This document shows, one piece after another, positions 1 to 64,000 of a DNA stretch of 64,000 nt; positions within the stretch are counted from its first letter, which is position 1; every line of letters starts with the position of its first letter. The notes below the pieces were generated by a model. The model saw nothing but the letters and a program-made list of their open reading frames with translations, was not told where the DNA came from and did not search any database. Made by a program: the position numbers and the translations under genes. Where the stretch lies: assembly GCA_041650835.1 (NCBI GenBank), contig JBAZKL010000001.1, positions 765,617 to 829,616 of the forward strand, written 5' to 3'. The stretch is from Candidatus Omnitrophota bacterium (lineage in GTDB: Bacteria > Omnitrophota > Gorgyraeia > Gygaellales > Profunditerraquicolaceae).

Positions 1-303
1 AACCAACGGTTGCTGCTACGGTAAACACTATCTTCCAGCTCTCTCTTTCTTCCCTTTTCTTCACCCTGGAACCTAAAATCAACAACAGCCAGTAATTCCG
101 CCTTTTTATTCAGGACATATTCTTTAATAACAGGCAAATGCGCCTGGCAGGCATACCTGCCTGCGCCGATAACGATGATTCCGACTTTTTCCTCCAAAGA
201 AACATTAATGGATGAAGCTCCCGGGGATCCCGGCTTTGCCCCAAGGGCAGAGGAAGAGGGATCTTTCTTTTTTCCGGCTTCCCGGATCTTCCCGGAAAGA
301 TCC
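1..303 (-). CDS. Gfo/Idh/MocA-family NAD(P)-binding oxidoreductase N-terminal Rossmann domain. The gene runs off the left edge. The start may be the ATG at 301-303, or the domain may be the C-terminal part of the upstream ORF.
   Basis: Reverse translation of about 100-200 gives EEKVGIIVIGAGRYACQAHLPVIKEYVLNKKAELLAVVD. This is the classic kvgiiGaG...elvav.d N-terminal motif of the Gfo/Idh/MocA family. Confidence 0.45.
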
Positions 304-329
304 ATCGCGGAGATCTTTTCTATTCTGTC

Positions 330-2000
330 CTGTAACAATACTTCGTTCACCTTAAAAACAAGTGTCTCAAGCACAGCTGCCCAGCCGCGCGCGAGGCGTT
401 CATACGATCTATCAATTTTTTCCAATGACGCTTTTTTCGCGCCGGTACTCTCTGCTTGAGCCGGCAATAACTGCTTCATTTGCTCCAGATCAAACTCTCC
501 CCAATAATAAAGCAATTCCCCTGCGGCCAAGAGCGGCATCACCCGCAGGCACTGCCGGGAAGCTTGCATGAGGATTTCCAAGGCAGTTACGCGCTTACTT
601 TCATCTAATAAAAGGAGTCTTTTATTGAGATACGTCAGAATGCTGAGGTCACAGAAAGTTTCCTCGCAGATAGATGCCCCAATTTGATGGAACAGGAACT
701 CCCCTTCAATGATCAGCTTGAGGCGCGCGTATGCCTTATTATATGTTTCTCTATCCATATGCGCCGAAGCGGCAAAAGCAGTACCGGTAACTACTTCAGG
801 TAAATATTCAGCAAGCCGAGGTATCAGATAACGGTCGTTCTCCTGAAAACATAAGAAGCCCGATGAATCCCGCAGCATATTCCCGACATGCCTCCTCCAA
901 GAAACAATGAATATTCTCGTAAATAAAAGGAACTCATCTATCCAATCAACATTCTGCCCTGATTGTCCGCCGCGTTGATTGTATTCATCAACAACAAGGT
1001 TATACCATTGGTTATACCCGCTGAGCAGCCGGTCATGATTTAAGACGACAGAAGAAACAATTTGGGCAAGAGGGCTCCCGGCCCGGATAACCGCAGGACC
1101 GTAAATTTCAGAAGGAGCATTATCCTGGCATCCCGGCACGCTGCGGGTAAAAACAGTCTCTCCATACATTCTTTTAAGTATATGCAGCGGGCACAGATAC
1201 ACATGCGCGATATTGAATTTAGATTCAACGAGTTTATTATCACGCATGATCCCCCAATGAGTGATCACCTCGGCATCTTTCGAGAAAACAACCAGGTCAC
1301 CGCTTGAGGCAGAACGGCCTAAGATTTCTTTAAAACCATGCATTCCCAATTGCGACACTAAAAGCGGGACATTGTTATAATATTTTGTCCGTACATACCA
1401 ATCACAATCCATCCACGGCTCTACCCCCTCTTGGCCGTTTCTTAAGAAAATGGAGATCCCCGGCAAAGTGCCGATTTTTTCGAAATCTCCTATATTGATC
1501 AGGTAAAATATCTTCCTTGAGAGTGCATCTATCCTCAGTAAATGGCTACGGGCTCTGCGGACAAGCGGGCTGGAAGATTCTTGCGTATGAACAAAAAATC
1601 CGAGTGCCATCTTGACCTGAGAACCCTCGCCACCGAATAAAGACAACCACTCAACATTACCGGAAGTCTCAATCCATATTGATTTATTCCCTACACTTGC
1701 GCCGCCGGTAATACCAGGGAAATTATGCCCGCTTACCCGGCCTATAGGGAACAGTACGCTTTTCCCCAAGAAACTTATTGCGGCAAGCTCTAAACCCACG
1801 CCATTATCGCTTATCTGAAGGGCCAACTCATAATATTTCTTATCTGCTGCCGCTGAAAGTTCCTTCAAAGAAACCGCTATTGTTATTTTACCGGTTTCTA
1901 TTTCCCCTATTCCCAATTCATGCAGTTGCCGAATATTTAAAAACATCCTTCTTATTATCGCGTCCTGCGCATTGGTAAGAGCCTGAAATCCTGCACTATC
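330..2000 (-). CDS. Uncharacterised protein region of about 550 aa, possibly a C-terminal extension or a separate gene downstream of the methyltransferase. The frame may be interrupted.
   Basis: Hand translation of the reverse strand is protein-like and without obvious stops (...GRVSGHNFPGITGGASVGNKSIWIETSGNVEWLSLFGG...RTKYYNNVPLLVSQLGMHGFKEILG...). I recognised no family. Confidence 0.25.
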
Positions 2001-3231
2001 CAACCGGTCAATGACATCATCTAATTTCACCCCGTAAAAACCTTCCATTCTTAACTTATACACGAAAGCATCCCAGAGAGCTTCCAATTGAGGCAATGGC
2101 TTTCTTGAAAATACTCGCGCTACCGCATGATTCAATACTTCTTGTTTCGAGAACTCAATCAATAATTCTTTACGCGCGGGACAAACGCAGATACCGAGTA
2201 CATCCGCAGAATGAAGAGTATCTTTAATTGGAGATGAAGCAGCAGGAGCCTTTTTTCTCCCGATAGCCATGATCAACTCTCCCTGTCCCTGGTTTTCGAG
2301 AATTTCCTTATCTTGTTTTATACGCGCGAAGTCTTTTTCACTTATCCTGCCATACCGACACTCTTTCTCGACCTTATCAAGATTAACCGTTGTTTTGATC
2401 TCAACGACCTCAAAGCCATGTTTTTCCAGTAATAACCGCAGCGTGCGCGGAGAATAAAAATAGAAATGGCCGATCTTAATATCATAGAAATCGTCTTGTT
2501 GAAGCCTCGCTACTTCGCTGTCCATATTAGGGCAACGGGCTATATAAATGTAACCTCCTGCCCTTATAACGCGGGCAGCCTCTTTAATTTCCGCGCACGG
2601 GTCTGTGAGATGCTCCATAACGGCGAAATAAGTTATCAGATCCAACGCTCCATCAGGATAATTGTGCTCTTGCAAGGTCTCGGCAAAAGCGCTGAATTTT
2701 TTCTCTTTCAAGGCTGCCACCGCTGATTTCGACGGCTCTATCCCCTCGGCTTTTATTCCTCTTTCCTGCGCTGCCTGCAGATGGTAGGGCCTTACTCCGC
2801 AACCTACGTCTGCCATCTTTTTAATGTTTCCAATGTCAGCTATTCTTTGAAGAAGATATCCCAGCTCCAGCCTTGCTTTCGCGCGTTTTCTCTCCCTTTT
2901 AACTTCATCATCGATCTCAAGATAACCGCTCGCCCAGATCCTCACCGGCATAAAGCGGGAAAAAATCAGCCCGCAGCCCCGGCAGCGCACAATATCCAGG
3001 CAGTCATCTGCTCTATACCCGACGCCGGGAACAGGAACTTTACCCTGCGGCACTTTATCACTATCAACAATAGGGGCGATTTCAAAGATCCTGCCATATT
3101 CTTGAGCCCCGCAAAGACAACAGGTATTTATTTCTACCGATGCCGCGAAATCCCACCTGTCGGCGCTCGTTTTCGCGCGAACGGGATCGAAGATCCTTCT
3201 TGCCATATGCATAATAAGGAGACGGTAAAGT
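2000..3231 (-). CDS. Zn-ribbon plus class I SAM-dependent methyltransferase (NDP-sugar C-methyltransferase-like architecture). Apparent frameshifts at about 2583, 2642 and 3000.
   Basis: Coordinate-checked translation: CCLCGAQEYG...RADDC then LDIVRCRGCGLIFS (4-Cys zinc ribbon), KMADVGCGVRPYHLQAAQERGIKAEGIEPS (motif I), LDLITYFAVMEHLTDPCAEIKEAARVIRAGGYIYIARCPN (motifs II/III), FYFYSPRTLRLLLEKHGFEVVEI. Frame is f0, then f2, then f0 across 2640-2583, and another shift between RADDC and LDIV. Confidence 0.55.
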
Positions 3232-3699
3232 ATTTTGAGTTGTTCAGATCGAGCTAAGGAGAAGAAATACGGATGAAGAGATAGGATTTTATTATTAACA
3301 TCGCAGGAGGCGACATTGCCTTGAGTTGTTTTCAGGTCAGTAGTTATATGCAATTGCCACACGCCGAGTAAAGGCGGAGCTTTTCCATAAAAACTTTTTA
3401 ACAGGCCCAGTCTGTTTTTCATGATCTCATATTGCTCTCTATAGGAGGCAGGAAACGCCCCCGGAGCTAACCCTCGGACTTTTACGGCAACGGCGATACG
3501 GTCCTTGCCGTAGCGTTGCTCTGCCTGAAAACTATTTTTGCGGTTGACCGCGAGATTAAAAACAAAAACATCCACCGACGCGGCGTTTGTCCCTTGAGGC
3601 GAGCTGGAGTGTTCCTGATGCCGGTCAAAAGCGGCTATAGGACAATTACTGAAATAATCGGAAGTAATATTGATAATATCGTCTGAGATAGGCGCGCTC

Positions 3700-4300
3700 G
3701 GTGAGTGGAATCGCATCCCTGACAAGAAAGGATAGAATTCTACCGGCATAATAGGCTTAATTAAGACTTCGCTATCGTCTTTAAACTTTTCTCGCGCACA
3801 GGGCTCCCGGACGAAAACACTGATACTCTCCACCACCTCTTCAACCGGATAAACTGCAAAAAGAGCATTAATTGAGTCAGGAGGTAAATACTTCACTATC
3901 TCTGCGCCTGCCCTGAGGACCACAACCTTCTTATTCAAAGAATCATTTTGCGCCCGCAGCGTCCTCTGTGCCCATTCTATACTATACAGAGCATAACTTG
4001 AACCTGTGCCTTCAAAAGCATAAATATCGGTAGCGATCAAATTGTTTCCCGTACGCTTTGCCAGCTCGTAGGAGGTATTTGCTTTACCACAGCCCAATTC
4101 TATCCATAAAGGCCTGCCGCGGGCCGCGCTCGTTTCAATGAGGCTAAGCGCTAAATCAATATCCTGATCCAAGTTACCCAGCGCGACTAAATATTCACGC
4201 AAAGACCGCTCAGGTGAGGGATCCCCGGAATTAAAATTGAACGGCGAAGATCCGGCGGAAATAGTATTTACCCCAAAAACCCTCGTCCAAAACCGCTCTT
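3700..4300 (-). CDS. Class I SAM methyltransferase-like domain. ORF limits unresolved.
   Basis: Reverse translation of 4081-4140 gives IETSAARGRPLWIELGCGKANTSYELAKRTG (vLElGcG motif I), followed by NLIATDIYAFEG. Confidence 0.35.
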
Positions 4301-4399
4301 CTATCTGAAAGACAAAAGCTATCGTGTCTTCATTTTGCCTTTGGGAGGCGCACTCAGACTGCCAGGCAATATCAAAACCTTCAGTTCTTCGCTCCATGA

Positions 4400-5000
4400 A
4401 CGCGTCTAAACAATCCCGTTCACCAAGAGGAAGCTGGCTATAAACATCTCCTGACAGCAAGATTGTCACGAAACGATCTTTCGGCCTTATTAACTGTACT
4501 ATGTGAGGAAGTTGGGCTATACCAAAACTTGGTAAATTCATTAAAACAATATCCGCCTCAATCGGCGGCAGGCCGCTTAAGTCCTGGAAAGCTTTACCTA
4601 AATATTGACAATTGATCGTAGCGTGCCCCGGAATAGTATTCAACGCTACTGTCTTCAGGAACAGGCCTTTTACCGTTGCGTTGTAATCAAGCAAGTATAT
4701 CTTTTGCGCTCCCAGGGACATGGCAAACAACGCGTCGCTCCCATTACCGGCTCCGGCGCAAACCACGGTTTTTCCTCTAAAGTGATCTTCTCCCAGAATA
4801 TCCATGCTTAATAATAAAGCGGAGCTCCACAATTGAAAATGGCGGTCGTCGGATAAATTATGCAGATAACGATATTTGCCTTGCAGCGGGGCATAAAGTA
4901 CCGAACAGCCGGTATACGGGATGTCCAGCATCAAAACCTCTTTCAACCACGAATTAAGCATGACCACCCCTGCCGCCCTGAAGTAAAGGTTTTCTTCCGA
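4400..5000 (-). CDS. Second class I SAM methyltransferase-like domain (PrmA/HemK-like GxGxG). ORF limits unresolved.
   Basis: Reverse translation of 4741-4800 gives ILGEDHFRGKTVVCAGAGNGSDALFAMSLGAQKIYLLDYN. Confidence 0.35.
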
Positions 5001-6399
5001 ACGCTTAAACTCAATGCCTTCTAACCCGCTGTAAGCAGCCCTGTACCGGGCTATCTCTCTCTTGCCGTATTTTACCGCGAAATCACCTTTACAGGGGGGA
5101 GCGGTAAAAGTTTTTCCCAACTGCCTGAATTCATTTCCCATCGCGCGTAAGAATTCATCGGCCATAATTTCCCTTCGGCGCATATCATCCAGCCTCGGTT
5201 GCGAGATCACCGCGGAAGCCGCTTCCCTTACTTCCTTGAAACCCAATTCCATATGACAGCCGGAGAATAGACTGATGATCTGCGCCTCAGAAAGTATTGA
5301 TCCGTCTTTAATCCGGGATATTAAGATCATTTTATCTTCAAAGATACCGCGAGATTTACGATCATCACCCCTCGGACAAAGGCGGATATCATAAAATTTG
5401 TCCAGATACGATAAATAAAACCTCGCCGCGTGCCCGAAAGAAAAGTAACCGGGGAAGTTATTATAACTAACCAGCTTTTCCTGATACGGATTCAAGGCGC
5501 GCATCTCTGAGATATCATCGATAATGGCATTAAGATCATGCAGCACAACCTCCTCCCGCAGGGCTTCGTCAAATATTATGGTATTCTGTTGGATCAACGA
5601 CTGGCGGATCCTTTCTTCCAACTGCGCCGTATTAATGACCTGTTCCACTGTTACCTTAATACGCACCTTACCGGAGATCTGTCTTTCAACCATACTCCTG
5701 ACCAGTTCTATTCTTTCATGATAAATCTCCGCCCAGTATCTCCCGCGGCCGGTATTCTTACTAAAAATATGATATGCCGCCTGCAAAGTATTTCCTTTTA
5801 CCATGATATCGCCGTAACCGGCGATGCTGCGGCCCTGGACAAAAACATCAATAAAGACACACCTCGATTTGAACAAGTACCACGTAATCTCTTTATCTTT
5901 TCCTAACCTGGCAGCGGCGATGAGTGAAGCCTGAAGAAGTAATTCCGGCCCATAAGCTCCCAGAACAGCCAGATTTCTTTTCTGAAGCTCCTCATTCAAT
6001 TTCTTTAATACGGCTTTCGGGCTGTACAAGGAAAATAACCGGGCTAAAGGAGTATGCAAAAGGACGCGCTTCAACAACCCGAAGGTAAATGCAAATGATT
6101 TAATCGAAGCTGAGCCGCTTAACGGTGATGGACCATTCCGGTCCGTAAGTACTATTTTATTTGAAGTGACTAAATCGGAAACAGCTTGATTAAACCGGGA
6201 GGGAATTCCGGGGATCGCCGCTAAATCGCGGATATGAGAAATAACAGGCTCTCCCTTGTCGTGCGCAGCCGATAAAACCTTTGCAAAAAGCGCCCTTAAT
6301 TCCGCGTCGCTTAAGACCCTGGACACAACCGGATCAATAAATATGGTCAACAGGCGATTGACCCTTTGCGGATCATTTGCCTGCTCTATTTTCTCACTC

Positions 6400-9300
6400 A
6401 AGCTCTCCAGACACTCCTGCGTATCTCCGCAAACAAACCAGCTTTTAACGGTGTCAGCGACCGTTTGAGCCTTGAGCCCGTTGATCTGATGGATGCGGGC
6501 TCTTTTATCAACAAGCAGGTCCTCGACGGCTTCCCAGACGCGCGGCTCCAACACGATATTTCTCTGGGACAAGAAACCGCGCAGCCAGCCGGGAATGCTA
6601 TTAATGTCTTCGATATTGCCTCCCACGTAGAAATAGGGACGGGGAGCGCTCATCGCCGAGATCAGGTCTGCCAGCGAAAGGCAAAGCGCGGCTGAATTTA
6701 AAACATCATTTCCGTTGCACATCTGTGGCCGATGATGGAACTGGATAAGCGTTTCCACAAAAGGAGTTAATTCGATCCCCATCTCCTTAACTCCCATAAA
6801 CGGCGGCGTAGTATGATGCTTCTGCACAAATAACCGCTGGTTCGCGGATAAGTCGCCCGGGAAATTAACCAGCATCAACACTTCCCTGTTATGTATCTTC
6901 TCAATATCATGGAGCAGGCCTGCGATCCGTATCATCGATTCCCACCGGCCTAATCCGAGGCGCTGGGCTAAATACCCGGCAAGGTCGGCAACATCATTCC
7001 CATGGCTTAAGGTATGCCGCGCGCCGGTGACCGGCAACAAATGCTCGCGCACCAGACGCCTTACCCCGGCAGGCGACTGCACGTCTGTTCTTAAGAAGCG
7101 GGGATAATCTTTCATCCCTATAGGAGATGCCGCGCTGTCATTACCACTCGGCAGTTCCGCGGGTGAGGCTCCCCGACGCGGCATCCTCCCGGTTTCTAAG
7201 GCACTAAGCTGAACATCGGCATGTTGGGCATGCCCCCCCCTTAGACTGGAGCTTGCCTTTATTGAAGAGGCCAGATCATGCATACGCTTAAACATGGTCC
7301 TTACGTCATTACCGAGCAGCCGCGTGCGCTTCCCCCCGCCCCCGTTCATCCGGGGCCCTTTAAAATTCTTCAAATTCACTTCTCCTTTACGGTTCAGGAA
7401 ATGTAATTCTATCGCCGTATCGATAACCTGCCGCGCGAAAAGCCCTACAGCCTGCCGGAATATCCGCTGATAATCTTCATCAACGATCGCATTAAAATCA
7501 ATCGTATCAATTACCTGAGGAATAAAAACATTAAGCGTAGAAAACATGGTTTTCTGACGGAAATCCTTATCATGTTCAACGCCCGCCAGCGTCTGCAAAT
7601 TATGGATCCTATCGGCGATCTTGATCAACCGGGCGATCATGGCCAGCTCTCCGGCGGCAGAACAAAGCCTGAACAAATACCCCGCTTCGTCAGCCTGGCC
7701 GTCAACTTTGCGTTTGGTGAGCAGATCGACGATCGTATAAATATCTTCGCCGAATATCTTGCGCAGCTCTGCGTCGCTAATATCCTTATCTTCGATCGTA
7801 TCATGCAGTAACGCAGCCAGAATGATCTTCTCTAATAAAGCCTCATCGCGGATATCAAAATAGTTTGCCGCGATTATCGCCACATCAAGCGGGTGCATCA
7901 TATACGAACTTTTCTTATCTTTACGCGATTCACCCAGGTGGCGCCTGGCGATGATCTTGAGCGCCTGCCTGAAACGCCGCACGGCGGCATCTTTAAAAGT
8001 AACAGGTATCTTTCTCAGTAAATATTCCACCAGCCAATCGACCATTTCAGACTGATACATCGACAGGTCGGGAATGTAGTGGAGTTGTTTTTTGAGGTCC
8101 TGCATAACACGCTCCGCGTCAGCGCAGCTTCGGCCGGGGACCTCAAGCTGCATAATAAAGCTCATACGCTGATGATACTGCGAGAACGTTGGCGTCATGA
8201 ACGACTGGATATTAATTCCTTTTTCCCGAAGTATCCGGGTGACCATTAATAATTGGGCGGGTTGATGAGGGATAGTGAACCTCAAGAGCCAGTTTCGCCG
8301 CGGCAGATCGTCTCGCAGGACATCTTGCCAATCTTCGATACGCTTCAACTCCTTAATGATCGCGCGCATAGTATCTTTTTCTACCGTCTCCAATGAAACA
8401 CTTAACTCTTTCGGGCGCTTATTATGCAAATATTCCAACCATCCCACAAAAGCCTTGTCGTCGATAGCCTGCAAGACATCATCAAGGAGCCCAACGCGGC
8501 CATGCCTGAAACGCAAGGTAACCACCCGCCGCCACATGCGCCCTACTAATAGCCGCTCTCCATACTGAACGGTTATCGGCTCCTTCTGCAACGAAACCTC
8601 CTGTTTTTGAGCGCGCTGATCATTTACCGGCGAGCTCACCCTGCGGGCGGCAATGTTTTCCCTGCAAGAGGCGTTCTCCGCTTCATGCCCCTTAGGATTA
8701 CTGATACTGATATAAACATCAAATCCTTTATTACGATAGTGCATCCCGAGCCGGTCAAAGGCCCAGTTCAGATGAGAAACAGGCACATCATTTTCTTTCA
8801 GGAAGAGCTTAAATTCTCCCAGGGTAAAACGGACGGTAAAGCCGCCTTGATTCCAGGATTTGCGCTCGCACAAACGCTTATTATCTTTAAATGGGTCTCG
8901 TTTATAATAATACTTCTTTACAAAATGATTGATCCTTCCCATTAACCCGCTTCCGTCATACTCGGCAAAAAACACGATATTCTTAATATTCCTCAATATC
9001 TCTTCATCCTTGTTTAACGGCTCCTGCCTCAAGAACTTCTCATGCGCGCTGCTGATCAGCCCGAAAACTGAAACTCTCGTCTTATAACCGGTTATTTGCC
9101 GGCTGAGATGCTCCAACCTGCCTAAATGTTTGAATTCAAATATTGTTTTACAGCCGCACCCCTGCCCATCGCACTCTTTTTTATCGCCGCAGGCGATATA
9201 CACCGGGTTCACCGCTTCCAAGCCTAAGGGATGGTCCTTAAAATCGAGCACATCGATAGTATCCTTAAATACAAAAGTAAACTTATGCACTCCGGATATC

Positions 9301-9850
9301 TCCCCTAAGACCCCTTTTAACATACACAAGTGGTCCGCGTAATAGTTCTCGCGGCTTTTTTCATGATAATCCGGCGCTTCATCCTGAAAATCCTTGAACT
9401 CCCAGAAATGTTCAAGGGTATTCTTTACCAGATCAACGAGGGTTTTACAGCAAACCGGCTCATTATAATGGATGGCCCATACCCCTTCCGACAGCAGTTG
9501 GTCGATCTTGGTGACAAAAACACCCAGGTCGGCTTTTTTCTCTGCAGGGATACATATTACCCAATCAGGGATAGAGGCCAGCCCTTCTAAGAACACCCAG
9601 AACTCTTCGGTGGTATGCGCCACGCGCGCCAGGCCCAGGATAAGGCTCAACACCCTCCCCTTTGAAACGCCAAGCTGCGCGAATTTCGGGACGATCGTAC
9701 GAAAAATATGCGCCTGCATCTTCCTGCCAAGAGATAGACCGCATCCATTTCTTATATCTCCCCCGTTATATACAAGCGCGAACAGCCGTAACAGGTCTTC
9801 TTTATCCAAAGCCTTATTTAACTCTAAGAAACCCTCCTTGTTGGGATAAT
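6400..9850 (-). CDS. Large multidomain signalling protein: Cys-rich N-terminal region, ACT domain (about 7980-8240), RelA/SpoT-type HD (p)ppGpp-hydrolase domain (about 7560-7905), then a second HD phosphohydrolase domain (about 6900-7030). Frameshifts at about 7862 and 7800.
   Basis: Coordinate-checked frame f0 is open from 9840 down to 7862. ACT: LLMVTRILREKGINIQSFMTPTFSQYHQRMSFIMQLEV. RelA/SpoT HD: YMMHPLDVAIIAANY, [frameshift], FDIRDEALLEKIILAALLHD, [frameshift], TIEDKDISDAELRKIFGEDIYTIVDLLTKRK...LIKIADRIHNLQTL. Downstream HD: RHTLSHGNDVADLAGYLAQRLGLGRWESMIRIAGLLHDIE. No in-frame stop between the HD domains on line-by-line check. Confidence 0.5.
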
Positions 9851-9899
9851 CATAGCGCTCTAAAGAAGCTATGATCTCGTTACGCTCCCGGTCAGGCAG

Positions 9900-10679
9900 C
9901 TTCAGCATAAAGATCAAATCACCGCGATATACTTTTGATCTCTTATCGTCAAATGAAATTGCTTCACGAATGAACTTCCCGTGAATAAAATGGCGGATGA
10001 TGAATGAAAGCAGGCTGGCATTGTGGCGCTCCTTTAAAGGCAATACTATTACATTCTTGAATTGCGCGCTTAAGGCGAAAATACCGTTTTCCCGGGAAAA
10101 CGCGTAGGTAAAATTGAACTTAGCTCCTGCTGGCAAAAGGTTTCCCCAGACCTTTCTTTTTTCCAGCAGGTCGAGTGCCGCGGACAATGGATTCACGATA
10201 TCCCTGCGGCGTTTTTCCGCCAATATCCTGCCGTCCTCAACGTATCCGCATAACGGAAAGTTCACGGCTGTTGCTGAAACCGCCGAAGACGCTGCAGGCG
10301 CGGCACTCGCCGCCGCTTGACGGGGAACAACCACTCCTAAACTCTTTAAGAACGCCTGGTCCTCTGAAGTTAAGATATTACTGCGTGCCTGCGGGACGCC
10401 CATAGGCGGCATATAGGATTTCAAATTCCTTCTGCAAAAACTGATTACTTCTTCACTATACTCCTTGACCTGATGCCGCAACTCATGGGTGACATAAGAA
10501 GGGCTCCGAGAGCCATTACCAAACCTAATGACCCAATAGCTTAAACCAAATTGCCGCATTGCTTCTTCCAGGCCGCTATGCTCTTTATCTGACGGAACAT
10601 ACTGATTAAGGAATAATTGGACCATTTCCGAACCTGCTTTATCAAAATGACCGATAAGCAGCGTAACGATCCTATACAT
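9900..10679 (-). CDS. HExxH-motif protein, putative Zn-metallopeptidase-like. Start ATG at 10677-10679; 3' end uncertain.
   Basis: Reverse translation from 10679 gives MYRIVTLLIGHFDKAGSEMVQLFLNQYVPSDKEHSGLEEAMRQFGLSYWVIRFGNGSRSPSYVTHELRHQVKEY (HELRH). Confidence 0.3.
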
Positions 10680-13600
10680 TCGCTGCTGGAACCAAACGAC
10701 CTCTTTATTGACCTTGTTTGATCTTTTTTCCCGGAGAAGCTGCTTGATCTTCTCTTTTAAATCTTCAACTTCTTTCTGTATCAATTTTTCAAATTCGCCG
10801 AAGGCATGCGCTTTTTTGCCTTTAAAAGGGGCAGGCAGATCGTTACTGGTTTCCAGGAATCGCGCTATTTCCGCCAATTCAGCGCGCTGCGCTGCGTGTC
10901 CTGCCTCACCCCTTACATCCAGGATGACCGGCGCGCCTTTACGGTCAGTCAGGCTCATCCCTTTTTTGTCGCATATGAACACAAACACGGGTTTTCCTGC
11001 CACATACACTATCCTGGCTGAGGCATGAGCTAAATTTACCGAAAGGCTGCCGGCGATATGCTTTAAACGCCACAGATAATTCCCGGCGCTCAAGCGCTGG
11101 TCTTTATGGATTATCGTTTCAAGGACAAAAGTATTGAACGCAAGCGCCTCAAGTACTTCAGCCAGGTGCATCTTAAAAACAGTTAAGATCTGCTCGCTCT
11201 TGAAGCTGAAAGGATAATCCGGCAGCGAGTAAATGATATAAAGCCTTTTATCAATACCGGAAAGCGTTCTTGCCGCCACCGCGAAGACCTTTCCGTTCTT
11301 ATTCTTACGGATATCATATATCGTCAGACGATGGAAAGCGCGGGCTTTCCCGAAATTCATCACCGTTTGGGAATCAATATTGAGCTTTCCCGCCTGGTCA
11401 AGAGGATAATTATGGATCTGGTATTCGTCGTTGAGGCGGCAGACATCTTTATGGCTTAATTTTACGGCCGTTGTTGTAATTTGATTGGTCGGCATATGCA
11501 CGATCCGCATATACGCGCGGTCCAGACCGCTCTCCAATGAAGAGACTCTCCAGACCAACCCGTCTTTTACCAGCACCTCAACTTTTTCATAAGGGTGATA
11601 ATAGAACCGCGACCAGGAAGGCTCATAGCCCGTCCCATCGCTATGCGGGCGCCCGCCGCCTATGCTTAATTCCCCCAATTTCCCTAAATAAGCCTGCAGG
11701 GTCACATCGGAAAATTTACTGAATACTTCCCGGAATATCTGCCCCAAATGGACCACTTCAACCTCCCCGGTTTTATTGTTGACCGCGGGCAGGAATTCAA
11801 GCGAGGTATGTGTCTTAGAGAAAAATATCCTTACCGGGATACCGTCTTTCATTTCTAATAAATAATTCGATGCCCCATACAAAGAAGCATCAAGCCTCGC
11901 CCATTTCCTGCCTATCTTTAATTCTCCGCTCTGCGGCACCTGCCCCCTGATGACAATATGCCCTAACGCTTTAATTTGTTTATAATACTGCGGCAACGCC
12001 TTTCTTTCGGCATAACGGACATGCTGGCTGCCGTCAAAAGCAACGGCAAGAATGAATTTAAAGATGTTTTCGCGCAAAAGTACGGCACCCGCCTGAATGC
12101 CTCCGTCACTTTCCGGCCGCAGCATTTTTTCCAAAGCAATGATCACGCCGCTATCTTGCCGGTCGAGCAGCCGGATGATCGCTTCACTTTCCAGCCTCCC
12201 CCTGATCGCGCTTTTCGTAAGCCATCGGGCATTATTGCCGTCAAGCAGCAGCTTCAATATACGAGGGCTCTCAATGACATTCCTTACTAAAGCCTGGTCT
12301 TCTGAGGAAATACATTTGTTTATGCGAGCCATCTCCAGCAATTGATGCAAATATCCTTCAGCGCTGCCGTTTTTCTCTTCTTTAATCAGCCGGTTGACCG
12401 TCGCGTACAAGAAGCGCTTAAACGCGCCCAACTCCTGGTCTTCCCCGCTGTCCGTTAACTCCCGCTGCCGCAGCGCGCCGAATAATTGATAATAAAAGGC
12501 CTCGAAAGCTTCAGCATGCTCATTCTTCCCGGCATGCGCCTTTATCCGCTCACAAATACAGGACAGGGGAACATTTTTTCCCTTAATCTTTTGATCTTTA
12601 CTTGATATTATTTCAAGCGCCTGCACAGGCGATGAAGCACCTACCTGCTTAAGCTCAAACTTAAAATGCTCACCCTCATCAAGTTTCTCCAATTGCGTAT
12701 CAAAAAGCGGTGACGATGCTTTTTTAGCCGCAAGCAACACCCCGCGCATATCGACTATGGCATAGGCATACTGATCAAGCAGTAAATCCATTTCATCCCA
12801 GGGGACTACCAGGCCGCGCTCCCTGCCTTGCATGTCCCAGCTGCGCACCCCTATCCCGTCGGCCGTCGCGATAATATTCGAATCCATATCCCAACTGAGC
12901 TGACGGTCGATCAATAAAAGCCTGAAATCAACATTATGATATGCCGCGAGCAAAGCATCGCGGATCCTTGCAGCGTATTTCTGCACATCCTGGCGGTAAG
13001 AAAGCACTAAGCGCGCTTTAGCTTTTACGGCTATTTGAGAGAGATGCGTATCTATACTTTCTGCCTTGGCCAAAGCATAAGCAGCGTCATCGGCAGGCGG
13101 GGGACAGGATTTCTCTAAAGGCGAATGAAGGTGCTGATGGCGTATAAAACCGGAAAGTGAATCCCCTGCCCATCCTGCCCCGATTACTCCCATGCAATTC
13201 GTGCACCGGCTCGTCGTCAAAATAGCGCCGTCCGTGATCGATTTTCTGAATTCGCAATTATTAGGCGGCAAGAGGCTGTTTTGAGACGAACCATAAGCCA
13301 CATTTACAATAAGGCGGTCTTCGAAACGCTGCTCGGTCTTTCGCCAAAGGGAATAACCTGCATACTCATAAAATCTCTTAGTGATTTGCAGGGACTCGGT
13401 GAGCGCTTTATGCGCGCCGTTATTCCCCTGAGATTGTCCCACAGAAGAAACCGTCAAAGCAGGACTGCCCGCCTTATTATTGTTCCTGCTTAAAATAGGC
13501 GCGACCAGATTAGGCAAAGAACGCCCAATACCTGCCAGTTCCTGTTCGATAAATCCTTTCTTTACGGGGCCCAAAAGAGGCCCGCCGCAATCAACGCCGG

Positions 13601-15499
13601 CTTCCCGCTGCTCGCTCAGCGCGGAAGAACCCGGCTTTATCGCTAAAGCCTCTTTGCGTATACATAAAAAGGGAACGCCATCAAGGGCAAGCTCAACTAC
13701 CGGTATTTCAGCCTGATAAACAGTACTCCTTAAAATCGAAATGATCTCTATCATCTCTTCCAAAGGCCTTACTAAATCATGAGATCCTCTCACCCCTAAT
13801 TTCATGATAAGGAATAAGCTTTCAAACATCGTCCCTAAATCAACTTCCTGATAGGGATCCCCGCAAGAAAACGTATGAAAGATGACCCGCACGGCAATAT
13901 CGGGGGCCTTATACCGCAACTCACTGATCGTTTGTGCGCTCATTTTCATAAAAGCGCAAAAATCGTCATATTCGGACCGCTCCAATACCGCATGAGATAC
14001 CAGTCTTTCCTTAAAATCCCTTATTTCATTTATCCAGGAACCGCAAAGAGTATCGAGCATCCTTTGCTTACGTTCATCCAAAGCAATCTCTTTTATATCC
14101 AGCGGGCTTGCCGCCGTTTTATCAAAGACACAATCATTCAAACGCCGCAGTTGCTCATACGAAGCTTTTTCCTGGCTGGCATATAACGCCTGCTCCTCAA
14201 GAGATAATCCCTGTAAAATAGCATTCATTACCTCCCCGGGGGTATTCTTTATATACAGAGAAGTCTTCGGATAAGGGGCATTTGCCTGAAAAGCAGGAGG
14301 GGCTTTTGTCTTAAAATATAATTCGATATGGGTAAACCACTTTTCATAGAATCTCCTTTGTTTCATCGGAAGTAAACGGTTCTTGCGGGCGGATAAATAA
14401 GTAAAAATGTCTTCTCCCCGATACGTCATGACGAGCAGCACTAAAATATCCTGCTGCAGCCTGATCTCCGGGATCACGCGTTTCTTTTGCAGATACGGGA
14501 TGATCACAAATCTTTGTAATTCACGCTGCAGCCTGACCAGGGTATTTATTTCCTCCGGATTGTGAAATCCGATAATGATACTCCCGGTAAAAGCAAGCAT
14601 CTGCTGCTTCTTGAGATTTTCCAGTTCATACTTATACCCCACCGCTTCCTTCACGACGTAATTGCCCAGCTTTTCATGGGAGAATTTCACGAAATATTTA
14701 ACAATGTCCCTGACGCCGCGCACTAAAAACAAGCCCAATTCCTGGACTTTCATCTGAACATAAGAAGTCAAGCTCCCGCCCAAGGTAATTCTTCCCGAAT
14801 AATCCAAGGGGCCGATATATATTCTATCCGCGCAAAAAACAGCCAGGCCGCCGTTAAAACAATCCGAGTGATCCGGGCCCGCATGATCGCTCTTTGCTGT
14901 TTTGAGCCCGCGCAAAGCAATATAACCATTCAAAAGCTGCAATTCAAAAGTCTTAATACTGCCGGGTAATCCTCCTAAGCCCTCTAAGGGAAGCTCTTTA
15001 AGTATTGATTCCTGATCTTTATTATCGGCGATCAAGGCAAATACGCCTAAATTCCCGGTTTTTTTACCGCGCAAATGGCCGTAACCGTAGCCGCGGGAAT
15101 CCGGGTTCAATAATACCGCATCTTCATCGTGCATCAACGCGTCCAGGAATTGTTCCGCGGGAATATTTAAATCCAAATGCTCAAGGGCTTTTAAGAAACA
15201 CATCCCATTGCCTCTGCCCTTATTCGAAACGACAAATACCGGGACATCTTTTCTCCACAAAATGCCTTTTGATGCCTGGAGATAACGGCTCAAAACTTGC
15301 GCGTTTTTCCGGTTATCGCCGGTCATAATAAAGATCATGTCCGCTGACGGATCTGCTCCATTGATCTCAATATCTAACGTATCATTGATCCGGCGATAGC
15401 TTTCACAAAGCATTTCCTCCTGGGGCACCTCATCGAGTAAAGAGCCCTGGCGGGCGAGCGATCTTAATTTTCGTTCTAATATATCCAACCGTTTCAATC

Positions 15500-17050
15500 T
15501 TGAGAGATAATAAATATCGAGCTTCATCGCCAGGAGATAGACTGCCCAGGTCAATAAAACAGGAGAAAACGCGATCATGATCGGCTTTGAGAAACTTATA
15601 AAATCAAGCTGCTCCGGGCGGGCCTGCATCATTAAATACACAAGCCAGCTAAATGACATGGTAGTAGACAACCTGCGCAGCATGCTAAAAAGCCCCCACC
15701 ATATTTCAATACCCAACTCCGATTTCCTCCAGCCGGAGAAAATATATTTAAGGTACCTCTCTAATTTTTCCTTGATCTGAGGCTTGTCATATAAACCAGC
15801 GACCAGGGTATTGCCCAAAGGCAGCAGTTTTTCAACGACCAATTGCCTGAGTTTTGACCTACTCGTCCAGCCTTCTCTGGTGAGCCCGAAGAGCGTGCGC
15901 GGCGCTGAAAGGATAGCGGTTATCTCCCAAAAACTACTCGGCGGGCGCATATATCCTGATACTTTCTGGCAATTATTGCTCTCATGCATACTATAGCTGT
16001 ATATTAAGGAATACCGGGCTATGCGGATTATCTCAACGCATTTGACAAAAACGCTTTTTCTTAAATTCTCTGAAACCGCGCCATTCTTGAGCATGCGGTA
16101 AAGTTTATACGAAACTTGCCTGGCAGCTTCTCCCATTGCCCCATGGATCTTAGCCATTGATTCCCGTGCCGGCTTATCCATATTCACATAGAAAGGCGTT
16201 ATCTGATTGATCTGGAACGCCGGATTTAAGATGCCGTCGAGGTCGCCTTCATCAGTGAGGCGCTCGGCATTGAAAACGTTTTCACAATTGAGCAATAAAG
16301 GAGCGAGCGTTTCCTGAATGGTCCTGTTCTCCGCCCTTAAGCCCACATCCGTCATGGCTTCGATCTCGGTCGAGCTAAACTCCTTGCTCCTGCTTTTTGA
16401 CCAGCGTTTATAGATCACAAAATACGCGTAGGCGATCCCTAAGGCGCAGGCGATAAAAGAATACTGCTGCTGAACAAATCCCATCAACGCCGGGAAAAGA
16501 TTACGGAAAGCTTCCAGGTAATAGTATTCTTCGTCGGAAATAACGGCAAAGACAAGCGAAGGAAGACAAAGCAAAGCGGCAGCGAAAGAGAGAACGCGGG
16601 CATTAAATACCGCAAGCGGCGAAGCTGCAGCTTTAGCCCCATGCCCCATGACATCAGCGCCAACAAAAGGGTTATCCGAGAAGCTAAAAACATAAAGGCT
16701 CCTCTCCTCATCAAGCGTTACGGTTGAATTGTTATTTATTCTTTTCTCCCGCAAAGGCCTGTTGACGGACCTGGCGAATCGCAGCAAGTACTCTTTTTCC
16801 TCAAGCCCCAGATCAAACAAGAAATAACTGTCCAAAGCCGCTACCCTGAATATTTCAGCATACAAGCCTTCTATATCTTTTTCCAGAAATCCATAGGTTG
16901 CCCATGAAAGCAGGAAAGCTAATTTCACGCTTTTATCTTTCAAAGGGATACCTCCGAATTTCATTCTGGCATCTCCCAGGATAAACCTTATCTGATCAGC
17001 GCTTAAGCCGTTCTCTTTCGCGCGTAAAACAGCTTTTAAGATATTTTCCC
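15500..17050 (-). CDS. Polytopic membrane protein, family not recognised.
   Basis: Reverse translation of 16440-16700 gives ...VMGHGAKAAASPLAVFNARVLSFAAALLCLPSLVFAVISDEEYYYLEAFRNLFPALMGFVQQQYSFIACAL, consecutive hydrophobic helices. The listed minus ORF 16484-16714 is the out-of-frame shadow of this region. Confidence 0.3.
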
Positions 17051-20000
17051 CCCATTTATCCTGTCCTATAAGGAGCATATTTTTACTTTGAATGGTAGTA
17101 CGGACAAAGCTGCTGAACCAGTCAATAGTCACCCTTGATTCTCCGCACAGGGCATCAAGAATGATAAGTTCTCCATTTCCCCTGCACGCATATTCTCTTA
17201 ACGCTCTTTCTATGATTTCCTGGAATAAGATTGTCTTATACCACAAGAATTCCCCTTGCCAGGAATATCCGCGGACCCCTCTTGAAGGGCAGTCATATTC
17301 CATGTATCGAGGCCGGATAACGCCGTATTCCTTTAACAGGAGATCGACCACCGCAGGAGCAACGCCAACAAGCATAAAAACTGAAAGCAACAAATATTCA
17401 TCTTCTTCGCTCAATGAGGGGATATTCCGGTCGAATATCCGCCGTAAGAGCGCAATGATACTTTTTTCCCGGGTCTTGATATCTTTAAAATTGTGCAAAT
17501 AGCTCTTAAGATTAAAATAATTATTTATAAGAGCGTCCCTATCAATATGAGCGCCTGGCGTTAACTCCGCGAAATCTAAAAGCGCTTCAAGTAGCGCGTC
17601 AATTTCAGCCGGCCTGCCCGGCACCAGAGGAGAAGCGGCAAATTGGCGGATCTTTTCCCGTGCCGGGTTGAGCCGGGAAAAGAATAAATCACGATCTCCA
17701 TACCGGCCATCCATACTGAGCAGATTGTTTCCACTATCAGCGAATCCGTAACCCTTCCCGAATATCCATTTCAGGATAGTCCACGCTTTCGGGCCGCAAG
17801 GGACAACGTGGAATTTATCCACACCTGCCAGCAGTAATTCAACTAACACAATATTAATAAGCAGATAATGAAGGTCGCGGTCCCGATACTGCGGCTGGAT
17901 CTCTAAACCCTGCATAAAGGATTCCCGGTTTTCCGCTAAAACCATCGCTTCGATCTTGCCGATCAGCTCATTGGTAGTATCATCGAGAAGCTTAAACTGC
18001 TTTTTCGAGAACATCTCTTCGCGCAGGGCGGTAATATTGCTTATTTCAAGGCGGGCATAGCTCAATACATTTTTATCCTTCAAAACAACTGCCTGCGCTA
18101 ACGCAATGACGCCTCCGGCTCCCTCTGAAAGATCACCGGAAAGATCTTTCTTCAACCAATAGTAATCATTCCCTAATAAGCGGCCTGCCGTTACGGGAGT
18201 TTCGCTCACCGCGGAAGACGACACTTTCTTTGCTATTTCCGTCATCTGAGCGTCTGAAATAGCCGCTGTTTCTTTTTCAATAACACCTTCGGTTTTAAGG
18301 ACCTCGAGGATCCGGCTTTCTTCAACCCGAACGTAAACATACCCGGGAAATACCGCGACATCGTATGGCTCAACCTTTCTGTCTTTTCTCTTGGAATGCT
18401 TTTTCCGTAACGGCAGGTACACTTCAAAACCCTTCCTGCGTAAGCGCTCGGCAACAACCCTCTCGCTTTTGGTATTTACGCGCACCATGAGCCACTGTAG
18501 GCCGGATTGCGGCGAGCTGCACCTTAATGCGTTGACAGCTTCACGTAACGGCCTGTCAAAAAGAATACCCGGAAACATTAACTCGGATTTAACATGAATG
18601 GAAAAATAATCTCCCAAGGCAGCAGCTGTCCCCTTTACACAACCAAAATTGCTTCCAGGGAAACCGAACTCACCGATAAGGTCGATCTGACGCACCCCTA
18701 ACAGATCATGCAGACAATATATCAAAGCCCTCCAACCCACAAGATCACTGCTCCCCGCTCTCCTCACACGCAAGAGATGAGGCTGAGGGCCTATATTATT
18801 GGTCGAAACTACTACAAAGCCCGGTTTAAGCCCTCCGGCATACGGCTGCATACCGATATCGTCCTCCTGTGAATGGCCAATGGCTAGAAAAACAGTATCG
18901 CTAAGGTTTGAAAGATAATTACTGACCCGCGAAGCATACTCCCGGCATAAAATATTAACGGTATCGATGAAAATACCCTTTTGTTTAAAAGTGATCCTTC
19001 CTTTTTCCCAAGCCTCATACAATTCTTCGTCGTATCCATAGATAATATCCGCAGGATGGCGCTGTGAAAAACCGGGATGAAGCCAATATACGATCCGGCC
19101 GCCGAGGGTCGCTATTTTTTCTTTCTGAATATCCGGCTGTTCTATTAAATCGCTCAAGAACTTACCTCCTAATAATTTAACCATGCCCATACCATAACTG
19201 TCCGTTAATACCGGCTGTGTAATAATAGGAGAGGCAGTTAAAGCAAAATTGATCCCCGGGATAACCAGGTCTTTCGGCACTTCCGCCGGCAGCCCTGAGC
19301 GCAACAAGTTTATTTCGATCATTTTTCTCTTGAGCTTCTCCGCCAGATCGCGCGGCCCATCAACTAATATTCCCGCGATGCCCAGACGGCCAGCGCTATA
19401 CAGGTCAAACTCTTTGCGGTCACCGACAGAAATAACATGACGATTATGCTCGCCTGTGACCTTTTTAAAACGCTCGCATATTATCTGGAACATCAAGGTA
19501 TCCGGCTTGCCCTTTCCCGCCTCCTGCTGAGTTATAACAAAATCCATATACCCTTTTAACCGTAAACGCTCAAGGATTTTATCGGTCAGGATCAGCCCAT
19601 TATTGGTGGCGACGGCCAGATAACATCCTTGTTGACGCAGGTCACCGAAGAGGTTCCACAATACCGAGGAAGACTTCAGTTCCTTCATATCGGCATTCGT
19701 CGCGATATAATAGTAATATTCATCCAGAGACAGCCCCAAAGATCTCAACGCCGCCGTCATACTGCCGTCATTATTTTTCCTGCGGCCTCCCAGCTCCGCC
19801 AGAGTTATTCCGAAAGAAGCAGCAAACGAATGGCTCAAGCGCACGATAGAACGCGTCAACGCAGGGCAACAGTAGAGCGTCTGGTCCATATCTAAAATAC
19901 ACAGCCGTATACTCAGGGATGAAGACGCGATATTCCCGGCCGCCGTAACAATACTATCGGCAATCGGGACTAGCATTCCCATATCCACATCCAGGTGGCC

Positions 20001-20609
20001 GAAGATATAGCGGGCGGCCTTGATTAATTCCTTATCTTCAACGGTTAGGCCATTTTTTTGAAGACCGGCCCGGTATTGTTGTATATAGGCGCTGACAGCT
20101 GCGGGATAATCATAATTCTTATTCTCTTCCATTGAAGCGACCGCGGATAAAAACGCTTTCAGCACAAGCATAAAATCATATTCATCATACGCGTTATAAA
20201 GCGATATTAACCATCCCCAAAGAGAAATCAGTTTACGAGTCTCAAAACCATTGCCAGAAACATTGCTCCTTAATTCACTGCTGATCAATTGGTATAAATC
20301 ATCCTTAATCCCTTCCCTCCTGCCTATAGCGCTCTCGAACATCTCAAGGCGGCAGGCGGAAAGATACTCAAGCGACGAGGAAGAAGATGTCTTCAATAAA
20401 CCGGCTTGGATCTCTCTGATCCAGGAAGCCGCGCCGGTAGCTCGGAGCAGGTCATTAATCGCTTCCCGGCCGGTCAAAACAGCTTGCTCATCACCGTATT
20501 GTTCGCCGCAGACAAGCCCTGCTTCTGTAATATAACTATGGGCGTAAATAGATTTTGCATGGTAGAACTCAAGGCTCTGACCGCAGATAATAGAACCCAC
20601 AGGCCTGCG

Positions 20610-21075
20610 CAGGTCTAAAAGCTTTTCCCGGTCGCCTCCGCACGGGAAGCGATAAAGAATATTAAAGTCATGCCTGTCCCAGCCCGGGTGTGAATGCGTT
20701 TCAAAAACGATCCTGCCTGCTTCCAAGACAAAACGGTCATAGCGGGGTGTGATAGACAAAAAGTCCCTGCCGAATATCGCGTCGATACCGTCACTTTCAA
20801 TGGTCTGTTTTAAAAACGCTTCAGCCTGATAATCACCATAGTTTTTCTTACCGTTGAAGAATCTGAATGTCCGCGGAGCGATGATATCGTTTACCAAAAC
20901 CATATCTTTGCCGGCGGATACCTCCCCTACGCCTAAAGACGCTATTTCAAAATCGCGGTAGCACTCTCCAATAGCAATGATCTGTAAGATTTCCAGTTTC
21001 TTATGGGCTTCCTGGTTGAAAAACACATAAGAATCGCCTAATCCCGGCCATCCTGCTTTTATAGTTACCGCCATG
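20610..21075 (-). CDS. Uncharacterised protein N-terminus. Start ATG at 21072-21074; the gene continues below 20610.
   Basis: Reverse translation gives MAVTIKAGWPGLGDSYVFFNQEAHKKLEILQIIAIGECYRDFEIASLGVGEVSAGKDMVLVNDII... It follows a stop at about 21155-21157 that ends the upstream gene. Confidence 0.3.
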
Positions 21076-21157
21076 GTAATCGGTGAAAAAAGCGATGCCG
21101 GCGCCGCTCCCCGATGGGCATTAAAAAACTGTTCAAAGGGATATACCGGACTTAATT

Positions 21158-23100
21158 TACTGGCCAGTTCTGAGGGGACTCTCGATGATTGAGTGATGCA
21201 AGAAGAAGCCCCAACGGCGACCCGATTGACAGGCAATACCTTCAATTGCCTTCCTGCGAATAAATCAACAAGCTCCAATTCAGCCAGTTTCTCACCTGCT
21301 TTCAACCGCTCAAGCAATACCTTCTGTTCTTCGTTCAAGGCCTCTGCCAGTTGACCGAGTATCCTGACATCAGCTTTTCTTCCCACATGCCTGATATAGA
21401 AAGAAGCGGCATAGCCAAACGATGTATATCCGGCAAAATCATGGTATGAAACCATCGCTTTTTCTTCATCACTCAAACCCAAACCGCAGTTCATCTTCTG
21501 CGTCATAGGCGTTACCAGGTCATTCCAAAGCCCGGGATGCTGCTTTTCAACAGGAAGTTGAGAGGATAAATACGCTTTCACCCTTTCTGCAAGCTGCTCT
21601 TCGTTAATTATCTGATGATACTCAACCTTTGCTCCCTCAAAAATGCCGACTCCCATGGCTTCCCAGATCAGAGGCAACCTCTCTAAATAAACATCCGCCC
21701 AAACAGCCGCTTTACCTTGCTTTTTATTAAGGATGTGGAACGCAAGGTATAAAGCGATGAGTCCTTCCCATTCTCTATTGATCAAGCCATAACCCTCTAT
21801 CGCGCGGCGCTCGCGGTCGACAAATACCTCTAAGCCGGTTTCAAATAAATACCAGGATAGATAACCCTGAGGGCCAAGGCGCTCCAGCCGAAGAAGGCCG
21901 GAATGAGGCAGCCGCGAGCCGGCCCAATAATAACCGCTCAAATTAAGGTTACGGCAATTAAGTTCTAACTCCAATCTTAAAAGCACCTCTGAAGGCGTCA
22001 AGGTATCTATCGCGGAGCTTGCCGAATTATTTTTACCCCTGAGAGATACAGAATACGGCCTGTACACGGATGTAACCGCGCTTAAATTTATAGTTCCTAC
22101 CGGCCTCTGCCAACTCTCTATGAGAACCAACGCTCCCAGAGGAGAAGAACCTCTCTTCCCTGAGTATAAATACGTGTCTATTTCATTCAATCTGTTGATT
22201 ATAAGTACCGGCGTGCCCAATACGGCCCAATTAAACAACCGTGAAGCATCTTCTACCTGTTCGCGGATACAGCCGTGTGAGCCCCGGTACAGGCTATTTT
22301 CACGCTTCTCTAAAAGAGGAGCGGCGATCGTGCCTTGATGTAACCATATACGACTCCCATCTAATTGCAATCCCCAATACATCGGCGCGGGAAGCCCCTC
22401 AGGCGTATTATATGAACTTGATCTATGCCAGCGGTCAAAGCGGGTGATCCTGTGCCAGCCTAAGGGAGTACTTCCGGGATTTTCTCCGATACCTACCTGG
22501 AACGAACGCGCGAGTTTTCCCCGCGAATACATTCCCAGGAAAGAAACCGGGAACGGAAACCCTCTTCCTTCAACATTTTTATGGTAAATAAATTTCACGA
22601 TAAGGACAAATTTCTGATGGCTTTTTATTTTATTAATGACCCGGGGCAACGGAGTGTAGTGCAGATAATCCGGGATATACGCGGGGACGACGAGCGGCTT
22701 TCTTCCGAGGCGTTCAGATACAAAACGCCAATCAATGCCGCAGAGCCTGCCGATGACCCTGGAAGATTCATCAATATTTAAGTTGCCTTTTCTCCGGCTG
22801 ATATCCTGAAGAGTAAAGATACCTGATTGCAAACCTGATTTCTGGCGGGTTAAAACCTCTGTTTTGACTTGAGCGGGCTTAGCTTCGGCAGGTACAATAA
22901 CCTGATACGGAGGAATAAGAATATTTCGAATATACGCCGGAGGAGCGCATGCGTTTAAAAAGCTTAGAATAAAAACAAGAATATAAGGTAAATACCCCCG
23001 CTCAAGAATAGTGTCTGATTTTTCAAGACGTGATGATGCAACGACTTTTCCACAGCTGTAGGTACCCTTTAAGCCTCCCCTATGGTTATGGATAACTACT
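21158..23100 (-). CDS. L,D-transpeptidase (YkuD-domain) protein with a long C-terminal extension.
   Basis: Reverse translation around 22274-22295 gives SLYRGSHGCIREQVEDASRLF. SHGCIR is the YkuD catalytic motif. Translation ends ...RVPFRTGQ with a TAA at about 21155. Confidence 0.4.
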
Positions 23101-23900
23101 CTATTTTCCGGCCCGAGCGGCGGGAAAGTATTGCCGTCAAACCGGCCGGAGAGCTTATGCATTGATAATAAAGCAGTGACGCTATCCTCAAGATCTTCCC
23201 GAGAAGTATCATTATGTATGACTATATCTGAAAACGAAACGTATGTCTCTATCCCAGGCAAAGAAGCACTGACATCTTGGAGCCACTGCCTGGTCTGCTC
23301 AGAAGACCATCCATATTGTTCAGCCTGTCTTTGTATAAGCCCTTTACATCTTTTCTTATCATTGCGCATAATAGACCAAACCGTATCCAGGGCAAGGCCA
23401 TGTTTGAGTTCAAAAAGCACTGATGATTCAATAAAAACATATCGCGCATTTTCTCTTAATGCATCGATGATCTTTTCATAGAGCCTTTCTTGTAAACCCG
23501 TACTTCTCAAAAAGTGATAAATCCTCGATGCCAGGTTATTCTTACGTAACAATAAAGCGACCCTACCTGCCGTAGAATTACTCAGGAAAGGAACATTCTT
23601 CCGCGCCATACTATCAATACGCAGCCCATCAACACTGATCGCATAGTATCCCTGCCTTTCCAGAAACTGAGCTACCGTTGTCTTACCGGCTCCCAGAGGA
23701 CCGGTGATACCAACAATTGTTGCGCCGCTTTGCTGTTTAAGGCAGCTTATCTGGCCCTTAAAAAATTCTGACCGGCGGGCGCTTAATAAACTGTTAACGA
23801 TACTGCGTCCCAGCGAATAACAGGTATTCAAAACGGGAGAACTTCCGGGCTCTCCGGAAAAACGTTTATCTTTCTCTTGCTCCTGCCTCATGATCAACCG
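23100..23900 (-). CDS. P-loop nucleotide/nucleoside kinase (dephospho-CoA kinase-like).
   Basis: Reverse translation of 23641-23720 gives ATIVGITGPLGAGKTTVAQFLERQGYYAISVDGL (Walker A GxxGxGKT). Confidence 0.4.
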
Positions 23901-25399
23901 GACAGCCAAAGAAGACGAAGCAGGCGTTGCATCGTTATCCTCCCCCGCATTCGCCGACATAAATAACTCCATCATTTGTTTCGGGCTTATCCCGTCGGCA
24001 ATATCCAGGCCGGGGACGATCACTCTGACAACGGGGAAATTCAATTCAGTCCTGGTCAAATCGATATAATAAGGACCATAACCATTCTCTACTAAAAGCC
24101 GCTCTATCACGCTCAGGTCACCTTTGACGTTTCCCGTCGAGTAATTAGGGAGCCCTGCTTCTTCGAGCAGTTGTATCGCCAAAGGGAACTCGCTTTTAAT
24201 ATTTTCTTCGCGTATACGATAGACGTGATGGAGCTTCACGTTCAATTCGCAGAGCGCCCTTAACAGGGCGATTCTTCCGTTCAAATGGCTGCCGCTTCCT
24301 CCCAGGATCCTCCCGTCATCGGTCTTAACAAACGCGCGGTATGCCGGCACTCCCAGCTCCGTAGTGATATCAAGGACCTGAATATGCATGTCCCTTTCGG
24401 CTGCCAGCTTCACTATTGCCCCTATCCTGCTTCCTTCCTGGGGCACAATGGTAAAACAGCGTTCAGGGGAATACAACAAGTTTGTATCTCCGTAGCGCTC
24501 GATCACCTCCAAGAGCCCGTACAACTTAGCTTCATTCATGGTATTGCCCGAGGCCATGCCGTTAGAGCTCATCGCGGAATACGAAATAACAGGCTCATCG
24601 AAATTAGTACAAAAGAAAGCGATCTGCGCCGGCACCAATACTTCTTCAAAACCGCCAGGGCTTAAACGCAAACCCTTAACCCAGGAGAGAGGCTGATCAT
24701 CATAGGGGATCTGCAAGTTCAACGTATTGGGATCTAATACCTTAAAACCTTTTTCTTCCAGGAAACTGCGTCTTCCCCAGGCGAACGTATGCACCTGGTT
24801 AAAGCCATCAGAGAAATTCCTTGAAGAACCGGCGGCCGCGCTGTAACACTCGATCATCTCCATAAAACCGGACACAGTCGATTCTTCTCTGGTCAACCCT
24901 CGGCCCGCGCTGGCCATCGTTGCCTTCAGGCGGTAATGCTGGCGCAGCTGCTTGACACGCAGGACCAACTGCCAGTGTATGCCAATAAAATACGTATTAT
25001 TAAAACCAAATCCTATGATCGGTTCATCGTTCAATAATCCCTCAAAATCCAAAGCCATGATCCGTTTGAGCGTTTCTTCAAGCGGCTTCTCTCTCAAAGA
25101 TATCCCTGTTTCAATATCTGCCTCCTCAACACAAGAGATTGTATCCTTGACGTGCACGGCATTACGTCTCCTTACTATTTCCGCGGCTAATAAATGCGGC
25201 ATGACCGGCAGTTCGGTCACACCAAGCTCCAAAAGCGTTTTATGCGTAAGCCGGCTCTGGCTGATCAAACGTTTGAGCTTCTTTTCCGCCAGCCCGACTT
25301 CCATCATGGTCATCGCCCGTATATTCGGGAGCGGATGCTTCCGGTACAGATCAAGGCACGACTCCACCCCGATCCTTTCAACTAATCCCTTCATAGCCT

Positions 25400-27300
25400 C
25401 CAGTATATAGTCGGCTTCCTTTGATTCAGCCAGTACGCCATAGAGTGACGGGAAGGGATCGGCAACGAATCTTCCCAACAATTCCTCCAGCACTTTGTGG
25501 CCTCCTTCTTCCACAAGCTGCTCTAAGTATTTGATCATAAATATATCGTTTGGATGCCGGCGCAGATGCATGATAACTTCGTCAAGGCTTAAAGGGACCT
25601 CCGGCTGCACAACATAATGCCCTCTGCCTTGCGCTAATGAATGGCTGCCTAACTCAGGCTTCTGGGTATAAACAATCGCTTCTTCATCGCGGCTCCCGAG
25701 AGCTTCCTTTGCCAAAGGCTGTTCCAAGATGACCTGCGGGCAGGTAACAGGATTCTCACTTGCCTGGTAAAATGCCTGCTTGAATAAAGCCAAGGCCGCT
25801 TCAAATGCCCTCAGGAAATCGTCCCTGAGATCATCGGCCTCGATTGCGCTGATCCGTAAGCGGTAGACCGGCTCCAAGAAAAAGGGAAGAAAAGCTTCCT
25901 GAGTGGAAATAACGCCTTTGGTGACAAAAGAAGCGCTTAACAGTTTACCGGAAAGCGTTTGTACATTCTGGATACGGTCGGCCATCTTGATCAGCTGGGC
26001 AATCAAACCCTCAACACCTTCAGCCTTAGCCAATTTTGCGAAATATCCTATCTCATCGATACTTCCGTTCTGCGCGCGCTTTGTCAACAAATCGACGATC
26101 GTATAGATCTGCCTGCCAAACTGAGCGAGGAGCTCTTCATCAGTGATATCCTTCTCTTCAAGGCTATCATGAAGGATAGCGGCAATGATAATAATATTTC
26201 TGATGTCACTTCTTACATTTGCGAGGCCGCAATCAACCATCAGCATTTTCACTATATCAAGGATATGAGAAAAATAGGGATTGACCCTGTCCTTACGCGA
26301 TTGGCTGGCATGATAATGAGCGACAACCATTAACGCTTTTCTTATTTCATCCCTTTCTTCCAGGCTAAAAACAATGCCGCAATCCTGCCCCATGTTACAA
26401 ATTATTTTGTCGATCAGATCGCGTCTTTCCAGAGTGTATTTCCCTTTCCCGATCCTTTGGTCCAGCCGGGCGAACAAATAATTAAAAGATATATCTTCCG
26501 GCAGTTCCACTTCAAAAAGAAACCGGGTTTGCGCTTCCGAAAAGCCTTCTATATCGCTGATCCGGGGAGTGAAGAATGCGTTGATATTGATCGCGTGCAT
26601 GGCTAAAAATCCGGTCACCTTAAGCAATGCCTCCACCCTATGGGGAATGCTGAATTCCAGGATCCACCTATTATTATTGCCGGTTCCCGGGCCACAGATC
26701 CCATTATGCGTGTCTTTTATCCGGCTAAGCGCATCTGTTATGCTCGATTCATCTTCAGCTGTTTTGGTCACAACTCCCAAATTGAAAACATGCGGAGAGA
26801 GATGCTGTTTCCATTCAATAAAATAAAATTCTCCCTTATTGCGGATTGCCGCCAATATATCATTGAGCAATCCGGGACGGTTATGCAGGAACTTCAGGCT
26901 AAAATCCTGCAGCCGTAAACCGCCTGCTTCTTTAACCTCTGAAATCGAATCAAGACAGACATGTAGTGATTCAGCCTCTAACCCGGACGATGAAACTACG
27001 CTATATATAGGTAAAGGCATTGGGCTGGAAGCAACCCATAAATAAGGTGTTTTATAAAGTCTTTCGTAACGCCTGATAAAACCCCAAACTTCATCGTTGG
27101 TATAAACCAATGACTGGCGCAAAAAGAGATGCTTGAAAAATACCACCCCTTGCGGCAACGGATCGCGAATACGAAGTACCCGGTCAGTTCCCGCAATATA
27201 GCGGCACGCAACAAACCAGATTAAACCGCTCCCCACTGAAGACATCACCGGATTACCTCTAAATTGATTCCAGGGAGCAGTTTCAACGAAATCAACATTA
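25400..27300 (-). CDS. Second ACT + RelA/SpoT-type HD domain protein, paralog of the 7200-9850 protein.
   Basis: Reverse strand of 26078-26186 encodes IIIIAAILHDSLEEKDITDEELLAQFGRQIYTIVDLLTKR...LIKMADRIQNVQTL. Upstream is an ACT-like FLAMHAININAFFTPRISDIEGFSEAQTRFLFEVELPED. Confidence 0.45.
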
Positions 27301-28199
27301 ACACTCTTAGGATAAATAACAATACTCAGCGCGCCCTGGAGTTGCTCCTCTCCAGACAGCAAATGCCTGTTCTTTAAGAATGGGAACCTGTCGTATAACA
27401 AAGTATCAAACTTTTTAATCTCAGTGCGCATAACAAAAGTCTTCTCCCTCACCGAGACGTGCCGTAATAACGACTGCACTTGTTTCTCATGGAATAATCT
27501 GAGTTTTCCTAAGGAAACCCAGAAAGGATGATACCAATCCTGGAACAATAAAAGATGCCGGTTGTGCAAATCTTCGATTTTTCCCTGCACCTGCTCCTCA
27601 ACCTCATGAAACATGACCGGGACACCAGCAAGAACCCTCACCGCCTGCGCGTCTTGGGCCATAGGATGCTCCATAGGAGAACTGCCCCTGCTCTCCGCTG
27701 CCCGCGCGTGGATCTGTATATCCCAAACAAGCCCCTGATGATTTTGTTTCTTAACAAATACTACCCGCGCTTTTTCGTCATACTTACGCATCATGCGCAG
27801 CAGCTGCGTATTATTTACCTGGTGCGCGGCATCCAACGACAGGCCCGATTTTCTTAAGAAGAACTGCAGAGCCTCGATCAGATCATCGATTACTTTTTGC
27901 TTCTTCTGATCCATTGCCTTATCATCATGCGATAATTCATACAATTTATCCAGGCTCACGACTTTCCTGCCGAAGGTAAAGGCATGGGCATAAGATAACG
28001 GCCAAACGAGTAACGCCTTACGTTGACGGTAATCACGCATCATTTCTTTCAAGAAGCTCCCCAAAGAAAAAAGCATTTCCTCATTCCGCCTTACTTCTGA
28101 AAGGACAGCCCTTCCCCGGGTATGCTCACCGGCAAAAGCAAATAAACGCTCTAAAACAAAGGTGCCGATACCCTTATTCTTCAAATACTGATGCCGGTG

Positions 28200-29350
28200 G
28201 CTGATATTAATGCGGTTGATATCAATGCCCTCATCAGAGATATTCAGGAACGCGCGGATGACCAGGGGGCGGCGCCCATTAATCGTCCTTTCAAGCAAAC
28301 GCTTCTCATCTCCGGGATTCAGGCAAAACCCTTCAATACCGATAAAATAATTCCCCCGCTCATCGCGTTCCTGCGCGGGTAAAATATCAAAAGCCACCAA
28401 AATAGGTTTTTCAAACGCAGAGGCCATCAAATAATCGGGGACAGCGTAGATGATCCGCTGCCCGCTATGGTCTCTGCTCAATAAACGCTCGAACGCGTCA
28501 TTGACCATTACATGCGTAAGCGGACATTGCTCCTGCATCGCAGACCCTGACCAATACCCGCCTGCCTCCTGCGTGCCGCGCGTAGTCATCAGAGCTCCCC
28601 TGGCTTTAATTACGTCCGCGGGGTAGACGGCTGATGAGGATACACAAACCTTTTCATACACCGTAAAAAACCGGGCTTTTAATACCGGTTCAAAACACCG
28701 GTTAAATTGTTCTTGCCGCCCCTGACTGAAATTCTCAGTAAAAGACCATTCCTGGTTAGAAAACATATAATTTATAAACAATGCCCGGACAGGCGCGTAT
28801 CCGCACAGATGCTCCAGGAGTTTTTCCTCTTGAAAAGTGCCGGCATAGTAATAATAAAACATGTCGTATCCGGAAAAATACTTTTCTTGCAGATAATCAT
28901 CACGGATAAGTTCAACCGGCACCAGAGGAAGCCACTGCATCAATCCAGGCTCAACACCGATGCTCAAATCGAAAAGGCGCCGGTCAAATTCAACACCCGT
29001 GACCTTCGCTTCGGGGAATACCTGTTGTAAAAAATACGTAGCGCAGCCATCGCCGTGGCCGAGGTCTAATAATTTTCTTCCGGTAAAATCATATCCCTGC
29101 TTCAAATCAACCAAGGCTACCAGATATTCAAGCGTAGTTGCCACGAAACGTCCTTTATCCGTGCGAAACAGGCTTACCGGACCATACCCATGGATAAGAT
29201 AATACTTATGATAGAATGCCGTGATCCTGCGGGCAATCCCGGCTAAACGCTCTTTTTCCGCAAGATCGCCGGAAGCGCCCAACAGCATCGGCGAAGCGCT
29301 GCTATCCGGCAAATGATCGGCATCCGCGTTATCCTCTTTAAAAACAATTA
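28200..29350 (-). CDS. Class I SAM-dependent methyltransferase-like protein.
   Basis: Reverse translation of 28991-29075 gives RKLLDLGHGDGCATYFLQQVFPEAKVTGVEFD (motif I). Confidence 0.35.
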
Positions 29351-29399
29351 ACGACGGCTCATATTCTTGAGGCGCCTCTAAGCCAAGCAGATTTAAAAG

Positions 29400-31260
29400 C
29401 GTGGCCGCGATATTAGCCAGCCCCTTACCTTCAAACTCGGCTATTCGATATTCTCCCGCGTATCCAGCGTCGACGATAACAAACGGGACGGGATTACGCG
29501 AATGCGCGGTCTTAGTCTCTCTTTTTCCCTTCTTCTCAACAAACATCTCATCGGCATTTCCGTGGTCTGCGGTGATCACGACGATCCCCCCCAGGGCATC
29601 GACCACTTCGATTAACCGCGCGACACAGGCGTCCACCGTCTCAACAGCTTCAATTGTTGCCGCCTCAAGACCCGTATGGCCTACCATGTCTCCATTGGCG
29701 AGATTGATCCTGCCAAATCTATATTTACCGCTCAACAATAATTCAACCGCTTTTTTAGTGATCTCATTTGCCTTCATCCGGGGGGCTTTATCAAAAGCTA
29801 TTCTATCGGAAGGTATCTCAAGGTATAGCTCAAAGGCTCCATCGAGATACCCCGATCTATTGCCGTTAAAGAAATACGTGACGTGGCCGAATTTCTGGGT
29901 CTCTGATAACGCGAAAGACGTGATCCTATTGGCGCAGACATATTCGCTTAAGGTCCTGTCGATCCGGGGAGGCGCGACTAAAAAGTTTTTCGGCAGATGC
30001 AAATCTCCGTCATATTGCATCATACCCGCGTAGAGCACATCCGGGCGGCGCTCCCGGTCAAATTCGGTAAAATCGTCCTCCTCGAAGGCGCGCGTTATCT
30101 CGATCGCCCTGTCTCCCCGGAAATTAAAGAACACGACTGAATCGCCGTCTTTTATTTCACCTATAGGGACAGCGTTTTCCGCAATGACAAAGGGGGATAA
30201 ATACTGATCGGTCATAACGCTGTCTTCGGCATACATCGTTGAAACAGCCTCATACGCTGAATTAAAATGCCGCGCCCTTCCTAAAACATGTGCATCCCAT
30301 CCCCGCTTAACGATGCTCCAATCCGCGTTATAGCGGTCCATAGTAGTCACCATCCGGCCGCCGCCGGACGCGATCCGGTAATCGTATCCACCCTGAGGGA
30401 TCACCGACAAAACCGCCTCAAGCTGCTCTATATAGGAAAGAGCGGTCTTTTCTCCGACATCCCTGCCGTCTAAAAGCGGATGAATACGCACTCGTCTTAC
30501 GCCTTCGGCAGCGCAGCGGTTCAGTAAAGCAAACAAATGGCTTATATGAGAATGGACGTTGCCGTCGGATAGCAAGCCGATGAAATGGAATGTCCGGTCT
30601 TCTTTTTTAGCCCGGCAAATAAGCTGCCGCCACAAATCGGTTTGAAAGACATCCTCACTCATCAACGCGTCGTTTACCAGCTGCGCGCCCTGCGCGAAGA
30701 CCCTGCCTGAGCCTATCGCGTTATGCCCTACTTCGCTGTTTCCCATATCGTCGTCGCTGGGCAGGCCGACCGCGGTCCCGTGCGCCCGAAGCTTCGTCGC
30801 AAGCCCGCTCTTAAATAACCGGTCCAGACACGGGGTTTTAGCCGCGTACACGCAATTAGACTCATCCTGCTTTCCCAGCCCGATCCCATCCATAATGATC
30901 AATAGCAGCGGGCCTCCCCTGCCCTTAAAATGCTTAAGGCCGGCTAACGCGAACTTGTTTTCTCCGTTCTCAACAGGAGACGCGCCTGTTTCCGGTTTAT
31001 GAGCTTCGCCGCCCTTTTCTGTTTCTTTGCTGACGCTTTCTTCTTTATCGTCATTTGCGCTTCCTGCGCCGCTATTAATAAGCGAGTAAATAAAGATCCC
31101 CGACAACGCGCATACGCCTACGACATATCCGACATATACCGGTTTAAAGGTATAGGAGAACAAAGGCATCGACACTTTAAGGATATTACAAATAATGATC
31201 CCGATGAACGACCCCATAACCAGCCCGATAAACCACTCCCCCGACTCAGCAGGAGAAGAT
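29400..31260 (-). CDS. gpmI: 2,3-bisphosphoglycerate-independent phosphoglycerate mutase (iPGM, alkaline-phosphatase superfamily) with a hydrophobic N-terminal extension.
   Basis: Coordinate-checked LRAHGTAVGLPSDDDMGNSEVGHNAIGSG at 30731-30800. Non-codon-checked read: GRGGPLLLIIMDGIGLG; LLSDGNVHSHISHLFALL...IHPLLDGRD; C-terminal VITADHGNADEM (about 29560-29600). N-terminal FIGLVMGSFIGIIICNILKV...VGVCALSGIFIYSLI is hydrophobic (about 31000-31260). Confidence 0.55.
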
Positions 31261-34200
31261 GATTTATCCCCGGATCCCACAAAAGCATCACGAGCGCGCC
31301 CCCCGCCTTTTTTATAAACATCTAAAATAATTTGAGGGGAATTTTCAAGCATTTCCTCCGGCATAAACGCGGTTATATCGTAGCCAAGCGACCAAAGGAC
31401 CTTAATTATCCTTCCTTTAGCCTTCAAAGCGATATCACTGATACGTTCAACCGACACGTTATTATAATCGACGGCTATCTTTTTAAGCTTCTCTCCGCTC
31501 AAAACCCGGATGAGAATATCAAAATATTTATCCGGGACCCCTGAATCCTTTATCGCCTGGCGTATCATCGCCTCGCTGCTCTCTTCTGTTTCAAGGCGCA
31601 GCAAGAGGTCGAGGGCGTTATTTTCCACAGGGACATTTTCTATTCTATACCCTCTTTTTATCGCGGCTGCCAAAGGTATTGCCGGAGAGCTCGCGCTGCG
31701 GACCGCGACGATATGCGCATTTAAGAAATTAGCGAACCGCATCATAGTGCTGCCTAATAATAATTCCACCGCCATGGGCGCTTTTTTACGCACGAGAAAA
31801 TGCATCACTCCTTCCCTCCAATAATCCCTGCCGTCTTCAAATTGATGGAAGGCAAGCTCCCGGTAATCAGGGTGCAAGGTATTCTCGAGATCAACCAGAG
31901 AGGCAAGCAACAAGAAAATATTCCTTGCGACTCTCGAGCTATTCCCGACTTTCCATGATTTAATCAGCTTTGCCTGCAGGCCCATAATGTCCGCTAAAAC
32001 CATTTTCCCTTGATTAGCTTTGTTTTCTTTAAATATAAAATCAAGAGCGTCAGTTCCGTTTGTTTGCCCGAAGCTTTTCTTTATTTGAACGCCTGCCCGC
32101 GACAGATCTTTTACTGCCGATATTCCCGATCTTTTCTGGATCAACACGCATCTAACCGCCAGATCTATAGCTTTTTCTAAAAGCGCCTTATCAACCAGGG
32201 GTTTTCGTTTATGCTCCGCGCTCACTGAAGGAGTGATCAAAGGTAAATAATGGTTTGATTGCGGCGCCCAGCGTAAAAAGGCATTTTCAATACAATTGCC
32301 CCAGGGAGTGATTACCCACTTTCCCGCGGCTATCGCCGCGTGCATGACAAAAGTGTCAGGCGTGACCACAATATCGGCTGACCCGACAAAACGAAGTAAC
32401 CCGGCTATATTTTGCTCAGCGAAATGCAGCATTAAACTTTTGTTTAGCTTTAATTTACCAATACGCTTATTTAATTGCGACCAGAATTCACCGGCTACCT
32501 GATGCTTAAGGGCAGTCTCTCCGGAATCAAATAATAACCCTATCCGTTCATTAAAGGTACCCAGGAGCCCCGCGACAACATCGACCATATCCCCATACTC
32601 ATAATCTTTGCGTTCGCTGGAGCTAAAATTATTGATCAAGACCACAGCTCGGGTTACGCCCAGGCACAACGACTCAGGTTCAAACGCCTTTTTGATATAT
32701 TCGTTCTTCCCTAAAAGCCCTATATTCCTGTACGATTGCTGCAGCTGAGTATAAATATTTATATGAGCGGATTTTCTTTTAACAAGGAACATTTGAGAGC
32801 CGTCAAAATAAAGTATATCTTGTTTCATCAGGATATAATAATCGGTATGGAGTGATTGTTCCGCAGGCAAGTAAAATATAGCCGGGGTATTAGTGATTTT
32901 CATGACACCGGACACATCCGGGAACGGATTTGCTGAAATAACCAGGTCAAATCTTTCCTGTTTAAGATACTGGGCCAGCAATTTGGCATTATATTGATAA
33001 TCAGTCGTGCCGAGCTCTTGCCTGAAATGCACTTTAAAAATATTGAGCTCATCATAACCGTATATTGTATGGGCGAATTTCTTCTCACGCGCCTGCCAAA
33101 TACTCTTTTTATTGGGATGGGCAGCCACTACCACTTCCTCTATCTGTTCATGCATAGCTAAGACATTCATGATCAGGCTCCAGACCAATTCCGCGCCGTA
33201 ATCCATTTTAGGAATAGTCAGGATCAAAACGCGCTTGATCCGGGAAAGTTTATCCTTTAACGGAAGATCGATCCTGGGAAGTTGTGATATATCCACATCG
33301 ATCGGAGAAGAAGAAAGGATCCTTTTGCCGATTTCATCTTTCACAAGCGTCTTGAGGAACCAGCCCGAGTAATCATCTGCTTCGCTTTCAGATTCAGAGC
33401 AAAATCTCCGGTTCCCCAACGCGTCCATCCAGGCAACGATCAAGTCGAAGTTAATGATCGTATCTTCAAAACCGGAAGAAATAACATGCGCCATCTTACG
33501 CATTAAAGCACCGATGCGCACATTCGCTAATTGAGAACCGACAGGAGAAAGCGTCCCGCGCAATACCCGGGTGACGAGGGTCTTGGCTTCTTCATTATCC
33601 AGACCTTTAAACTGTATCCTGACCTGCTGCCTTGAGGCATCGAGGCTCAAACGATCCTCTTCTATATATCCCGGGGTTGTCACCACGCTCAAGAAACGCT
33701 CAAGTGATTCTCTGTACCGTTGATCAATGGCATAGCAGGCTTCCTGAGACCCCAGCAGCCGCTCGCGCAGCCATGAAATAATAGCCTCGATCGAATAACC
33801 GGGATACAGCGCTTCAATCTCCTTAAAACCGGCGATGGACAGCCCTTTAATGCCTTTAATACAAACATATCCCTTTCTCTCGGAAACATCATAGAAGAAC
33901 GCGTTCAGCAACCGGCCTTGCCCGGGATCCCTGCGTAATGCCGCCAATACAAAGCGGATGCTTTGCTCATCCCAGGGCAAAAGGAGAAAATACGAGATCG
34001 CTATTGCCGGATGGTCTCCCGCGACAAAGAATAATTTCTTAAAAAGCAGCTCGCAATGATCAGCTTCATCCACGCTCTTAAGCCAGCCCAGGAAGCCGCA
34101 AATATCTTTCAATAAATCGCGCCGCGGAGAAAGGTCGGCATGTTTTACGAGCAATTGAACGCAATACCAGCCTCCCTGACGGTACACATCAAGCAGTCCC

Positions 34201-36749
34201 AACTTCTGTGTCTCGGTATAAGTATAAAGATTACCGATAAACACCCCTTCTTTTTTCAAGCTTTCGTTTATATGCTCTACTTCTTGCTTAAGAGGCGAAC
34301 TGCCCCCGCGGGCATTAATGACCGCCCGGAACCCGGGATTCAGGCAAGTTAAGGTCTCCCGCAAATGCAGATGCCGGGTTTGAAAATTAATATTGCCGAG
34401 GATATCAAAGAAATCAGGGCGCGCAAAATACTGCCAGACAGCGGAATGATAATTATACGGATGCTCGTAAACATCATGTATCAGCTCAATCCACTCAACA
34501 AAGCGGATCCCTTTGACCTCAGGGGTAGAAATACCTTTATTGAGCAGCTCTTCTTCCTTTTTCAGGATAATATACAGGTAAAGATACGAGACCTCGCGGT
34601 TTAACTTATCGGAAGTGTGATAATAAAAAACATCCTTTTTATATTCAGGCTTTCCCTGATATTGAATACTCCCCACCTTATAGAAAAACCGGAACACCCG
34701 GTAAAGCCGGGTTATATCAAGGCTTATCACACCGATCTCTTCATCATTTTCCCTGCCAAGGGACAACTGCGCGCTCTCCCCTACCGCGAAGTGCCCCGTT
34801 ACATATAAGCCGCCGCGGTCACGCTTATCCCTGCGCGTTTGGATCGCTACCCTCAATCCGTCTTCTGAAATGCCGCAAATATGGTCCGTCCGGTGCCAAT
34901 CGCCGTCAGCATGGATGCGCTGGCGCGTCTTGGCGATTCCGGTACGAAAGAGGTTTGCCGGTTCAATGCAATCGCAGACCTCTCCGACGACCGGACGTAA
35001 AACAGATATATAAGCAATGAGCTCCTCCTGAGATAACCCCAACTCAACGCTTACCCTTCTTAAATCGATGGCGCCGTCGGTTTTGAGCTTATCGGCAATA
35101 GCAAGTTTAAACGATAACTGTTCATCTACGGTAACCGGCGACCCCGAGAAATATCCCTCTCCTGCTAAGATCCGGTGATCATAGAAGGTAACGGGGAGTT
35201 CAGGCCGCTGACTTGGGTGGGCTTTACCCAGCAGCATGACCCGTAATGTTTTCTTTTCCTTTTGGCCGTCAAAAACCAGTTCGTAAATCTGTTCGAGGCG
35301 CTCCATAATGCGGTCATGCAATATACCTAATTGGCGTTCCTTGATATATATTTGCTGATGCCGCACAAATTCTTTTTGATCCTGGAACAATACTAAATAC
35401 GAGGCTTGTGTTTCCCCGAACATCCGGGAAAGTTCTTTTGCCAATTGCCTTTTGGTGGAGGGGACCCAATAAATAGGCTTACCGCAGTCATCAGTGGTCA
35501 ATTCCCGCAAGCTTAATTGCAGGAACCTGTCTTGATCTGAATTGTCCCCCACATACCCGACCTCAACTCTCCCGCGGCTGGCTGATAACGCTACGCCGAA
35601 ATGCCCCTGTTCTACGATCGCGGCAATATAGGCGCGCGCCTGAGGCGGCACATTGCTCGACCAATAATAGGCGGGCGTCAAAGAGATCAAATGAAGCAAA
35701 TATTTATCACTATCACTGAGTGCTTGTTCTTTTTTGATTTTCTTGAGGATTGCTGTCCGGGCAAGGGGCTCTAATCGGGTAAACCGGGGGTCAAGGATTT
35801 CAGATAAACGATTTATTGCAGGATGATCAAAGAATTGCTTAAGCTCTGCCGCTAAAGGAGGGCCGCGGATACCCATGTTAGAACGTATCGTAAGATACGC
35901 GTTGACCTGTTCAACAATACCCTTGCCTTTATTTTCCGCAAACCACGACCGGTACTGCGCGCCCGCGATCGCAGGAAGCGTACTTTCCGAGGATTTCCCG
36001 GCAGGGGCGGGACTCTCAACAATAAGCTTCTTAACCTGCGCGGCGATACGCTGCTGCTGCTCGCGTAAATTATTCAAACGGGCCTTAAGCGCCGCGCCTG
36101 CCGACTCTAAAAGTTTAATAACCTTGAAATCTCCTGATAATAACCTGGCGCGGACTTCCTGCAGCGCCGGGTATACTTCATGCTTTTTAACCTTTTCACG
36201 CGCTTTTTCAAGCTTGAGCAGCGCGATTATTCCGTCGATGCACCGCACGAACGACTCACGCTCCTGCCGGACCTCATCCATTTGGAACATATTCAGCTGG
36301 CGATTCCTCACTCTGAAACCTTTAATATCAGCCGCCAAAGACGTTATCTGAGGCAATGCTTTCAGGATCAGCTCTACCTCCTGCGCGATCCCTTCAAGTA
36401 TATGGCTATTTTTGCGCACATCAACCGGCAGCTCCGGCTCATCGGTACCTTCATTTATTGCCGAGCTCGCGCAGTTTAATCCGGCGGATTTTTTCATCCC
36501 CCAAAAATGCACTTCCTGGTATCTTCTCACGCTCCAGGCCTGAGCGAGCTCCCATAACCAGGTATTCTTATAAATCTGAGTAACATTACCGGGCCAGCCG
36601 TTATCATGCATAAAAGAAGCGGGTAAGTCATTATACGCGACGGCAGCGTTTGATTGTGCCGGGCTTCCCGCGGCATCATTACTTCTACTGGAAAATATTC
36701 TCCTCTCTAACGCCGCTTTATGGCGTAAATACAACTCCTGGAATTCCGC

Positions 36750-39700
36750 CTCGGCATACATCCGGCTCTTTACATCCTGGACGAGCTTTGCGATGCTTTG
36801 ATCGAAGGTCAGTATATCCTCATCATTGACGATATCAGCCAAATGGACTTCCTTAAACTCTCCCTCGATTGCTTTTTTGTTCAGCGCGCGGATAAACATC
36901 TTTATCCAAGGGATTGACATCCTGTTCATGCTCAAGGATACAAACGGCAGATATTTATTCCATTTACCCGATAATAACAGGATAAACTTCTCACTGCGCG
37001 CCAGCTCCCCGCAAATAACCACCTCCAGGTGAGCCCTCCCTGATTTCCTGCGCTCCCTGTTCTCTTTCTCCGCCGCGATGAAAACAATCTCTATCATTTC
37101 CAGGATCCGCGGCTGCAAAGTCTTCAACTTGTCCCCTAAAGCGTCGCGGTTGATGCGCAGCGTGAAAGCCGTCAAATCATTGGTCCCGATGCTGACAAAA
37201 TCAGATTCGCGCATGATCTGCCGGCATATCTCAATAGCACCCGGCGTTTCAAGCATAAAGCCGCGAGGGACCCTTACTGAGCGGGAAGCGCTCAATATTT
37301 TCTCTTCTACGGTGAGCTCCCTGAGCGTATCATCAAAATCAGACTTATTCCTCAGCATAGCCACAAAGAACCCGATAGTGGCGCGTGAGATTTCAGCTTG
37401 CGCCCGCCAAGCGGCGCGATATTGCGCGCTCAATAAGGCTCTTCCTTCCCGAAGAAGGAAATCAATGCCGCAAGACGCCGTATCGCCGAACGCGGGGAAT
37501 GTTTTATCAGCGGCCTTATCAGGGGCCCTGATATGAAATTTATTTAAACTTCTCCCGGCCACCGTCACTGCCGCGGCTTCGCTGAACGTAAGCATGAGCT
37601 CTTCTTCGCCGGGGGCGCGCTCCTCCTTATAGAGGAATTCCGTCCTTACTAAACCGATCCCGTCTGCCCCGTAAGACAGCGCCTCGCAAGCCTGCTGCTT
37701 TAATTCACGCGCGCTGCCGCCGATATTTGCCAGTATTTCAACCGGCACGCCGCTGCCGTTATCGCTTGCCGCCGGCTCATACGCGTGCAGTAAACAGAGT
37801 TCTTTCAAAACATCCCCGCGGATCTTGATATCGATAAATTCATGTTTGGTCTTTTCCGTGGGATTAACCACTGCCAGACCATTTTTACTATCCAAAAGCA
37901 GCTCATCTGCCGGCTTGATCATTTCAAATACCCGCGCTTGCCGGCCAGGGACAAAAACAGCGCCGGTCAAAACAGGGATATCATTGGTCATGATCACCCA
38001 ATGCGCGGTATGGTCTTTTGTATCGGAAATAACCGCCTTAATATTCGGAAAGCGTTCCCTTAATTCAAGCAAGGTCGGGTAATCAATTTCCGAGACTATC
38101 AATATCAGGTCTTTCTGCTTAATGCTTTCCTCACCCACAAAATCGGTCAAAAGCCTTCGGATTAATAAAGAAACATACTTCGTAATTGCCAGCCGCTTTG
38201 TTTCTTCAAAGACCGCAAGGCGCTCCTGGCTGAACTCATAGACTACCTTCTCCGCAAAATACTGCTTCCTGCTTATCGCCAGCTTGACCGGTTCGCGCAG
38301 GCTGCTGATGAACTCAAACACATCTCCATCAGCCGGCTCTATGCGCTTTAAAACATACTCCAGCGCGCGGGAAAAACGATTGAGTTCATCATTGACCTTT
38401 TCCGCGACCGCCTTAGGTGCGTTCCCCCGCTTGATGAACTTGTCCTTTTTCCTTAAATAAACGATAAGCTCTGAAATGATATACTCAAGGTCAAGTGAAG
38501 CCCTTTCCGCTGGATCAACCTTCCCGTCAAGCTTAGATAAATAAACACCCAGGATTATTTTACTGAAGCTCGGCACAACTTTTCCGAGGTCCTGGATGGC
38601 GCGGATCTCCTTCGGCTCAGAATATAAATAAAGCAGCCTGCGCGCGGCCAGGCGCTCCTGCTTAATTAAAGAGATCACGTCGCGCTTAACATCGAGCAAG
38701 ACATGATGCACGAACATATAACGGAACTCCTCCTCCGCCGCCGTCCCCTTATAACTTTCATATTTAGACTCCATATTGGCGCACAACGGATCGATAAGAC
38801 GCTTGAAATTTGCTATTTCAGCATCCACATCGTCAACTTTATAGCGGCCGAGCAAATGGCCGATAATATGGTTACACAATCCTTCCAGGGGCCTTATGAC
38901 ACCGGTATTTGTTTTCAATCTCTCCACCTCCCGGGCAACCAATGCCGGAAAAACACCCGCGGCGTTCATCGCGTCTTTCTTGATCTTATGTATCGTTTCG
39001 TCTTTCAACCTCCCGATGATCTCAAAAATGGCCGGAGGATAATTCTTCTCTTTTCTTTTCATTTCCTTCTGAAGCTGTTCCACGATATCTTCAAAAGAAT
39101 TCACTTCATCGGTAATATTCAAAGCGATAACTTCGGGGGAATCCCACGGCTTTACGATGCCGTAAGCTGCCTGCATAACGTTGCCCACGAAGCCCCATTT
39201 GATAGCTTCAGCAAAAACGACCCCGTCTACACCATTGGAAATACCTTCAGCCCTGAGCTCGGATATCCCGTTGGTTTTCACTCGACTGGTTGCCGGGCTG
39301 CTCCCCGCGGCGGGCGAAGCGGAGAAAATAAGCTCGTAAGACTGCGCCAGGTCATCCTTCGAGGCAATGCCTAAGTCTTTTAAATCAGACAACAGCTTTA
39401 TAATGCCTTCCGCATTAAGTCTCTGCTGATCCACGGCCTTAAATATTTCCGTTAAACTCATCTTTCGCTCTTGAGGAGGCAATCCCAGGTCGTTCCAGAA
39501 ATCCATAAAATCAACGATAGCCGCGTAACTAAAAGCCCTCCGGCGCATTTCAACGACTATCTTATAGATCTCGGAAAGGATATTCGGATATACCTGGTGG
39601 AGGAACAAAGCAAAGCTATGCATCATGCTTTTTCCCTGCGTCAGGACATCCCTGATCAACGCGTCTGACTGAGCGCCATTGCGGTCTTTGTTCCGGCAAT

Positions 39701-40500
39701 AATCCAATATAACTCCCAGGAAATCCAGGACGTCAGACGGGCTGTATGTGCGCAGCAATTCAAATTCCTGCGTGTATTTCCGGCTTAGCTTACGCGCATA
39801 GATCCCCTGCGCCAAGATCTTTAAATGTTGTTGTTCTTTCATATAAGCCGCCTCACAAAGAGCGCTATACCCTGCGATTTCCGTCTGTAACTGCCGGCTA
39901 AGCTCATCGAGTGAGTCCTGTCGGGCTTTCACAAAACCCTTTTCAAGCTCCTGCCTGCCCGGGATTCCATTTGTGGATAAGTGAGCGCGTTCTTCATAGC
40001 TTGCTTCGACCTGCTTTGGCTTTCTGCTTTCCATTTCAACAGCCAAAGCCTCTAAAGCGCTCACGAGCGGCTCAACCTGCGCGCGGGCCCTTGCTTTTTT
40101 CAAATATTGGCTGCCACTCAACACCTTTAAGAATATCCTTAATTCCCGGCTTTCCTCTATGCAAAGTTTTTCACCGTTAGCCACGATAAATTCTAAAGCC
40201 ATCTGGAAGCTTTCATATACCGTTTTATCGGGACGCCTGGCCTTTTCGATACCACTCACAAACCTCTCCCTGACCGAACGGACCAAAATACCGCTCAGCA
40301 ACTCAGACAAAAGATAATTTTTATAAAATTCTTTATTGAAGTAACCGGAATCAATCGCTTGCAGGAACTCGCTTCTTGCCTCGAAAGCGGAAGAACGCGC
40401 TAACTCAGGCTCCTGTTCTTTCATATCTTCTGCCTGATACAAGAGGGAATCACCGATTATCCGGTGAGCAGTACCCTTACGGCTTATATCATTATCGGTC
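36750..40500 (-). CDS. PEP-utilising enzyme (PTS enzyme I / PtsP-like or PEP-synthase-like): phosphohistidine domain and C-terminal PEP-binding TIM barrel, preceded by a long alpha-helical N-terminal region.
   Basis: Reverse translation: KDHTAHWVIMTNDIPVLTGAV (about 37960-38030); SYGADGIGLVRTEFLYKEE (37633-37668); SIGTNDLTAFTLRINRD; EVVICGELA. Boundaries unresolved. Confidence 0.45.
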
Positions 40501-41600
40501 AGCAACACCGCGACAGTCCCCGCGGCGATTGCCCGGGAATAAAGGCCGGCATTTAAATAACTGCCTGCCATAAGCAGGATAGCGCGCGCCAGCATATTTT
40601 CCAGCTCAGGGCTTGCGTTAAGATCGGCATGCTCAAGCGTTACGAAAAAGTCTTCCAGGTTATCTTCAGAAACAGCCATTTTCCCCGGCATTAATTGAGT
40701 TAAGGCGAGCATCGCCTGCCGCAGGGCTTTCTGATCGTCCTTCTTTAAATAATATGCTTTCGCTATCTCTAAATATATATTGCCCAGGAGCATGTCGGGC
40801 CCATACGCTGCCTCCCGGTCTTCCTTTAGCTTTACTTCATTGGGTGACGATTGTTTGATCGTTAAGGCTTCTTGTAATAACTCTAATGCCTTATCAATAT
40901 TTTCTTCACTATAACTATAGGTTTCACTCAAAGCGATCAACGCAATTATCCTGTTCAAACCGGAAAGATATTGCAGCGCTCCCCCCATATAAGCACGGAC
41001 CACATCATATTTTCCTAAGCGCAGAGCAGAGCGGCCTCCATGGTATTGCGCTTCAAGCGACGCCGCGGGAGTGAGCGGATGTATCAAAAGCACCCGGCTG
41101 AAGCTGTCCAGCGCCTTATCATCTTTACCGCTGTACTGGTACATATGTCCCCGCAGCAAGAGCGTTTCTACCTGCTTGCTTTTGACGCCCAGGACCTGCG
41201 CGGGAGTAATACCCTTCATATTGAATTCCGCGTTAAGTGACTTGAGCGCGATATCAAGGTTCATCCAGGCCTGAGGCGCTATATCAGAAGCAGTGCTTCG
41301 CGCGATAAGAAACAAGGTATTCGCCAAAAGGCTGCTCACCTGAGCTTTAGAATAATTCTCCGGGGCGATACGTAAAGCTTCTTCATACACTAAACGAGCT
41401 TCATCAAGGCGGGACATATGGGCAAAACACAAGCCTTGATTTGCTAAGACATCCACCAGGAAAACCTTTTCATTTTTCCCTAAAGAAACCTTTTCGCAGA
41501 GCGCTCGTGCTTCATCAAAAACAGCTAATGCTTCAAGGAATTTCCCCTGCGAAAGTAAAAGCCTGCCCTTATCATATACAGCAACGGCATCGGTAATGGC
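39900..41600 (-). CDS. TPR-repeat protein. May overlap the N-terminal region of the PEP-utilising enzyme call.
   Basis: Non-codon-checked read: AVYDKGRLLLSQGKFLEALAVFDEARALCEK...ANQGLCFAHMSRLDEARLVYEEALRIAP..., repeated 34-aa helix-turn-helix pattern. Confidence 0.3.
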
Positions 41601-41649
41601 AACAGGGCTGCCGGACCGCCTGGCACCGCCGCGCCGCTTCTTCACCCGG

Positions 41650-43780
41650 CCCTCAACCAAGGGAAGCTTAAGGGTAAATTCCAGGCCTTTGATCTCCTCA
41701 GTATAACGGTCGACATCCTCCAGTAATGCCAGGACAACCTTATCCAGGAATTCATTACTTACCTCAATACTGCCGCCGAGCAGGCGCATGGCCTTTTCGA
41801 GCCGGTATAAGGTAAGGGAGCCGGTATAGACCCTGTCCGAGAAGAACGGGGCAAAAAGAAGTATCAATTCCTGCGCCTTGAGCCCTTTACCGTCATCACT
41901 GATCTTCGTCTGTATCATCCCCTGCTTTTGGGTCATGGAGATACTTATCTTCTTCGCGCCTGCTTGAGCCGCGTTTTTAAGCAGATGATCGACCATGCGC
42001 ATAAAGTTTTTCGGAAGGATGACCTTCGCAGGCTGAGCGCTCAAACCATAACGGATATTCAACCCGGGAAATTCAGCCATTAAACGCCTGCCTTCGTCGA
42101 TCATATTCTTAATAAAGGTACTCAAGTCCACCTCTACCGGCTCGATGAGATTACCATCAGCCAAAGCCTTGATCAACGCCAGGTTCCGCTGATCCAGCTC
42201 CTCAGCGTTCTTTCGCGTGATCCGGATATCAAGCTGCATCGCCTCACGTAAAGAATCAACGCCGGACTTGATCCGTAAGATGGGAATATTCTTGACTCTC
42301 TGTTCAAGGGTATCAAGCCCCTCAAAGAATTCCTTAGTCAAAGCAAAGATGCGCATTGAGATAGGCAAAAGCACCTCTTCAATATTTTCGGCGAGGAACA
42401 TATTTGTGGTTTTACCGATCTTGATGGTTTCCTCAATAACTACTATCAAGCGCACCAGCCGCGCGGCAATAGATTCGACGACCATGATCCGGAGATATTC
42501 CAAATCGCCTGCGCCCACGCAATCTTCATTTACGCGGATAGCATCCAACTCGGATATTTTCTTTGCAGAATCGATGAGCCTCTGGATACGCGCTATTTCC
42601 ATGATTTCAGGAGAAGCATCCCCCGGAAATTCGTATTCTTTCTGCAGCGCCGCGACGAGCTCAACCTTCCTTCTCCCCAAGAAAAACAAAAGCGCGCGGC
42701 GGAGGTTAACATTTCTTACCGCAGGGATATCCAGGCCTTCTAATTCCTCAACGCTCTTTGCGGCGCGTATGGCCGATAAAAGCTTCATCACGCGTTCATA
42801 GAGGTCCTGTCTGCCGTAAAGCTGCGCCAAAAAGACTTCGTAGCACAACTCAAATACCTGATCGATCTTTTTCTCCAGCCTCCTGATAAAACCTCCCATA
42901 GGCACGACCACATTGCGGAAATGATGCGGGAGCGCATCCGCAACGTGTTTTCTCACCAGGACATCCCTGGTCAACTCCGCTTCCGCGCGCACGAGAGGAT
43001 CGGGATCTTTCAAGAGCACAAGCACCAAAAGCGCGGCGGCCTCAAAATTCACATCACGCAGATCTATCGCGAACTGCTTACGCTCATCGATGCTTCCTCC
43101 CCGGGCAAACGCGATAAGCCGGCGCTTGACGTTTTTCTGCTCAAGATGCGCTGTTAATAAGCATAAACACTGGAATCTCTTAACAGGCGCGGCTTGCGGA
43201 TAATCGTTAGCGCATCTTTCCAAGATCGCCTCAAGCTCGCTCGGCGTTGCTTTTATCGCGACAACCTTGACCTTAATATTGTCGCCGATCTGCGCTGTCG
43301 CCCATTTTCGAAGCTGTTTGTTACCGGCATTCGGACGCGTATTAAAATATATCGAGAACTCAAAATGCCCTGCCTGTGTCGGCTGTATGATGATCTTTAT
43401 CTTAAAAACATTCCCTTCGAGGCCTGCGGGTGAGAGCTCTTCTTCTTTCCTTAGCTTTTGGCCTTCCGAATCCATATACATGCCTACTACTTCGACCTCA
43501 TCATGGGAGACCCTGCTTTTGGCATTCGACCAGACATCAACGATCAAATAGTCTTCGTCCAACAAACTTTCAAATTCTTTCTTGGTTATACAGCGGTCCA
43601 GCTTAACAAAGGCATAGCCGAAAATACGCTGGCCGATGATTATTTCGCCTTCCCGGGCGGTTTGCTGGTCGGCGATCTCGGCTTCCATGCTTATGTGCCC
43701 CGCGGAAAATACCAGCGGTTTTTGCCCATCGCCTAAAACCGGAGAGCTCGCCTCCTGCTGCCAGCTGCGCGATCCCACTA
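41650..43780 (-). CDS. Sensor histidine kinase-like protein with HEAT/ARM repeats and a C-terminal HATPase_c domain. Possible PilZ-like N-terminal segment.
   Basis: Reverse translation of 41931-41996 gives MVDHLLKNAAQAGAKKISISMTQKQGMIQTKISDDGKGL (N/G1 boxes). HEAT-like LLKDPDPLVRAEAELTRDVL. N-terminal GEIIIGQRIFGYAFVKLDR...MDSEGQ. Confidence 0.4.
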
Positions 43781-43789
43781 ACGCGCCCC

Positions 43790-45840
43790 GGCTGAACCCG
43801 CCATAGCGGATCTTCATATACGCTGCCAGGTTATTAGCCACGCCCCATGCCTGGGCATCACAACCGCGGGGCCAATGGGAATAATTCCCGTCAAGTATTT
43901 CCGAGACGCTCCCCACCCCGGCTACCGACAAATGTTCATCGATCTCTGCGAAATAGGGAAGAACGAAACGGATACTCTCCAATGAATATTCATGCGCGGT
44001 GACATACGCCAGAGCCCAATCCCCGAAGAGGTGCGGCCAGGCTGTCCCGTTATGATACGCCGGCTTTCTTTGAGTATCCTCTTCCCCCTCATAATAACCC
44101 CTATAAGGGAATACAGAATGAGAACAGGTATCCTGCGACAAGGTCCGAAGTGCCGCAGGCACGACTAATTTCTCTTTTACTATTTCAACCACGCTCTTTT
44201 GCTGTTTCCGGGAAAGCAGGTTATACTGCGAAAGAACAGCGATAAGCTGGTTCGGACGGATCGCGGCGTCTTTTTTTGCGCTGGAAACCGCCTGATGAGG
44301 ATATGCTTCCAGGGTATCGGCAAGATATCCTTTTTCGGTGAGCCAGAAATATTCTCTAAAACTGTGACGTATCTTTTTGGCGGCAACCATATAATTTTGG
44401 GCTTGAGCGCTTTCTCCTATTTCTTCAAAAAGCTTTGATATGTATAAAACACTCTCATACCAGCGCGCGTTATTCTCAACGGTATAGCCTTCCCGGGGAG
44501 TACAAGCCGGATAATTCGTATCCATCCAGGTAAAATGACTCGGCGACCAGATCAAAAAGGTTTCCTGGTCCATGCGTATCCCGTTGGGAGTGCCATGGCG
44601 ATACCCCTCAATTATTGATGTCATGATCTCAAGGATGATCCGTTTCCCTGCTGTCTCAAAAAGGATAGCTTTATCTCCTGTTGCCTCGATATAACTTCTC
44701 ACGGAGAGGATATACAAAAGCGGAGCATCCACAGTATCATAATTTTGCGCGGTCTCACCGGCAATGATGTTCGGAAGCATTCCTCTATCTTCAAATTTAC
44801 CGAATGCCATCAACAAACCTTTGGCAATATCGTGCATTCCGGCAGCCAGGATCCCGTCGAAACAAATAAAGGTATCCCTGCCCCAATCAGAGAACCAGGG
44901 GTAGCCGGCAAGCACGGTATAGAACTTATCGCGCTTGGCGACGAACGGCCATAACCCCAGCACCATTTTCTGCACAAACGCGTCTTTACGCGCGGCAGGG
45001 TCTTTAACTTTGCGTATTCTTTCCAATTGAAGAAGGCAATTATCCTCGATCATCGCCTGTGCCTGGGCTTCATTAATATCTTTCTCTTCAGTTAAAAGGT
45101 CTTTGCTGGCAAACACAATATTTGTTGATCCTTGTTCGGTAAGGACAGCCGTGAAGAACCCCGGGCTGTAACTATCGCTGGCATTATCCTGGCCCCGCTC
45201 TCCTTCAATGGGATTAAAACCATAATGCCATTCGGGGCTGAATTGATAGCTCCCCGCGGTAGCCCACATCCTTATCCCATCAAACCCCGGATACCAGTTT
45301 TTCCAATCATCGCTGATCGGCCATATTCCAAAGCCTTTTACGCTTTCGCCGTCTTGTATCGGAAAATGCTTGCCCGACCACCAGGAAACTGCGCCATCCC
45401 AATGCTTGGCTGTTTCATGATGCAGGCGCATCTCTAAATCGGGCCTGATGAAAAGATGGACCTGCTTGATACCCGGCGTCATAGCCGCGACATGGTAATT
45501 AAAAAGGAACCTGTTCGCGCCTTCTTCCAGGACGGCAGTTTTAACGATCACAACCTGCTGGCCGCCCTCAATGGTGAGCACAAATGTCCATTGCGGCAAA
45601 GGATACCGCTGGAAGTGCGCGAACGTATTCATATCGAGATGGAAGGCTTTTTCCTGCCCGTCATAGACGAGCGTTACATCTTCGACGATCCCTCTAAAAA
45701 TAACCCTCCGCGACTCATCCGGAGCCGACAGGATTAAATTTGCCTGAAAGCCGTCATACTTGCTGGTATACCCCTGGGTTTCAATGGCCAGCCCCATCTG
45801 ATGGCGCGCCAGAGGCCGGATAGGCAAGCGTAAAATACTT
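43790..45840 (-). CDS. Glycogen debranching enzyme (bacterial/archaeal GDE N-domain plus amylo-alpha-1,6-glucosidase six-hairpin domain).
   Basis: Reverse translation: GYPWFSDWGRDTFI (44874-44909), AYHNGTAWPHLFG, CDAQAWGVANNLAAYMKI (about 43800-43845). The gene begins just below the upstream TAA at 45849-45851. Confidence 0.55.
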
Positions 45841-45848
45841 CCCCGGCC

Positions 45849-48740
45849 GTTAGAGAGAGTGACCGTATTATGCGGGTAGAGATCAAAAACATCTTTCTTT
45901 AACCGCAGCGACAATTCGCCTTCCTCAACAACCTCACTCCATGCTTCCAACACAGGCATGACTTTCAGGTGATACTCCTGCCGCAAACCATTATCCCCTT
46001 CCCATCCGTTATTTTCCCGTTTACCGATCCATAAAAAGCTGACTGAATATCTTCCCGGCTCAAGCATAGAGATCATAGACAGATATTCCGACAAGTCCCT
46101 GACCGGCAATGAATGCGCGTAGGTCTCTTTACCGCTTTTCTCATGGCGCAGGTAGACCACGAACGGATGCGGGTTCCTGAAAGCCAGAGAACATCCGTAA
46201 TGCACTAATACCTCTTTGTTCTTGTTCTCCTCCCAATCCCACTCAACGGTCTGCTTGCGCGCATCCAGGTCACAGACACTGATCTCTGAAAAAGAGGAAG
46301 CATAAACTTGCCTTTGCTGAACAGGAACATCGCTTTCCTTGGCAATAACACGGATACGATACCAATCCGTATACTTCGGATACTCCTCTCCCTCGGCAAA
46401 TACTCCGGCGCGCAATTTATAGTCACCCGGCTCTAATTCATGGATAATGGTAGAAAGAATAGCTGAACGCTTTCCTTCCCCGTTACGGTAAGAAGAAACA
46501 TGCGGTTTATTCAACCCTGAATTTTCTTCCATAATATCGATATTAAAGGTTTCATCCATCGTGAAATAGACTACCTGCCCTTCCTGCACCACGACTTGCG
46601 TTCCACGGAAGCCTTCCCAATCCCATACTATGCCGCCGGCAGGTATCTCGCTTTTTTCCAGGCGCAATACCGCGACCTGTCCGGGGGCCAGGTCAAATTT
46701 CATGCGCGGCTCTTCATAGAGGTATTCAACGCCGCTTATCAGCTCTTTAAAAAGGAAGCGGTGGGCCAGAGGAATACCCATGTACCAATAGGTGATCGGC
46801 ACATCGAGCGTTTTTTGATCATTACTGAAGTTCGCCGCGATTATAAGGCTGTTATTTTGATAATGCTTAACGAAATAAACCAGATGCTCTTCATTATAGG
46901 GGGTAAGATTGATCATATTGGAATTACCGACCGCGGGATTCTCTTCCCTGATCTTAACAAAGCGCTTAACCCATGATGAGAGGTCAACCGGGCCGCATTC
47001 CTTAGTCCCCCAGTCGGAACAGACAGGCCTGCCGGCAGCATCATGCGTTTCTTGTTTTATATTCGCGAATGTACCGAATTCTCCCAGGCTGACCAACGCG
47101 GTCTCTATCCGGGGGCCTAAAAGGAGCATGCCTAAGAACGCGGGGCCTAATAGCTCAATAATGTATTTCTGTAATTCAACGCTGTCTTCCTGAGTAGAGA
47201 TGCCGGCCAAATATTTAAACATCCCCCAATATTCTTTAGACCAGCGATAGCTGTCGTGGGTATCGACAACCGTATAACCAAATTCCCGTGAAATACCGGC
47301 AACATCATTGATAAAATCCCTCAGGAATTTACCTTTTAAATCAAGGACAAATGAATATTGCAGGAACCCCAGGCTGATCAAACTGAAATAGGCGTGAGGG
47401 TCAGCGCCCAACTGTTCAACAATAGGCAGAATATCATTCTCCTGAAAGTATTGCGCGATCCTCTCCCAGAGATTCGTATGATAATGGACCCGGCCTGAAG
47501 TCCCGCAGCCATATTTATGCAGCGCGTCAAGCCGCCAACCCGAGATACGCGCGGCGTTCCCGTGCGTATAGAAAATGTCGGGAAATATGCGCCCCCAGTA
47601 TTCAAACGGCTCAATTCTGGGGTCTTCTTTACCTTTTAAAACCTGTTCGTGAATACTCAATTCATCCCAGGAAGCAAGATCCCCCCACAGCGGGCTTAAG
47701 ATATTTCCTTTTTTACCCTTTTCAAAATAACCTCTATGGAAAGCGGCATCAACGCCGTCCTGGGCCCGATAGAAAGGAAGATCGCCCAAGATCAAAATAC
47801 CCTTTTCCATACAAGTACTTAATAATCCATAAAACTGTTCAAAACTAATAAACTGTTCGTAAAGAATGGAATTCATGGCGCAGTCGCCTTCCTGGCAATG
47901 CCAAAAATCCTCTAAAGGATACGAAATGCCGCTGATCGATTTACCCGGGTATTGCTGATTGCGCTTCAGGACCAACTCCGCGTATTCCCTGGCCTGCTTG
48001 AGCTGCGCGAATTTCATAAAAGCCGTTTTTCTTCTTTCGCTGCCGGAATTCATAAGGTCATAGAGGCGCTCGCTCAAGAACCCGCCCTTATCTTCAACAC
48101 ACTGCCAGTCGATAAAACAGGGATGCAGCGCGTACACGGAAAGCGGCGCGAACGGGCTTTCTCCGGATGTCGGGAAGAACGGAGAAAGCATAAACACATT
48201 TTTACCGGTCTGTTCAAACCTATCCAGGATAAAATCCCTGATCCCGCTCCAATTGACCGCGAAGCCGCGGCAGGCCACATCCGGTAAAAACACATAGGAG
48301 GGATGAAAAGTTTCCGGTTTGATCCAGGTCGGCATCCGGTAAACCTTAAGCGTAACGTTTGAACCGACCCACTTCGCCTCTTTCTGGTGCTTAGTTTGCG
48401 CAAAACCGGTAAATTCAAAATGACCTGGTTTAGAGACCAAAAGTCTCATCCGGGCGCTAAAAACACCGGGGAGCAGGTTGTTCTCTGAGTCGTAAGATTG
48501 AGCTATGCTCTCCGGAGGAAATTCAATGGAATGCCACACTTGAGAATCGGCATTCGTTTGAATGCCCGCGGTCAAATCTTCGATATTTGCGACAGGCGTG
48601 GTAGTAACCGTTACCTCTATTTCGATCGTATTATTGATACCTATGGCGGGCTGGTCCCAGGGAGCAGGGCTTATTTCAACGCGGGTAACAACAGGCAATT
48701 CGGCTGTTACCGCCGAAGAACTAACCATGCGCGGCGGAGC
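45849..48740 (-). CDS. malQ: 4-alpha-glucanotransferase (GH77 amylomaltase, MalQ-like) with an N-terminal beta-sandwich (CBM-like) domain and C-terminal extra domains.
   Basis: Reverse translation: start MLLRAPPRM at 48738-48740. FHPSYVFLPDVACRGFAVNWSGIRDF...MLSPFFPTSGESPFAPLSVYALHPCFID (48111-48190). FYTHGNAARISGW (47538-47573). Stop ...HNTVTL-TAA at 45849-45851. Confidence 0.55.
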
Positions 48741-48845
48741 GCGCAGAAGCATATTTTCAGCGACCAATTCAGCTGTCGCAGGGAAATCTAATTGCGCCAA
48801 CGGCGCTGACGCGATAAACACGGCCGTTGCGGTGATAAGGTCCCC

Positions 48846-48938
48846 ACCAGCCACGCCCCGTTGGAAAATAACAGTTGCTCCCCACCAGCCACGGAAGGTA
48901 AAGCATAACTGTAATAGTGATATTTTCCAACGGGGCAC
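48846..48938. repeat. 93-nt intergenic repeat element with a 16-bp inverted repeat (copy 1).
   Basis: Exact or near-exact match to 52703-52795. Stem cgccccgttggaaaata ... tattttccaacggggc encloses a loop of about 50 nt. Lies between the SAS-domain gene end and the GH77 start. Confidence 0.7.
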
Positions 48939-48959
48939 GGAAGGTAAACCAAATCGCTT

Positions 48960-51900
48960 GAACCGCAACGGCCGCGATGATTCCTTACTGATACTTGAAC
49001 TGCTTTGCTGCGGCACCGAAGATGCAAGAACCGCATTCAAAGGGCCTTGTTTTTCTTGAGGGATATTTTTCGAAAATATTCTCTGACTCACCGGCGATTT
49101 ATCAGGATTTAGTATTTTAACCCCCGTCCCGGTATCGATTTCCGCCAAGAATATATCCCCGGTTTCGGCCTTCCCTTGAGCAGAGAGGGAAAACAGCCGA
49201 GACGACCTTAAAGCAAAGCTCTGCCCATAAGCAGGGACCACTTTCTTCATGTTCGCGCCGAACAGAACAAATAAACTCCTGACATTCCCCGGTTTATTCT
49301 CAAGTGAGGGGAAAGTCAATTCCAAAGCGCCGGGATACTTACGCGAGCGGTTGACCACCATACAATAGGCGTTATTACCTATTCGCTCGATGATCTCGCC
49401 ATATTGCTCCATGGGGATGCTTTGCCAGGAAGATATCAGGTTATATTTTTGCGGCGGCATGCGCAATAAAACTTCACCGCGCCTCAAGCCCTGCATATGC
49501 CCGGCCACAATTTCAATATCGGCCACATTGTTCTTCGCGTAATGTTTTCCGGCGCTTTCGCGGCTTAATTTATAGACCCAATGCGGACGGTCGAAATTTT
49601 GTTTTGCTTCCCAATCTTCTTTTGAGAAGATCTGGACCTCAGCCGGCACGCCTTCAATATTTATAAATACAACATACTCATTCCACTGGGCCCTGATGCC
49701 GGCGAATTCTTTATTATGATGCTTATATTCGGGATTTTCTTCATTCAGCTCCTGCAAGGGGTAATTATTTAATAAATAGCTCAGGATATGATAGACATCG
49801 TGCTTCGTCCTGCTGACAATAGTGATCCCGAAAACATCCTTTAATCTCCTTAAGTCTTTATTATATTCTTTCTTGGTCATTGCCTTTTTCCAGCAGGTAT
49901 AAGCGTCTTTTACGCGGGAAAACATTGCGTCGGCATAAACGCCGCTTTGAGCTAACCGGTAACGCATTTCAACTGATCTTTCCAACAGATAATCCTGGGC
50001 TTGACCAAAATCCCTGCCTCCCCTGATCTCCCTGACTTCATTAACAACATCAGCATAAATTTCAGTATAAGAAAAAACGACTTCCCTGAATTGCCGGTCT
50101 AATCCTTCGAGCCTTAAGAATTCAGCTAAGGGGGCGTAAATACAATACACTTCATTCGCCCAGGATATCCGCTCCTCGACTGTTTCCAGGTGCCTGCCGG
50201 AAGCGAGTTTATCCGCCAGGACTAAGACTATTCCATGAACACCTGACAGCATTAAGATCATGCAGATATATTTTTCCAGGGCATCATCGCCTTTTACGAC
50301 CCGTAAAGCAGGCAAAGAATTAAAACGCTGCATCAAGAGGACATAATCCTTGATCGTTTTATCGCTCATGAATCTCTTCTTTAATGACTGGCTTAAGGAA
50401 GGGGCTTCTCTTGTGGGATTAATATGCGTCAAGAGCGCGAAAAGCGCTTGAGGCTTAAATGAAACACGGTCTATGAATTCAACATAGATCTCCAGAACAT
50501 CCAGGATATGGGTAAGCACGCCTAACCCGGCTTCAAAATAGGCTGACGCGTAACGAGGCACGCTGATAAGACAATAAACCTCAATTGCCGCTTCGATATC
50601 AGCGGCTGATAAATGCGAATAAGGGATCTTAGAACGCAGATTGATCAGTGAGGCAAAAAACCGGAAGGCAGATCTATCTTGTTCCGCTAAAGGCACTGCC
50701 AGCGCGCCTGAAAGCGATTTATTCTCTATCTCCAAAAATAACAGGATCAGGCGGCTGGTAAGGCTTGCTGATTGTTTTTGTTTACCCAGGTCAAAATAAG
50801 CGGGATGGATAATAATGGTCTTTGAAATAACATCTAAAGCGATACATTTTCCCCCGGTTGATACAAGAGAGGTTGTGATCTCTAATGCCCACACGGGAGG
50901 CGCGCGCAACGAAAGAGGAGCGAACTTATCCAGGCTATCCTTAATAACCTGGTAATGTTTTTCAGAATAGAAACCGGCAGAAAGGCCGATATCAAAACCT
51001 TTCAATTGCCTTTTCAGTAAAATCCTATTCTTCCCGTAAACAGCTTCGGCTTTTGCTTGCGCCTTTTCCGAGACCTTAAGAGGGCTGCCCGAGCCCGGGG
51101 CATTTGCCGCGACTTTATTCCTGCCGCTTTCTTTAGCTTCATAAAGGGCGATATCCGCCCGTTCAATAACATCCTTATGACTGTCATCAATTCTTTGAGG
51201 ATCAAACTCACTTACCCCGATACTGACGCTCACGCTGATCTCCAAGCCATTATTCTTAAACACATATGCTTCTATCATCTGCCGGATCTTTTCCGCCTTC
51301 AGGGCGGCATTCGTTAATTTACATGACAAAGCCAGGCAGAACTCTTCCCCGCCGTAGCGGAACAGCGAATCATTGGTACGGATCGAGTCCTGGATCAAGC
51401 GGGAAACCTCTGCCAGGACAACATCACCCATCGTATGGCCATAGGTATCATTGACTCTCTTAAAGAAATCTATATCAAGCATCAGGATAGAAAGTTCATC
51501 TTTGCCTCTTCTGACGCGGGCGGTCCATTTCGGCAGCTCTTCTTCAAGGTACCTGCGGTTATACGCGCCGGTTAAAGGGTCCCGTATCGCTGATTCCCGC
51601 GCCGCTGCCTTCTCTATCAACGCTTTACCTAACTGCTGCCTTAAATGCCGGCCCATCCAAAGAGAATTAAGGTATTCACTCACCAGGAAGTAGGGAACTA
51701 AACCGACGACAAGAAGATACAAGAAGCCATGCGCCGGGCCGTACGGCAAAGAAATGATCATCGTGAATGCTTCCAGCGCCAGGACATAGATATAGCCGCC
51801 CAAAGTATAAGACAGGAAACTTCCTATCCTGTCGATTACGGCCGCAAGCCAATGCGTAGCCTTATCCGTTAAAGATACCCTGCGTAAGGCCGCGGAAACG

Positions 51901-52300
51901 ATCTTATTGTTTATTTTGTGCAGGATCAATTGGGGCGCCAGGAATGCGATCATAACCCGATACAAGAGGTATTCCTGAGAAGCAGCGATGACCGCCGGAT
52001 GGAGGACAATATTTTGAGCGGCATCCAGGAAACAAACGCTGCCTTCATCAACCGCCTTTCCTTCATTATAAGCCGCGATTTCCTTCTCCAAACTGCGTAC
52101 GGCATATGCTTGCATGGATATAATTGCCGCGAGCAGGAGAGCCGTTACAAAAACAAACGGCAAATTAACAAACTCGAACTTATAGAAGCTGCATAAGGCG
52201 CCCAAACCAACGCAGGCGCATGACCACAACCAAGCATACCGCTTTATCTTGCCTGAAGTAATTATCGCGGAGGGAATTGATCCTCCCTGATCTTCAAGCG
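48960..52300 (-). CDS. Membrane-anchored GGDEF diguanylate cyclase followed, in the same apparent ORF, by a degenerate HD-like region and a RelA/SpoT-type (p)ppGpp synthetase (SAS) domain. May be two adjacent genes.
   Basis: Reverse translation: N-terminal hydrophobic helices; DPLTGAYNRRYLEEEL...MLDIDFFKRVNDTYGHTMGDVVL...RYGGEEF (51344-51364) ...ADIALYEAKESGRNKV; later FGITIVSRTKHDVYHILSYLL and PAEVQIFSKEDWEAKQNFDRPHWVYK (49566-49640; vEvQIRT...HW.YK synthetase signature). Confidence 0.45.
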
Positions 52301-52335
52301 GGCTGCCGGCTAAGACGGGAAGGACCTGATTATTG

Positions 52336-52599
52336 TTACCCGTTAAGAGACTCTCCCTCAAAATATATGGGAACATCTTTAAGCTGCCCCTGAAGAGCTC
52401 CCCTGACCTGCTCGGCGCATTCATAGGTAAGTTCATGCCAACCCCCCGGAGACTTTCCCCACGCGTACCCCAAAGGCGAGAGGATGAATTCAAAGACTGT
52501 TTGGCCGTCGGGAACGCAGGAATAGACGACCACATCGCGGGAAGATAAAACCCTAAGCTGTAAGACCTGTAACTGACTGAATTGATATTGACTAAGCAT
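52336..52599 (-). CDS. Small hypothetical protein (87 aa) with a canonical RBS.
   Basis: AAGGAGGT, 6 nt, then ATG. This ORF is listed in the supplied track (MLSQYQFSQLQVLQLRVLSSRDVVVYSCVPDGQTVFEFILSPLGYAWGKSPGGWHELTYECAEQVRGALQGQLKDVPIYFEGESLNG). Stop TAA at 52333-52335. Confidence 0.6.
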   Translation of the reverse strand: MLSQYQFSQLQVLQLRVLSSRDVVVYSCVPDGQTVFEFILSPLGYAWGKSPGGWHELTYECAEQVRGALQGQLKDVPIYFEGESLNG

Positions 52600-52702
52600 C
52601 CGTTACCTCCTTGATTAATATTATGGGCTGCGGAGTAAAGGCCCCCCATTCCTCGACCTGGCTCGGAATCCCTCAAAGAGGAACCCTGAGCTCGTCGAAG
52701 GG

Positions 52703-52795
52703 CCAGCCACGCCCCGTTGGAAAATAACAGTTGCTCCCCACCAGCCACGGAAGGTAAAGCATAACTGTAATAGTGATATTTTCCAACGGGGCACG
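52703..52795. repeat. 93-nt intergenic repeat element with a 16-bp inverted repeat (copy 2).
   Basis: Matches 48846-48938. Lies between the end of GT-B gene A and the start of the small ORF, in an AT-rich spacer at 52600-52900. Confidence 0.7.
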
Positions 52796-52910
52796 CAAGA
52801 GGTAAGCCCGAAACGTCACTCCGCAACCCATCTATATTTGTAAACGTTTTCATTTGAGTGTAAAAAAATACTTCATCGATCCTATTTTTTGAAGCGATAG
52901 CCGACGAGGA

Positions 52911-55052
52911 TACAAAGACGCGGTAATCAGGATTGCTCCAGACATAGATATCCAGTTCGTTATTGACCGATTTCATTCCCCGCGCGTACGAGCGTACCGT
53001 AAACCCTAACTCACCGCGCGGTAATTCCATACGCTTGCTCACCTTGATAATATTCCCCGCCGCCTGCTCCCCATCCATGCGCTCCGCCTGCCACGGTTTA
53101 CCGTCGTATGCGCCGTACCATACTTCCGCTTCCACATCCGTTGCGCTTAATCCCGCCTTGCATACCACCTGCGCCTTCACCTCGTACTCATTGCCCCCGA
53201 CGTGCTCCACCGTAACATTCTTCACCGCGGCTATCTTCGCGTGCTTTCTCACGAATTCAAACACCCGCCCGTAATCCAACGCCATTCGTTTACTCGTCAC
53301 CTTCTGATGCGCGATCGCGTACGCCTCGCTCATCATCCCCACCCACCGCTGGTCACGATGCTCCACGTACCCGTAATATAACTGGCTGGCTTCTTTCAAA
53401 TACTCACCCAACAACTGCTGCGCCCGGCTCCTGAACAACTCCACGATCTGCTTCTTCTCCTCATACCACTCAGGCAACTGCATCAACCGCACCTTATCCT
53501 CAAACGAATGGTGCGTCCCTTTGAACACGTTCATCAGCCACCCATTCATCCCGTGCATGATGTATTCCAAAGCCCCGCCCGTTGCCGTCGAGATGACCAA
53601 ATGCCCGTTCAAACCAGCCTTCTGGTCAGCCACACTGCAGCCCTCCATCGTCGACCACGGAACCACAACCCACACGTCGCTTGCCTGCACCGCATGCCTC
53701 ATCACTTCCGTCCCCAACCGTTCCACAAACACAAATCTACCCCGAAGGTCTTCTCTACCCATCAGTTCCTTCAACTTACCCACCCAGCACTTCCCTATCT
53801 CATCACGCGCGATTCCCCCCATCAGCACGTTCATCCCCAGCCCAAACTTCTTGCCCTGCGCTGTATCATATTCCTTGTCCCTGTCCCCGCACACCCACTC
53901 TATTATCTCAAATAAGATCCGCTGCTCCTGGTATGAGATCACCCGGCTCACCATCCCCACCAACGGACGGCTGATCTCACTAAAACTCACTCCCGCCGTC
54001 TTCTTCAAATACGCCTGCAGGTCTTCTTTCGCTTCCTGCCCTGCTTTAAAGATCGATTCCCCGCACACCCGCTGCTGCACCCCCCTGGCTTTTGCTTCCA
54101 GCTCCAATAACCGCTTATTTTTCCATTCCATTTCATCTGAGCCGTTCAAAATGCTCACTATCTTATACTTATGGTCCCCTAAAATGATCATCCTGATCAC
54201 TTCTTTGTTCTCCTCAGACACCGCGGTCACCACGACCGCCCGTTCTGCCAGCCGCCTCATGAGCGACACTTTTCCGTCCTTGATGATCCAATCCGGCACC
54301 ATATCCGCACCGATCTTCTCCTTTAACCATCCGATATCGTGGTACGTCGGCAGTAACGAAAGATCCGGCATGTGCACCGTCAACACTACCGCCAGATCCT
54401 CATAGATACTCTTCTCTCCGCGGCCGCTGAAATATTTCACGTCGTTCCTACGCGCTACTTCCACGAACAATAACTGCGCGTCGTTCAATCTCACCACGTC
54501 AGGTGACACTCCCAGCGCTTTGAACAATTCCACAAATACCCTCCCCATGAACGCCAGCTGGATCGCGCGCTCCGGCTCCTCAGGATACAACTCATTGAAG
54601 ATCTCAGGCTGGCACGCTAATATCACCGGTGTGCCGCTGCGTTCCACTACATAAAAACTCACCACGTATTTCCTCTTATTGAACCTTACTTCTATCCGCA
54701 GCTGTTCTTCTGTTTCCCCGTTCTTCACCCATAACGGCTCTAACTCACTCTCCGTATCCCAATGCACCCGCAGCAGGTTCCCGTTGTCACGGTAGTACGC
54801 GTATAACGGCATTAACCCCACCGCGGCAACTTGCGCCTGCGCGTACCCGCTCCAGTTGTCTACCGCCAAATATCCCAGTTTACCCATACCCATCCCCTGC
54901 TGGATACGCTCATCTTCTATCTCCTTCAAATACCCTTCCAAACTTATATCTGCTACGAATTCTCCCCGCCCTATCATCCACCTTAAATTGTCGTCCGCTA
55001 CTTCTTCCCATCTGCTTAATGGCGATCCGCTTAATAATGAAACCGTTTTCAT
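52911..55052 (-). CDS. Alpha-glucan phosphorylase / glycogen synthase-like GT-B glycosyltransferase (copy A) with a C-terminal CBM-like beta-sandwich.
   Basis: Reverse translation: start MKTVSLLSGSPLSRWEEV at 55050-55052. N-terminal GMGMGKLGYLAVDNWSGYAQAQVAAVGLMPLY (the K-GGLG/sGGLGiLAGD region of GT5/GT35). C-terminal SDVWVVVPWSTMEGCSVADQKAGLNGHLVISTATGGALEYIMHGMNGWLMN (GT-B C-terminal Lys/TGG motif). Then VKAQVVCKAGLSATDVEAEVWYGAYDGKPWQAE (CBM-like). Confidence 0.5.
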
Positions 55053-55099
55053 TCCGCTGTAAAAATTTTTCTCCAAAGGCGAAGCGCAAACTCTTGTTT

Positions 55100-56300
55100 G
55101 CTGGGGCTGCCTGATCGATGCCTGTTCCGGGATAATAAGGCTGCCGTAGGCAATAGCGTCATATTCTTTTAATAAGACCGACGGTGATCTCCCTGCCAGT
55201 AAAATATTTATTTTTTCGTCATACGCGCCTTTTTTATCTAATTCCGCCTTGGTGACAATATCAACAATAATGATCAGCTTATGGTCGCAATTGATCCGGA
55301 AGAATATACGCCAATTATTTGAATCGATACGCGCGTGGTACAGGCCGAAAGAACTATTATCGATCTTTAAAGAGCTCTTCGACCTTTTAGTCCCCAGCTG
55401 CTTTTTAAGCTGTTCGCCTAAGTCATTAAGCAACTGTTCTTGCTTCCACTGCGCGTTACTGCCGTTATTCCTCTTAACGAGGTAAACCTGAAAAGTATTT
55501 TCCGCCGCAGCGAGATCCTCAAGCTTACCCCACGCCTGGAAAACCACCTTAAATATATCGGGTTCAAAGCCGGCGAAACGCTCAACGATGGCGTCTGTAA
55601 TATGTTTTTCAAGAGGATCCAGCCACAGGTGTTGAGCCAGGAGCCTTGCCAGGCGCGTTAAAGGTAATTCTCCGCAAACTGCCGAGAGAAGTTCAACCAT
55701 GTTCTCCTGGTTAGCCATGATATAGGCCAACGCGATCGGCTCCGTCAAATTCGCGGCATAAGCTTTTGCTTGTTTCTTCGAAACGGCTGCCACGGGTTTT
55801 TCCCGCGCAGCTTCCCGGCACACAGCAACTTTCGGCGTTTGAGCAACGCACACATCGGCGGCAGCTTCAGACAAAACCTGAGCCACCGCGGGTAACAAGG
55901 CTTTCTGAGGGGCAGGATTATTAAGAGCATCAAGCTGCCGCTGGTCCCTTTCCATATCGCCATTGATAACAAAGACGTTGCCTTGCAACTGCCTTATCCC
56001 CGCCGTCATGATCTTTTCTTCCGACTGCGCTTGCCGGATATCCTTCATAAGTGAGTCGCGCTGCTTCACCAGATTCTTCCAAAGGCGGTCTTTTATCCTT
56101 ACTTCTTTCTGTTCCGCGGTAGGCCAAAAGAAGCGCAGGGCCTTTTCCCAAACGGATTGCTTTTCAGAATAAACGCGTATCTTTTCCCTTAGATCAGCCG
56201 TCTTTGAACGGATCCTGTCAGCTTCACCGGATTTCGTCCTATGTTCTGCCTTTAAAGAAATAACGTTCGCGCGGAGATCTTCCAATTCTTTATTCCTCAT
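55100..56300 (-). CDS. Coiled-coil-rich segment between GT-B copies B and A. A separate small gene or genes, or the C-terminal tail of B.
   Basis: Non-codon-checked reverse translation is rich in heptad-like E/K/R/L runs (...ELEDLRANVISLKAEHRTKSGEADRIRSKTADLREKIRVYSEKQ...). Confidence 0.2.
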
Positions 56301-58628
56301 GACCAAAACTTCCTCGATCTCATCTCTTTCTTTCTCGAGTTCCCCTATCCGGGTGAGCAGGGCATCTTCATTCACCGCAGATGACGCTCTTTTTGCCTGC
56401 CCGCGCCCATCTTTGACCGGCGACGACGCATGGCAAACACGGTAATCCTGTCCGAATTGCTGGCTCCAGGTATATATCTCCAGGTCAGGATCAACTTCTT
56501 CCATACCCCTGGCATAGGCCCGCGCGGAAAATCCGCAATCACCGGGAAGCAGCTTTACTTTAGTCGTACCGTTTATAGTCCCGAACTCAGTCGCTGCCAG
56601 CTCCATGTTCACCGCGTTCCACGCGGAACCGTCGTATCTTCCGTAATATATCTGCATCACCACTTCATCCACCCCCAGGTCGGCGCCTAAGACTTCCGCG
56701 GAGACTTCATACTCATTTTCCTGCAGGAGTTTAACATCAAGGTTCCTGATATAAGCGATACGCGCTTCGCGCCTGACGTATTCGAACATCCGTTCGTAAT
56801 CCCTGACCATGCGTTCAATGGATACTTTTTGATGAGAGATCACATACGAATCCTTCATCATGCGCAGCCAGCGTTCATCCTGGTTTTCCGTATAGTTATA
56901 ATATAACCGGGAGGCTTCCTGTAAATATTCTCCCAATAAACGCTGCGCGCGGGAGCGGTACAATTCGACGACCGCCTTCTTTTCCGGGTATTTATCCGGC
57001 AACTGCATCAACTGCACGACTTCTTTGAACGAATAGCCTGTTCCCGCGAACACATCCATGAGCCAGCCGTTAATACCATGAATAATGTATTCCAACGGGC
57101 CGCCGGTAGCGGTAGCGATATTAGGCTTACCATTGAACGCGGGCCGGTGATCCGAGGTACCGCAGGCTTCCCGGGTGGAACGCGGCATGCTCACCCAGAC
57201 ATCGCTTGCCTGCGTTGCCCGCTTCATGATCTCATAGCCTGAACCTTCAATAAAAACGAACTTACCGAGAAGTGACTCCTCCTGCATTAATTTCTTGAAT
57301 ATATCGATCATCTCCACGCCGAACTCATCCTGTCCGACACCGCCTACCAGCACATTCATCGCCAACCCCGGGAACTCTCCCCACGGGATAGAATATATTT
57401 TATCCCTGTCTCCGCAGATCCAATTCAGTATTTCATACAATATCCTTTGCTCTTTGTACGCGACGAGCCTGCGGACCAATCCCACGAGCGGCCGGGAAAT
57501 ATCGCTAAAACCATGCCCGGCTATTGCTTTAAGGAACTCATTTAATATTCCTTTATTCTCCTGGCCGATAGTAAAGAGGTCCAGGCCGCTCACCTCTTCT
57601 CCTTTGACGAGAAGCTCTGCTTCTAATTCCTGCAATTTCCTGCTTTTCCATAATTTCGGGTCAGAACCGTTCAATATACCGGTAATTTTCTTGCTGAATT
57701 CAGGCAAAATAACCAGCTTCGTCACTTCCTTATGTTCGTTTGCCACGGCGTTAATGATGGTTGAGCGTTCAGCGATACGCCGAGCCATATCCACCCGTTC
57801 ATCGCGCACGATCCACGCGGGGACCATATCTTCACCGATATGATATTTCAACCACCAGATATTATCGTACGTCGGCAGTGCGGCTGCTTCAGGAGTATGT
57901 GTCGTCAGTACCACTCTGGTGCGGTTATGAGGGCTCTGTAACCCTTTGTTCCTGAACAATTCTATTTCATTGCTGCGCGCGACCTCCAGGAAAAGTAATT
58001 GCGGTTCATTCAGCCGCAGAATATCAGGCATAACCCCTAAGACGCGGAACAATTCAACATACACTTTTCCCATAAAAGCATATTGCTTGACGCGCTCCTG
58101 AGCGTCTTTCGGATACAAGGCCGCGAATATCTGCGGCTGATACGCCAAGAGCACCGGTGTCCCGTCACGCTCCATCATATAAAAAGTCACCGGATAACTC
58201 CTGGAGTTTAATTTCGGCTCTATCATAAGCTGTTCCAGCTTATCGCCCCTGCGTATCATGACGGGCTTAATAATATCGGATTCTTCTTTCCAGTTGATCC
58301 AGAAACGGTTCTCCACCTCCTCAATTTCAATGATATCCTCGCCCTTATCATTCTTCTTTACGACCTGCTTTTTTTCCATTACTTTAAAATTAGCATATAA
58401 CGGCATCAACCCCATAACATCCATACCTACCTGGCCGTAACCGCCGAATGTTTCCCCTGCCAAAAAGCCCAACCCGCCAGAAGCTAACGCGTTCTGCCAT
58501 TGCTGGTTCTTGACCTCGGGTAAAAAGGCTTCCAGGGATACGTCCGCGACAAACTGGCTCTTGGTTACGATCTCCCTTAAGCGGTCATGCGCGATATTCT
58601 GAGCGAGAATAGCGCTCGATGAACGCAT
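56300..58628 (-). CDS. Alpha-glucan phosphorylase-like GT-B glycosyltransferase (copy B), a diverged paralog of A and C.
   Basis: Reverse translation: start MRSSSAILAQNIAHDRLREIVTKSQFVADVSLEAFLPEVKNQQWQNALASGGLGFLAGETFGGYGQVGMDVMGLMPLYANFKV (the aSGGLGfLAGE signature of the alpha-glucan phosphorylase family). C-terminal CBM-like AYARGMEEVDPDLEIYTWSQQFGQDYRV at about 56400. Confidence 0.5.
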
Positions 58629-58673
58629 TGCGACCAGCGCGCCTGTTATTCTATCGGCGATAGCCGACGAGGA

Positions 58674-60815
58674 TACAAAGACGCGGTAATCAGGATTGCT
58701 CCAGACATAGATATCCAGTTCGTTATTGACCGATTTCATTCCCCGCGCGTACGAGCGTACCGTAAACCCTAACTCACCGCGCGGTAATTCCATACGCTTG
58801 CTCACCTTGATAATATTCCCCGCCGCCTGCTCCCCATCCATGCGCTCCGCCTGCCACGGTTTACCGTCGTATGCGCCGTACCATACTTCCGCTTCCACAT
58901 CCGTTGCGCTTAATCCCGCCTTGCATACCACCTGCGCCTTCACCTCGTACTCATTGCCCCCGACGTGCTCCACCGTAACATTCTTCACCGCGGCTATCTT
59001 CGCGTGCTTTCTCACGAATTCAAACACCCGCCCGTAATCCAACGCCATTCGTTTACTCGTCACCTTCTGATGCGCGATCGCGTACGCCTCGCTCATCATC
59101 CCCACCCACCGCTGGTCACGATGCTCCACGTACCCGTAATATAACTGGCTGGCTTCTTTCAAATACTCACCCAACAACTGCTGCGCCCGGCTCCTGAACA
59201 ACTCCACGATCTGCTTCTTCTCCTCATACCACTCAGGCAACTGCATCAACCGCACCTTATCCTCAAACGAATGGTGCGTCCCTTTGAACACGTTCATCAG
59301 CCACCCATTCATCCCGTGCATGATGTATTCCAAAGCCCCGCCCGTTGCCGTCGAGATGACCAAATGCCCGTTCAAACCAGCCTTCTGGTCAGCCACACTG
59401 CAGCCCTCCATCGTCGACCACGGAACCACAACCCACACGTCGCTTGCCTGCACCGCATGCCTCATCACTTCCGTCCCCAACCGTTCCACAAACACAAATC
59501 TACCCCGAAGGTCTTCTCTACCCATCAGTTCCTTCAACTTACCCACCCAGCACTTCCCTATCTCATCACGCGCGATTCCCCCCATCAGCACGTTCATCCC
59601 CAGCCCAAACTTCTTGCCCTGCGCTGTATCATATTCCTTGTCCCTGTCCCCGCACACCCACTCTATTATCTCAAATAAGATCCGCTGCTCCTGGTATGAG
59701 ATCACCCGGCTCACCATCCCCACCAACGGACGGCTGATCTCACTAAAACTCACTCCCGCCGTCTTCTTCAAATACGCCTGCAGGTCTTCTTTCGCTTCCT
59801 GCCCTGCTTTAAAGATCGATTCCCCGCACACCCGCTGCTGCACCCCCCTGGCTTTTGCTTCCAGCTCCAATAACCGCTTATTTTTCCATTCCATTTCATC
59901 TGAGCCGTTCAAAATGCTCACTATCTTATACTTATGGTCCCCTAAAATGATCATCCTGATCACTTCTTTGTTCTCCTCAGACACCGCGGTCACCACGACC
60001 GCCCGTTCTGCCAGCCGCCTCATGAGCGACACTTTTCCGTCCTTGATGATCCAATCCGGCACCATATCCGCACCGATCTTCTCCTTTAACCATCCGATAT
60101 CGTGGTACGTCGGCAGTAACGAAAGATCCGGCATGTGCACCGTCAACACTACCGCCAGATCCTCATAGATACTCTTCTCTCCGCGGCCGCTGAAATATTT
60201 CACGTCGTTCCTACGCGCTACTTCCACGAACAATAACTGCGCGTCGTTCAATCTCACCACGTCAGGTGACACTCCCAGCGCTTTGAACAATTCCACAAAT
60301 ACCCTCCCCATGAACGCCAGCTGGATCGCGCGCTCCGGCTCCTCAGGATACAACTCATTGAAGATCTCAGGCTGGCACGCTAATATCACCGGTGTGCCGC
60401 TGCGTTCCACTACATAAAAACTCACCACGTATTTCCTCTTATTGAACCTTACTTCTATCCGCAGCTGTTCTTCTGTTTCCCCGTTCTTCACCCATAACGG
60501 CTCTAACTCACTCTCCGTATCCCAATGCACCCGCAGCAGGTTCCCGTTGTCACGGTAGTACGCGTATAACGGCATTAACCCCACCGCGGCAACTTGCGCC
60601 TGCGCGTACCCGCTCCAGTTGTCTACCGCCAAATATCCCAGTTTACCCATACCCATCCCCTGCTGGATACGCTCATCTTCTATCTCCTTCAAATACCCTT
60701 CCAAACTTATATCTGCTACGAATTCTCCCCGCCCTATCATCCACCTTAAATTGTCGTCCGCTACTTCTTCCCATCTGCTTAATGGCGATCCGCTTAATAA
60801 TGAAACCGTTTTCAT
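58674..60815 (-). CDS. Alpha-glucan phosphorylase / glycogen synthase-like GT-B glycosyltransferase (copy C), identical to copy A.
   Basis: 58654-60853 is an exact direct repeat of 52891-55090. The identical plus-strand shadow ORFs at 53521/59284, 52963/58726 and 54856/60619 confirm this. Confidence 0.5.
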
Positions 60816-60999
60816 TCCGCTGTAAAAATTTTTCTCCAAAGGCGAAGCGCTTAATATATTTTCAATATAAACGGCGGCTTCTTCAGTTGCCTGGCGGACG
60901 GACAAAACATCCATATCGACGACATAGGCGCCGGTTAAATCAGGCTTCTGATAAACGCTCAAGCTATTATGATCTTCGATATATTGCGGTTTGACCCCT

Positions 61000-63900
61000 A
61001 AATTTTCGCTTTGTTTTTCTATGGAGATATCGCAATAGATTTGAATTATGGTAAATCCTTCTTTTTCAAATTTTGCCACCTCATCGGGCGTCAGAGGATA
61101 GGTCAAAACAAGATTGATCCCGTTGTAGCGTTTATGCGCGTGCTCGGATCTTGCCAGGCTGCTGTAATAATCAAGCGCGGCACCCCATATCTGAGGGCGG
61201 CGGGTCAACATATAAAAAGCCTTCATCCTTACTTTATTTTTCTCGATCATTTTTGTCATGTCCCGCACCAGATATCCGCCTTCTACCTTGGCCGTAGTGC
61301 TGGTAACGACGCCGTCTTTATCGATAAAACATATCGGCTCCTGCGTATAATCTATCCTCTGGACAAGGAAATCTATTAAATGCCGCAGCGCGTATCCTGA
61401 AACAAATTTCGCGAACAGATCCCGGTCCACGGCGTCGCTAAACAAATACTCAGGATCATAACCGGCATTGCCGCAATCATCGACCAATTGATTGGTCCAT
61501 TCCCTGAACATAAAACCGGGATAAATATACCGGGAAACCGCCTTGCCTTCCGCGATCTTTCTTTTTGAAGCGATCGCGCGCGCTATTTCTTTCTTTCCGG
61601 AACCTTTCACCCCGCTATAAACCACGATAGACGGCTTTTCCGAAACCAGCGCGCCGGGAATATCCGCAAGCACCGTATTCACCGGGACAGAAACTATAGC
61701 GGTAGTCCCCTGGTTCAATCCTTTACTATTGAATAAAACATACCCTCCCTTATCCTCAATTTCCTTCTTCATCGAAGAAAGCCCTAAGCCTTCTCCGGGA
61801 ATACCTTCATCGGTATGAAAACGCTCACTCGGCCGAGCGATCTTTCCCAATTGTTCAGGCGTCAACCCCCTGCCGTTGTCGCTGACCCGGTAAACTATCT
61901 CTCCTTCATCCCAGTCGACGCAAACGCGGATGACTATCTCAAGAGGGACCTGAGGATTCCTGTATTTAATAGCGTTGGAAATAAAATTGGTGAGGGCGTT
62001 ATACGCCGGGTCAGGATAAGTAATGAACGCTCGACCAGTAAGGTTGTCGTCAACCAGCACCTTTATAAAAGGTTCCGCCGTTACGACCTGCTGGGATTTT
62101 ATTTCCTCCCGGAAGGACGCGGCGATATTCTCCACGAACTTGCCGACATCGATACAATCTATGGAAATATCAAGATTGCTGAATATGAGGGCCATTAAGC
62201 GTTCCGCGGTATCGGTATTCTTTAAAAGATACTCCAACGGGGACTGCAGCGCCTCATAGGCCGCAGGTATTCCTTTAAGCAGGCGCAGCTGCACCTGGAG
62301 CTTGCGGTTAACAACCCTGAACTCGTCGCTTGCTTCTTCTATCAGCGCATACTGGCCGATCAATTCAGATAATTCAGATAATTCAAAAGGTAAACCGTTC
62401 TTTTCCTTTTCTTTCAAAGCAACTACCTTATTATGGAACAACATTATCTTCGCCCGCAGCGCGTCTGCATGTTGAAAGATCTCCGAAAGGAGCCCGACCT
62501 TAATATCAGCTTCTGCTTTCTTAACCAGCGGGGCATACAAAGAAACAGGCAGATCTACCGCACTTTCATACAAAGCTTTTATTACCGCTTTCTCTTTATA
62601 TCCCGGCTCTAAGCTATCGACCGCAGCGCGCATGCGGAAAGATACCGTTTGATAGAGCGGATAGGGCAGCCCGCTTATGGCCTCATCAAGAAAGGAGTAA
62701 GCGTCTTTTTTATGGATGAACTTCGCGCAGGTGTAAAATACGCCTTGCGCGAAAGCGTCTTTCATGAGCGGATGCTCTTCTTTGCTCATTTTAACGGCCA
62801 GCATCTTTAATCTTCTTTCCAACATGAGGGCGAAGTTACCGTACGCGTAAAGCAAATTCTTAACATGATGCAGCAATCCCGCCTCCACCCTCCTGAGCAA
62901 ATAGTAGCCATGCGCTATATTTTTCTCTACCGGAGACGCCGCCTGGGCTTCAGGACGATACAGCATATTCTTCATAATAGATGCTCTTACGGAAAGCGGC
63001 AGAAGCGCTAAGTTGCCTGATTTACGGATATCGGTCGAGCGGATACCGAAGAGGTAAAGTTCAGAAATCAATGATACTTCGTAAGGGGTTTGCGTGAGAT
63101 CTTTTTGCAGAAGCGCGTAATCTCTATCTAAACGCACAGCGATCTTAAAGGCGACATCATCAAAACGGTGCTGATATTTCCTTAAAAGGTAATCGAAATT
63201 CCTGGCCCATTTAATATAGGTATCGCTGCCGCAGGCGACATAGAACGTTGCCGGCCGGGCCGAAGGATTGGCTTCCAATATCCTGAGCGCGTTTTCCGTC
63301 CCGTAATCATCCGGATACTCTAAGCTCAATAACGAAGTCTTGATCAAGGGATCGAAAATATCCGACATCGCTCGCGCCATTTCATGCCTAAGAGAAGCGT
63401 CTGTCTTTTTGCTTTTCCAAACCACGCCATCCGGGTCGGGGGCGTTTGTCCCGACAGGGGCCATAAATGCCACATACTGTTTCGATGAACCTCTTTCTTT
63501 TTCCGTAACAAAAACCAGGGTATCCAGCAATAAATCGATGTGGTCGAAATGCGCCGGGTCGAAGGTCCCGGGCAAAGCGACCATAACCAGCTCTTTCGAT
63601 GTATCAGCGTCTAAGGATTGTGCTTCTGCTGAAGACATTCTTACCCAGGGCGCTAAAGAAACATCCCCCGCGTAAACGCGCGAAAGGATAGTCCTCAAAT
63701 TATGATTAACCTTAAGCTTTATATCCTCAAGCAGCGAGGCATCACTGTCGCATAAGCCTTTTTCCATAGCGGCTATTTCCCGGTTAAACCTGATGATCAT
63801 ATCAAGCATCATTTCCAGCGAGCGTTCATCGGCGCGCCTGCCGGTAGGGACAAAAGAGCCGTTCTTCCAGATATAATTGGCGCCTCGTTTATTGGTAACC

Positions 63901-64000
63901 CTTAAAGAAACTTCAGAAAGGCCCTTACCCTCATAAACATCAAAAGACAGCACATTCTTATAGGTCTTTAACTGCTGCTTACGGTAATTGTATATGCATA
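61000..64000 (-). CDS. Carbohydrate/nucleotide-sugar enzyme region: kinase-like segment followed by an HxGH-type nucleotidyltransferase-like motif. The gene or genes run off the right edge.
   Basis: Reverse translation of 63240-64000 gives ...YEGKGLSEVSLRVTNKRGANYIWKNGSF...SKELVMVALPGTFDPAHFDHIDLLLDTL (T/HxGH cytidylyl/adenylyltransferase-like motif) ...QYVAFMAPVGTNAPDPDGVV. Confidence 0.3.

Follow-up and report, generated by a model that had tools for sequence, protein, structure and literature searches.

A single giant open reading frame spans the window

Two regions of this locus, each combining ACT and RelA/SpoT-type HD domains, were taken in an earlier note for two separate loci encoding paralogous proteins, and this raises the question of whether they are genes in their own right and what they do. 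We found that the window (the whole 64-kb stretch of DNA analysed, positions 1–64000) is one stop-free open reading frame (ORF) on the minus strand, a multi-enzyme giant gene of 21,332 codons (63,996 nt); this length is a lower bound, since the ORF runs past both ends of the window. Codon k of the giant ORF (0-based) corresponds to window positions 63998-3k to 63996-3k. The giant frame has 0 stop codons, versus 1255 and 1591 in the other two minus-strand frames, and no separate ORFs were present for the two regions. They are thus related modules of the giant ORF (hereafter modules A and B), not separate genes or proteins, and the two-gene version is refuted at the gene level.

At least 20 Pfam families are spread along the giant ORF, which is one of the multi-enzyme giant genes known from Omnitrophota. 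Its nearest relatives were found in Omnitrophota metagenome-assembled genomes and in V. archaeovorus LiM (the closest relative is 80% identical), and eight related loci (L004–L008, L010, L012 and L015) were likewise open across their entire 11–21 kb. Similar ORFs of >20,000 codons that string together numerous unrelated enzyme domains have been reported as 'Archaeovorins' (West-Roberts et al. 2023) and 'multi-enzyme metabolic clusters' (Nielsen & Lui 2026), and Ca. Velamenicoccus archaeovorus has one such protein, of 39,678 aa. The shared domain content comprises GT5, GT1, TPR, HATPase_c, GGDEF, HAD, PEP-utilising, methyltransferase and HD domains; GT5, GT1, TPR, HATPase_c, GGDEF, HAD, PPDK and HD are described for such genes in bioRxiv 10.1101/2023.11.21.568195 and 10.64898/2026.06.07.730766. 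In West-Roberts et al. 2023, Nielsen & Lui 2026 and Seymour 2023, a term search for ppGpp gave no mention, and the passages retrieved did not mention RelA/SpoT.

Domain architecture of modules A and B

Module A (7257–8624, minus strand; giant residues 18459–18914) lies between the peptides VSSPV and ASSSL and was matched by our family HMM at giant residues 18446–18919 (E 7e-186). The first locus had been drawn as far as 9850, but positions 8640–9850 are part of another, unannotated module. Module B (25650–27017, minus strand; giant residues 12328–12783) was matched at residues 12324–12783 (E 5e-149), and these two were the only copies of the tandem-ACT + HD_4 module in the window. The claimed paralogy was borne out, as between modules of one ORF, by 33% identity over 381 aa (BLASTP, E 7e-50). 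Module A is 80% and 79% identical to its orthologues in L004 and L005, respectively, while the module B orthologue in L006 is 51% identical over 648 aa.

Both HD domains scored above the Pfam HD_4 (PF13328) gathering score of 27.2: module A with 48.0 bits (7524–7952, minus strand; TIGR00691 E 1.3e-18) and module B with 37.2 bits (25950–26336, minus strand; TIGR00691 E 3.3e-14). For module A, the best PDB phmmer matches were SpoT (7qps/7qpr), Mesh1 (3nqw) and Rel, and the best Foldseek matches were RelH (7qoc), SAH (6yvc) and Mesh1 (5vxa). Assignment of both domains to the Rel/SpoT/Mesh1 type is therefore supported by TIGR00691, PDB and Foldseek matches, as the earlier note had proposed.

The ACT domain placed ahead of each HD domain was recovered by AlphaFold fold and Foldseek, as two units rather than one, with Pfam matches (ACT 22.1 bits, ACT_4 15.4 bits) below the gathering score of 27. 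In module B (both units within 26427–26915, minus strand; ACT1 26724–26915, ACT2 26427–26669), the AF2 model m700ca086fdbc (pLDDT 75.6, pTM 0.75) contains two beta-alpha-beta-beta-alpha(-beta) units, and Pfam ACT matched in two stretches (E 1.3e-4). The ACT pair resembles the tandem-ACT regulatory domains 8y1j, 3l76, 9d2s, SerB2 and 1u8s (TM about 0.53): the best structural matches of the N-terminal 196 residues of module B were the tandem-ACT units of IlvA (threonine deaminase), aspartate kinase, SerB2 and GcvR, which have the same two consecutive beta-alpha-beta-beta-alpha-beta units. Sequence identity to these is 11–18%, and in our modules the pair sits on an HD hydrolase instead of a biosynthetic enzyme. 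In module A, the ACT2-like unit (8052–8300, minus strand) was modelled as beta-alpha-beta-beta-alpha-beta with AF2 pLDDT 80–90 (model residues 97–179), with Pfam ACT_4 nearby (E 0.031) and weak Foldseek matches to ACT proteins. The ACT1-like unit (8319–8522, minus strand) has low pLDDT in module A's own AlphaFold model; its FRHGRVGLLDDVLQAI loop resembles an ACT ligand loop, and the unit aligns with ACT1 of module B, for which the model is confident. On these models, the order in each module is ACT-ACT-HD, and the ACT-before-HD arrangement noted earlier is real and unusual.

An HD domain is likewise joined to two ACT domains in GlnD, so that a GlnD/GlnE-type (uridylyl-removing enzyme-like) HD was also considered. 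We regard it as extremely improbable: the order in GlnD is HD-ACT-ACT, no nucleotidyltransferase domain lies near module A or B, all HMM, PDB and fold matches were to RelA/SpoT, SAH or Mesh1, and no GlnD-family HMM outscored HD_4 or TIGR00691 on the segments of either module.

Catalytic residues

The catalytic residues R, H, HD, E, D and N were invariant in 16 aligned RSH and family sequences, as well as among 13 Omnitrophota family members. The metal-binding His and Asp residues are conserved in both HD domains. Module A keeps the full catalytic set of Rel/SpoT/Mesh1 hydrolases in these invariant columns (R18692, H18702, H18732-D18733, E18736-D18737, D18796 and N18800), with the motifs HP...AALLHDTIEDKD...IADRIHNLQTL. 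Module B (R12568, H12578, H12610-D12611, E12614-E12615, D12674 and N12678; motifs SH...AAILHDSLEEKD...MADRIQNVQTL) carries EE at the site of the ED diad, as does its L006 orthologue. The motifs quoted in the earlier note were thus found in both regions, except for IEDK, which occurs in module A only. The ED diad is called invariant in PMC11554896, and module B departs from it.

This substitution, together with the clearly degenerate HD domain of a RelA-like module in the same ORF (see below), would fit modules of which one or both are catalytically dead and have a regulatory or scaffold role, binding a nucleotide or ligand, like the RelA pseudo-hydrolase domain. We consider this improbable, because all catalytic residues are kept in module A, which is under purifying selection (dN/dS 0.11–0.14 with orthologues in two related genomes), and in module B R, H, HD, D and N are all still present, while the D to E change is conservative and keeps the carboxylate.

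Other modules of the giant ORF and stand-alone homologues

The next module after module A (6651–7004, minus strand) contains a further HD-superfamily domain, HDIG-like, with the pattern H...LLHDIEK...HH...FHH...LADLISAM. It matched Pfam HD with 25.8 bits (vs 22), HDOD with E 0.0075, and TIGR00277 HDIG with 25.0 bits, under the cut-off of 27.6. The second HD domain expected after the first locus therefore exists, just beyond the range given for it, but its description as HD-GYP-like did not hold: a GYP motif, an HD_5 match and a PDB sequence match at E<=1 were all lacking.

Neither module A nor module B includes a synthetase domain, as previously noted, but the ORF does. A RelA-like module (49005–51077, minus strand; giant residues 4308–4998) combines a degenerate HD (LLTHINP instead of LLHD..ED) with a RelA_SpoT synthetase domain (49566–49919; Pfam 33.4 bits vs 27), and its best PDB match was E. 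coli RelA residues 138–367 (E 6e-9). Two hydrophobic segments (giant residues 3943 and 4089) lie ahead of a GGDEF diguanylate cyclase module (51114–51590, minus strand; Pfam 141 bits). With synthetase, GGDEF and HD modules in the same ORF, synthesis and breakdown of nucleotide messengers would be split across separate modules.

Among 1.84 billion cluster representatives, about 20 combine tandem ACT with HD_4; this rare architecture is so far almost only found in Omnitrophota bacteria, where stand-alone genes (P0001, L009, L011) encode versions of 480–700 aa. All stand-alone homologues begin with signal-peptide-like leaders; should these truly direct export, the enzyme would be found outside the producer's cytoplasm, away from its own (p)ppGpp. 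Each module is bounded by a conserved SSP-type junction motif and has a stand-alone gene as its counterpart in other Omnitrophota; it probably works as a unit of its own, as a separate protein would.

Such stand-alone genes, and the separate polypeptides that could arise if the giant protein were processed at its junction motifs, are what might be said for two independent ACT + HD genes without synthetase that regulate neighbouring carbon-storage genes. Beyond the uninterrupted frame, the genomic context makes this highly improbable: the glycogen modules GT5, GH77 and GDE (about 43,800–60,500 of the window) are neither adjacent nor separate genes, lying ~5,600 and 11,700 residues upstream of the HD modules in the same polypeptide, and we saw no link between them and the HD modules. 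Glycogen genes are absent next to the stand-alone genes, too, which instead adjoin PPDK-like/PEP-utilising genes or a Methyltransf_28 gene.

Predicted function of the ACT-HD modules

Modules A and B are, in our judgement, probably paralogous ~460-residue ACT-gated (p)ppGpp 3'-pyrophosphohydrolase units, each with a tandem-ACT regulatory unit predicted to be fused N-terminal to the RelA/SpoT/Mesh1-type HD. The stress signal (p)ppGpp, or a close analogue, is most likely broken down by the HD domain, which would act as a 3'-pyrophosphohydrolase dependent on Mn2+/Mg2+. The ACT pair may recognise some small metabolite, with an amino acid the most plausible ligand, and/or may mediate oligomerisation, and either event could switch the hydrolase on or off; the ligand-gated alarmone hydrolase suggested earlier is thus a reasonable, predicted reading. 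Module B and its orthologue, with EE, may differ in metal use, rate or specificity, and the RelA-like pseudo-hydrolase with synthetase, the GGDEF and the further HD modules are encoded by the same ORF.

It is less likely that the modules are active hydrolases with another physiological substrate, such as (p)ppApp, pGpp, 3'-pyrophosphorylated tRNA, NADPH or another 3'-phosphorylated nucleotide, perhaps outside the producer's cytoplasm or in prey. NADPH is acted on by RSH-type hydrolases (Mesh1; PMC11554896), and Mesh1 5vxa was among our Foldseek matches; a title cited in PMC11554896 credits P. aeruginosa SAH with degrading (p)ppApp as well as (p)ppGpp. The leaders of the stand-alone homologues and the non-canonical EE diad of module B point the same way. 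Both modules, however, have Lys (LLTKRK / LLTKRA) at the position of Asp91, the determinant of Mesh1-type phosphatases, which favours a pyrophosphohydrolase over an NADPH phosphatase; moreover, the nearest matches by sequence and by fold are bona fide hydrolases of (p)ppGpp, and the RelA-like synthetase module is a matching (p)ppGpp source.

Among known systems, the modules resemble the small alarmone hydrolases (RelH of C. glutamicum, P. aeruginosa SAH, Mesh1), their best Foldseek and PDB sequence matches, which share the HD_4 fold and the residues R, H, HD, ED, D and N and also have no synthetase within the unit. PMC3153485 describes SAHs as small proteins with a single domain, whereas our modules have two ACT domains ahead of the HD inside an ORF of >21,000 codons, have relatives in 480–1150 aa proteins with signal-peptide-like leaders, and in module B carry EE for ED. 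Long RSHs (Rel, SpoT, RelA) also combine a Rel-type HD and an ACT-type regulatory domain in one unit, and the pseudo-HD with synthetase of the giant ORF adds to this likeness. Their order is HD-SYNTH-TGS-helical-CC-ACT in one roughly 700-aa protein (PMC3153485), in contrast to ACT-ACT-HD without SYNTH or TGS, with the synthetase in a different module about 7,800 and 13,900 residues upstream of the HD modules.

Junction motifs

Module boundaries in the giant ORF are marked by the peptide motif [AGS][AGS]SP[VLI], which falls where homology blocks against relatives end and resembles the motif after the signal-peptide-like leaders of stand-alone homologues. Its place at boundaries and its likeness to the post-leader motif suggest that the giant ORF encodes a concatenated, possibly processed, polyprotein. 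Cleavage points in giant proteins are stated as unknown by West-Roberts et al. 2023, and the terms "linker" and "polyprotein" were absent from the searched portions of that work, Nielsen & Lui 2026 and Seymour 2023. ASSPM (27018–27032, minus strand; giant residues 12323–12327) lies N-terminal to module B, and VSSPV (8625–8639, minus strand; giant residues 18454–18458) directly N-terminal to module A; the latter position is occupied by TSSPI, VSSPI, SSSPV and ESSPAV in L004, L005, L007 and L008, respectively.

A single giant open reading frame carries both loci

By counting stops in all six frames, we found a single minus-strand frame that is stop-free over 63,996 nt (21,332 codons) and truncated at both ends of the window; the remaining two minus frames contained 1255 and 1591 stops. 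Because this one continuous frame spans the window, the loci at 7200-9850 and 25400-27300, which the earlier note had described as encoding two proteins, are not genes: both are stretches of one giant coding sequence, and all the motifs quoted in that note are present in its frame. The plus-strand ORFs (up to 294 aa) were rejected as genes, being antisense shadows of the stop-free minus frame, and an alternative genetic code was dropped because the frame holds no stop codon of any kind.

A Pfam scan in overlapping 5,000-residue pieces detected at least 20 families along the giant ORF, including HATPase_c (two copies), starch-synthase GT5 and GT1, GGDEF, RelA_SpoT synthetase, GH77, GDE_N/GDE_C, TPR, PEP-utilizers_C, iPGM, HD_4 (two copies), YcaO, a CoaE-like P-loop, YkuD, HAD, NusG, a general HD and a SAM methyltransferase. 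The ORF lies above the 10,000-codon threshold for a giant gene and strings together a wide variety of enzyme families, and it is a member of the already known Omnitrophota giant-gene class. Such genes are tiled with GT5, GT1, TPR, HATPase_c, GGDEF, HAD, PPDK and HD according to two sources (bioRxiv 10.1101/2023.11.21.568195; PMC10066038), and are called 'multi-enzyme metabolic clusters' in a third (bioRxiv 10.64898/2026.06.07.730766). West-Roberts 2023 (bioRxiv 10.1101/2023.11.21.568195) also lists a SecA-DEAD domain and abundant transmembrane helices among the traits of giant genes; a simple Kyte-Doolittle scan gave 11 hydrophobic segments in our ORF, and there was no SecA match in the window, past both ends of which the ORF extends. 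The first protein collection that we searched for homologues returned neither the giant protein nor the second HD-bearing segment (module B, below), and the window's protein is therefore not in that collection.

The HD domains of modules A and B are of the RelA/SpoT hydrolase type

The segments of interest are module A (giant residues 18459-18914, codon numbering of the ORF; window 7257-8624, minus strand) and module B (giant residues 12328-12783; window 25650-27017, minus strand). Their proposed paralogy held, with 33% identity over 381 aa (E 7e-50), and a family HMM found exactly two copies in the window. The RelA/SpoT-family HD domain reported for both loci was recovered as Pfam HD_4, with 48.0 bits in A (window 7524-7952, minus strand) and 37.2 bits in B (window 25950-26336, minus strand) against a gathering score of 27.2. 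The NCBIfam RelA/SpoT family model TIGR00691 matched A and B over model positions 1-143 and 1-123, respectively, that is, over the N-terminal hydrolase part only. The top PDB sequence matches were A. baumannii SpoT, Drosophila and human Mesh1, several bacterial Rel proteins and small alarmone hydrolases (SAHs). The structural comparison agreed: the AlphaFold model of module A, from which the fold evidence comes, had a mean pLDDT of 76.8 (mostly 80-97 in the HD part), and all 32 of its 32 Foldseek matches at E<=0.001 were SAH, Rel, SpoT or Mesh1, the best being RelH, P. aeruginosa SAH, Mesh1 and Rel/SpoT hydrolase domains.

The metal-binding His and Asp residues were retained in both modules. 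The 2H2D motif, as defined in PMC11554896, is complete together with the active-site Arg and Asn in A (R18692, H18702, H18732, D18733, D18796, N18800) and in B (R12568, H12578, H12610, D12611, D12674, N12678). Across 16 aligned sequences, and likewise across 13 Omnitrophota family members, we saw no variation at the Arg, at the first His, at the His-Asp pair, at the leading Glu of the diad or at the Asp and Asn within 'ADRxxN'. The ED diad, described in PMC11554896 as invariant and as a ligand of a second metal, is present in A (E18736-D18737) and reads EE in B (E12614-E12615), as it does in the module B orthologue at the related locus L006. Aligned to Drosophila Mesh1, both modules carry a Lys (LLTKRK in A, LLTKRA in B) at the position of the phosphatase-determinant Asp. 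We take this residue, Asp91, to lie in 'VTDDK' of human MESH1. Asp91 is the determinant of NADPH phosphatase activity (PMC11554896); neither A nor B has this Asp of the Mesh1-type NADPH phosphatase, and the Lys in its place favours a 3'-pyrophosphohydrolase.

A GlnD/GlnE-type HD, which the earlier note had named as the assignment that would speak against a Rel type, was rejected: no nucleotidyltransferase match was found, the order is ACT-ACT-HD and not HD-ACT-ACT, and the HMM matches were all of RelA/SpoT type. The Rel-type assignment thus stands.

Tandem ACT units precede a hydrolase-only HD

Pfam matches to the ACT region stayed below the gathering score of 27 (ACT, 22.1 bits in B; ACT_4, 15.4 bits in A), and the fold was recognised from predicted structures. 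The N-terminal 196 residues of B form two beta-alpha-beta-beta-alpha(-beta) units in the model (pLDDT 75.6, pTM 0.75), and the closest structures in Foldseek were the tandem-ACT regulatory domains of threonine deaminase, aspartate kinase, SerB2 and GcvR. For A, the model was confident in the second ACT unit (pLDDT 80-90) and not in the first. The Gly-containing beta1-alpha1 loop is visible in the sequence (RPGLL / RVGLL). We conclude that the modelled architecture of the modules is ACT-ACT-HD; the ACT fold and its position N-terminal to the HD had been correctly proposed, with the count understated at one unit in place of two.

This arrangement differs from both known groups of RelA/SpoT homologues (RSHs). 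SAHs in the sense of Atkinson 2011 are small HD-only proteins (generally small and single-domain, according to Atkinson et al., PMC3153485), whereas A and B carry two N-terminal ACT units and lie inside a 21,332-codon ORF. Long RSHs (Rel/SpoT/RelA) combine, within a single unit, an HD with downstream SYNTH and TGS domains and a regulatory C-terminal part, whereas Pfam gave no RelA_SpoT or TGS match within or beside modules A and B. A word-indexed search of 5.8 billion clusters returned one full-length homologue, P0001 (503 aa), and its remaining matches were long RSH proteins or SAHs, aligned over the HD part only. With the ACT-ACT region alone as query, the same kind of search gave no match and missed P0001 itself, which looks like a limit of the search method. 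When 1.84 billion representatives were searched exhaustively with HMMER, 16,467 matches reached E<=0.001, 15 of them E<=1e-30, and about 20 matches (480-6,022 aa long) also covered the ACT-ACT part. Term searches found no mention of tandem ACT with a hydrolase-only HD in PMC3153485 or PMC7229694, nor of 'Omnitroph' or 'additional domain' in the latter (Jimmy et al. 2020). The tandem ACT before a hydrolase-only HD is a new and rare architecture within the RelA/SpoT superfamily.

The ACT-ACT-HD unit is a predicted alarmone hydrolase. The HD domain would remove the 3'-pyrophosphate of (p)ppGpp in a Mn2+/Mg2+-dependent manner, and the ACT pair may control it by ligand binding or oligomerisation, by analogy with other tandem-ACT enzymes. 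An ACT-gated hydrolase, if real, would tie metabolite levels straight to alarmone removal.

Other nucleotide-messenger modules in the same ORF

The unit after A contains an HD-superfamily domain (window 6651-7004, minus strand; Pfam HD, 25.8 bits vs 22), which matched only the general HD, HDIG and HDOD models, the HDIG score of 25.0 bits being below cut-off, and had no PDB sequence match. It carries LLHDIEK and HH motifs, and FHHRPQMCNGNDV stands at the position of the HD-GYP motif HHExxDGxGYP, without GYP. The second HD domain that had been proposed does therefore follow A, just outside the range 7200-9850, and the label HD-GYP-like was not established, the GYP signature being absent.

We also identified a RelA-like module (giant residues 4308-4998; window 49005-51077, minus strand) with a degenerate HD, reading LLTHINP instead of LLHD..ED, followed by a RelA_SpoT synthetase domain (giant residues 4694-4811; 33.4 bits vs 27), the only SYNTH domain in the window. 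Its best PDB match was E. coli RelA residues 138-367. The synthetase motifs are partly altered (EVQIFS for EIQIRT; GIRAQWNEY), which makes the activity of this module uncertain. The claim that the HD modules lack a synthetase domain is thus true of each module and untrue of the whole ORF, and the predicted synthetase and hydrolase functions are split over separate modules of one ORF. A GGDEF diguanylate cyclase module (window 51114-51590, minus strand), preceded by two hydrophobic segments, lies just upstream of the RelA-like module; together with the HDIG-like HD after A it might form a pair for c-di-GMP synthesis and breakdown. Omnitrophota giant genes thus carry split stringent-response parts beside c-di-GMP parts, and a term search of the available text of the giant-gene papers found no mention of ppGpp or RelA.

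Neighbourhoods and leaders of the stand-alone homologues

The earlier note had suggested control of adjacent carbon-storage genes. The glycogen-type modules (giant residues ~1,180-6,720) belong to the same ORF and lie thousands of residues from both HD modules, and the stand-alone ACT-ACT-HD genes have no glycogen neighbours, so this suggestion was abandoned. At three related loci (L001-L003), the stand-alone gene neighbours a PPDK-like gene and a PEP-utilizers_C gene; at L009 (7710-11866) it follows a Methyltransf_28 (PF02636) gene, and at L011 (9827-13039) the unit is fused to Methyltransf_28, of which we looked for a homologue in the window and found none. The domain-level observation was right, and the gene-level framing and the carbon-storage link were wrong.

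By eye, every stand-alone homologue inspected starts with a signal-peptide-like leader, which is rich in K/R at its beginning, hydrophobic in its core and AxA-like where it ends. The leader contains a conserved I-L-I-Q-x-F core and is followed by the motif [TDN]L[SA]P[AV][LIV][QE][IL] (loci L001, 3998-13049, and L009, 4929-11866; database proteins P0001, P0040-P0047 and P0052). Leader and motif are shared by the PPDK-like, PEP-utilizers_C, Methyltransf_28 and unknown neighbours of the stand-alone genes, and the adjacent RecJ, PEMT, TrkH, ALAD and YggT genes have no leader. No NCBIfam model matched the leader.

Blockwise conservation among related giant genes

We scanned genomes with an alignment of modules A and B and one database homologue. 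The nearest relative was a Candidatus Omnitrophota MAG (L004; 80% amino-acid identity), the second-nearest a bin labelled Planctomycetales (L005; 79%), and remoter copies came from other Omnitrophota MAGs and from the complete genome of Ca. Velamenicoccus archaeovorus LiM (L008, NZ_CP019384.1 123197-144378). In eight relative loci the frame was open over the entire fetched 11-21 kb. Homology to L004, L005 and L006 was blockwise over giant residues 7696-21251; with Omnitrophota MAGs as the nearest loci and long collinear blocks at 62-84% identity, an Omnitrophota origin of the stretch is upheld. Whole modules were present in one genome and absent from another: YcaO, CoaE-like and YkuD (giant residues 12751-14687; window ~19,940-25,745) are missing from L006, which has 86 residues instead. 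Module A is under purifying selection, with a dN/dS of 0.11-0.14 against its L004 and L005 orthologues; this ratio applies to module A only, synonymous sites being saturated in module B.

The unit upstream of A (giant residues 17908-18453; window 8640-10277, minus strand) had no family match. It adjoins ACT-ACT-HD also in L004, L005 and the remoter L007 (31% identity over 978 aa across the two units), and this kept adjacency hints at a functional link.

A short peptide motif marks the module boundaries

The motif [AGSVC][AGS]SP[VLIMA] and its variant xSS[SA][VIL] gave 40 and 19 matches (59 distinct sites after merging) in the giant ORF; shuffles that preserved composition gave 1.6 and 3.6. The sites recur every 200-800 residues, for example at window positions 8625-8639 (VSSPV), 27018-27032 (ASSPM), 43737-43751 (ASSPV) and 22137-22151 (GSSPL), all on the minus strand. 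Their codons vary synonymously, which indicates conservation as a peptide and ruled out that the motif arose from a repeat in the DNA. Pfam envelopes contain none of the 59 sites, against an expected 10.4 (P about 1e-5), and successive sites are separated by stretches of protein size (iPGM, 562 aa; HAD, 230; NusG, 100; GGDEF, 406; ACT-ACT-HD, 461). Moreover, a motif stands no more than 10 residues away from 15 of the 22 internal ends of the homology blocks with L004-L006, compared with a mean of 1.7 and a maximum of 7 such ends in 2,000 trials of random placement.

SSP was also 21-fold enriched in the giant ORF of V. archaeovorus, an organism grown in enrichment culture (25 observed vs 1.2 expected, mostly x-SSP-[AS]) and 10- to 17-fold in other Omnitrophota giant ORFs, L007 and L015 included; the giant ORF at L010 had none. 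A kexin-like signature of basic residues before the motif was considered and set aside as too weak, enrichment at -1 and -2 being only about 2-fold. We regard the motif as a candidate for a junction between modules or for a site of processing. West-Roberts et al. (bioRxiv 10.1101/2023.11.21.568195) state that no information exists on the cleavage points of giant proteins, and neither linkers nor polyproteins were mentioned in the giant-gene papers in which those terms were searched. The position of the motif at module limits, its coincidence with block ends and its likeness to the motif that follows the leaders provide the first concrete candidate cut positions in giant proteins, a by-product that may matter more than the ACT-ACT-HD finding.

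From this resemblance between leader-following and junction motifs, the simplest reading would be that giant ORFs are in-frame concatenations of leader-bearing genes, with the N-terminal motif kept in each unit. Should the leaders truly direct export, the enzyme would work beyond the cytoplasm of its producer, on a target other than the producer's own alarmone pool. Phage-encoded SAHs, as reported in PMC7229694, are one precedent for invaders with alarmone hydrolases; such an exported role is speculative. We consider it unlikely, on present evidence, that the whole ORF is a polyprotein of concatenated leader-bearing genes that is cut or partitioned at the junction motifs into enzymes acting outside the producer's cytoplasm. 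Under such a polyprotein scheme, the junction peptide [AGS][AGS]SP[VLIA] would be a descendant of the 'LSP[AV]xQI' motif after the leaders, and the chain would yield some 60 protein-sized enzymes within the window, among them two amino-acid-gated alarmone hydrolases and the RelA-like synthetase. Their place of action might, for instance, be the inside or surface of prey cells, whose stringent response would be disabled by the removal of (p)ppGpp.

An exact repeat of a glycogen-synthase-like module

Finally, we observed an exact direct repeat of 2,194 nt (window 52894-55087 = 58657-60850; spacing 5,763 nt), which duplicates a GT5 glycogen-synthase-like module and whose protein unit begins at an ASPL junction and ends at a VSSSAI one. 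Either the module was duplicated very recently or the repeat is an artefact of the assembly.

What the first reader, a model, noticed from the sequence alone, without database searches (positions are those of the whole stretch)
44000..61000. Alpha-glucan (glycogen) metabolism supercluster on one strand
GH77 amylomaltase, a glycogen debranching enzyme, three tandem alpha-glucan phosphorylase/synthase-like GT-B genes and, further left, iPGM and a PEP-utilising enzyme, are all co-oriented with minimal spacers. This density of storage-glucan enzymes in one co-directional array is unusual. It suggests one regulon devoted to glucan turnover.
Basis: partly seen in the sequence, partly recalled or inferred. 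Interest (0 to 1): 0.6.

Follow-up and report, generated by a model that had tools for sequence, protein, structure and literature searches.

The report
Slice of an Omnitrophota giant gene
The "glycogen gene cluster" is not a set of genes: the whole 64-kb window is one stop-free reading frame from a giant Omnitrophota gene, in which glycogen-type enzymes and many unrelated enzymes are fused head to tail and separated by a short recurring peptide motif that may mark where the protein is divided.

Summary
Pfam and NCBIfam confirm three GT-B alpha-glucan synthase/phosphorylase-like units, GH77-like plus GDE_N/GDE_C, a PEP-utilising (PTS enzyme I-like) unit and iPGM. They are not separate genes. 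The minus strand carries one uninterrupted frame across all 64,000 bases (21,332 codons, no stop, open at both ends). Alpha-glucan units make up only about 18% of it and are interleaved with HATPase, GGDEF, RelA/SpoT, TPR, HD, YcaO, YkuD, HAD, NusG and methyltransferase units. The closest relatives are Candidatus Omnitrophota MAGs, two of which also show stop-free frames longer than 7,000 codons. This fits the published Archaeovorin or "multi-enzyme metabolic" class of Omnitrophota giant proteins, so it is a new member of a known kind. I found three things not in the papers I read. First, a peptide delimiter, [AGS][AGS]-S-[P/S]-hydrophobic, occurs 35 times against 1 expected. It lies outside every Pfam-matched stretch, brackets the units, and is enriched in several other Omnitrophota giant fragments but not in controls. 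Second, a perfect 2,194-nt duplication of one unit runs from delimiter to delimiter. Third, a 97-nt palindromic element sits at two junctions and is read in different frames. Whether the delimiter is a cleavage site is untested.

The parts
3..63998 (-). Internal fragment (21,332 codons) of one giant open reading frame, open at both window ends
   Evidence: No stop codons in this frame, against 712-1,255 in each of the other five frames. A uniform coding signature (G1 about 0.34, A2 about 0.32) holds along the whole length. dN/dS is 0.27 against an 80%-identical Omnitrophota fragment.
58650..60854 (-). GT-B alpha-glucan synthase/phosphorylase-like unit A (aa 1049-1783)
   Evidence: Pfam Glyco_transf_5 and Glyco_trans_1_4. 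NCBIfam hits to alpha-glucan phosphorylase and glgA are below cutoff. The family profile best matches PDB 9l6i, an alpha-glucan family phosphorylase. GC3 is 0.70 in the codon window that lies mainly in this unit.
56373..58601 (-). GT-B unit B (aa 1800-2542), about 50% identical paralogue of A
   Evidence: Self-BLAST. Pfam Glycos_transf_1, weak Phosphorylase. Motifs TTHTPE and EACGTSDHR, with Arg at the position of the PLP lysine.
52887..55091 (-). GT-B unit C (aa 2970-3704), a copy of unit A
   Evidence: 2,194 nt at 52894-55087 are 100% identical to 58657-60850. The end points map to aa 1050/1781 and 2971/3702, within 1-5 residues of delimiter motifs.
60837..60848 (-). Delimiter ASPL at the start of unit A. 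The same motif at 55074-55085 starts unit C.
58662..58673 (-). Delimiter SSSA at the end of unit A. The same motif at 52899-52910 ends unit C.
58611..58622 (-). Delimiter SSSA at the start of unit B
56415..56426 (-). Delimiter SSPV at the end of unit B
52703..52799 (-). 97-nt palindromic element, copy 2, in the junction after unit C
   Evidence: 99% identical to copy 1. The two copies are translated in different frames of the element.
51678..52172 (-). Cluster of three hydrophobic, transmembrane-like segments (aa 3943-4107)
   Evidence: Kyte-Doolittle 19-residue scan only
51114..51590 (-). GGDEF diguanylate cyclase unit (aa 4137-4295) with an intact GGEEF motif
   Evidence: Pfam 141 bits, TIGR00254 166 bits above cutoff, PDB PleD/WspR, motif. 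A GSPL delimiter follows 9 aa later.
49566..49919 (-). RelA/SpoT (p)ppGpp synthetase-like unit (aa 4694-4811)
   Evidence: Pfam RelA_SpoT 33 bits; PDB RelA 5iqr
48847..48943 (-). 97-nt palindromic element, copy 1, just upstream of the GH77-GDE unit
   Evidence: 20-bp stem, -55.7 kcal/mol, z = -5.85. There are only two copies in the window.
48711..48722 (-). Delimiter SSSA at the start of the GH77-GDE unit (aa 5093)
   Evidence: Homology to stand-alone and giant relatives starts here
45717..48722 (-). Clan GH-H (GH77-like) 4-alpha-glucanotransferase-like half (aa 5093-6094)
   Evidence: Pfam Glyco_hydro_77 42 bits, over a short stretch. The invariant WRLDALH / VEQLG / DTHD triad is kept. A low-confidence AF2 model matches GH13 enzymes.
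43833..45716 (-). GDE_N plus GDE_C amylo-alpha-1,6-glucosidase half (aa 6095-6722)
   Evidence: Pfam GDE_C 275.8 bits and GDE_N 55.4 bits. PDB eukaryotic glycogen debranching enzymes.
43737..43748 (-). Delimiter SSPV at the end of the GH77-GDE unit (aa 6751)
   Evidence: In the alignment, the stand-alone ORF of L001 ends about 40 residues after the point aligned to this delimiter
61680..62012 (-). HATPase_c unit 1 (aa 663-773)
   Evidence: Pfam 58 bits; G1/G2 boxes
41355..42008 (-). HATPase_c unit 2 plus TPR (aa 7331-7548), with a conserved GSPV delimiter between them
   Evidence: Pfam. The delimiter is conserved in the 80%-identical relative.
36849..38303 (-). PTS enzyme I-like PEP-utilising unit (aa 8566-9050)
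   Evidence: Pfam PEP-utilizers_C 108 bits. PDB EI 2hwg. TIGR01417 127 bits, below cutoff. TAH, GTNDL and CGE motifs.
29358..30911 (-). Complete 2,3-bisphosphoglycerate-independent phosphoglycerate mutase unit (aa 11030-11547), bracketed by ASPV and ASPM delimiters and preceded by two hydrophobic segments
   Evidence: TIGR01307 437 bits against a cutoff of 331, model positions 2-499 of 504. GNSEVGH and ADHGN motifs. Delimiters and hydrophobic segments.
25950..26336 (-). HD_4 unit
24006..24908 (-). YcaO unit
   Evidence: Pfam 168 bits
22200..22532 (-). YkuD L,D-transpeptidase unit with an SHGC motif. A hydrophobic lipobox-like segment lies upstream at 22929-22985.
19329..19910 (-). HAD hydrolase unit (DMDQT motif), bracketed by SSSL and ASPI
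18237..18497 (-). NusG NGN unit, bracketed by SSPQ (7 aa before) and SSSA (6 aa after)
16842..17162 (-). Methyltransferase (Methyltransf_25, below cutoff)
7524..7952 (-). HD/HD_4 unit, paralogue of the unit at 25950-26336
2400..2858 (-). Methyltransf_23 unit

Best explanation
The interval is an internal stretch of one giant protein-coding gene, at least 64 kb and 21,332 aa long with both ends outside the window. It belongs to a Candidatus Omnitrophota bacterium and is of the 'Archaeovorin' / 'multi-enzyme metabolic cluster' type.

Shown:
- The minus-strand frame is uninterrupted, has a coding signature throughout, and is under purifying selection.
- It is a head-to-tail concatenation of units that each resemble a whole free-standing enzyme. 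Examples are iPGM from model residue 2 to 499 of 504, and NusG-NGN, HAD, GGDEF and YcaO from model position 1 or 2.
- The alpha-glucan part consists of three GT-B units (A, its 50% paralogue B, and C, a perfect copy of A) and one 1,660-aa GH77-like plus GDE unit. That unit exists as a stand-alone gene in other Omnitrophota.
- Units are separated by a short peptide-level delimiter, consensus (K/R)-x-[A/S/G]-[S/A/G]-S-[P/S]-[L/A/V/I].

Inferred:
- The frame is translated as one membrane-associated polypeptide. I saw no enrichment of in-frame SD-start pairs, and hydrophobic segments are scattered along it.
- The units fold and act as independent beads, either tethered or released by cleavage at the delimiters.
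- The alpha-glucan units remodel or debranch alpha-1,4/1,6-glucan. They probably act on the extracytoplasmic side, because the free-standing relatives of both unit types begin with signal-peptide-like sequences.
- Nucleotide-dependent units (GGDEF, RelA/SpoT, EI-like, iPGM) must face the cytoplasm.
For: - One frame: 0 stops in 21,332 codons, log10 P about -360, and uniform codon-position composition.
- Selection: dN/dS 0.27 over 931 gap-free codons against GCA_041661085.1, a Ca. Omnitrophota MAG.
- Taxonomy: the best GDE relatives are three Ca. Omnitrophota MAGs at 54-58% identity. The closest GT-B relatives are partial proteins from Ca. Omnitrophota MAGs that fill their whole contigs.
- Other giants: L002 (7,395 codons) and L087 (7,239 codons) are stop-free over all the DNA held. 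L002 is partly collinear with the window: GH77-GDE, then HATPase, then the 7512-8171 block.
- Domain content matches the published classes: GT5/GT1, TPR, methyltransferases, glycolytic enzymes, PEP-utilising, HATPase, HAD and HD (against papers; giant ORFs above 20 kb in PMC10066038).
- Catalytic motifs are intact: GGEEF, GNSEVGH/ADHGN, GTNDL/CGE/TAH, DxDxT, SHGC and the GH77 D-E-D triad.
- Free-standing GH77-GDE genes of 1,673-2,057 aa, with signal-peptide-like N-termini, occur in four Omnitrophota sequences. A free-standing GT-B relative also has one.
- Delimiter enrichment: the strict motif occurs 35 times against 1.0 expected (maximum 4 in 200 shuffles) and the broad motif 51 times against 6.8.
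- Delimiter position: none of the 35 falls in the 18% of the ORF matched by Pfam. Position -3, which the pattern did not constrain, is small in 39 of 48 sites. Twelve of 34 domain edges have a delimiter within 35 aa, against 3.0 expected (P = 0.0002).
- Delimiter level: the Ser codons vary, so conservation is at the peptide level.
- Delimiter specificity: it is enriched 3-8.5-fold in P0104, L087, P0002, P0004, P0006, P0020 and L002. The ratio is 0.95 in 461,000 residues of non-Omnitrophota ORFs and about 1 in ordinary Omnitrophota genes (L001, L089).
Against: - The gene's ends are not in the window, so total length, N-terminal signal, peptidase and SecA-like domains are unknown.
- Neither HEAT, C39/S8 peptidase nor SecA_DEAD domains were found in the window.
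- Translation as one chain, membrane topology and any cleavage are all untested. Transmembrane calls rest on a Kyte-Doolittle scan only, and no simple alternating topology puts every unit on its expected side.
- Signal peptides of relatives were judged by eye.
- The GT-B units fall below every NCBIfam cutoff. Unit B has Arg where phosphorylases have the PLP lysine, so their activity is uncertain.
- The delimiter is absent from several other long Omnitrophota proteins (P0127, P0054 and others).
- A generic test on BLAST block edges was not significant: 7 of 27 edges against 13% expected.
- The perfect 2.2-kb repeat could be an assembly artefact.
Confidence: 0.85

Rival explanations
1. This is a conventional glycogen (glg-type) operon or supercluster of separate, co-oriented genes with very short spacers, forming one glucan-turnover regulon.
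For: The family assignments are correct, and all units are on one strand.
Against: There is no stop codon between any two units, or anywhere in 64 kb. Signalling, glycolytic and other units are interleaved. No Pfam family typical of GlgC or GlgB was reported. Where gene calls were available (L089), the stand-alone GH77-GDE gene of a relative has no glycogen-gene neighbours.
Confidence: 0.01
2. The long frame is an artefact: a mis-assembly or chimaera, a decayed pseudogene array, or a non-standard genetic code hiding real stops.
For: The perfect 2,194-nt repeat is the kind of feature assemblers can create. The source is probably a metagenome.
Against: A decayed or non-coding sequence would accumulate stops, with about 800 expected. 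The coding signature is uniform and dN/dS is 0.27. All three standard stops are absent, so no reassignment of a single stop codon is needed to explain the frame. Independent assemblies (L002, L087 and partial NCBI proteins that fill their contigs) show the same phenomenon, as do the published long-read genomes.
Confidence: 0.03
3. The frame is real, but the units are made as separate proteins, either by internal translation initiation or by cleavage of the mRNA. It would then be a stop-less operon rather than a giant protein.
For: Units look like complete free-standing enzymes. Some are preceded by hydrophobic, signal-like segments, for example before YkuD and before iPGM. One good SD+ATG lies at aa 10732, upstream of the iPGM unit. 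Stable hairpin elements sit at two junctions.
Against: In-frame start codons with an SD motif are no more frequent than out-of-frame ones: 78 of 1,429 against 78 of 1,448. Without stops, upstream ribosomes would read through anyway. No Rfam family matches. PMC10066038 reports no catalytic RNA in giant ORFs, and reports that peptides map to the V. archaeovorus giant ORF.
Confidence: 0.1
4. The delimiter is only a linker composition bias (Ser/Ala/Gly/Pro-rich spacers) with no recognition function, and the protein works as one uncleaved scaffold.
For: Small residues and Pro are mildly enriched 6-9 residues upstream of the motif. The motif also occurs in the 2,057-aa protein of L003. No protease domain was found in the window.
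Against: Enrichment is sharply confined to five positions with a fixed order, and the S-[P/S]-hydrophobic order is near-invariant. There is 35-fold enrichment of one pentapeptide class. The same motif is enriched in Omnitrophota giant fragments that the representative search returned as separate clusters at 50% identity.
Confidence: 0.45

Closest known systems
Archaeovorin-type giant proteins of Omnitrophota (type: the 39,678-aa protein of Velamenicoccus archaeovorus LiM; West-Roberts et al. 2023, bioRxiv 10.1101/2023.11.21.568195; Seymour et al. 2023, PMC10066038)
   Same: A single ORF far above 20 kb. Relatives are in Omnitrophota. GT5 'glycogen-synthase-like' and GT1 domains, TPR, methyltransferases, a glycosyl hydrolase, a glycolytic enzyme domain and a PEP-utilising domain are present, along with scattered hydrophobic segments.
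   Different: HEAT repeats, C39/S8 peptidase and SecA_DEAD domains were not found in this fragment, and NUDIX only weakly. The gene ends are missing. The papers state that cleavage points are unknown. The delimiter motif seen here is not mentioned in them.
'Multi-enzyme metabolic cluster' class of long Omnitrophota proteins (Nielsen & Lui 2026, bioRxiv 10.64898/2026.06.07.730766)
   Same: Many distinct Pfams tile the chain with none dominating. Both reported co-occurrence modules are present: sugar metabolism (PF08323, PF00534) and regulatory (PF02518, methyltransferase, HAD, HD).
   Different: GDE/GH77, iPGM, YcaO, YkuD and NusG are not mentioned in the passages read, and 'glycogen' and 'debranching' do not occur in that paper. 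That paper finds that strict nucleotide tandems are rare, whereas here a 2.2-kb unit is duplicated at 100% identity.
Bacterial glgBXCAP / malQ-glgP glycogen operons
   Same: Enzyme families act on alpha-1,4/1,6-glucan and are encoded side by side.
   Different: Here there are no separate cistrons. No Pfam family typical of GlgC or GlgB was reported. The GT-B units fall below the GlgA and GlgP family cutoffs. Unrelated enzymes are interleaved.
Eukaryotic-type bifunctional glycogen debranching enzyme (4-alpha-glucanotransferase plus amylo-1,6-glucosidase; PDB 5d06, 8zeq)
   Same: The 1,660-aa unit joins a clan GH-H transferase-like half to a GDE_C glucosidase half on one chain.
   Different: The N-terminal half matches GH77 motifs rather than the eukaryotic GH13-type. 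Similarity to the solved enzymes is confined to about 90 residues. Free-standing Omnitrophota versions carry signal-peptide-like N-termini.
Viral polyproteins and megasynthase-style 'beads on a string' (analogy, from general knowledge)
   Same: Many complete functional units sit in one frame and are separated by a short recurring peptide motif.
   Different: No protease was identified and no cleavage shown. The units are metabolic and signalling enzymes without an evident shared pathway.
In-frame palindromic repeats such as Rickettsia palindromic elements (recalled from memory, not tested)
   Same: A roughly 100-nt hairpin-forming repeat is inserted inside a coding frame without breaking it, and is read in different frames in the two copies.
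   Different: Only two copies were seen, and there is no evidence of mobility or of copies elsewhere.

Membership tests
Omnitrophota giant ORF (Seymour 2023: ORF >20 kb in an Omnitrophota genome) | Single ORF longer than 20 kb | tested here: met
   At least 63,996 nt without a stop
Omnitrophota giant ORF | Genome belongs to phylum Omnitrophota | tested here: inconclusive
   Only homology is available. The best relatives of three different parts are Ca. Omnitrophota MAGs, at 54-58% and 80% identity. There is no marker gene in the window.
Omnitrophota giant ORF | Multiple transmembrane helices | tested here: inconclusive
   About 11 plausible hydrophobic segments by Kyte-Doolittle. No dedicated predictor was available.
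Archaeovorin (West-Roberts 2023) | Glycosyl transferases (GT5, GT1), methyltransferases and glycosyl hydrolases on the chain | tested here: met
Archaeovorin | Peptidase (C39/S8) and NUDIX domains | tested here: inconclusive
   No peptidase in the window. NUDIX is only 17.9 bits, below cutoff. The gene is incomplete, so absence cannot be concluded.
Archaeovorin | Divergent SecA_DEAD domain; HEAT repeats | tested here: inconclusive
   Not found in the 21,332 aa held. They may lie outside the window.
Multi-enzyme metabolic cluster class (Nielsen & Lui 2026) | Many distinct Pfams, none dominating by copy number | tested here: met
   About 25 distinct Pfam families, with a maximum of 3 copies (the GT-B unit)
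Classical glg operon | Separate cistrons for GlgC, GlgA, GlgB, GlgX and GlgP | tested here: not met
   No stops. No Pfam family typical of GlgC or GlgB was reported.
GH77 4-alpha-glucanotransferase | Family HMM above threshold over the catalytic domain | tested here: inconclusive
   Pfam gives 42.4 bits against a cutoff of 25, but only about 57 residues are aligned. All NCBIfam MalQ models are far below cutoff.
GH77 4-alpha-glucanotransferase | Asp-Glu-Asp catalytic triad in regions II-IV | tested here: met
   WRLDALH, VEQLG and DTHD are invariant in 7 sequences, including the window. The assignment of these motifs to the triad rests on my knowledge of clan GH-H.
GDE (amylo-alpha-1,6-glucosidase, GDE_C/GDE_N) | Pfam GDE_C and GDE_N above gathering score | tested here: met
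   275.8 and 55.4 bits. TIGR01561 gives 200 bits, below its cutoff of 364.
Glycogen synthase GlgA (GT5) | Family model above cutoff | tested here: not met
   Pfam GT5 passes (76 bits) but TIGR02095 gives 26-34 bits against a cutoff of 328
Alpha-glucan phosphorylase (GT35) | PLP-binding lysine in the EASGTSxxK motif | tested here: not met
   The family consensus and unit B have Arg (EACGTSDHR). Units A and C have Lys, but in a degenerate motif (MEGCSVADQK). TIGR02094 gives 63-109 bits against a cutoff of 192.
iPGM (2,3-bisphosphoglycerate-independent phosphoglycerate mutase) | Equivalog model above cutoff; catalytic Ser motif | tested here: met
   TIGR01307 gives 437 bits against a cutoff of 331, covering model positions 2-499 of 504. 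GNSEVGH and ADHGN motifs.
PTS enzyme I (PtsI) | Model above cutoff; phospho-His and Cys motifs | tested here: inconclusive
   TIGR01417 gives 127 bits against a cutoff of 342. TAH, GTNDL and CGE motifs are present.

The most novel reading that the evidence does not exclude
The pentapeptide [A/S/G]-[S/A/G]-S-[P/S]-[L/A/V/I] is a functional punctuation signal of a lineage of Omnitrophota giant proteins. It could be a proteolytic processing site or a co-translational segmentation signal. It would divide a chain of more than 21,000 aa into about 40 or more independently acting enzymes. Units would then be duplicated or exchanged as delimiter-to-delimiter cassettes, as in the perfect 2.2-kb copy here. 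If so, this would supply the 'cleavage points' that the giant-gene literature says are missing, and it would give a rule for parsing these proteins.
Probability: 0.3. Interest if true: 0.8.

Novelty: new member of a known kind. Interest (0 to 1): 0.6.

Why it matters
Giant genes of Omnitrophota are among the longest coding sequences known, and how they function is unresolved. It is not known whether the product is one chain or many, or which side of the membrane the units face. This window shows concretely that what looks like an operon of glycogen enzymes can be a single frame, which is a trap for annotation by eye and for gene callers on fragmented MAGs. It also offers three testable handles. 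One is a recurring peptide delimiter that brackets the enzyme units. The second is a cassette-like perfect duplication bounded by that delimiter. The third is that free-standing versions of the alpha-glucan units carry export-signal-like N-termini, which points to action on external (host or prey) alpha-glucan rather than on the cell's own storage glycogen.

Tried and rejected
- Tandem rRNA operons, suggested by the 5,763-nt periodicity of plus-strand ORFs: rejected. Rfam and ARAGORN found nothing. The period is the A/C unit duplication, and the plus-strand ORFs are antisense to the GC3-rich units.
- Alternative genetic code: not needed, since all three stops are absent from the frame.
- Internal initiation: in-frame SD+start pairs are not enriched.
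- GT-B to GGDEF adjacency in L081 as evidence of an ancestral operon: rejected. L081 has 67% GC, and its GGDEF protein gave no BLAST match to the window.
- AlphaFold of aa 14680-15280 without an alignment, to see whether delimiters lie in linkers: failed, with pLDDT 33.
- AlphaFold of the GH77-like half with 7 sequences: pLDDT 58. Foldseek hits to GH13 enzymes have E about 1e-14 but TM of only 0.15-0.24, so this is weak support.
- Generic test of BLAST block edges against delimiters: noisy and not significant. I replaced it with the Pfam-edge test.
- Word-indexed homologue searches gave only 1, 1 and 6 hits. The metagenome scan gave 4 loci, so the comparison set for the delimiter is small.
- Search for the palindrome in the 88 loci held at that point: no match.
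- Relaxed Pfam scan of the unannotated stretches: only weak hints (CTP_transf_like, NUDIX, ACT, a third HD). About 80% of the chain remains unannotated.

Full report
**What is in the sequence**

Listing ORFs in 38-64 kb gave nothing longer than 294 aa. There were no tRNAs and no Rfam matches. Counting stop codons per frame resolved this. The frame on the minus strand that starts at window position 63998 has no TAA, TAG or TGA in 21,332 codons. The other five frames each have 712-1,255. The ORF tool does not list frames that run off both ends of the source, which is why it showed nothing.

With the observed position-specific base composition, about 3.8% of codons should be stops. The log10 probability of none is therefore about -360. 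First-position G (about 0.34) and second-position A (about 0.32) are steady along the whole frame. Over 931 gap-free codons shared with an 80%-identical fragment from a Candidatus Omnitrophota MAG (GCA_041661085.1), dN/dS is 0.27. The window is therefore an internal piece of one real coding sequence of at least 64 kb.

Pfam on the translated frame confirms every family named:
- Glyco_transf_5/Glycos_transf_1-type GT-B units at aa 1049-1783, 1800-2542 and 2970-3704.
- Glyco_hydro_77 (short match), GDE_N and GDE_C (275.8 bits) at aa 5093-6722.
- PEP-utilizers_C at aa 8750-9039.
- Metalloenzyme/iPGM_N at aa 11030-11541.

NCBIfam refines these calls. The iPGM unit passes the equivalog cutoff and covers the model from residue 2 to 499 of 504. 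The PEP-utilising unit is closest to PTS enzyme I (also PDB 2hwg). The GT-B units and the MalQ/GDE parts fall below all curated cutoffs.

There are no gene boundaries or spacers. The interval also contains a transmembrane-like cluster plus an intact GGDEF cyclase and a RelA/SpoT unit, with a further HATPase unit just beyond its right edge. Beyond the interval, the same frame carries another HATPase plus TPR, HD, YcaO, a P-loop kinase-like stretch, YkuD, HAD, NusG-NGN and two methyltransferases. Alpha-glucan units are 18% of the frame. About 80% has no Pfam match at all.

**Where it comes from and what kind of thing it is**

The GDE part finds its best relatives (54-58% identity) in three Candidatus Omnitrophota MAGs. 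One of them, L002 on a 118.5-kb contig, is also stop-free over all 22 kb held. It is partly collinear with the window: GH77-GDE, then HATPase, then the 7512-8171 block.

An exhaustive profile search with GT-B unit A found only 299 relatives among 1.84 billion representative proteins. Most are embedded inside long proteins. The seven looked up carry NCBI names, and six are partial Ca. Omnitrophota proteins; all fill, or nearly fill, the longest contig they were seen on. A metagenome scan added L087, which is 7,239 stop-free codons on a 152-kb contig.

This matches the literature:
- Giant ORFs above 20 kb are common in Omnitrophota (PMC10066038).
- West-Roberts et al. define 'Archaeovorins', in which GT5 glycogen-synthase-like and GT1 domains are the second most common domains. 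TPR, glycolytic-enzyme and pyruvate/PEP dikinase domains also occur.
- Nielsen & Lui describe a 'multi-enzyme metabolic cluster' class. Its two main Pfam modules are starch synthase/GT1, and HATPase/methyltransferase/HAD/HD. Both are present here.

The finding is therefore a new member of a known kind.

**The alpha-glucan units in detail**

Units A and C are identical at the nucleotide level over 2,194 nt (52894-55087 and 58657-60850). Unit B is a paralogue at about 50% identity. The codon window lying mainly in unit A has GC3 of 0.70 against about 0.54 elsewhere.

A profile of this GT-B family matches solved alpha-glucan phosphorylases best (9l6i). It keeps the GGLG and TTHTP motifs. However, the consensus and unit B carry Arg where phosphorylases have the PLP lysine, so canonical phosphorylase chemistry is doubtful.

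The 1,660-aa GH77-GDE unit keeps the WRLDALH / VEQLG / DTHD motifs, which are invariant in seven sequences. A low-confidence model of its N-terminal half resembles GH13 enzymes such as GlgE and neopullulanase.

This unit exists as a free-standing gene of 1,673-2,057 aa in four Omnitrophota sequences. Each of these has an N-terminal hydrophobic, signal-peptide-like sequence. Where called genes were available (L089), its neighbours are not glycogen genes; they include PilZ, a DEAD helicase and AsmA/TamB. A free-standing relative of the GT-B unit (P0007) also begins with such a sequence. From this I infer, but have not shown, that the glucan units act outside the cytoplasm. In contrast, GGDEF, RelA/SpoT, EI-like and iPGM units need cytoplasmic substrates. 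Hydrophobic segments lie between these groups. My crude scan does not yield a topology that satisfies all units.

**A recurring delimiter**

SSP is the most over-represented tripeptide in the frame, at 20 against 3.4 expected. It sits in a fixed context. The pattern [AGS][AGS]SP[VLIAMF] occurs 35 times against 1.0 expected, with a maximum of 4 in 200 shuffles. With the SSS-hydrophobic variant included, the count is 51 against 6.8.

Several observations argue that the motif is specific and works at the peptide level:
- The serine codons used are a mix of TCN and AGY, so conservation is at the peptide level.
- Position -3, which the pattern did not constrain, is Ala, Ser or Gly in 39 of 48 sites.
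- None of the 35 strict sites falls within the Pfam-matched 18% of the chain.
- Twelve of 34 Pfam/NCBIfam domain edges have a delimiter within 35 residues outward, against 3.0 expected under circular shifts (P = 0.0002).

Examples of bracketing:
- NGN is bracketed 7 aa before and 6 aa after.
- HAD is bracketed 5 aa before and 32 aa after.
- iPGM is bracketed 24 aa before and 21 aa after.
- GGDEF is followed 9 aa later.
- The GH77-GDE unit runs from SSSA at aa 5093, exactly where homology to relatives begins, to SSPV at aa 6751.
- Units A, B and C each run from one delimiter to the next, and the end points of the perfect duplication fall within 1-5 residues of delimiters.

The motif is also the top tripeptide signal in four other Omnitrophota giant fragments (P0104, P0002, P0004, P0006). 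The broad pattern is enriched 3-8.5-fold in seven giants or fragments. It is at expectation in 461,000 residues of ORFs from other phyla (ratio 0.95) and in ordinary Omnitrophota genes (L001, L089). Several other long proteins lack it, so it is lineage-restricted. One non-canonical SSP (aa 7717) is not conserved in the 80% relative, whereas the canonical GSPV at aa 7463 is.

Neither preprint mentions such a motif. West-Roberts et al. state that the lack of information on cleavage points blocked their structure predictions. I could not test whether the motif is a cleavage site, a pause signal or just a preferred linker.

**How it most likely works**

Shown: one frame; enzyme-like units with intact catalytic motifs (GGEEF, GNSEVGH, GTNDL/CGE, DxDxT, SHGC, and the GH77 triad); a peptide delimiter between the units; and modular shuffling and duplication between giants.

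Inferred: ribosomes translate the frame as one chain. In-frame SD+start pairs are not enriched, and with no stops, read-through is unavoidable. The units fold independently. They act either tethered to the membrane or after release at the delimiters. The glucan block debranches and remodels alpha-glucan, perhaps from a host or prey, next to signalling and glycolytic units.

The main rivals are internal initiation, a pure composition bias in the linkers, and assembly artefact. They are weighed in the structured fields.

**Verdict**

The object is an ordinary-for-Omnitrophota but still remarkable giant gene. The delimiter motif, the cassette-like duplication and the in-frame palindromic element are the points worth following up.

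Noticed in passing
window 48847-48943 and 52703-52799 (minus strand): Two 99%-identical copies of a 97-nt palindromic element (terminal inverted repeats GCCCCGTTGGAAAATA...TATTTTCCAACGGGGC). It has a 20-bp stem, folds at -55.7 kcal/mol and has z = -5.85. Both copies sit in unit junctions inside the giant frame and are translated in different frames of the element, so it is a nucleotide-level element, MITE- or REP-like. No further copy was found in the window or in the 88 loci held at that point.
   Followed up: partly
window 52894-55087 and 58657-60850: A perfect 2,194-nt direct repeat, 5,763 nt apart, duplicates one GT-B unit from delimiter to delimiter. The codon window lying mainly in unit A has GC3 of 0.70 against about 0.54 elsewhere, and the region shows the strongest GC skew in the window. 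It could be a recent duplication or gene conversion, a foreign origin, or an assembly artefact. I did not resolve which.
   Followed up: partly
window 53521-54405 and 59284-60168 (plus strand), and the other plus-strand ORFs: The longest ORFs reported by the ORF lister lie antisense to the giant frame. The 294-aa pair lies inside the GC3-rich duplicated units. I read them as by-products of the duplicated, GC3-rich coding sequence, not as genes.
   Followed up: yes
L001 6745-12061; L003 6316-12487; P0152; P0153 (L089 10001-15046): Free-standing Omnitrophota versions of the GH77-GDE unit all begin with a hydrophobic, signal-peptide-like N-terminus. L003 also ends in a hydrophobic C-terminal tail and carries SSP-type delimiters before, inside and after the conserved unit. 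This suggests an exported debranching enzyme.
   Followed up: partly
window 22929-22985 (aa 13672-13690): A hydrophobic segment ends in a lipobox-like LNAC, about 130 aa upstream of the YkuD L,D-transpeptidase unit, with no Met nearby. It looks like a vestigial or internal lipoprotein signal inside the giant chain.
   Followed up: no
window 31803-31805 (aa 10732): One of the few good in-frame SD+ATG pairs (GGAGGGAAGGAGTG-ATG) lies about 190 aa upstream of two hydrophobic segments and the complete iPGM unit. It is a possible relic or internal start.
   Followed up: no
aa 12367-12705 vs 18494-18827; 14030-14270 vs 19354-19600; 4307-4419 vs 20149-20263: Three further pairs of diverged internal paralogues (28-53% identity) are scattered along the chain. 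In the first pair both copies start about 40 aa after an SSP delimiter, and in the third pair 3 aa and 17 aa after one; in the second pair only the first copy has a delimiter nearby (79 aa upstream).
   Followed up: partly
L087 (Ga0209201_1000074, 152-kb contig) and L002 (JAQUOV010000008.1, 118.5-kb contig): Two other loci are stop-free over all the DNA held (7,239 and 7,395 codons). They use mainly the SSS-hydrophobic variant of the delimiter.
   Followed up: partly
window 7953-16841 (aa 15720-18682): Nearly 3,000 consecutive residues have no Pfam match even at E = 0.05, yet show the same coding signature and contain several delimiters.
   Followed up: no

Follow-up and report, generated by a model that had tools for sequence, protein, structure and literature searches.

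The window analysed here, a 64-kb stretch of DNA, is spanned by one open frame, a giant gene of the Omnitrophota type. This minus-strand frame crosses it without a stop, vs. 1255 and 1591 stops in the other two frames of that strand. Giant genes are taken to exceed 10,000 codons and to carry enzyme and signalling domains tiled along them, and this is what the frame presents: its Pfam domains include GT5, GT1, HATPase_c, GGDEF, HAD, HD, methyltransferase and TPR, and a NusG N-terminal (NGN) domain is also encoded. The domain set agrees with that of published Omnitrophota giant proteins (bioRxiv 10.1101/2023.11.21.568195; 10.64898/2026.06.07.730766). Among the matches of the GH77/GDE part are partial proteins of 'Candidatus Omnitrophica' at 44-46% identity, and its best match overall is a 989-aa protein at 55% identity. 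An earlier sequence-only reading had taken GH77 and GGDEF for separate genes and had placed a repeat in the spacers between gene ends. We find the coding frame free of stops over the whole window; these and the other domains belong to one frame of at least 21,332 codons, and only a small ORF, in another frame, is separate. A gene-by-gene reading of the window was tried and rejected, as starts combining a ribosome-binding site and ATG are not enriched in the giant frame (15 vs. 48 and 3). Codon scoring favours the giant frame almost everywhere, with the exception of the surroundings of the two repeat copies.

Table 1. Features of the giant gene and of the two repeat sites (window coordinates)
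Feature	Position	Strand	Remarks
Giant ORF	3..63998	minus	21,332 codons, zero stops; runs off both window ends
Copy A of repeat	48847..48943	minus	97 nt in common with copy B, 93 nt perfect; covariance-model match 128 bits
80-nt hairpin core, copy A	48856..48935	minus	CCCCGTTGG...CCAACGGGG, CGTG on either side (minus strand)
Apex motif ACCTTCCGTGGCTGGTGGGGA, copy A	48879..48899	minus	near-invariant in family; identical to insertion target
Outer inverted repeat around copy A	48814..48981	minus	arms 48814-48833 and 48962-48981, 20 nt, 85% complementary
Copy B of repeat	52703..52799	minus	covariance-model match 125.8 bits
80-nt hairpin core, copy B	52712..52791	minus	84-nt insertion relative to empty orthologous L012 site
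Apex motif, copy B	52735..52755	minus	
Older host hairpin, site B	52623..52831	minus	outer arms ATGGGTTGCGGAG (52819-52831) and CTCCGCAGCCCAT (52623-52635)
Second 54-nt hairpin insertion in spacer B, unrelated	52649..52702	minus	absent from L012; length a multiple of 3
87-aa gene	52336..52599	minus	Shine-Dalgarno AAGGAGGT at 52605-52612; embedded in giant ORF

The two copies, A and B, both lie inside the giant ORF. They are identical over 93 nt (48847-48939 and 52703-52795), and with one mismatch the match reaches 97 nt. The sequence-only reading had recognized this identity but started the first copy one base too early; the base before copy A (48846) is A and that before copy B (52702) is G. 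The 16-bp perfect inverted repeat (GCCCCGTTGGAAAATA / TATTTTCCAACGGGGC) and the internal repeats described in that reading are present, the latter (CCAGCCACG) being the plus-strand reading of CGTGGCTGG. The inverted repeat bounds an 80-nt core, identical at 80/80 positions between the copies, and the stem comes to about 20 bp when G-U pairs on the minus strand are counted. The core plus one CGTG makes an 84-nt unit, that is, 28 codons. Spaced by 3856 nt (1 mod 3), the copies occupy different codon phases. The 21-nt apex motif is found at only two sites in the window, in copies A and B, where the chance expectation is 0.

A scan of the sense strand in sliding segments of 120 nt ranks copies A and B as the most structured stretches of the 64 kb. 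Minus-strand RNA of the repeat folds at -52.8 kcal/mol (z -5.8) and plus-strand RNA at -43.5 kcal/mol (z -5.9), with 0/200 shuffles as good in either case; as DNA, the two strands differ little in how well they fold. An older hairpin underlies each copy, and copy A sits at the top of the one marked by the outer inverted repeat in Table 1. Beyond 97 nt, local alignment of the flanks of A and B gave no significant similarity (shuffles were as good in 151/500 and 226/500 cases), and the idea of a longer shared element around them was dropped. Membership in a longer duplicated block was also considered; a 2194-nt block (52894-55087), duplicated with 100% identity, lies 94 nt from copy B, and the element is outside it. 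The composition outlier of the region is the duplicated GT module, with a GC3 (G+C at third codon positions) of 0.72. A tRNA/tmRNA scan found none.

The 87-aa ORF, 103 nt downstream of copy B, is a real separate gene and is conserved. Its frame is one base upstream of the giant frame (the giant frame is the small frame +1), and eight loci carry this gene within a giant ORF, out of frame with it. At these loci the giant frame is merely kept stop-free, and constraint at the protein level falls on the small frame. A repeat copy precedes the small gene by about 90-100 nt in two distant lineages (site B of the window and locus L005/L011). The small-gene loci L002, L003, L004 and L006 gave no match to the covariance model described below, where L002 and L003 cover only 68 and 48 nt upstream, and copy A has no small gene downstream. 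The small protein has no Pfam domain; its middle part has multi-stretch matches in Ig-like repeat proteins, which are uninformative. The assembly index has no exact entry for this ORF.

A palindromic family inside long open frames

Family loci were collected by exact pattern scan and with a covariance model, R1. These searches gave eight further distinct copies in six other assemblies, all of Omnitrophota or PVC MAGs; the model matched full-length copies at L005/L011, L012, L008, L013 (two), L009, L010 and L007 with 46-120 bits. By label, the element-bearing contigs include one Candidatus Omnitrophota and four 'uncultured Planctomycetales'. Our first exact two-arm pattern (CCGTTGGAAAATA...TATTTTCCAACGG) had 0 matches in genome and metagenome contigs, and viral contigs gave 0 matches for two patterns. 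Rfam had no match over the window at the gathering score, and none at the element when 48500-53000 was searched at E<=5.

The copies share one layout: the ends, CGTG-CCCCGTTG ... CAACGGGG-CGTG, and the apex, CCTTCCGTGGCTGGTGGGG, are invariant, and the middle stem varies. CGTG stands on both sides in the eight copies that sit in an apex target, and the right-hand CGTG is absent in L009 and L007, the two copies outside such a target. The 4-nt 'duplication' is ambiguous, since G-U pairing also makes CGTG a segment of the stem. The pairing is maintained under change: 93% of cells are paired, and 15 of the 36 stem pairs have changed on both sides, that is, in a compensatory manner. None of 500 shuffles reached the observed pairing values, and slid controls gave about 50%; an independent RNAalifold run found 11 compensatory pairs. 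Invariant G-U pairs occur on the sense strand only, and the model scores the sense strand at 70-128 bits vs. 20-38 bits for the antisense. The sequence-only reading had proposed looking for more copies and for a stable structure on the transcribed strand, and both were found.

Nine of the ten distinct copies lie inside long open frames and only L007 is intergenic, so the family is not extragenic in the manner of REP/REPIN elements. All further copies except L007 run in the sense direction of a frame that has 0-1 stops over 8 kb. Unit length in long ORFs is 84 nt (n=8) or 87 nt (n=1), and the single intergenic copy measures 95 nt. Across copies there are 4 stop trinucleotides on the sense strand vs. 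40 on the antisense, and most versions are stop-free in all three sense frames. The coding frame is open through every in-ORF copy. Because their lengths are multiples of three and their coding strand is nearly stop-free, the copies do not break the giant gene. Codon phases 0, 1 and 2 are all occupied, and reading in three phases yields different peptides, for example LPSVPRWKISLLQLCFTFRGWWGATVIFQRGVAGG at site A.

At some loci (L008, L013 and L010) there are nested and tandem arrays built from left units of 46 nt and right units of 38 nt, one of each giving 84 nt. One of them, L013b, has one left unit and three right units, and these unequal numbers fit slippage better than clean nested insertion.

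Filled and empty sites in a close relative

Locus L012 is syntenic with the window at 80% nucleotide identity; there site A is filled and site B is empty. The empty target is a simple hairpin (6961-7031 of L012) with the apex CCTTCCGTG^GCTGGTGGGG, the same as the host hairpin of the window without its insertions. The empty and filled states of site B differ by precisely 84 nt at CCGTG^GCTGG. In full, the window site equals the L012 site plus 84, 54 and 3 nt, and all these indels are multiples of 3. The stems and apex of the host hairpin at site B are conserved between window and L012, but its loop is not. Because the L012 site is empty and its target is a simple hairpin with that apex, we conclude that copy B arose by a recent insertion of 84 nt into the apex of a hairpin bearing the family's own motif, later than the split from the closest relative available. 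It probably derives from copy A or from an identical copy at another place in the genome. The cores of A and B agree completely (80/80), whereas four-fold degenerate sites of the window and L012 agree at only 62%. A protein search for orthologous empty sites with a 1700-aa query spanning both copies returned generic GGDEF-domain matches only.

Orthologous copies at site A are 95% identical between window and L012, vs. 62% for four-fold degenerate sites, and the apex and ends of the family are invariant across genomes whose small proteins share only 31-37% identity. The conservation of site A and of the apex and ends exceeds what is expected of a decaying selfish insertion, and points to function, re-insertion or homogenisation.

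Nature of the element

The family, its structure, the filled and empty sites, the constraints on length, phase and stops, and the giant-ORF context observed here are brought together by the explanation that we consider probable: Omnitrophota-type giant genes harbour a small palindromic repeat whose form is REP/MITE-like and whose consequence resembles that of the Rickettsia palindromic elements. A REP/MITE-like element was among the candidates of the sequence-only reading, and this one has held up, given a family spanning several genomes, a site both empty and filled, and nested or tandem copies. New copies would insert at the CGTG of the same apex motif in a pre-existing family hairpin, which would place one hairpin within another and, at some sites, leave half-units in tandem. 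Compensatory changes would keep the variable middle stem paired. With the ORF having to stay open, only multiple-of-three versions free of in-frame stops would persist. Ribosomes would then read through the element in whichever phase it landed, and it would add about 28 residues of arbitrary peptide at enzyme-module junctions; its translation is suggested by the sequence constraints. An enzyme acting in trans, template switching and gene conversion are candidate mechanisms of insertion; Pfam found no transposase, RAYT (REP-associated tyrosine transposase), recombinase or integrase domain in the giant frame of the window. The element may be selfish or useful.

A possible objection is that the hairpin was selected by the host as a cis-acting structure of the giant gene, in sense RNA or non-template DNA, serving as punctuation at module junctions. 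Its possible roles there include pausing of ribosomes or RNA polymerase, binding of a factor such as the NusG-like domain of the same ORF, processing, or internal initiation of the 87-aa gene. Several of the above results agree with this: the compensatory upkeep of the stem, the higher sense-strand model scores, the G-U pairs invariant on the sense strand only together with a sense RNA fold 9 kcal/mol better, the excess identity of site A over four-fold sites, the conserved stems and apex but not loop of the site B host hairpin, the copy upstream of the small gene in two lineages, and the NusG NGN domain in the giant ORF itself. Against it, site B is empty in L012, so that occupancy differs between close relatives; stacking is nested or tandem to variable degrees; copy A lacks a downstream small gene; the four small-gene loci named above have no model match, although L002 and L003, with their short upstream sequence, say little; no Rfam family is matched; and the DNA strands fold almost equally well. 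We regard this account as rather unlikely. Covariation and strong conservation are also in keeping with the earlier suggestion that glucan and signalling genes share a cis-regulatory RNA, which the variable occupancy among close relatives and the missing Rfam match speak against. The cis-acting account and the one that we prefer are not mutually exclusive, as the element could be a domesticated repeat. A more speculative extension, which we hold to be a little less likely again, is that the hairpin might act as a conserved punctuation signal coordinating segmented transcription, processing or translation of a message of >60 kb, with nesting making new junction signals. It would mark module junctions and, at site B, stand ahead of the separately initiated 87-aa gene, and could work by pausing, by factor recruitment through the NusG-like domain of the ORF, or by making room for internal initiation.

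The remaining alternatives we consider far less likely. One is that the copies, as att-like or attC-like direct repeats, bound a mobile cassette of 3.86 kb that carries the small gene, GGDEF and RelA/SpoT and entered the giant gene by insertion. Direct repeats with 99% identity do flank a 3856-nt segment of signalling domains between glucan-enzyme modules, in a rearranged neighborhood where the perfect 2194-nt duplicate adjoins copy B. But L012 carries the same cassette in the same place with site A alone filled, which makes the cassette independent of the two flanking copies and largely refutes this very improbable idea. Moreover, the segment does not stand out in composition, domain searches of the window revealed no integrase, the stem ends misfit the integron attC core sites (RYYYAAC...GTTRRRY) and come in opposite order, and other genomes show single, nested or tandem copies rather than cassette-flanking pairs. 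We give just as small a chance to a transcription terminator or attenuator between separate genes, also put forward in the sequence-only reading. A long GC-rich stem in stretches of low coding potential would suit it, as would L010, where the only stop of the long frame is 40 nt upstream of the element, and L007, where the element follows a greA-like gene. Yet neither strand has a T/U run after the stem, intrinsic terminators have far smaller loops and stems, and the coding frame runs through the element with no stop in the window; a promoter/terminator consensus scan showed no enrichment and nothing at the element, and the length and stop constraints mark the element as part of an ORF. Least probable of all is an artefact of assembly or duplication. 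The 2194-nt duplicate near copy B, which is missing in L012, could raise this suspicion, but copy B has a precise insertion point in a site-specific hairpin, the flanks of which L012 shares, and the family is present in six independent assemblies.

Known repeats and the growth of giant genes

Rickettsia palindromic elements (RPEs) are short palindromic repeats found in protein-coding genes, where they preserve the frame and are translated into an additional peptide segment, with several copies per genome (PMC10969869). The present family resembles them in having several copies per genome and in its in-frame insertion compatible with translation, with 84 or 87 nt in 9/9 in-ORF copies. A sequence relation to RPEs is not apparent, and the host phylum is another. 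The unit is 84 nt rather than about 100-150 nt; RPEs have a conserved peptide whereas all three phases are used here with none conserved; new copies go into the apex of hairpins of the element's own kind, building nested or tandem stacks; and, apart from one intergenic copy, those found so far reside in giant ORFs rather than in many ordinary genes.

Like REP/REPIN elements (with RAYT) and BIME-like clusters, the family has a hairpin of about 100 nt with two inverted arms, compensatory changes in the stem and clustered hairpin types. REPs carry a conserved GTAG tetranucleotide next to the hairpin foot, a place held here by CGTG. However, REPs are extragenic, and the elements described here are mostly within ORFs and constrained to be translatable; nor was a RAYT or IS200/IS605-type gene seen in the giant frame of the window. 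MITEs such as Correia, ERIC and BOX are likewise small and non-coding with terminal inverted repeats, presence/absence polymorphism and intergenic location, the latter as in L007. They differ in that the present family has an ambiguous target-site duplication and no known parent IS, inserts specifically at its own apex motif, and keeps all in-ORF copies in one orientation. The window itself fits the known giant genes of Omnitrophota (the Archaeovorin/multi-enzyme class), with an ORF of >21,000 codons, the same domains, and Omnitrophota MAGs among the sources of its closest homologues. Palindromes, hairpins, MITEs and in-frame repeats are not mentioned in two papers on these genes (10.1101/2023.11.21.568195; 10.64898/2026.06.07.730766; a term search of the 2026 preprint found none), and neither is an embedded out-of-frame small gene.

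Since the indels are multiples of three and stops are purged from the sense strand only, the giant frame appears to be really read through, with even its non-protein-like stretches under selection to stay open; the intergenic copy serves as an unconstrained control. It is unusual for a gene such as the 87-aa one, equipped with a ribosome-binding site of its own, to be embedded out of frame in this way. A repeat family able to grow inside an ORF without breaking it, with its own hairpin apex as target, would be one mechanism by which inter-module linkers expand and diversify. The element thereby gives handles on the question of the origin, integrity and expression of genes of 20,000 to 150,000 codons.

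An uninterrupted minus-strand frame and its embedded small gene

The sequence-only reading had placed the two copies of the repeat, A and B, in short spacers between genes. That placement is wrong: both copies lie within a giant gene, in a coding frame without a stop that spans the whole window on the minus strand (see the table below). The other two minus-strand frames contain 1255 and 1591 stops. The ORF listing showed no long minus-strand ORF because ORFs open at both window ends were not listed. Codon scoring favours the giant frame nearly everywhere, its main failures being the surroundings of copies A and B; a different frame scores better at 52600-52360 and, for short stretches, near 55100 and near 60800. 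Translation of the giant frame gives some 20 kinds of enzyme and signalling domain, including HATPase_c, GT5/GT1 modules, GGDEF, RelA_SpoT, GH77, GDE, TPR and PEP-utilisers, and further iPGM, HD, YcaO, YkuD, HAD, NusG NGN and a methyltransferase. The same domain set is found in the "Archaeovorin"/multi-enzyme giant proteins of Omnitrophota (bioRxiv 10.1101/2023.11.21.568195; bioRxiv 10.64898/2026.06.07.730766). For the GDE part, identity to the closest homologue reaches only 55%; among the matches are Omnitrophica partial proteins filling entire contigs. Judged by its domain content, the frame is a predicted multi-enzyme giant gene of the Omnitrophota type.

Three of the modules can be mentioned separately. 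The NusG N-terminal (NGN) domain (approximately 18230-18500) is curious as a transcription-elongation-factor domain within a >60-kb gene; the YcaO domain lies at approximately 24000-24900 and the YkuD (L,D-transpeptidase) domain at approximately 22200-22530. A GT5/GT1-type module of odd composition (GC3 0.72, strong G skew) is present in two in-frame copies, owed to a recent duplication or else to a problem in assembly.

The "small ORF" noted downstream of copy B proved to be a real gene of 87 aa, with the SD sequence AAGGAGGT, lying out of frame in the giant ORF. Stand-alone proteins of 85-89 aa are homologous to it over the full length (E-values of 1e-10 to 1e-5 in a single-sequence search and 1e-30 to 1e-35 by profile), and this family has no Pfam match. 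Members occur at several related loci from other assemblies (labelled with L numbers). The +1 frame is stop-free over the small gene and its upstream spacer in the window, L002, L003, L004, L005/L011, L006 and L012, and its continuation at those loci is a long or giant ORF; across the small gene, the +2 frame contains 5-8 stops in the five loci counted. The +1 translation across the small gene resembles out-of-frame junk. Between the window and its syntenic relative L012, the small gene has 29 nucleotide differences, distributed 10/3/16 over the codon positions of the small frame and changing 12 amino acids in that frame versus 19 in the giant frame. It is thus the small frame that bears the constraint at the protein level, the giant frame being only kept open.

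Coordinates of the giant ORF, repeats and small-gene family
Feature	Sequence	Coordinates	Strand	Remarks
Giant ORF	window	3-63998	minus	21,332 codons, 0 stops, open past both window ends
Copy A	window	48847-48939		93 nt
Copy B	window	52703-52795		93 nt
Second hairpin insertion	window	52649-52702		54 nt, just after copy B; no L012 counterpart; nowhere else in window
In-frame duplicate	window	52894-55087 and 58657-60850		2194 nt, 100% identity; spacing 5763 = 3 x 1921
Family copy	L007	1290-1405		intergenic, between greA-like gene and next gene; only family copy outside a long ORF
Small gene	window	52336-52599	minus	
Small gene	L002	69-338		
Small gene	L003	49-306		
Small gene	L004	5598-5855		
Small gene	L005	199-462		
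Small gene	L006	10001-10270		
Small gene	L011			
Small gene	L012			

The hairpin and its family

The identical 93-nt repeat was correctly recognized from sequence, apart from a first coordinate that was off by one base; the match extends to 97 nt with one mismatch. The flanks of the two copies are unrelated, their local alignments scoring no better than shuffles. Both the perfect inverted repeat of 16 bp and the internal CCAGCCACG repeats were also confirmed. Folding of the minus-strand RNA, proposed in the same reading as a check, gave -52.8 kcal/mol, and the plus-strand RNA gave -43.5 kcal/mol; in each case 0/200 shuffles were equally stable. When the sense (minus) strand was scanned in sliding 120-nt windows, copies A and B came out as the most structured of the whole 64 kb. 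Membership in a longer duplicated block, which the reading had considered, does not apply: the 2194-nt duplicate ends 94 nt from copy B. The spacing between A and B is 3856 nt (1 mod 3), so that the copies are read in different codon phases; the predicted hairpin-spanning junction peptide at site A includes ...FGLPSVPRWKISLLQLCFTFRGWWGATVIFQRGVAGGDL.... No Rfam family matched the element.

R1, a covariance model made from the two window copies, matched L005, a 773-nt metagenome contig obtained for another purpose, and sequence blocks conserved in both L005 and the window supplied an exact search pattern. Further copies, a search for which the sequence-only reading had suggested, do exist in other genomes: the pattern matched at six places in GTDB genomes and in one contig from JGI. 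By record title one genome contig is Candidatus Omnitrophota, and four MAGs are "uncultured Planctomycetales", so that the Omnitrophota attribution rests on domain architecture, homologues and the one labelled contig. With R1, 10 distinct copies score 46-128 bits on the sense strand, against only 20-38 bits on the antisense strand. Apart from the L007 copy, all are in sense orientation in a frame with no more than one stop within 8 kb.

In the family alignment the ends (CGTG-CCCCGTTG ... CAACGGGG-CGTG) and the apex (CCTTCCGTGGCTGGTGGG) are invariant, and the middle stem is variable. Pair counts, from an alignment of related sequences fitted to the model from the window copies, gave 93% of cells paired and changes on both sides in 15 of the 36 pairs; these values were reached by 0/500 shuffles, and slid controls were about 50% paired. 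An independent RNAalifold run gave 11 compensatory pairs.

A second hairpin type, TTTACC(C/T)CGTTAGAAAT...ATTTCTAACGGGGCTGG, abuts nested arrays in L008 (reverse, last ~60 nt of the sequence) and in L013 (2000-2150, reverse); hairpins from several families seem to lie together at these junctions, resembling BIME-like mosaics. The long frames of L010 and L004 each have exactly one stop in 8-10 kb, respectively at ~180 (reverse), 40 nt upstream of the family's hairpin (the R1 element), and at 5206, where the small gene begins 390 nt further downstream. Each stop parts upstream and downstream long ORFs of the same frame near such a junction, and could be a gene boundary fused in other genomes, a read-through site or a sequencing error.

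Empty and filled sites, and proposed reading through the element

L012 (CAZPNW010000112.1) is syntenic with window positions 55985-48814 at ~80% nucleotide identity. Site A is filled in L012, where the element matches the window copy at 100/105 positions. Site B is empty there: a simple hairpin, ATGGGTTGCGGAG...GGCTTACCTCTTCCGTG^GCTGGTGGGGGGCC...CTCCGCAACCCAT, stands alone, and the ribosome-binding site and small gene come after it as in the window. In this one pair, on which the empty/filled comparison rests, window site B equals the L012 hairpin plus an 84-nt insertion (the 80-nt core and CGTG) exactly at the caret, in CCGTG^GCTGG, plus an unrelated 54-nt hairpin and 3 nt; all three indels are multiples of three, summing to 141 nt. 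The insertion target is the same motif as the element's own apex, which explains the hairpin-in-hairpin anatomy of both window copies and the stacks in L008 (three left units), in one of the two copies of L013 (L013b, three right units) and in L010. Copy B is recent, as the cores of A and B match at 80/80 positions although the window and L012 agree at just 62% of four-fold degenerate sites. L012 also has no counterpart of the 2194-nt duplicate copy that lies next to site B, indicating that the site-B junction was recently rearranged in the window lineage.

Counting the core and a single CGTG, eight of the nine in-ORF copies have a unit of 84 nt and the remaining one has 87 nt. The L007 unit is 95 nt and has sense-strand stops; being outside a long ORF, it offers a natural control free of the constraint. 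In total the cores contain 4 stop trinucleotides in the sense versus 40 in the antisense direction. The in-ORF copies take phases 0, 1 and 2, and along the nested arrays successive 46-nt left units pass through each of the three phases while staying stop-free. These lengths, stop counts and phases are evidence that the element must stay readable as coding sequence, and translation is inferred to pass through it.

Probable reading: a palindromic repeat able to live inside an ORF

The best-supported interpretation is that the element is a REP/MITE-like palindromic repeat able to live inside an ORF. Among the candidates of the sequence-only reading, the REP/MITE-like one gains from the existence of a family and from the insertion into site B. 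A terminator between genes is contradicted by the missing U-tract, the open frame and the lack of any terminator call at the element. The idea of a cassette boundary is contradicted by L012.

The main rival, compatible with the palindromic-repeat reading, is that the hairpin structure serves a host function. Three points count in its favour. The orthologous site-A elements (window 48856-48935, L012 3118-3222) are 95% identical as against 62% at four-fold sites of the flanking giant frame, an identity that could reflect constraint, homogenisation or independent re-insertion; the invariant blocks are common to genomes whose small proteins are only 31-37% identical, and G-U pairs occur on the sense strand only. 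A host function fits less well with the empty site B of L012, with the variable stacking and with four other small-gene loci that lack an R1 match, two of which have too little upstream sequence to be informative.

As a palindromic repeat residing within ORFs, the element resembles the palindromic elements of Rickettsia (PMC10969869). It does not appear to belong to these or to REP/MITE families, there being no apparent homology, no conserved peptide, no secure target-site duplication and no known transposase. Peculiar to it are the use of its own apex motif as target, readability in any phase, and an occurrence so far almost only in giant genes.

Follow-up and report, generated by a model that had tools for sequence, protein, structure and literature searches.

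Giant genes of Omnitrophota reach approximately 147,000 codons and raise the question of how such genes are translated, folded, sorted and possibly cut. Two preprints describe them: 'Archaeovorin'-type giant genes of Omnitrophota have been reported in one (West-Roberts et al., 2023, bioRxiv 10.1101/2023.11.21.568195) and a 'multi-enzyme metabolic' class of giant genes has been defined in the other (Nielsen and Lui, 2026, bioRxiv 10.64898/2026.06.07.730766). This work is based on Pfam catalogues, applies a size criterion of more than 30,000 amino acids and proposes C39 and S8 peptidases as possible processors; proteolytic processing is already suspected in both papers. The published DeepTMHMM and TMHMM runs on giant proteins conflict over the side faced by the enzyme domains. 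Neither paper, within its searchable text, mentions a RelA_SpoT/RSH cassette, (p)ppGpp, a junction motif or a HELISH domain.

The locus that we highlight here lies in a stretch of 64,000 nucleotides from a Candidatus Omnitrophota bacterium, which was analysed as a whole and is referred to as the window. One frame of its minus strand contains 0 stops in 21,332 codons, compared with 709-1591 stops in the other five frames (six-frame stop count over the 64-kb window). Since this frame is stop-free across the window and runs past both of its ends, the ORF comprises at least 21,332 codons, a lower bound to be read against the published size criterion. A Pfam search of the whole window finds approximately 25 domains of unrelated enzymes in the ORF, which include glycogen synthases, GH77, a debranching enzyme, iPGM, YcaO, NusG, HD_4 hydrolases and methyltransferases, among others. 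Much of this is shared with the published giant genes, namely an ORF of tens of kb without a stop, several TM segments (by hydropathy) and a common domain set of starch-synthase GT5, GT1, HATPase_c, TPR, HAD, methyltransferase, HD and GGDEF; the closest proteins likewise come from Candidatus Omnitrophota MAGs. Unlike the published examples, the 21,332 residues of the window, all internal to the ORF, contain no Pfam match to SecA_DEAD, C39 or S8 peptidase domains, which may lie outside the window. The giant ORF is an Omnitrophota-type giant multi-enzyme gene of a kind already published.

Orthologous frames occur in two MAGs and are 74-82% identical to that of the window (74% for an Omnitrophota MAG, 82% for a Planctomycetales-labelled MAG); the window itself contains no marker gene. 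The frame of the ortholog L002 is stop-free over 21.8 kb, and that of L001 contains a single stop, close to where its contig ends. Comparison of the orthologs with the window gives dN/dS values of 0.07-0.27 at dS 0.5-1.4, the mark of purifying selection. Within the frame, positions 48720-52307 of the minus strand probably represent two adjacent gene-sized cassettes of an 'Archaeovorin'-like multi-enzyme giant ORF, a cyclase and a RelA-like enzyme, with a likely link to glycogen. Both domains are real and stand in one frame, but they belong to neighbouring cassettes and not to a dedicated two-messenger enzyme. The features concerned are as follows.

3..63998, minus strand: giant gene ORF, 21,332 codons, 0 stops, running past both window ends
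51090..52307, minus strand: cassette 1 (aa 3898-4303), consisting of the junction AGSPL, a membrane anchor and GGDEF, flanked by junction motifs (aa 3898, aa 4304)
51669..52238, minus strand: six hydrophobic segments in three hairpins (aa 3921-4110), from Kyte-Doolittle hydropathy with a window of 19
51114..51590, minus strand: GGDEF domain (aa 4137-4295), Pfam PF00990, E 1e-41
51078..51089, minus strand: junction G-S-P-L (aa 4304-4307), 9 residues past the GGDEF domain, at the border of cassettes 1 and 2
48720..51089, minus strand: cassette 2 (aa 4304-5093, 790 aa), consisting of domain X, pseudo-HD, synthetase (SYN) and a conserved tail, and ending at a VSSSAV junction
50718..51083, minus strand: domain X (aa 4306-4427), a degenerate copy with a putative zincin-like fold
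50019..50591, minus strand: pseudo-HD, a degenerate RSH hydrolase domain (aa 4470-4660) that aligns to the RelA/Rel hydrolase domain
49566..49919, minus strand: RelA_SpoT synthetase, SYN (aa 4694-4811), Pfam PF04607 above cut-off
48720..49523, minus strand: post-SYN tail (aa 4826-5093), strongly conserved in the orthologs and without a recognisable family

A previous sequence-only reading of this DNA had described a membrane-anchored GGDEF domain with an intact RYGGEEF motif; the domain and its motif are confirmed, and the anchor is predicted. The PF00990 match covers the full profile (1-161 of 161) at 142.8 bits (cut-off 23.8). RYGGEEF lies at 51339-51359 (aa 4214-4220), with the active site GGEEF at 51339-51353; an RTND I-site at 51369-51380 yields the arrangement RTND-SLFRY-GGEEF, that is, an RxxD five residues before the active site. 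An RxxD I-site is typical of GGDEF diguanylate cyclases and not obligatory. L001 and L002 carry the GGEEF and RTND motifs unchanged, and dN/dS amounts to 0.14-0.16 in the GGDEF domain and 0.24-0.27 in the TM region. The anchor is predicted from six hydrophobic 19-residue peaks, a topology that derives from Kyte-Doolittle hydropathy alone and is therefore crude. Basic residues cluster in the long loops of the predicted TM region, and the even count of hydrophobic segments means that both flanks could be cytoplasmic; the predicted outer loops of 3-7 residues leave no room for a periplasmic sensor domain. Cassette 1 looks like a canonical membrane-anchored diguanylate cyclase, which should convert GTP into c-di-GMP at the cytoplasmic side of the membrane.

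The second cassette, whose synthetase domain follows the GGDEF domain at a distance of approximately 400 residues on the minus strand, is comparable in length to a long RSH protein. The degenerate HD-like stretch that had been noted between the two domains is the pseudo-HD: the motif LLHD reads LSGVHG, the HD dyad has become H-G (Asp to Gly), ADKLASGRHL and IYAPLAEF are kept, and Pfam HD_4 gives only 13 bits. For PF04607, whose cut-off is 27 bits, SYN reaches 34.4 bits (E 3e-8) when the query comprises 1666 aa and 37.1 bits (E 4e-9) when it comprises 460 aa, and the score drops to 33.0 bits in a 5000-aa query; the motifs EVQIFS and HWVYK lie at 49623-49640 and 49569-49583 (minus strand). A phmmer search against the PDB retrieves E. 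coli RelA (residues 138-367, E 3e-9) as well as RelSeq, T. thermophilus Rel and B. subtilis Rel, and RSHs of approximately 700 aa match residues 180-518 of the query. In an AF2 model, residues 1-345 have pLDDT above 85, and Foldseek matches the model to structures of Rel N-terminal domains (7oiw, 24io, 6s2t, 1vj7, 5iqr; probability 1.0, E 2e-11) over approximately 340-360 columns; as the AF2 alignment is made of RSH proteins, this agreement in fold does not count as evidence independent of the sequence. Judged from its sequence, cassette 2 corresponds to pseudo-HD plus SYN, the catalytic portion of a long RSH. The RelA/SpoT-type synthetase domain proposed earlier is present, but its assignment as a small alarmone synthetase (SAS) does not stand: in front of SYN lies an entire HD fold, although a degenerate one, and long RSHs reach much higher scores. 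SAS enzymes comprise approximately 200 aa and have no HD domain.

What follows SYN is less familiar. No Pfam family corresponding to the TGS, helical, zinc-finger/CC or ACT/RRM parts of an RSH C-terminal half is matched after SYN, and hhalign of the tail against 64 canonical RSH C-terminal regions detects no TGS (probability 0.6%). The AF2 pLDDT of the tail is below 50. Its dN/dS is 0.09-0.12, next to 0.10 for the pseudo-HD and 0.07 for SYN, the lowest value of the region. With no ribosome-sensing half detected in cassette 2, any control is expected to come from the tethered context and not from ribosomes.

The motif [AGS]SP[LIVM] is observed 30 times in the giant ORF versus 2.9 +/- 1.6 in shuffles. 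Every copy falls between Pfam domains, often at 9-60 aa from the edge of one, and the Ser codons vary, which marks the motif as a signal at the protein level. A broader version occurs 42 times where 2.2 are expected, and its median spacing, 406 aa, is that of a gene. Junction motifs also stand at both ends of a 2.2-kb duplication and at both ends of an insertion in L002. This conserved motif suggests that the two cassettes behave as separate units, and it marks cassette borders that proteomics could look for as neo-N-termini. At the junction begins domain X, for which there is no Pfam match; its family recurs in Omnitrophota giant proteins, where relatives carry YHELISH, and P0132 combines 19 junction motifs with one intact X domain. 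The HELISH zincin-like domain, starting at junctions, is a candidate processing enzyme.

A junction motif between the cassettes together with a putative zincin-like domain makes processing into separate enzymes plausible, and we regard it as a tentative but real possibility that the giant ORF is a polyprotein cut at [small]-S-P-[LIVM] junctions, with the X family as protease and with the cyclase and the RelA-like enzyme set free from one another. The excess, position and codon variation of the motif, its gene-sized spacing, the bounded duplication and insertion and the case of P0132 all point in this direction, as does the processing already suspected in both giant-gene papers. However, both X copies in the window and those in L001 and L002 have lost HELISH, so that an active protease is not seen here; the HExxxH spacing of the relatives differs from the canonical HExxH, and the junction could be a mere flexible linker. 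Enzymes separated in this way would be connected only through co-translation and stoichiometry. In the reading that we prefer, the neighbouring cassettes of the giant ORF may stay covalently joined.

A further question concerns what the second cassette does. We compared SYN column by column with 67 canonical RSHs for the window, L001 and L002. SYN keeps K4763 together with R4695, K4697, K4705, D4721, E4787, Q4789 and HWVYK; the latter set, which serves ATP/Mg binding and supplies the catalytic Glu/Gln, is invariant across the three orthologs, and the retained E. coli RelA positions are R252, K254, K262, D275, E335, Q337 and the H, W, Y and K of HWxYK. At three positions the window SYN departs from a residue that at least 90% of the 67 canonical RSHs share. 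The Arg of D-x4-R (RelA R280) is T4726; the G-loop Tyr (RelA Y319) is absent, its place being taken by Ile in one alignment and by Gln in another; the His after the G-loop (RelA H323) is Y4775, and likewise Tyr in L001, with His kept in L002. The G-loop Tyr stacks on the acceptor base. With residues of the acceptor site altered, the product may not be (p)ppGpp, or SYN may be inactive. SYN belongs to a divergent HWxYKL clade, mostly known from giant-protein fragments, and loss of the D-x4-R Arg is common throughout this clade of giant-protein RSH modules.

The domain could thus be a pseudoenzyme, a structural or nucleotide-binding module that would leave c-di-GMP as the only messenger made here. 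We consider this unlikely. The change of the R280 equivalent to Thr, the lost G-loop Tyr, the substitutions Gly to Phe4802 and IRT to IFS, and the degeneration of the adjoining HD domain and domain X are in keeping with it, but the residues for ATP/Mg binding and catalysis are all invariant in the three orthologs, SYN has the lowest dN/dS of the region, and a loss of Arg that extends over the whole clade argues for a clade-specific variant over decay. Lower still is the probability that we assign to an active synthetase with a non-guanine acceptor, such as adenine nucleotides, the 3' end of tRNA or another phosphorylated metabolite, and we hold this reading to be quite improbable. Some toxic RSH enzymes use non-guanine acceptors, and an intact donor site next to replaced acceptor-loop residues, in a divergent clade drawn mostly from giant-protein fragments, would suit such a function; similarity to characterised toxSAS enzymes is nevertheless not seen, the best matches being housekeeping RelA/Rel, and to our knowledge the characterised tRNA-modifying RSHs keep the acceptor-stacking Tyr. 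The retained residues suggest that SYN most likely moves pyrophosphate from ATP to a nucleotide acceptor, and that it would act as an alarmone synthetase with (p)ppGpp as the simplest product. In any case, the product of an RSH clade in which the ribosome-sensing half is missing and the acceptor loop is altered would be worth determining.

The earlier proposal of a single protein or operon that couples two messengers as an uncommon cross-talk module fares less well than the observations behind it. When 48900-52400 is retranslated from the minus strand, a single frame without a stop results, and both the GGDEF and the RelA_SpoT HMM score above their curated thresholds; the frame is equally stop-free across the entire window. 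Between the domains there is neither a stop nor a Shine-Dalgarno-plus-start, no ATG occurs from aa 4241 to 4544, and sites that resemble promoters or terminators are no more frequent than expected by chance. A coupling of c-di-GMP and (p)ppGpp synthesis by one dedicated bifunctional enzyme, or by an operon of two genes, is refuted in that form and highly improbable in our view: although both domains share one stop-free frame and their order is kept in three genomes, the frame extends over all 64 kb with approximately 25 other enzyme domains, a junction motif stands between the two, no start or RBS lies beside either, and an extra module of approximately 270 aa intervenes between the GGDEF and RSH cassettes in L002. 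GGDEF is found in 0 of the best 150 relatives of the RSH cassette and in none of the other giant-protein fragments with RSH modules. The pair is limited to three related genomes, adjacency is not obligatory, and the pairing may reflect no more than chance in the history of the cassettes' arrangement. The observation is confirmed and its interpretation partly supported; the claim of a dedicated GGDEF-RelA fusion over-reads the adjacency of consecutive cassettes in a polyprotein-like gene of at least 21,332 codons. Least probable of all, and close to negligible, is an assembly artefact or decaying pseudogene array as the source of the stop-free frame, since a near-identical 2.2-kb repeat in the frame and the absence of the exact window sequence from the protein databases searched are outweighed by orthologous stop-free frames in independent MAG assemblies, by the low dN/dS (0.07-0.27 at dS 0.5-1.4) and by other frames that hit a stop every 13-30 codons, which makes 0 in 21,332 impossible by chance.

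The surroundings of the two cassettes give an indication of their role. The domains had been placed directly upstream of glycogen enzymes, and GH77 and the debranching enzyme do come next in the same frame.

52880..55103, minus strand: glycogen-synthase-like cassette (GT5 and GT1), directly N-terminal of cassette 1
47706..48227, minus strand: GH77 4-alpha-glucanotransferase matches (Pfam), the start of the next module (approximately aa 5258-5431)
43833..45716, minus strand: glycogen debranching enzyme, GDE_N and GDE_C (aa 6095-6722; GDE_C E 6.5e-82)
25950..26321, minus strand: stand-alone HD_4 module (aa 12560-12683), LHDSLEE and ADRIQN intact, no SYN after it
7518..7949, minus strand: second stand-alone HD_4 module (aa 18684-18827), LHDTIED and ADRIHN intact, no SYN

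The glycogen-synthase-like cassette is near-identical to 58643-60866 (2224 bp, 20 mismatches, offset 5763 bp). The order GGDEF, RSH, GH77 is conserved in L002. Because both cassettes stand amid alpha-glucan enzymes here and in the Omnitrophota ortholog, their likeliest role is the local second-messenger control of a glycogen or alpha-glucan enzyme set, which would be tethered to the membrane. There is a precedent in a glycogen debranching enzyme that is acted on directly by c-di-GMP (PMC9530166). The HD_4 module at 25950..26321 is a candidate alarmone hydrolase by its intact motifs, and the two intact HD_4 modules could remove the alarmone product. A second-messenger toolkit of diguanylate cyclase, RelA-like synthetase and HD_4 hydrolases is in this way placed amid glycogen enzymes. 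We further speculate, as a rather unlikely extension, that the ORF encodes a self-organising polyprotein of gene-sized cassettes whose [small]-S/Y-P-[L/I/V/M] junctions are recognised by an undescribed family of small HELISH zincin-like proteases within the giant proteins of Omnitrophota, and that either processing or tethering yields a membrane-bound alpha-glucan metabolon with messengers made and destroyed in cis. Such an assembly would comprise its own diguanylate cyclase, dedicated HD_4 hydrolases and a RelA-like pyrophosphokinase that works without ribosomes and whose acceptor site is non-canonical. If true, an ultra-small episymbiotic bacterium would regulate its glycogen turnover through two nucleotide messengers.

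Cassette 2 shares with E. coli RelA and the N-terminal half of long RSHs the order of a hydrolase-fold domain before a synthetase domain; its hydrolase site is dead, which is also the case in RelA, and as in RelA/Rel, the ATP-binding Arg/Lys, the Mg-binding Asp, the catalytic Glu/Gln and HWxYK are retained. Unlike these proteins, it has no detected TGS, helical, zinc-finger and ACT half, its acceptor-loop Tyr and D-x4-R Arg are replaced, a putative zincin-like domain stands in front, and it sits in a giant ORF. The SYN fold itself is common to the SAS enzymes RelQ/RelP and SAS1/SAS2 (Foldseek E 2e-5 to 4e-4). In cassette 1, the full-length GGDEF domain with GGEEF and an RxxD five residues upstream corresponds to membrane-anchored PleD-type diguanylate cyclases, and identity to ordinary bacterial diguanylate cyclases is 40-50% over the domain; in contrast to the PleD type, it carries no recognisable sensor, its predicted extracytoplasmic loops measure 3-7 residues, and it too lies inside a giant ORF. 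The putative fold of domain X is nearest to that of minimal zincin metallopeptidases (the minigluzincins selecase and jannalysin, M48 HtpX/BepA and SprT/Wss1), but its relatives carry HExxxH (HELISH) and not the canonical HExxH, and a role as protease is purely hypothetical. For the giant ORF as a whole, viral polyproteins offer the nearest working analogy.

The minus strand of the window holds a reading frame that is nowhere interrupted. A six-frame count over the whole window gave 0 stop codons in the 21,332 codons of this frame (window 3-63998) and 709-1591 stops in each of the remaining five frames; minus-strand translation of 48900-52400 showed a single fully open frame. The domain content of this giant open reading frame (ORF; residue numbers refer to it) was determined by Pfam scans over its entire length and is listed in N-to-C order, with no stop between any of the domains and one frame throughout.

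Domains of the giant ORF (minus strand, Pfam)
N-terminal part: HATPase_c, three glycogen-synthase-like GT5/GT1 modules, GGDEF, RelA_SpoT
After RelA_SpoT: GH77 4-alpha-glucanotransferase, glycogen debranching enzyme GDE_N + GDE_C (E 6.5e-82)
After GDE_C: HATPase_c, TPR, PEP-utilizers_C, cofactor-independent phosphoglycerate mutase, HD_4
After the first HD_4: YcaO, CoaE-like P-loop, YkuD, HAD, NusG
C-terminal, after NusG: HD_4/HD, another HD, SAM methyltransferase

At window ~17000-35000 the frame is occupied by housekeeping-type domains (cofactor-independent phosphoglycerate mutase, PEP-utilizers_C, YcaO, CoaE-like P-loop, YkuD L,D-transpeptidase, HAD and NusG), and a NusG domain within a multi-enzyme ORF is odd. 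Two further segments, aa 14001-14270 and 19326-19600 (window ~21190-21998 and 5200-6020), are paralogous, with 31% identity over 283 aa, and have no Pfam assignment.

Related loci were sought in one genome per GTDB species, and two were found. The first, L002, lies on a 543-kb contig of a "Candidatus Omnitrophota bacterium" metagenome-assembled genome (MAG), is 74% identical and has no stop over all 21.8 kb of its matching frame. The second, L001, is 82% identical and lies on the 9.7-kb contig CAZPNW010000112.1 of a MAG labelled Planctomycetales; its matching frame has one stop at nt ~9566, ~110 nt short of the contig end. This closest relative is binned as 'uncultured Planctomycetales', yet every other relative belongs to Omnitrophota; the label and the terminal stop may reflect mis-binning or a contig-end error. 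In codon-level comparison with the orthologs, dN/dS lies between 0.07 and 0.27 in all parts of the region (dS 0.5-1.4), which marks the frame as translated and constrained, and as no artefact.

The motif [A/G/S]-S-P-[L/I/V/M], usually with another small residue just before it, occurs 30 times in the ORF, against 2.9 +/- 1.6 in shuffled sequences (shuffle maximum 8), and all 30 copies fall between Pfam domains, often 9-60 residues off the domain edge. A broader form, [AGST][AGS]S[PA][LIVM], was counted 42 times (2.2 expected) at a median spacing of 406 residues. The serine codons of these junctions vary (TCT, TCG, AGC), which indicates a protein-level signal and rules out a DNA-level one.

Junction-motif sites and cassette borders (minus strand)
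51078-51089, 52296-52307, ~43740 and ~41600: examples of junction-motif sites
aa 3898: junction AGSPL, start of cassette 1 (transmembrane region + GGDEF)
aa 4304: junction GSGSPL, border between cassette 1 and cassette 2, the latter 790 aa long
aa 5094: junction VSSSAV, end of cassette 2, followed by GH77 and onward

Enrichment of the motif was also found in L001, L002 and three relatives of cassette 2 recovered from representative proteins (P0132, P0125, P0129); none was seen in four other such relatives (P0121, P0123, P0158, P0232) or in canonical RelA/SpoT homologues (RSHs). A near-identical direct repeat of 2224 bp (52880-55103 and 58643-60866, 20 mismatches, offset 5763 bp) places exactly one complete junction-to-junction GT5/GT1 glycogen-synthase cassette in each copy, with a third glycogen-synthase paralogue between the copies (aa 1997-2495, 50% identity). 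The repeat either arose recently, by duplication or conversion, or is an assembly issue. Since it spans exactly one such cassette, the cassettes evidently travel as single units. Plus-strand GC skew stays below zero across window 52001-62000, at about -0.1 to -0.17, and falls to between -0.18 and -0.36 over the region of the glycogen-synthase repeat, in which GC content climbs to 0.50-0.52.

The sequence-only reading had proposed that a GGDEF diguanylate cyclase is linked or fused here to a small alarmone synthetase (SAS), an interpretation that is only partly supported. The three strings it cited, RYGGEEF (window 51339-51359), EVQIFS (49623-49640) and HWVYK (49569-49583), are all present at those positions, and a GGDEF and a RelA/SpoT-type domain do share one stop-free frame, both with Pfam matches above the cut-offs. 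Between the domains there is no stop, and no internal start, ribosome-binding site, promoter or terminator signal rises above chance.

In cassette 1, the Pfam GGDEF model is matched over its full length at aa 4137-4295, window 51114-51590, with 142.8 bits (cut-off 23.8; E 1e-41). The domain carries GGEEF and, at I-site spacing, RTND, both invariant in L001 and L002, and cassette 1 is predicted to be an active, product-inhibited diguanylate cyclase. By hydropathy alone, its transmembrane region shows six hydrophobic peaks that pair into three hairpins; the outer loops are very short and the inner ones basic.

Cassette 2 comprises a domain of ~120 aa, here called X, a pseudo-HD domain, a synthetase (SYN, Pfam RelA_SpoT) domain and a tail. 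RelA_SpoT matches at 34.4-37.1 bits (cut-off 27) over aa 4694-4811, window 49566-49919. A phmmer search against the PDB aligned aa 4580-4820 with residues 138-367 of E. coli RelA (E 3e-9); it also retrieved RelSeq and the Rel proteins of T. thermophilus, B. subtilis and S. aureus; canonical RSHs (~700 aa) cover query residues 180-518, the entire HD + SYN region. An AF2 model of this half, built on an alignment of representative-protein matches without the L001 and L002 rows, has pLDDT >85 over 345 residues, and Foldseek ranked Rel N-terminal-domain structures (340-360 columns, probability 1.0) above SAS structures.

Residues were compared, one alignment column at a time, with those of 67 canonical long RSHs. 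The Asp of the HD dyad is replaced by Gly, so that the hydrolase domain is a pseudo-hydrolase; a dead hydrolase domain is common to cassette 2 and RelA. The SYN domain retains R4695, K4697, K4705, D4721, K4763, E4787 and Q4789 (RelA R252, K254, K262, D275, K315, E335 and Q337) as well as the H, W, Y and K of HWVYK. The Arg of D-x4-R (RelA R280) is Thr, the G-loop Tyr (RelA Y319) is missing, and the position of RelA H323 holds Tyr in the window and His in L002. HWxYKL is a shared signature of the RSH modules of other giant-protein fragments, in which the same Arg is often missing and the Tyr is mostly present. The 270-residue tail after SYN is strongly conserved (dN/dS 0.09-0.12) and matched nothing known; TGS homology was rejected for it (hhalign probability 0.6%), AF2 confidence being low there. 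In view of the HD + SYN matches, the residues and a tail without detectable TGS, the label SAS fits cassette 2 less well than that of a RelA-like N-terminal half which lacks the ribosome-sensing C-terminal half. Cassette 2 is predicted to act as a monofunctional, ribosome-independent RSH-family pyrophosphokinase with an intact donor site and an unusual acceptor site, and (p)ppGpp would be its putative default product.

Two intact HD_4 modules without a synthetase domain lie elsewhere in the frame.

window 25950-26321, minus strand: stand-alone HD_4, LHDSLEE/ADRIQN intact
window 7518-7949, minus strand: stand-alone HD_4, LHDTIED/ADRIHN intact

They are paralogous, with 33% identity over ~370 aa; they are similar to small alarmone hydrolases and, judging from their motifs, could serve as alarmone degraders. 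A cryptic SYN domain was looked for after each and is absent.

To read the pairing of the two cassettes as a dedicated fusion enzyme goes too far. In favour of a meaningful pairing, the order GGDEF, RSH, GH77 is kept in L002 and, to the limit of its contig, in L001, and alpha-glucan enzymes flank the pair: GT5/GT1 glycogen synthases in the window, and in L002 upstream modules of alpha-amylase/GlgE type, not GT5, with no GDE found there. Both messengers have ties to glycogen metabolism. Glycogen synthesis genes of E. coli are stimulated by ppGpp. In Streptomyces, the debranching enzyme GlgX is bound by c-di-GMP and regulated through it (PMC9530166). The two intact HD_4 modules of the ORF, as possible alarmone degraders, also speak for a meaningful pairing. 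Against a dedicated fusion stand the extent of the frame, which fills all 64 kb, and an extra module of ~270 aa between the two cassettes of L002 (aa 3108-3330, locus nt ~9325-9990), bracketed by the junctions GSSSSAI and PSSSPI. Moreover, GGDEF is found in 0 of the 150 closest relatives of the RSH cassette; in other giant fragments the neighbours of the RSH module are HAD, AIR-synthase-like, Fic, methyltransferase or GNAT domains. The extra module of L002 looks GNAT-like by eye (RRYSGLGHEL) but gave no Pfam match at E <= 1e-3 and is left unassigned. Because cassettes move as units, the GGDEF-RSH pairing is a conserved neighbourhood in one lineage and not a dedicated fusion. The reading best supported is that of a giant membrane-associated multi-enzyme ORF carrying two signalling cassettes.

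Domain X, which opens cassette 2, has a predicted zincin-like fold; AF2 modelled its residues 10-125 with high confidence (pLDDT 86-97). It matches no Pfam family, and Foldseek on the model returned nothing significant. A profile HMM of X found 33 copies, spread over Omnitrophota giant-protein fragments, the two orthologous loci L001 and L002, and the window; a single fragment of 5805 aa has as many as 5.

Copies of domain X
aa 4306-4427, window 50718-51083, minus strand: window copy 1
aa 20147-20278, window 3165-3560, minus strand: window copy 2
L001 aa 1437-1556 and L002 aa 3337-3456; P0121, P0122, P0123, P0131 and others: copies elsewhere

Relatives of X share an N-terminal (T)YPLxVPxEA, and most conserve YHELISH, which is lost in both window copies and in those of L001 and L002. 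Proteolytic processing into separate cassettes is a serious possibility, made plausible by the junction motif together with a recurrent zincin-like domain that starts at such junctions. P0132 combines 19 junction motifs with one intact HELISH domain, and P0135 (213 aa) also has an intact HELISH domain X; the window itself showed no intact protease motif.

Searched exhaustively, 1.84 billion representative proteins yielded no close relative. The top match, a partial protein of 5805 aa, reached 33% identity; by annotation, this and two more large matches that were looked up are partial and come from Candidatus Omnitrophota MAGs. An 1100-aa query (transmembrane region + GGDEF + RSH) matched ordinary GGDEF proteins only, over ~15% of its length, the 658-aa RSH cassette gave zero matches at E <= 1e-3 in a 5.8-billion-protein collection, and neither search retrieved the giant ORF itself. 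Metagenome contigs scanned with the three-ortholog alignment yielded no relatives. As the RSH cassette matched no protein though two GTDB MAG contigs encode proteins 74-82% identical to it, orthologous giant ORFs appear to be missing from predicted-protein sets. The window sequence is thus new, being absent from the protein databases searched, with its nearest loci 74-82% identical.

A GGDEF-RSH fusion was not found described in the literature searched, which was not exhaustive. In their searchable text, neither of two reports on giant genes (West-Roberts et al., 2023, bioRxiv 10.1101/2023.11.21.568195; Nielsen and Lui, 2026, bioRxiv 10.64898/2026.06.07.730766) mentions RelA/SpoT, ppGpp or alarmones. 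Within the same limits, the RelA-like cassette with its altered acceptor loop, the intact HD_4 modules, the junction motif and the HELISH zincin-like domain appear to be absent from both and are offered as leads. The locus provides testable handles on giant-protein organisation and possible processing.

The first of these describes Omnitrophota giant ORFs of up to 85,804 aa in which GT5, GT1, TPR, HATPase_c, HAD, methyltransferase and GGDEF domains occur alongside numerous transmembrane helices; pilZ genes were noted downstream (West-Roberts et al., 2023). The second describes giant ORFs of up to 147,155 aa and sorts their domains into two modules, one "signal/regulatory" with methyltransferase, HATPase_c, GNAT, HAD and HD, the other "sugar metabolism" with starch synthase, GT1 and further domains (Nielsen and Lui, 2026). 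The Omnitrophota giant multi-enzyme gene, which can include GGDEF domains, is hence of a kind already described, and the window ORF matches these published giant genes both in its domain set and in its Omnitrophota relatives.

Follow-up and report, generated by a model that had tools for sequence, protein, structure and literature searches.

What does an exact 2.2-kb repeat signify when a diverged relative of the repeated unit lies between its two copies: recent duplication, long-maintained identity, or an error of assembly? The window (the whole 64-kb stretch of DNA analysed in this study) raises this question, and the answer depends first on what kind of gene carries the repeat.

Reading frame and module layout

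The repeated units had been described as a tandem triplication of genes. Three homologous units are indeed present; however, no stop codon separates them, and the 64-kb window consists of one stop-free frame on the minus strand, open at both ends and encoding at least 21,332 aa. By comparison, 67 stops interrupt 734 codons translated off-frame. The Pfam domains recognized in the frame include GT5-like, GGDEF, RelA/SpoT, histidine-kinase ATPase, debranching-enzyme, PEP-utilising, iPGM, YcaO, HD, HAD, NusG and methyltransferase domains. Promoter-like and terminator-like sites were not in excess in a scan of the window; this and the absence of a stop over 64 kb rule out a series of separate genes. 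The window lies inside a single giant protein-coding gene, which is at least 64 kb long and encodes at least 21,332 aa. A crude hydropathy scan found about seven hydrophobic segments in this frame, the ends of the gene lying outside the window.

Within the frame, two segments of 2,194 bp (modules A and A', Table 1) are identical base for base. The direct repeats start 5,763 bp apart, as originally predicted, and only their limits had to be narrowed; in the 2,200-bp intervals first proposed, the first three and two of the last three bases differ. The spacing corresponds to 3 × 1,921 nucleotides, i.e. 1,921 codons, so that A and A' are in frame with each other, and the stop-free frame remains open across all four junctions. 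Outside both ends of the repeat, identity drops at once to the random level (17-34% per 100 nt). The order along the frame is A, B, a linker and A', which is not a strict tandem arrangement. The Pfam search found no confident domain in the linker; SMC models match it at E ~0.005, far below threshold. Neither microhomology nor a target-site duplication was found at the four junctions, no terminal repeats or recombinase accompany the copies of A, and TRF detected no tandem repeats in the window. A 31-nt similarity across one junction (52871-52901 versus 61547-61577, 81%) is at chance level.

Table 1. Positions of the modules, domains and hairpins in the window
Feature	Position	Strand	Residues (aa)	Evidence and remarks
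Stop-free frame	3..63998	-	21,332 codons	Runs off both window ends; sole frame without stop; Pfam domains all along
Histidine-kinase-like ATPase domain	61680..62012	-	663-773	Pfam, PF02518; upstream of A
Module A, divergent GT-B module, first exact copy	58657..60850	-	~1051-1781	Exact repeat; PF08323; modelled GT-B fold
Module B, canonical paralogue	56379..58652	-	~1783-2540	Alignment, 48% aa identity to A; begins directly after A
Linker between B and A'	55092..56378	-	~430 aa long	Weak coiled-coil (SMC-like) similarity
Module A', second exact copy of A	52894..55087	-	~2972-3702	Exact repeat
Hairpin copy 2	52703..52799	-		-50.9 kcal/mol, z -4.9; in frame, stop-free; perfect 15-bp arms, loop with TTACCTTCCGTGGCTGGTGGGG
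GGDEF diguanylate-cyclase domain	51114..51590	-	4137-4295	Pfam, PF00990, E 3e-41; downstream of A'
RelA/SpoT-type nucleotidyltransferase domain	49566..49919	-	4694-4811	Pfam, PF04607
Hairpin copy 1 (48847-48943) nested in outer hairpin	48814..48981	-		-91.7 kcal/mol, z -6.9; outer arms 48814-48833 and 48962-48981

Fold, family and divergence of the copies

An AlphaFold2 model of the module (pLDDT 90, pTM 0.88) shows a GT-B fold of two Rossmann-like domains and an extra C-terminal beta-sandwich. The top 25 Foldseek matches in the PDB are glycogen/alpha-glucan phosphorylases (E ~1e-36), and starch synthase IV is also among the top matches; a PDB profile search matched a phosphorylase at E 7e-12, and the more distant homologues are annotated as alpha-glucan family phosphorylases. 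The original prediction of a GT-B alpha-glucan phosphorylase-like protein thus holds for the fold; family membership does not follow, as the TIGR02094 cut-off of 191.7 is missed by both A (63 bits) and B (103 bits) and the column of the PLP-binding lysine is occupied by Arg in B. Pfam found no PF00343 match in the frame, and the GT35 motif around the PLP lysine (EASGTSxMK) is not reproduced in the sequence alignment. PF08323 scores above its gathering score (76.3 versus 22.7 bits) in two stretches, which are the two A copies, while the GlgA family models (TIGR02095, NF0019xx) are not reached (34 bits versus 328). At the level of the fold, the modelled module is therefore closest to the GT35 alpha-glucan phosphorylases, with a starch-synthase-like (GT5) N-terminal half.

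The middle copy had been predicted to be a diverged paralogue with the same motifs. It is a paralogue, identical to the duplicated copy at 349 of 732 aa (48%), and TGG is present in both; the GGLG motif, however, occurs only in B (SGGLGFL, against GKLG in A) and the lysine only in A. At the PLP-lysine column, B and nearly all close relatives carry Arg (GTSDxR) and Bacteroidota-type phosphorylases carry Thr; the Lys of A stands in a degenerate context, SVADQK. Sixty of 61 family-conserved positions are kept in B and 46 in A, and the closest outside homologues are 52-54% identical to B and 44-45% identical to A. By these comparisons the duplicated copy is the degenerate one, and B is conserved and probably active. 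Because the glycine loop and the motifs THTPE and EACGTSDxR are all altered in A, its catalysis is likely to have changed or been lost.

The window contains no phylogenetic marker; among the named homologues of the module, proteins from Candidatus Omnitrophota MAGs are the nearest. Among the GTDB genome representatives, two distant loci were found, one in an Omnitrophota MAG of similar GC (L006) and one in an Elusimicrobia MAG of 67% GC (L005). A protein search with A returned a single match at 39% identity, and no close relative appeared in the metagenome scan. Six metagenome loci of 12-22 kb also carry the module, within a stop-free frame as long as the locus itself; related giant-ORF loci contain only one module within ±10 kb. 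A fragment from a relative (P0003) has a complete module flanked by the end of a preceding one and the beginning of a third, which indicates that module arrays exist elsewhere. This fragment does not prove an ancestral A-to-B junction, as its N-terminal remnant matches the ends of A and B about equally. A conserved pair of GT-B module and GGDEF domain was likewise considered as a sign that A' occupies the ancestral position; this was rejected, as the neighbouring gene in the Elusimicrobia MAG has only generic GGDEF similarity (28%).

Origin of the exact repeat

A 2.2-kb exact match cannot be due to chance, and the three causes first proposed for the perfect identity (very recent duplication, gene conversion or an assembly effect) are supported as the range to be considered. 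The favoured reading, with a probability of about 0.6, is that this slice of a giant gene contains the GT-B module three times and that A was recently copied and pasted in frame as A'. A module of ~730 aa, combining a GT-B glucan phosphorylase/synthase-like catalytic fold with a C-terminal beta-sandwich, would thus be present three times in one gene. A piece of 2,194 bp, exactly one A module, would have been copied recently and pasted in frame ~3.6 kb downstream; the resulting A and A' would be identical as not one substitution had accumulated yet. Identical nucleotides, a preserved frame and abrupt non-homologous flanks are the features of a recent segmental (intragenic) duplication, and all were found here. 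The duplicated unit is exactly one whole module and includes ~28 N-terminal residues to which nothing in B corresponds, which favours block copying over conversion between old paralogues. Direct repeats of 2.2 kb would be expected to let RecA remove or add the 5,763-bp unit in frame, and the variable number of paralogues first proposed for this locus would be a reasonable expectation for such repeats. The relatives with a single module, the old and diverged repeats of a published survey, and the deviant codon usage of A weigh against the recent copy. We infer that the organism itself carries the copy and that it is recent rather than homogenised, and likewise which copy is the original and what the functional consequence would be.

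An artefact of assembly or polishing is the likeliest of the alternatives, though in itself unlikely. The genome might have one true A, with a mis-resolved path through a repeat-middle-repeat graph or a mixture of strains, or two slightly different copies that were homogenised; consensus polishing can homogenise near-identical repeats in this way. Such errors classically arise at exact multi-kb repeats, the authors of giant-gene studies describe local errors of assembly and the collapse of multi-copy regions in these genomes, and no independent assembly covering any junction was found among the proteins, genome representatives and metagenomes searched. Against an artefact, the copies are in frame and the giant ORF stays open at every junction; the flanks of the junctions are unrelated, so that a chimeric join would have had no overlap from which to arise. 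In addition, long reads would span an exact repeat of 2.2 kb and would more easily yield a contig of at least 64 kb in which it occurs twice.

Somewhat less likely still is an old duplication in which ongoing gene conversion (concerted evolution) has held A and A' identical. The sequence of A is old and divergent, as seen in its 48% identity to B and its 15 changed positions among the 61 conserved ones. The GC3 of A is raised (0.68 versus 0.52), which could come from GC-biased conversion; the excess, however, is of G specifically and not of G and C equally, with G-ending codons (G3) at 0.50 in A and 0.29 ± 0.025 in the rest of the frame. A similar G3 enrichment is found in a relative (L007) whose module is single and not duplicated, in that module, which indicates that conversion between copies is not needed to account for the composition of A, and which also weakens the codon anomaly as proof that A is chimeric. 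Moreover, the identity ends abruptly on both sides and does not grade through intermediate similarity. The deviant codon usage of A could instead reflect a separate history, such as acquisition from outside or long-term conversion. It is highly improbable that A is a mobile or laterally acquired cassette inserted twice, possibly via nearby hairpins or recombination sites: its codon usage departs extremely from that of the ORF around it (chi-square distance 289 versus 44 ± 10) and shifts roughly at the repeat edges, the L007 ORF and the part of the giant ORF in the window have only this module in common, and the start of a hairpin element lies just 95 nt from A', but G3 climbs gradually over the first ~60 codons of A and not at the edge, the other three junctions have no hairpin, no terminal repeats, target-site duplication or recombinase accompany A, and a foreign donor was rejected as no donor-like sequence at >50% identity was found, the closest being ~45% identical.

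The hairpin element is an observation in its own right. Copies with a conserved loop and varying stems lie in frame in the window gene and in related giant genes; the loop motif CCGUGGCUGG is conserved across organisms, and the stems differ. The two copies in the window are 99% identical and are read in different frames. No Rfam family was found in the window, and the loop motif was absent from viral contigs. An attC-like hairpin was rejected, as the boxes resembling GTTRRRY and RYYYAAC are, as judged by eye, in the wrong order.

A broader scenario is bold and, taken as a whole, improbable. Omnitrophota-type giant genes would grow by active, ongoing cut-and-paste of whole modules; A would be a catalytically degenerate cassette, distinct in codon usage, that is copied inside giant genes and perhaps from one to another; and the in-frame hairpins, with the conserved loop CCGUGGCUGG, stems that covary and a hairpin inserted into the loop motif itself, would represent a new class of elements, mobile or structural, that mark or mediate rearrangements or act on the giant mRNA.

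The correction changes the object of study from a small gene family to a slice of one giant bacterial gene. If confirmed by reads, the exact 2.2-kb duplication of the favoured reading would be a case of giant-gene lengthening caught in the act and a substrate for in-frame variation in copy number. The finding that the duplicated copy is the degenerate one bears on whether the modules of giant genes are enzymes or scaffolds.

Comparison with known systems

The module resembles GT35 enzymes such as the glycogen phosphorylase of Segatella copri (PDB 9l6i/20yr) in its two-domain GT-B fold (Foldseek E ~1e-36) and in the motifs GGLGFLAG, TTHTPE and (E)A(S/C)GTS...NG. It differs in having just 13-16% identity at the fold level, a score below the TIGR02094 threshold, Arg at the PLP-lysine column in B and close relatives, a GT5-like 'TGGP' for 'DGW', the extra C-terminal beta-sandwich, and its embedding in a giant polypeptide. 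With the GT5 synthases, it shares an N-terminal half above the PF08323 threshold and the C-terminal TGG motif; its TM-score to the catalytic domain of Arabidopsis starch synthase IV (PDB 6gne) is 0.78, normalised to the target. However, it is far below the GlgA thresholds, and it follows the phosphorylases in its central and C-terminal motifs.

The gene itself matches, in its domain repertoire, the multi-enzyme giant class described for Omnitrophota. Class 1 giants have been termed 'multi-enzyme metabolic clusters' (Nielsen & Lui 2026, bioRxiv 10.64898/2026.06.07.730766). GT5/PF08323 is the second most common domain type of the Archaeovorins (West-Roberts et al. 2023, bioRxiv 10.1101/2023.11.21.568195). 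In the published giants, GT5/PF08323 is the most frequent family listed in the sugar-metabolism module, 65% of Pfam-positive giants repeat a Pfam family, and internal repeats are generally old and diverged at the nucleotide level; Archaeovorins and class 1 giants are further characterized by membrane anchoring and a conserved neighbourhood with a type II secretion-like locus upstream and PilZ genes downstream (bioRxiv 10.1101/2023.11.21.568195; 10.64898/2026.06.07.730766). The window gene is likewise an uninterrupted ORF of tens of kb, its 21,332 codons standing against the at least 10,000 uninterrupted aa by which Omnitrophota giants are recognized; many enzyme and signalling Pfam families are tiled along the polypeptide, as in the published lists, and a Pfam family is repeated within it. 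The common palette comprises GT5/PF08323, GT1, HATPase_c, TPR, PEP/PPDK-type, GGDEF, HAD, HD and methyltransferase domains. Unlike in the giants surveyed, an entire enzyme module recurs here with 100% identity over 2.2 kb, and its copies are not adjacent.

PKS/NRPS megasynthase genes undergo in-frame duplication of whole modules and acquire near-identical stretches through duplication or conversion. By analogy, the window gene may be compared with them as a long multi-module ORF with a whole module duplicated in frame; its modules, however, are unrelated enzymes of stand-alone type that form no assembly line, and the part of the gene within the window has just one type of module that recurs. 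REP/BIME and MITE-/PATE-like elements are short (80-100 nt), strongly palindromic and multicopy. The hairpins of the window share these properties, two being 99% identical and one nested; unlike REP/BIME and MITE/PATE, they lie within a coding frame, contain no stop, differ in the frame in which they are read and have no visible transposase, and the conservation of the loop with varying stems is the opposite of REP-type conservation. The hairpin element is a separate, testable lead on the sequence elements that are tolerated or used inside giant coding regions.

One giant reading frame

The minus-strand frame covering window positions 3-63998 contains no stop in 21,332 codons on six-frame translation and is open at both ends; an off-frame translation, by contrast, met 67 stops in 734 codons. 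The ORF listing showed no long ORF on either strand because it omits any ORF that extends past an end of the source. Since the frame is uninterrupted, the three units discussed here (A and A', which are exact copies, and the diverged B) are modules of a single polypeptide. The original prediction of three tandem phosphorylase-like genes was thus right in part: it holds for the family, for the identity, and for what may have caused it, but the units are not genes. Promoter-like and terminator-like sites in the window showed no enrichment over shuffles. Residues are numbered from window position 63998 downwards.

Along the giant frame, Pfam detected HATPase_c, PF08323 (the starch-synthase catalytic domain), GT1, GGDEF, RelA/SpoT, GH77, GDE_N/GDE_C, a second HATPase_c, TPR, a PEP-utilising domain, iPGM/metalloenzyme, HD, YcaO, YkuD, HAD, NusG, HD, and methyltransferase, together with a dephospho-CoA-kinase-like P-loop below threshold. 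The frame joins domains usually found as housekeeping or signalling proteins of their own: NusG, iPGM, YcaO, YkuD, the glycogen debranching enzyme, GH77, PEP-utilising, RelA/SpoT, GGDEF, HD, HAD, and methyltransferase. Serine-rich inter-domain linkers (SSSP, SSSAIAD, and ASSPVKD) recur at module boundaries in the window and in the related database proteins P0002, P0005, and P0018; they may represent motifs conserved for linking or for processing.

Coordinates of modules, repeats, and hairpins (window nucleotides, giant-frame residues, or positions in related loci)
Feature	Position	Strand	Remark
A	~aa 1051-1781	-	giant-frame numbering
B	~aa 1783-2540	-	directly after A
Linker between B and A'		-	~430 aa
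A'	~aa 2972-3702	-	giant-frame numbering
Serine-rich window linkers, e.g.	aa ~1775-1800, ~2525-2545		
Exact repeat	52894-55087 and 58657-60850		2,194 bp
Antisense ORFs	53521-54405 and 59284-60168	+	294 aa each, opposite the A modules
Hairpin copy 1	48847-48943		97 nt
Hairpin copy 2	52703-52799		97 nt
Outer hairpin around copy 1	48814-48981		arms ACCGCAACGGCCG...; 168-nt two-tier, in coding frame
Hairpin motif, L013	~8520-8585		
Hairpin motif, L014	~2540-2600		
Hairpin motif, L016	~7815-7900		
Internal repeat, L015	6467-6772 and 8675-8980		related giant ORF; 306 nt, 91% identity
B-like module, L007	7292-9133		
Module and GGDEF gene pair, L001	10001-14232		

Family, divergence, and codon usage of the modules

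A profile built from A, B, and one homologue retrieved 1,331 proteins at E<=0.001 and 115 at E<=1e-30 from 1.84 billion cluster representatives, many of the best matches being long multi-domain proteins or fragments. The N-terminal half of the module matches GT5 above threshold (PF08323, 76 bits), and the sequence of the C-terminal half is similar to that of alpha-glucan family phosphorylases; TIGR02094 scored 63 bits for A and 103 bits for B, below its cut-off of 191.7. A profile search of the PDB matched 9l6i (E 7e-12). The AlphaFold model of A (24 sequences; pLDDT 90, pTM 0.88) consists of two Rossmann-like halves and a C-terminal beta-sandwich of ~100 residues. In a Foldseek search of the PDB, glycogen and alpha-glucan phosphorylases ranked on top (E ~1e-36), and starch synthase IV was also a strong match. 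The earlier description as GT-B and alpha-glucan-phosphorylase-like thus holds for the fold and the superfamily, and the clade may act as a phosphorylase or as a synthase. Membership of the phosphorylase family (GT35) is not established by the sequences, since the curated thresholds are missed, the PLP-lysine column is changed, and 'TGGP' stands where GT35 sequences have 'DGW'. At the lysine column, P0176, the one classical GT35 in the alignment, reads GTSGMK and the three Bacteroidota-type members read GTSGMT, whereas B and its relatives have GTSDxR.

The claim of a diverged middle copy holds: B lies between the two exact copies, with 349 of 732 residues (48%) identical. The duplicated copy A is the odd one. 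Of the 61 columns that 28 homologues conserve at >=90%, 60 are retained in B and 46 in A; the motif changes in A include GGLG to GKLG, TTHTPE to TVHMPD, RR to SR, YK to YQ, and EACGTSDxR to EGCSVADQK. Every outside homologue, moreover, resembles B more than A (for the closest, 52-54% with B and 44-45% with A).

Synonymous codon usage shifts in the A copies only, and there it is an extreme outlier within the ORF. G-ending codons make up 0.50 of A, compared with 0.29 +/- 0.025 in 731-codon windows of the same ORF, and GC3 is 0.68 versus 0.52. The synonymous fractions of GTG (0.69 versus 0.23), ACG (0.78 versus 0.31), and GCG (0.67 versus 0.35) differ from the rest, and the chi-square distance reaches 289, against a background of 44 +/- 10 with a maximum of 73. 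The shift climbs across the first ~60 codons of A without a step at the edge. It is no proof of a chimera, since a single B-like module in the related locus L007 is likewise G3-rich (0.44 versus 0.28 in its own ORF); this module is the only part that the L007 ORF shares with the window part of the giant ORF. The codon pattern thus seems to stem from the nature or history of the module, which would fit domain shuffling, and not from an accident of assembly. The antisense ORFs opposite the A modules are most likely a by-product of the same bias, which removes antisense stops.

The exact repeat and the neighbouring hairpins

Comparison within the window confirmed the predicted direct repeat, base for base. 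The predicted limits of 2,200 bp were slightly too wide: within them, mismatches occur only at the three opening bases and at two of the three closing ones. The repeat comprises 731 whole codons, with the remainder split between two boundary codons. It corresponds to exactly one module, including ~28 N-terminal residues that B lacks, and its end lies no more than a few residues from the start of B. The layout is R-M-R, not R-M-R-M, and no tandem repeats were found in the window. Beyond the repeat ends, identity is at once random (17-34% per 100 nt), and no microhomology or target-site duplication is shared at the four junctions.

One recent copy-and-paste event would explain the repeat most simply; in it, 2,194 bp would have been placed in a linker 3.6 kb away with the frame kept. 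A real recent duplication is given a probability of about 0.6. An assembly artefact, whether a mis-resolved repeat or polishing that homogenised two slightly different copies, is unlikely. A gross artefact is opposed by the in-frame spacing (5,763 bp start to start, or 3 x 1,921), by an ORF unbroken across all four junctions, and by junction flanks without common sequence able to seed a false join; moreover, long reads, which would span a 2.2-kb exact repeat, would more readily yield a contig of at least 64 kb passing through it twice. Long-term concerted evolution between A and A' is less probable again: conversion between old paralogues is expected to leave flanks of intermediate similarity, and none surround the repeat. 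A mobile cassette inserted twice is very improbable. As for module arrays, P0003, a fragment from a relative, has a complete module flanked by the end of one and the start of another, showing that arrays exist there; six recovered giant-ORF loci have a single module within +/-10 kb.

A hairpin element occurs twice nearby (99% identity), with 95 nt separating the start of copy 2 from A'. The copies lie 3,856 bp apart, not a multiple of three, so that the ORF reads one DNA sequence in two frames, stop-free in both. Perfect 15-bp inverted arms gave four matches against 0.16 expected, and the folding energies are -55.7 and -50.9 kcal/mol (z -5.9 and -4.9). The outer inverted repeat in which copy 1 is nested reaches -91.7 kcal/mol (z -6.9). 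The loop carries TTACCTTCCGTG|GCTGGTGGGG, and both copies interrupt another instance of this motif at the same point (...CGTG^GCTGG...) as an 84-nt (28-codon) insertion. The 14-mer CCGTGGCTGGTGGG is also present in the unrelated giant-ORF loci L014 and L016, with a variant in L013 (chance expectation for exact matches ~0.003). The loop motif CCGTGGCTGG(T)GGG is conserved in these other loci; every instance lies on the coding strand in the loop of a strong hairpin, with stems that differ in sequence yet pair, and an automated alignment gave compensatory changes in 5 of 12 pairs. Translation of the motif in three frames across four loci (PWLVG, RGWWG, SVAGG) points to conservation at the nucleotide level; P0009 and P0012, fragments of giant proteins in the database, likewise contain the peptide SVAGGEQ. 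Neither Rfam nor viral contigs yielded a match, and no paper connecting hairpins with these giant genes was found. Possible identities for the hairpin are a palindromic mobile element that targets itself, an RNA signal in giant mRNAs, and a recombination site; its tie to the module duplication is only positional.

Kinship with giant Omnitrophota proteins

The named homologues closest to the module are proteins of Candidatus Omnitrophota MAGs. Only two matches were found among 185,579 species representatives, an Omnitrophota MAG of similar GC (L006) and an Elusimicrobia MAG (L005). This indirect evidence is consistent with an Omnitrophota lineage for the window. The source organism itself had no match in the protein collection, among the genome representatives, or in the metagenome contigs. 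In an Elusimicrobia groundwater MAG (67% GC; L001), the module is a stand-alone 859-aa gene followed directly by a 512-aa GGDEF gene, and this pair, also seen in L002-L005 and L012, sits among purine and pyrimidine biosynthesis genes. A' in the window likewise has a GGDEF domain after it, but the similarity between the two GGDEF regions is no more than generic for the domain. A third indirect sign of the lineage comes from six metagenome loci (L008, L009, and L013-L016), where the module lies inside a frame that is stop-free across all 12-22 kb fetched.

In sum, the object is a giant multi-enzyme ORF of the Omnitrophota type in which GT5/GT35-like modules recur, and its domain repertoire is that published for giant Omnitrophota proteins. 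The 'Archaeovorins' contain HEAT, GT5, GT1, TPR, HATPase_c, PPDK, NUDIX, GGDEF, and HAD domains, of which GT5 (glycogen-synthase-like) is the second most common type (West-Roberts et al. 2023, bioRxiv 10.1101/2023.11.21.568195). Nielsen & Lui 2026 (bioRxiv 10.64898/2026.06.07.730766) defined a class of 'multi-enzyme metabolic cluster'; among the families that they list for the sugar-metabolism module, PF08323 is the most frequent, a Pfam family is repeated in 65% of Pfam-positive long proteins, and repeats in these giant genes are concluded to be mostly old. In agreement with this view, none of the 21 related loci that were fetched has a larger near-identical repeat within it than that of L015. 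The repeat in the window, if real, is an exception to the rule and, if confirmed at read level, would represent an unusually fresh internal module duplication in a giant ORF.
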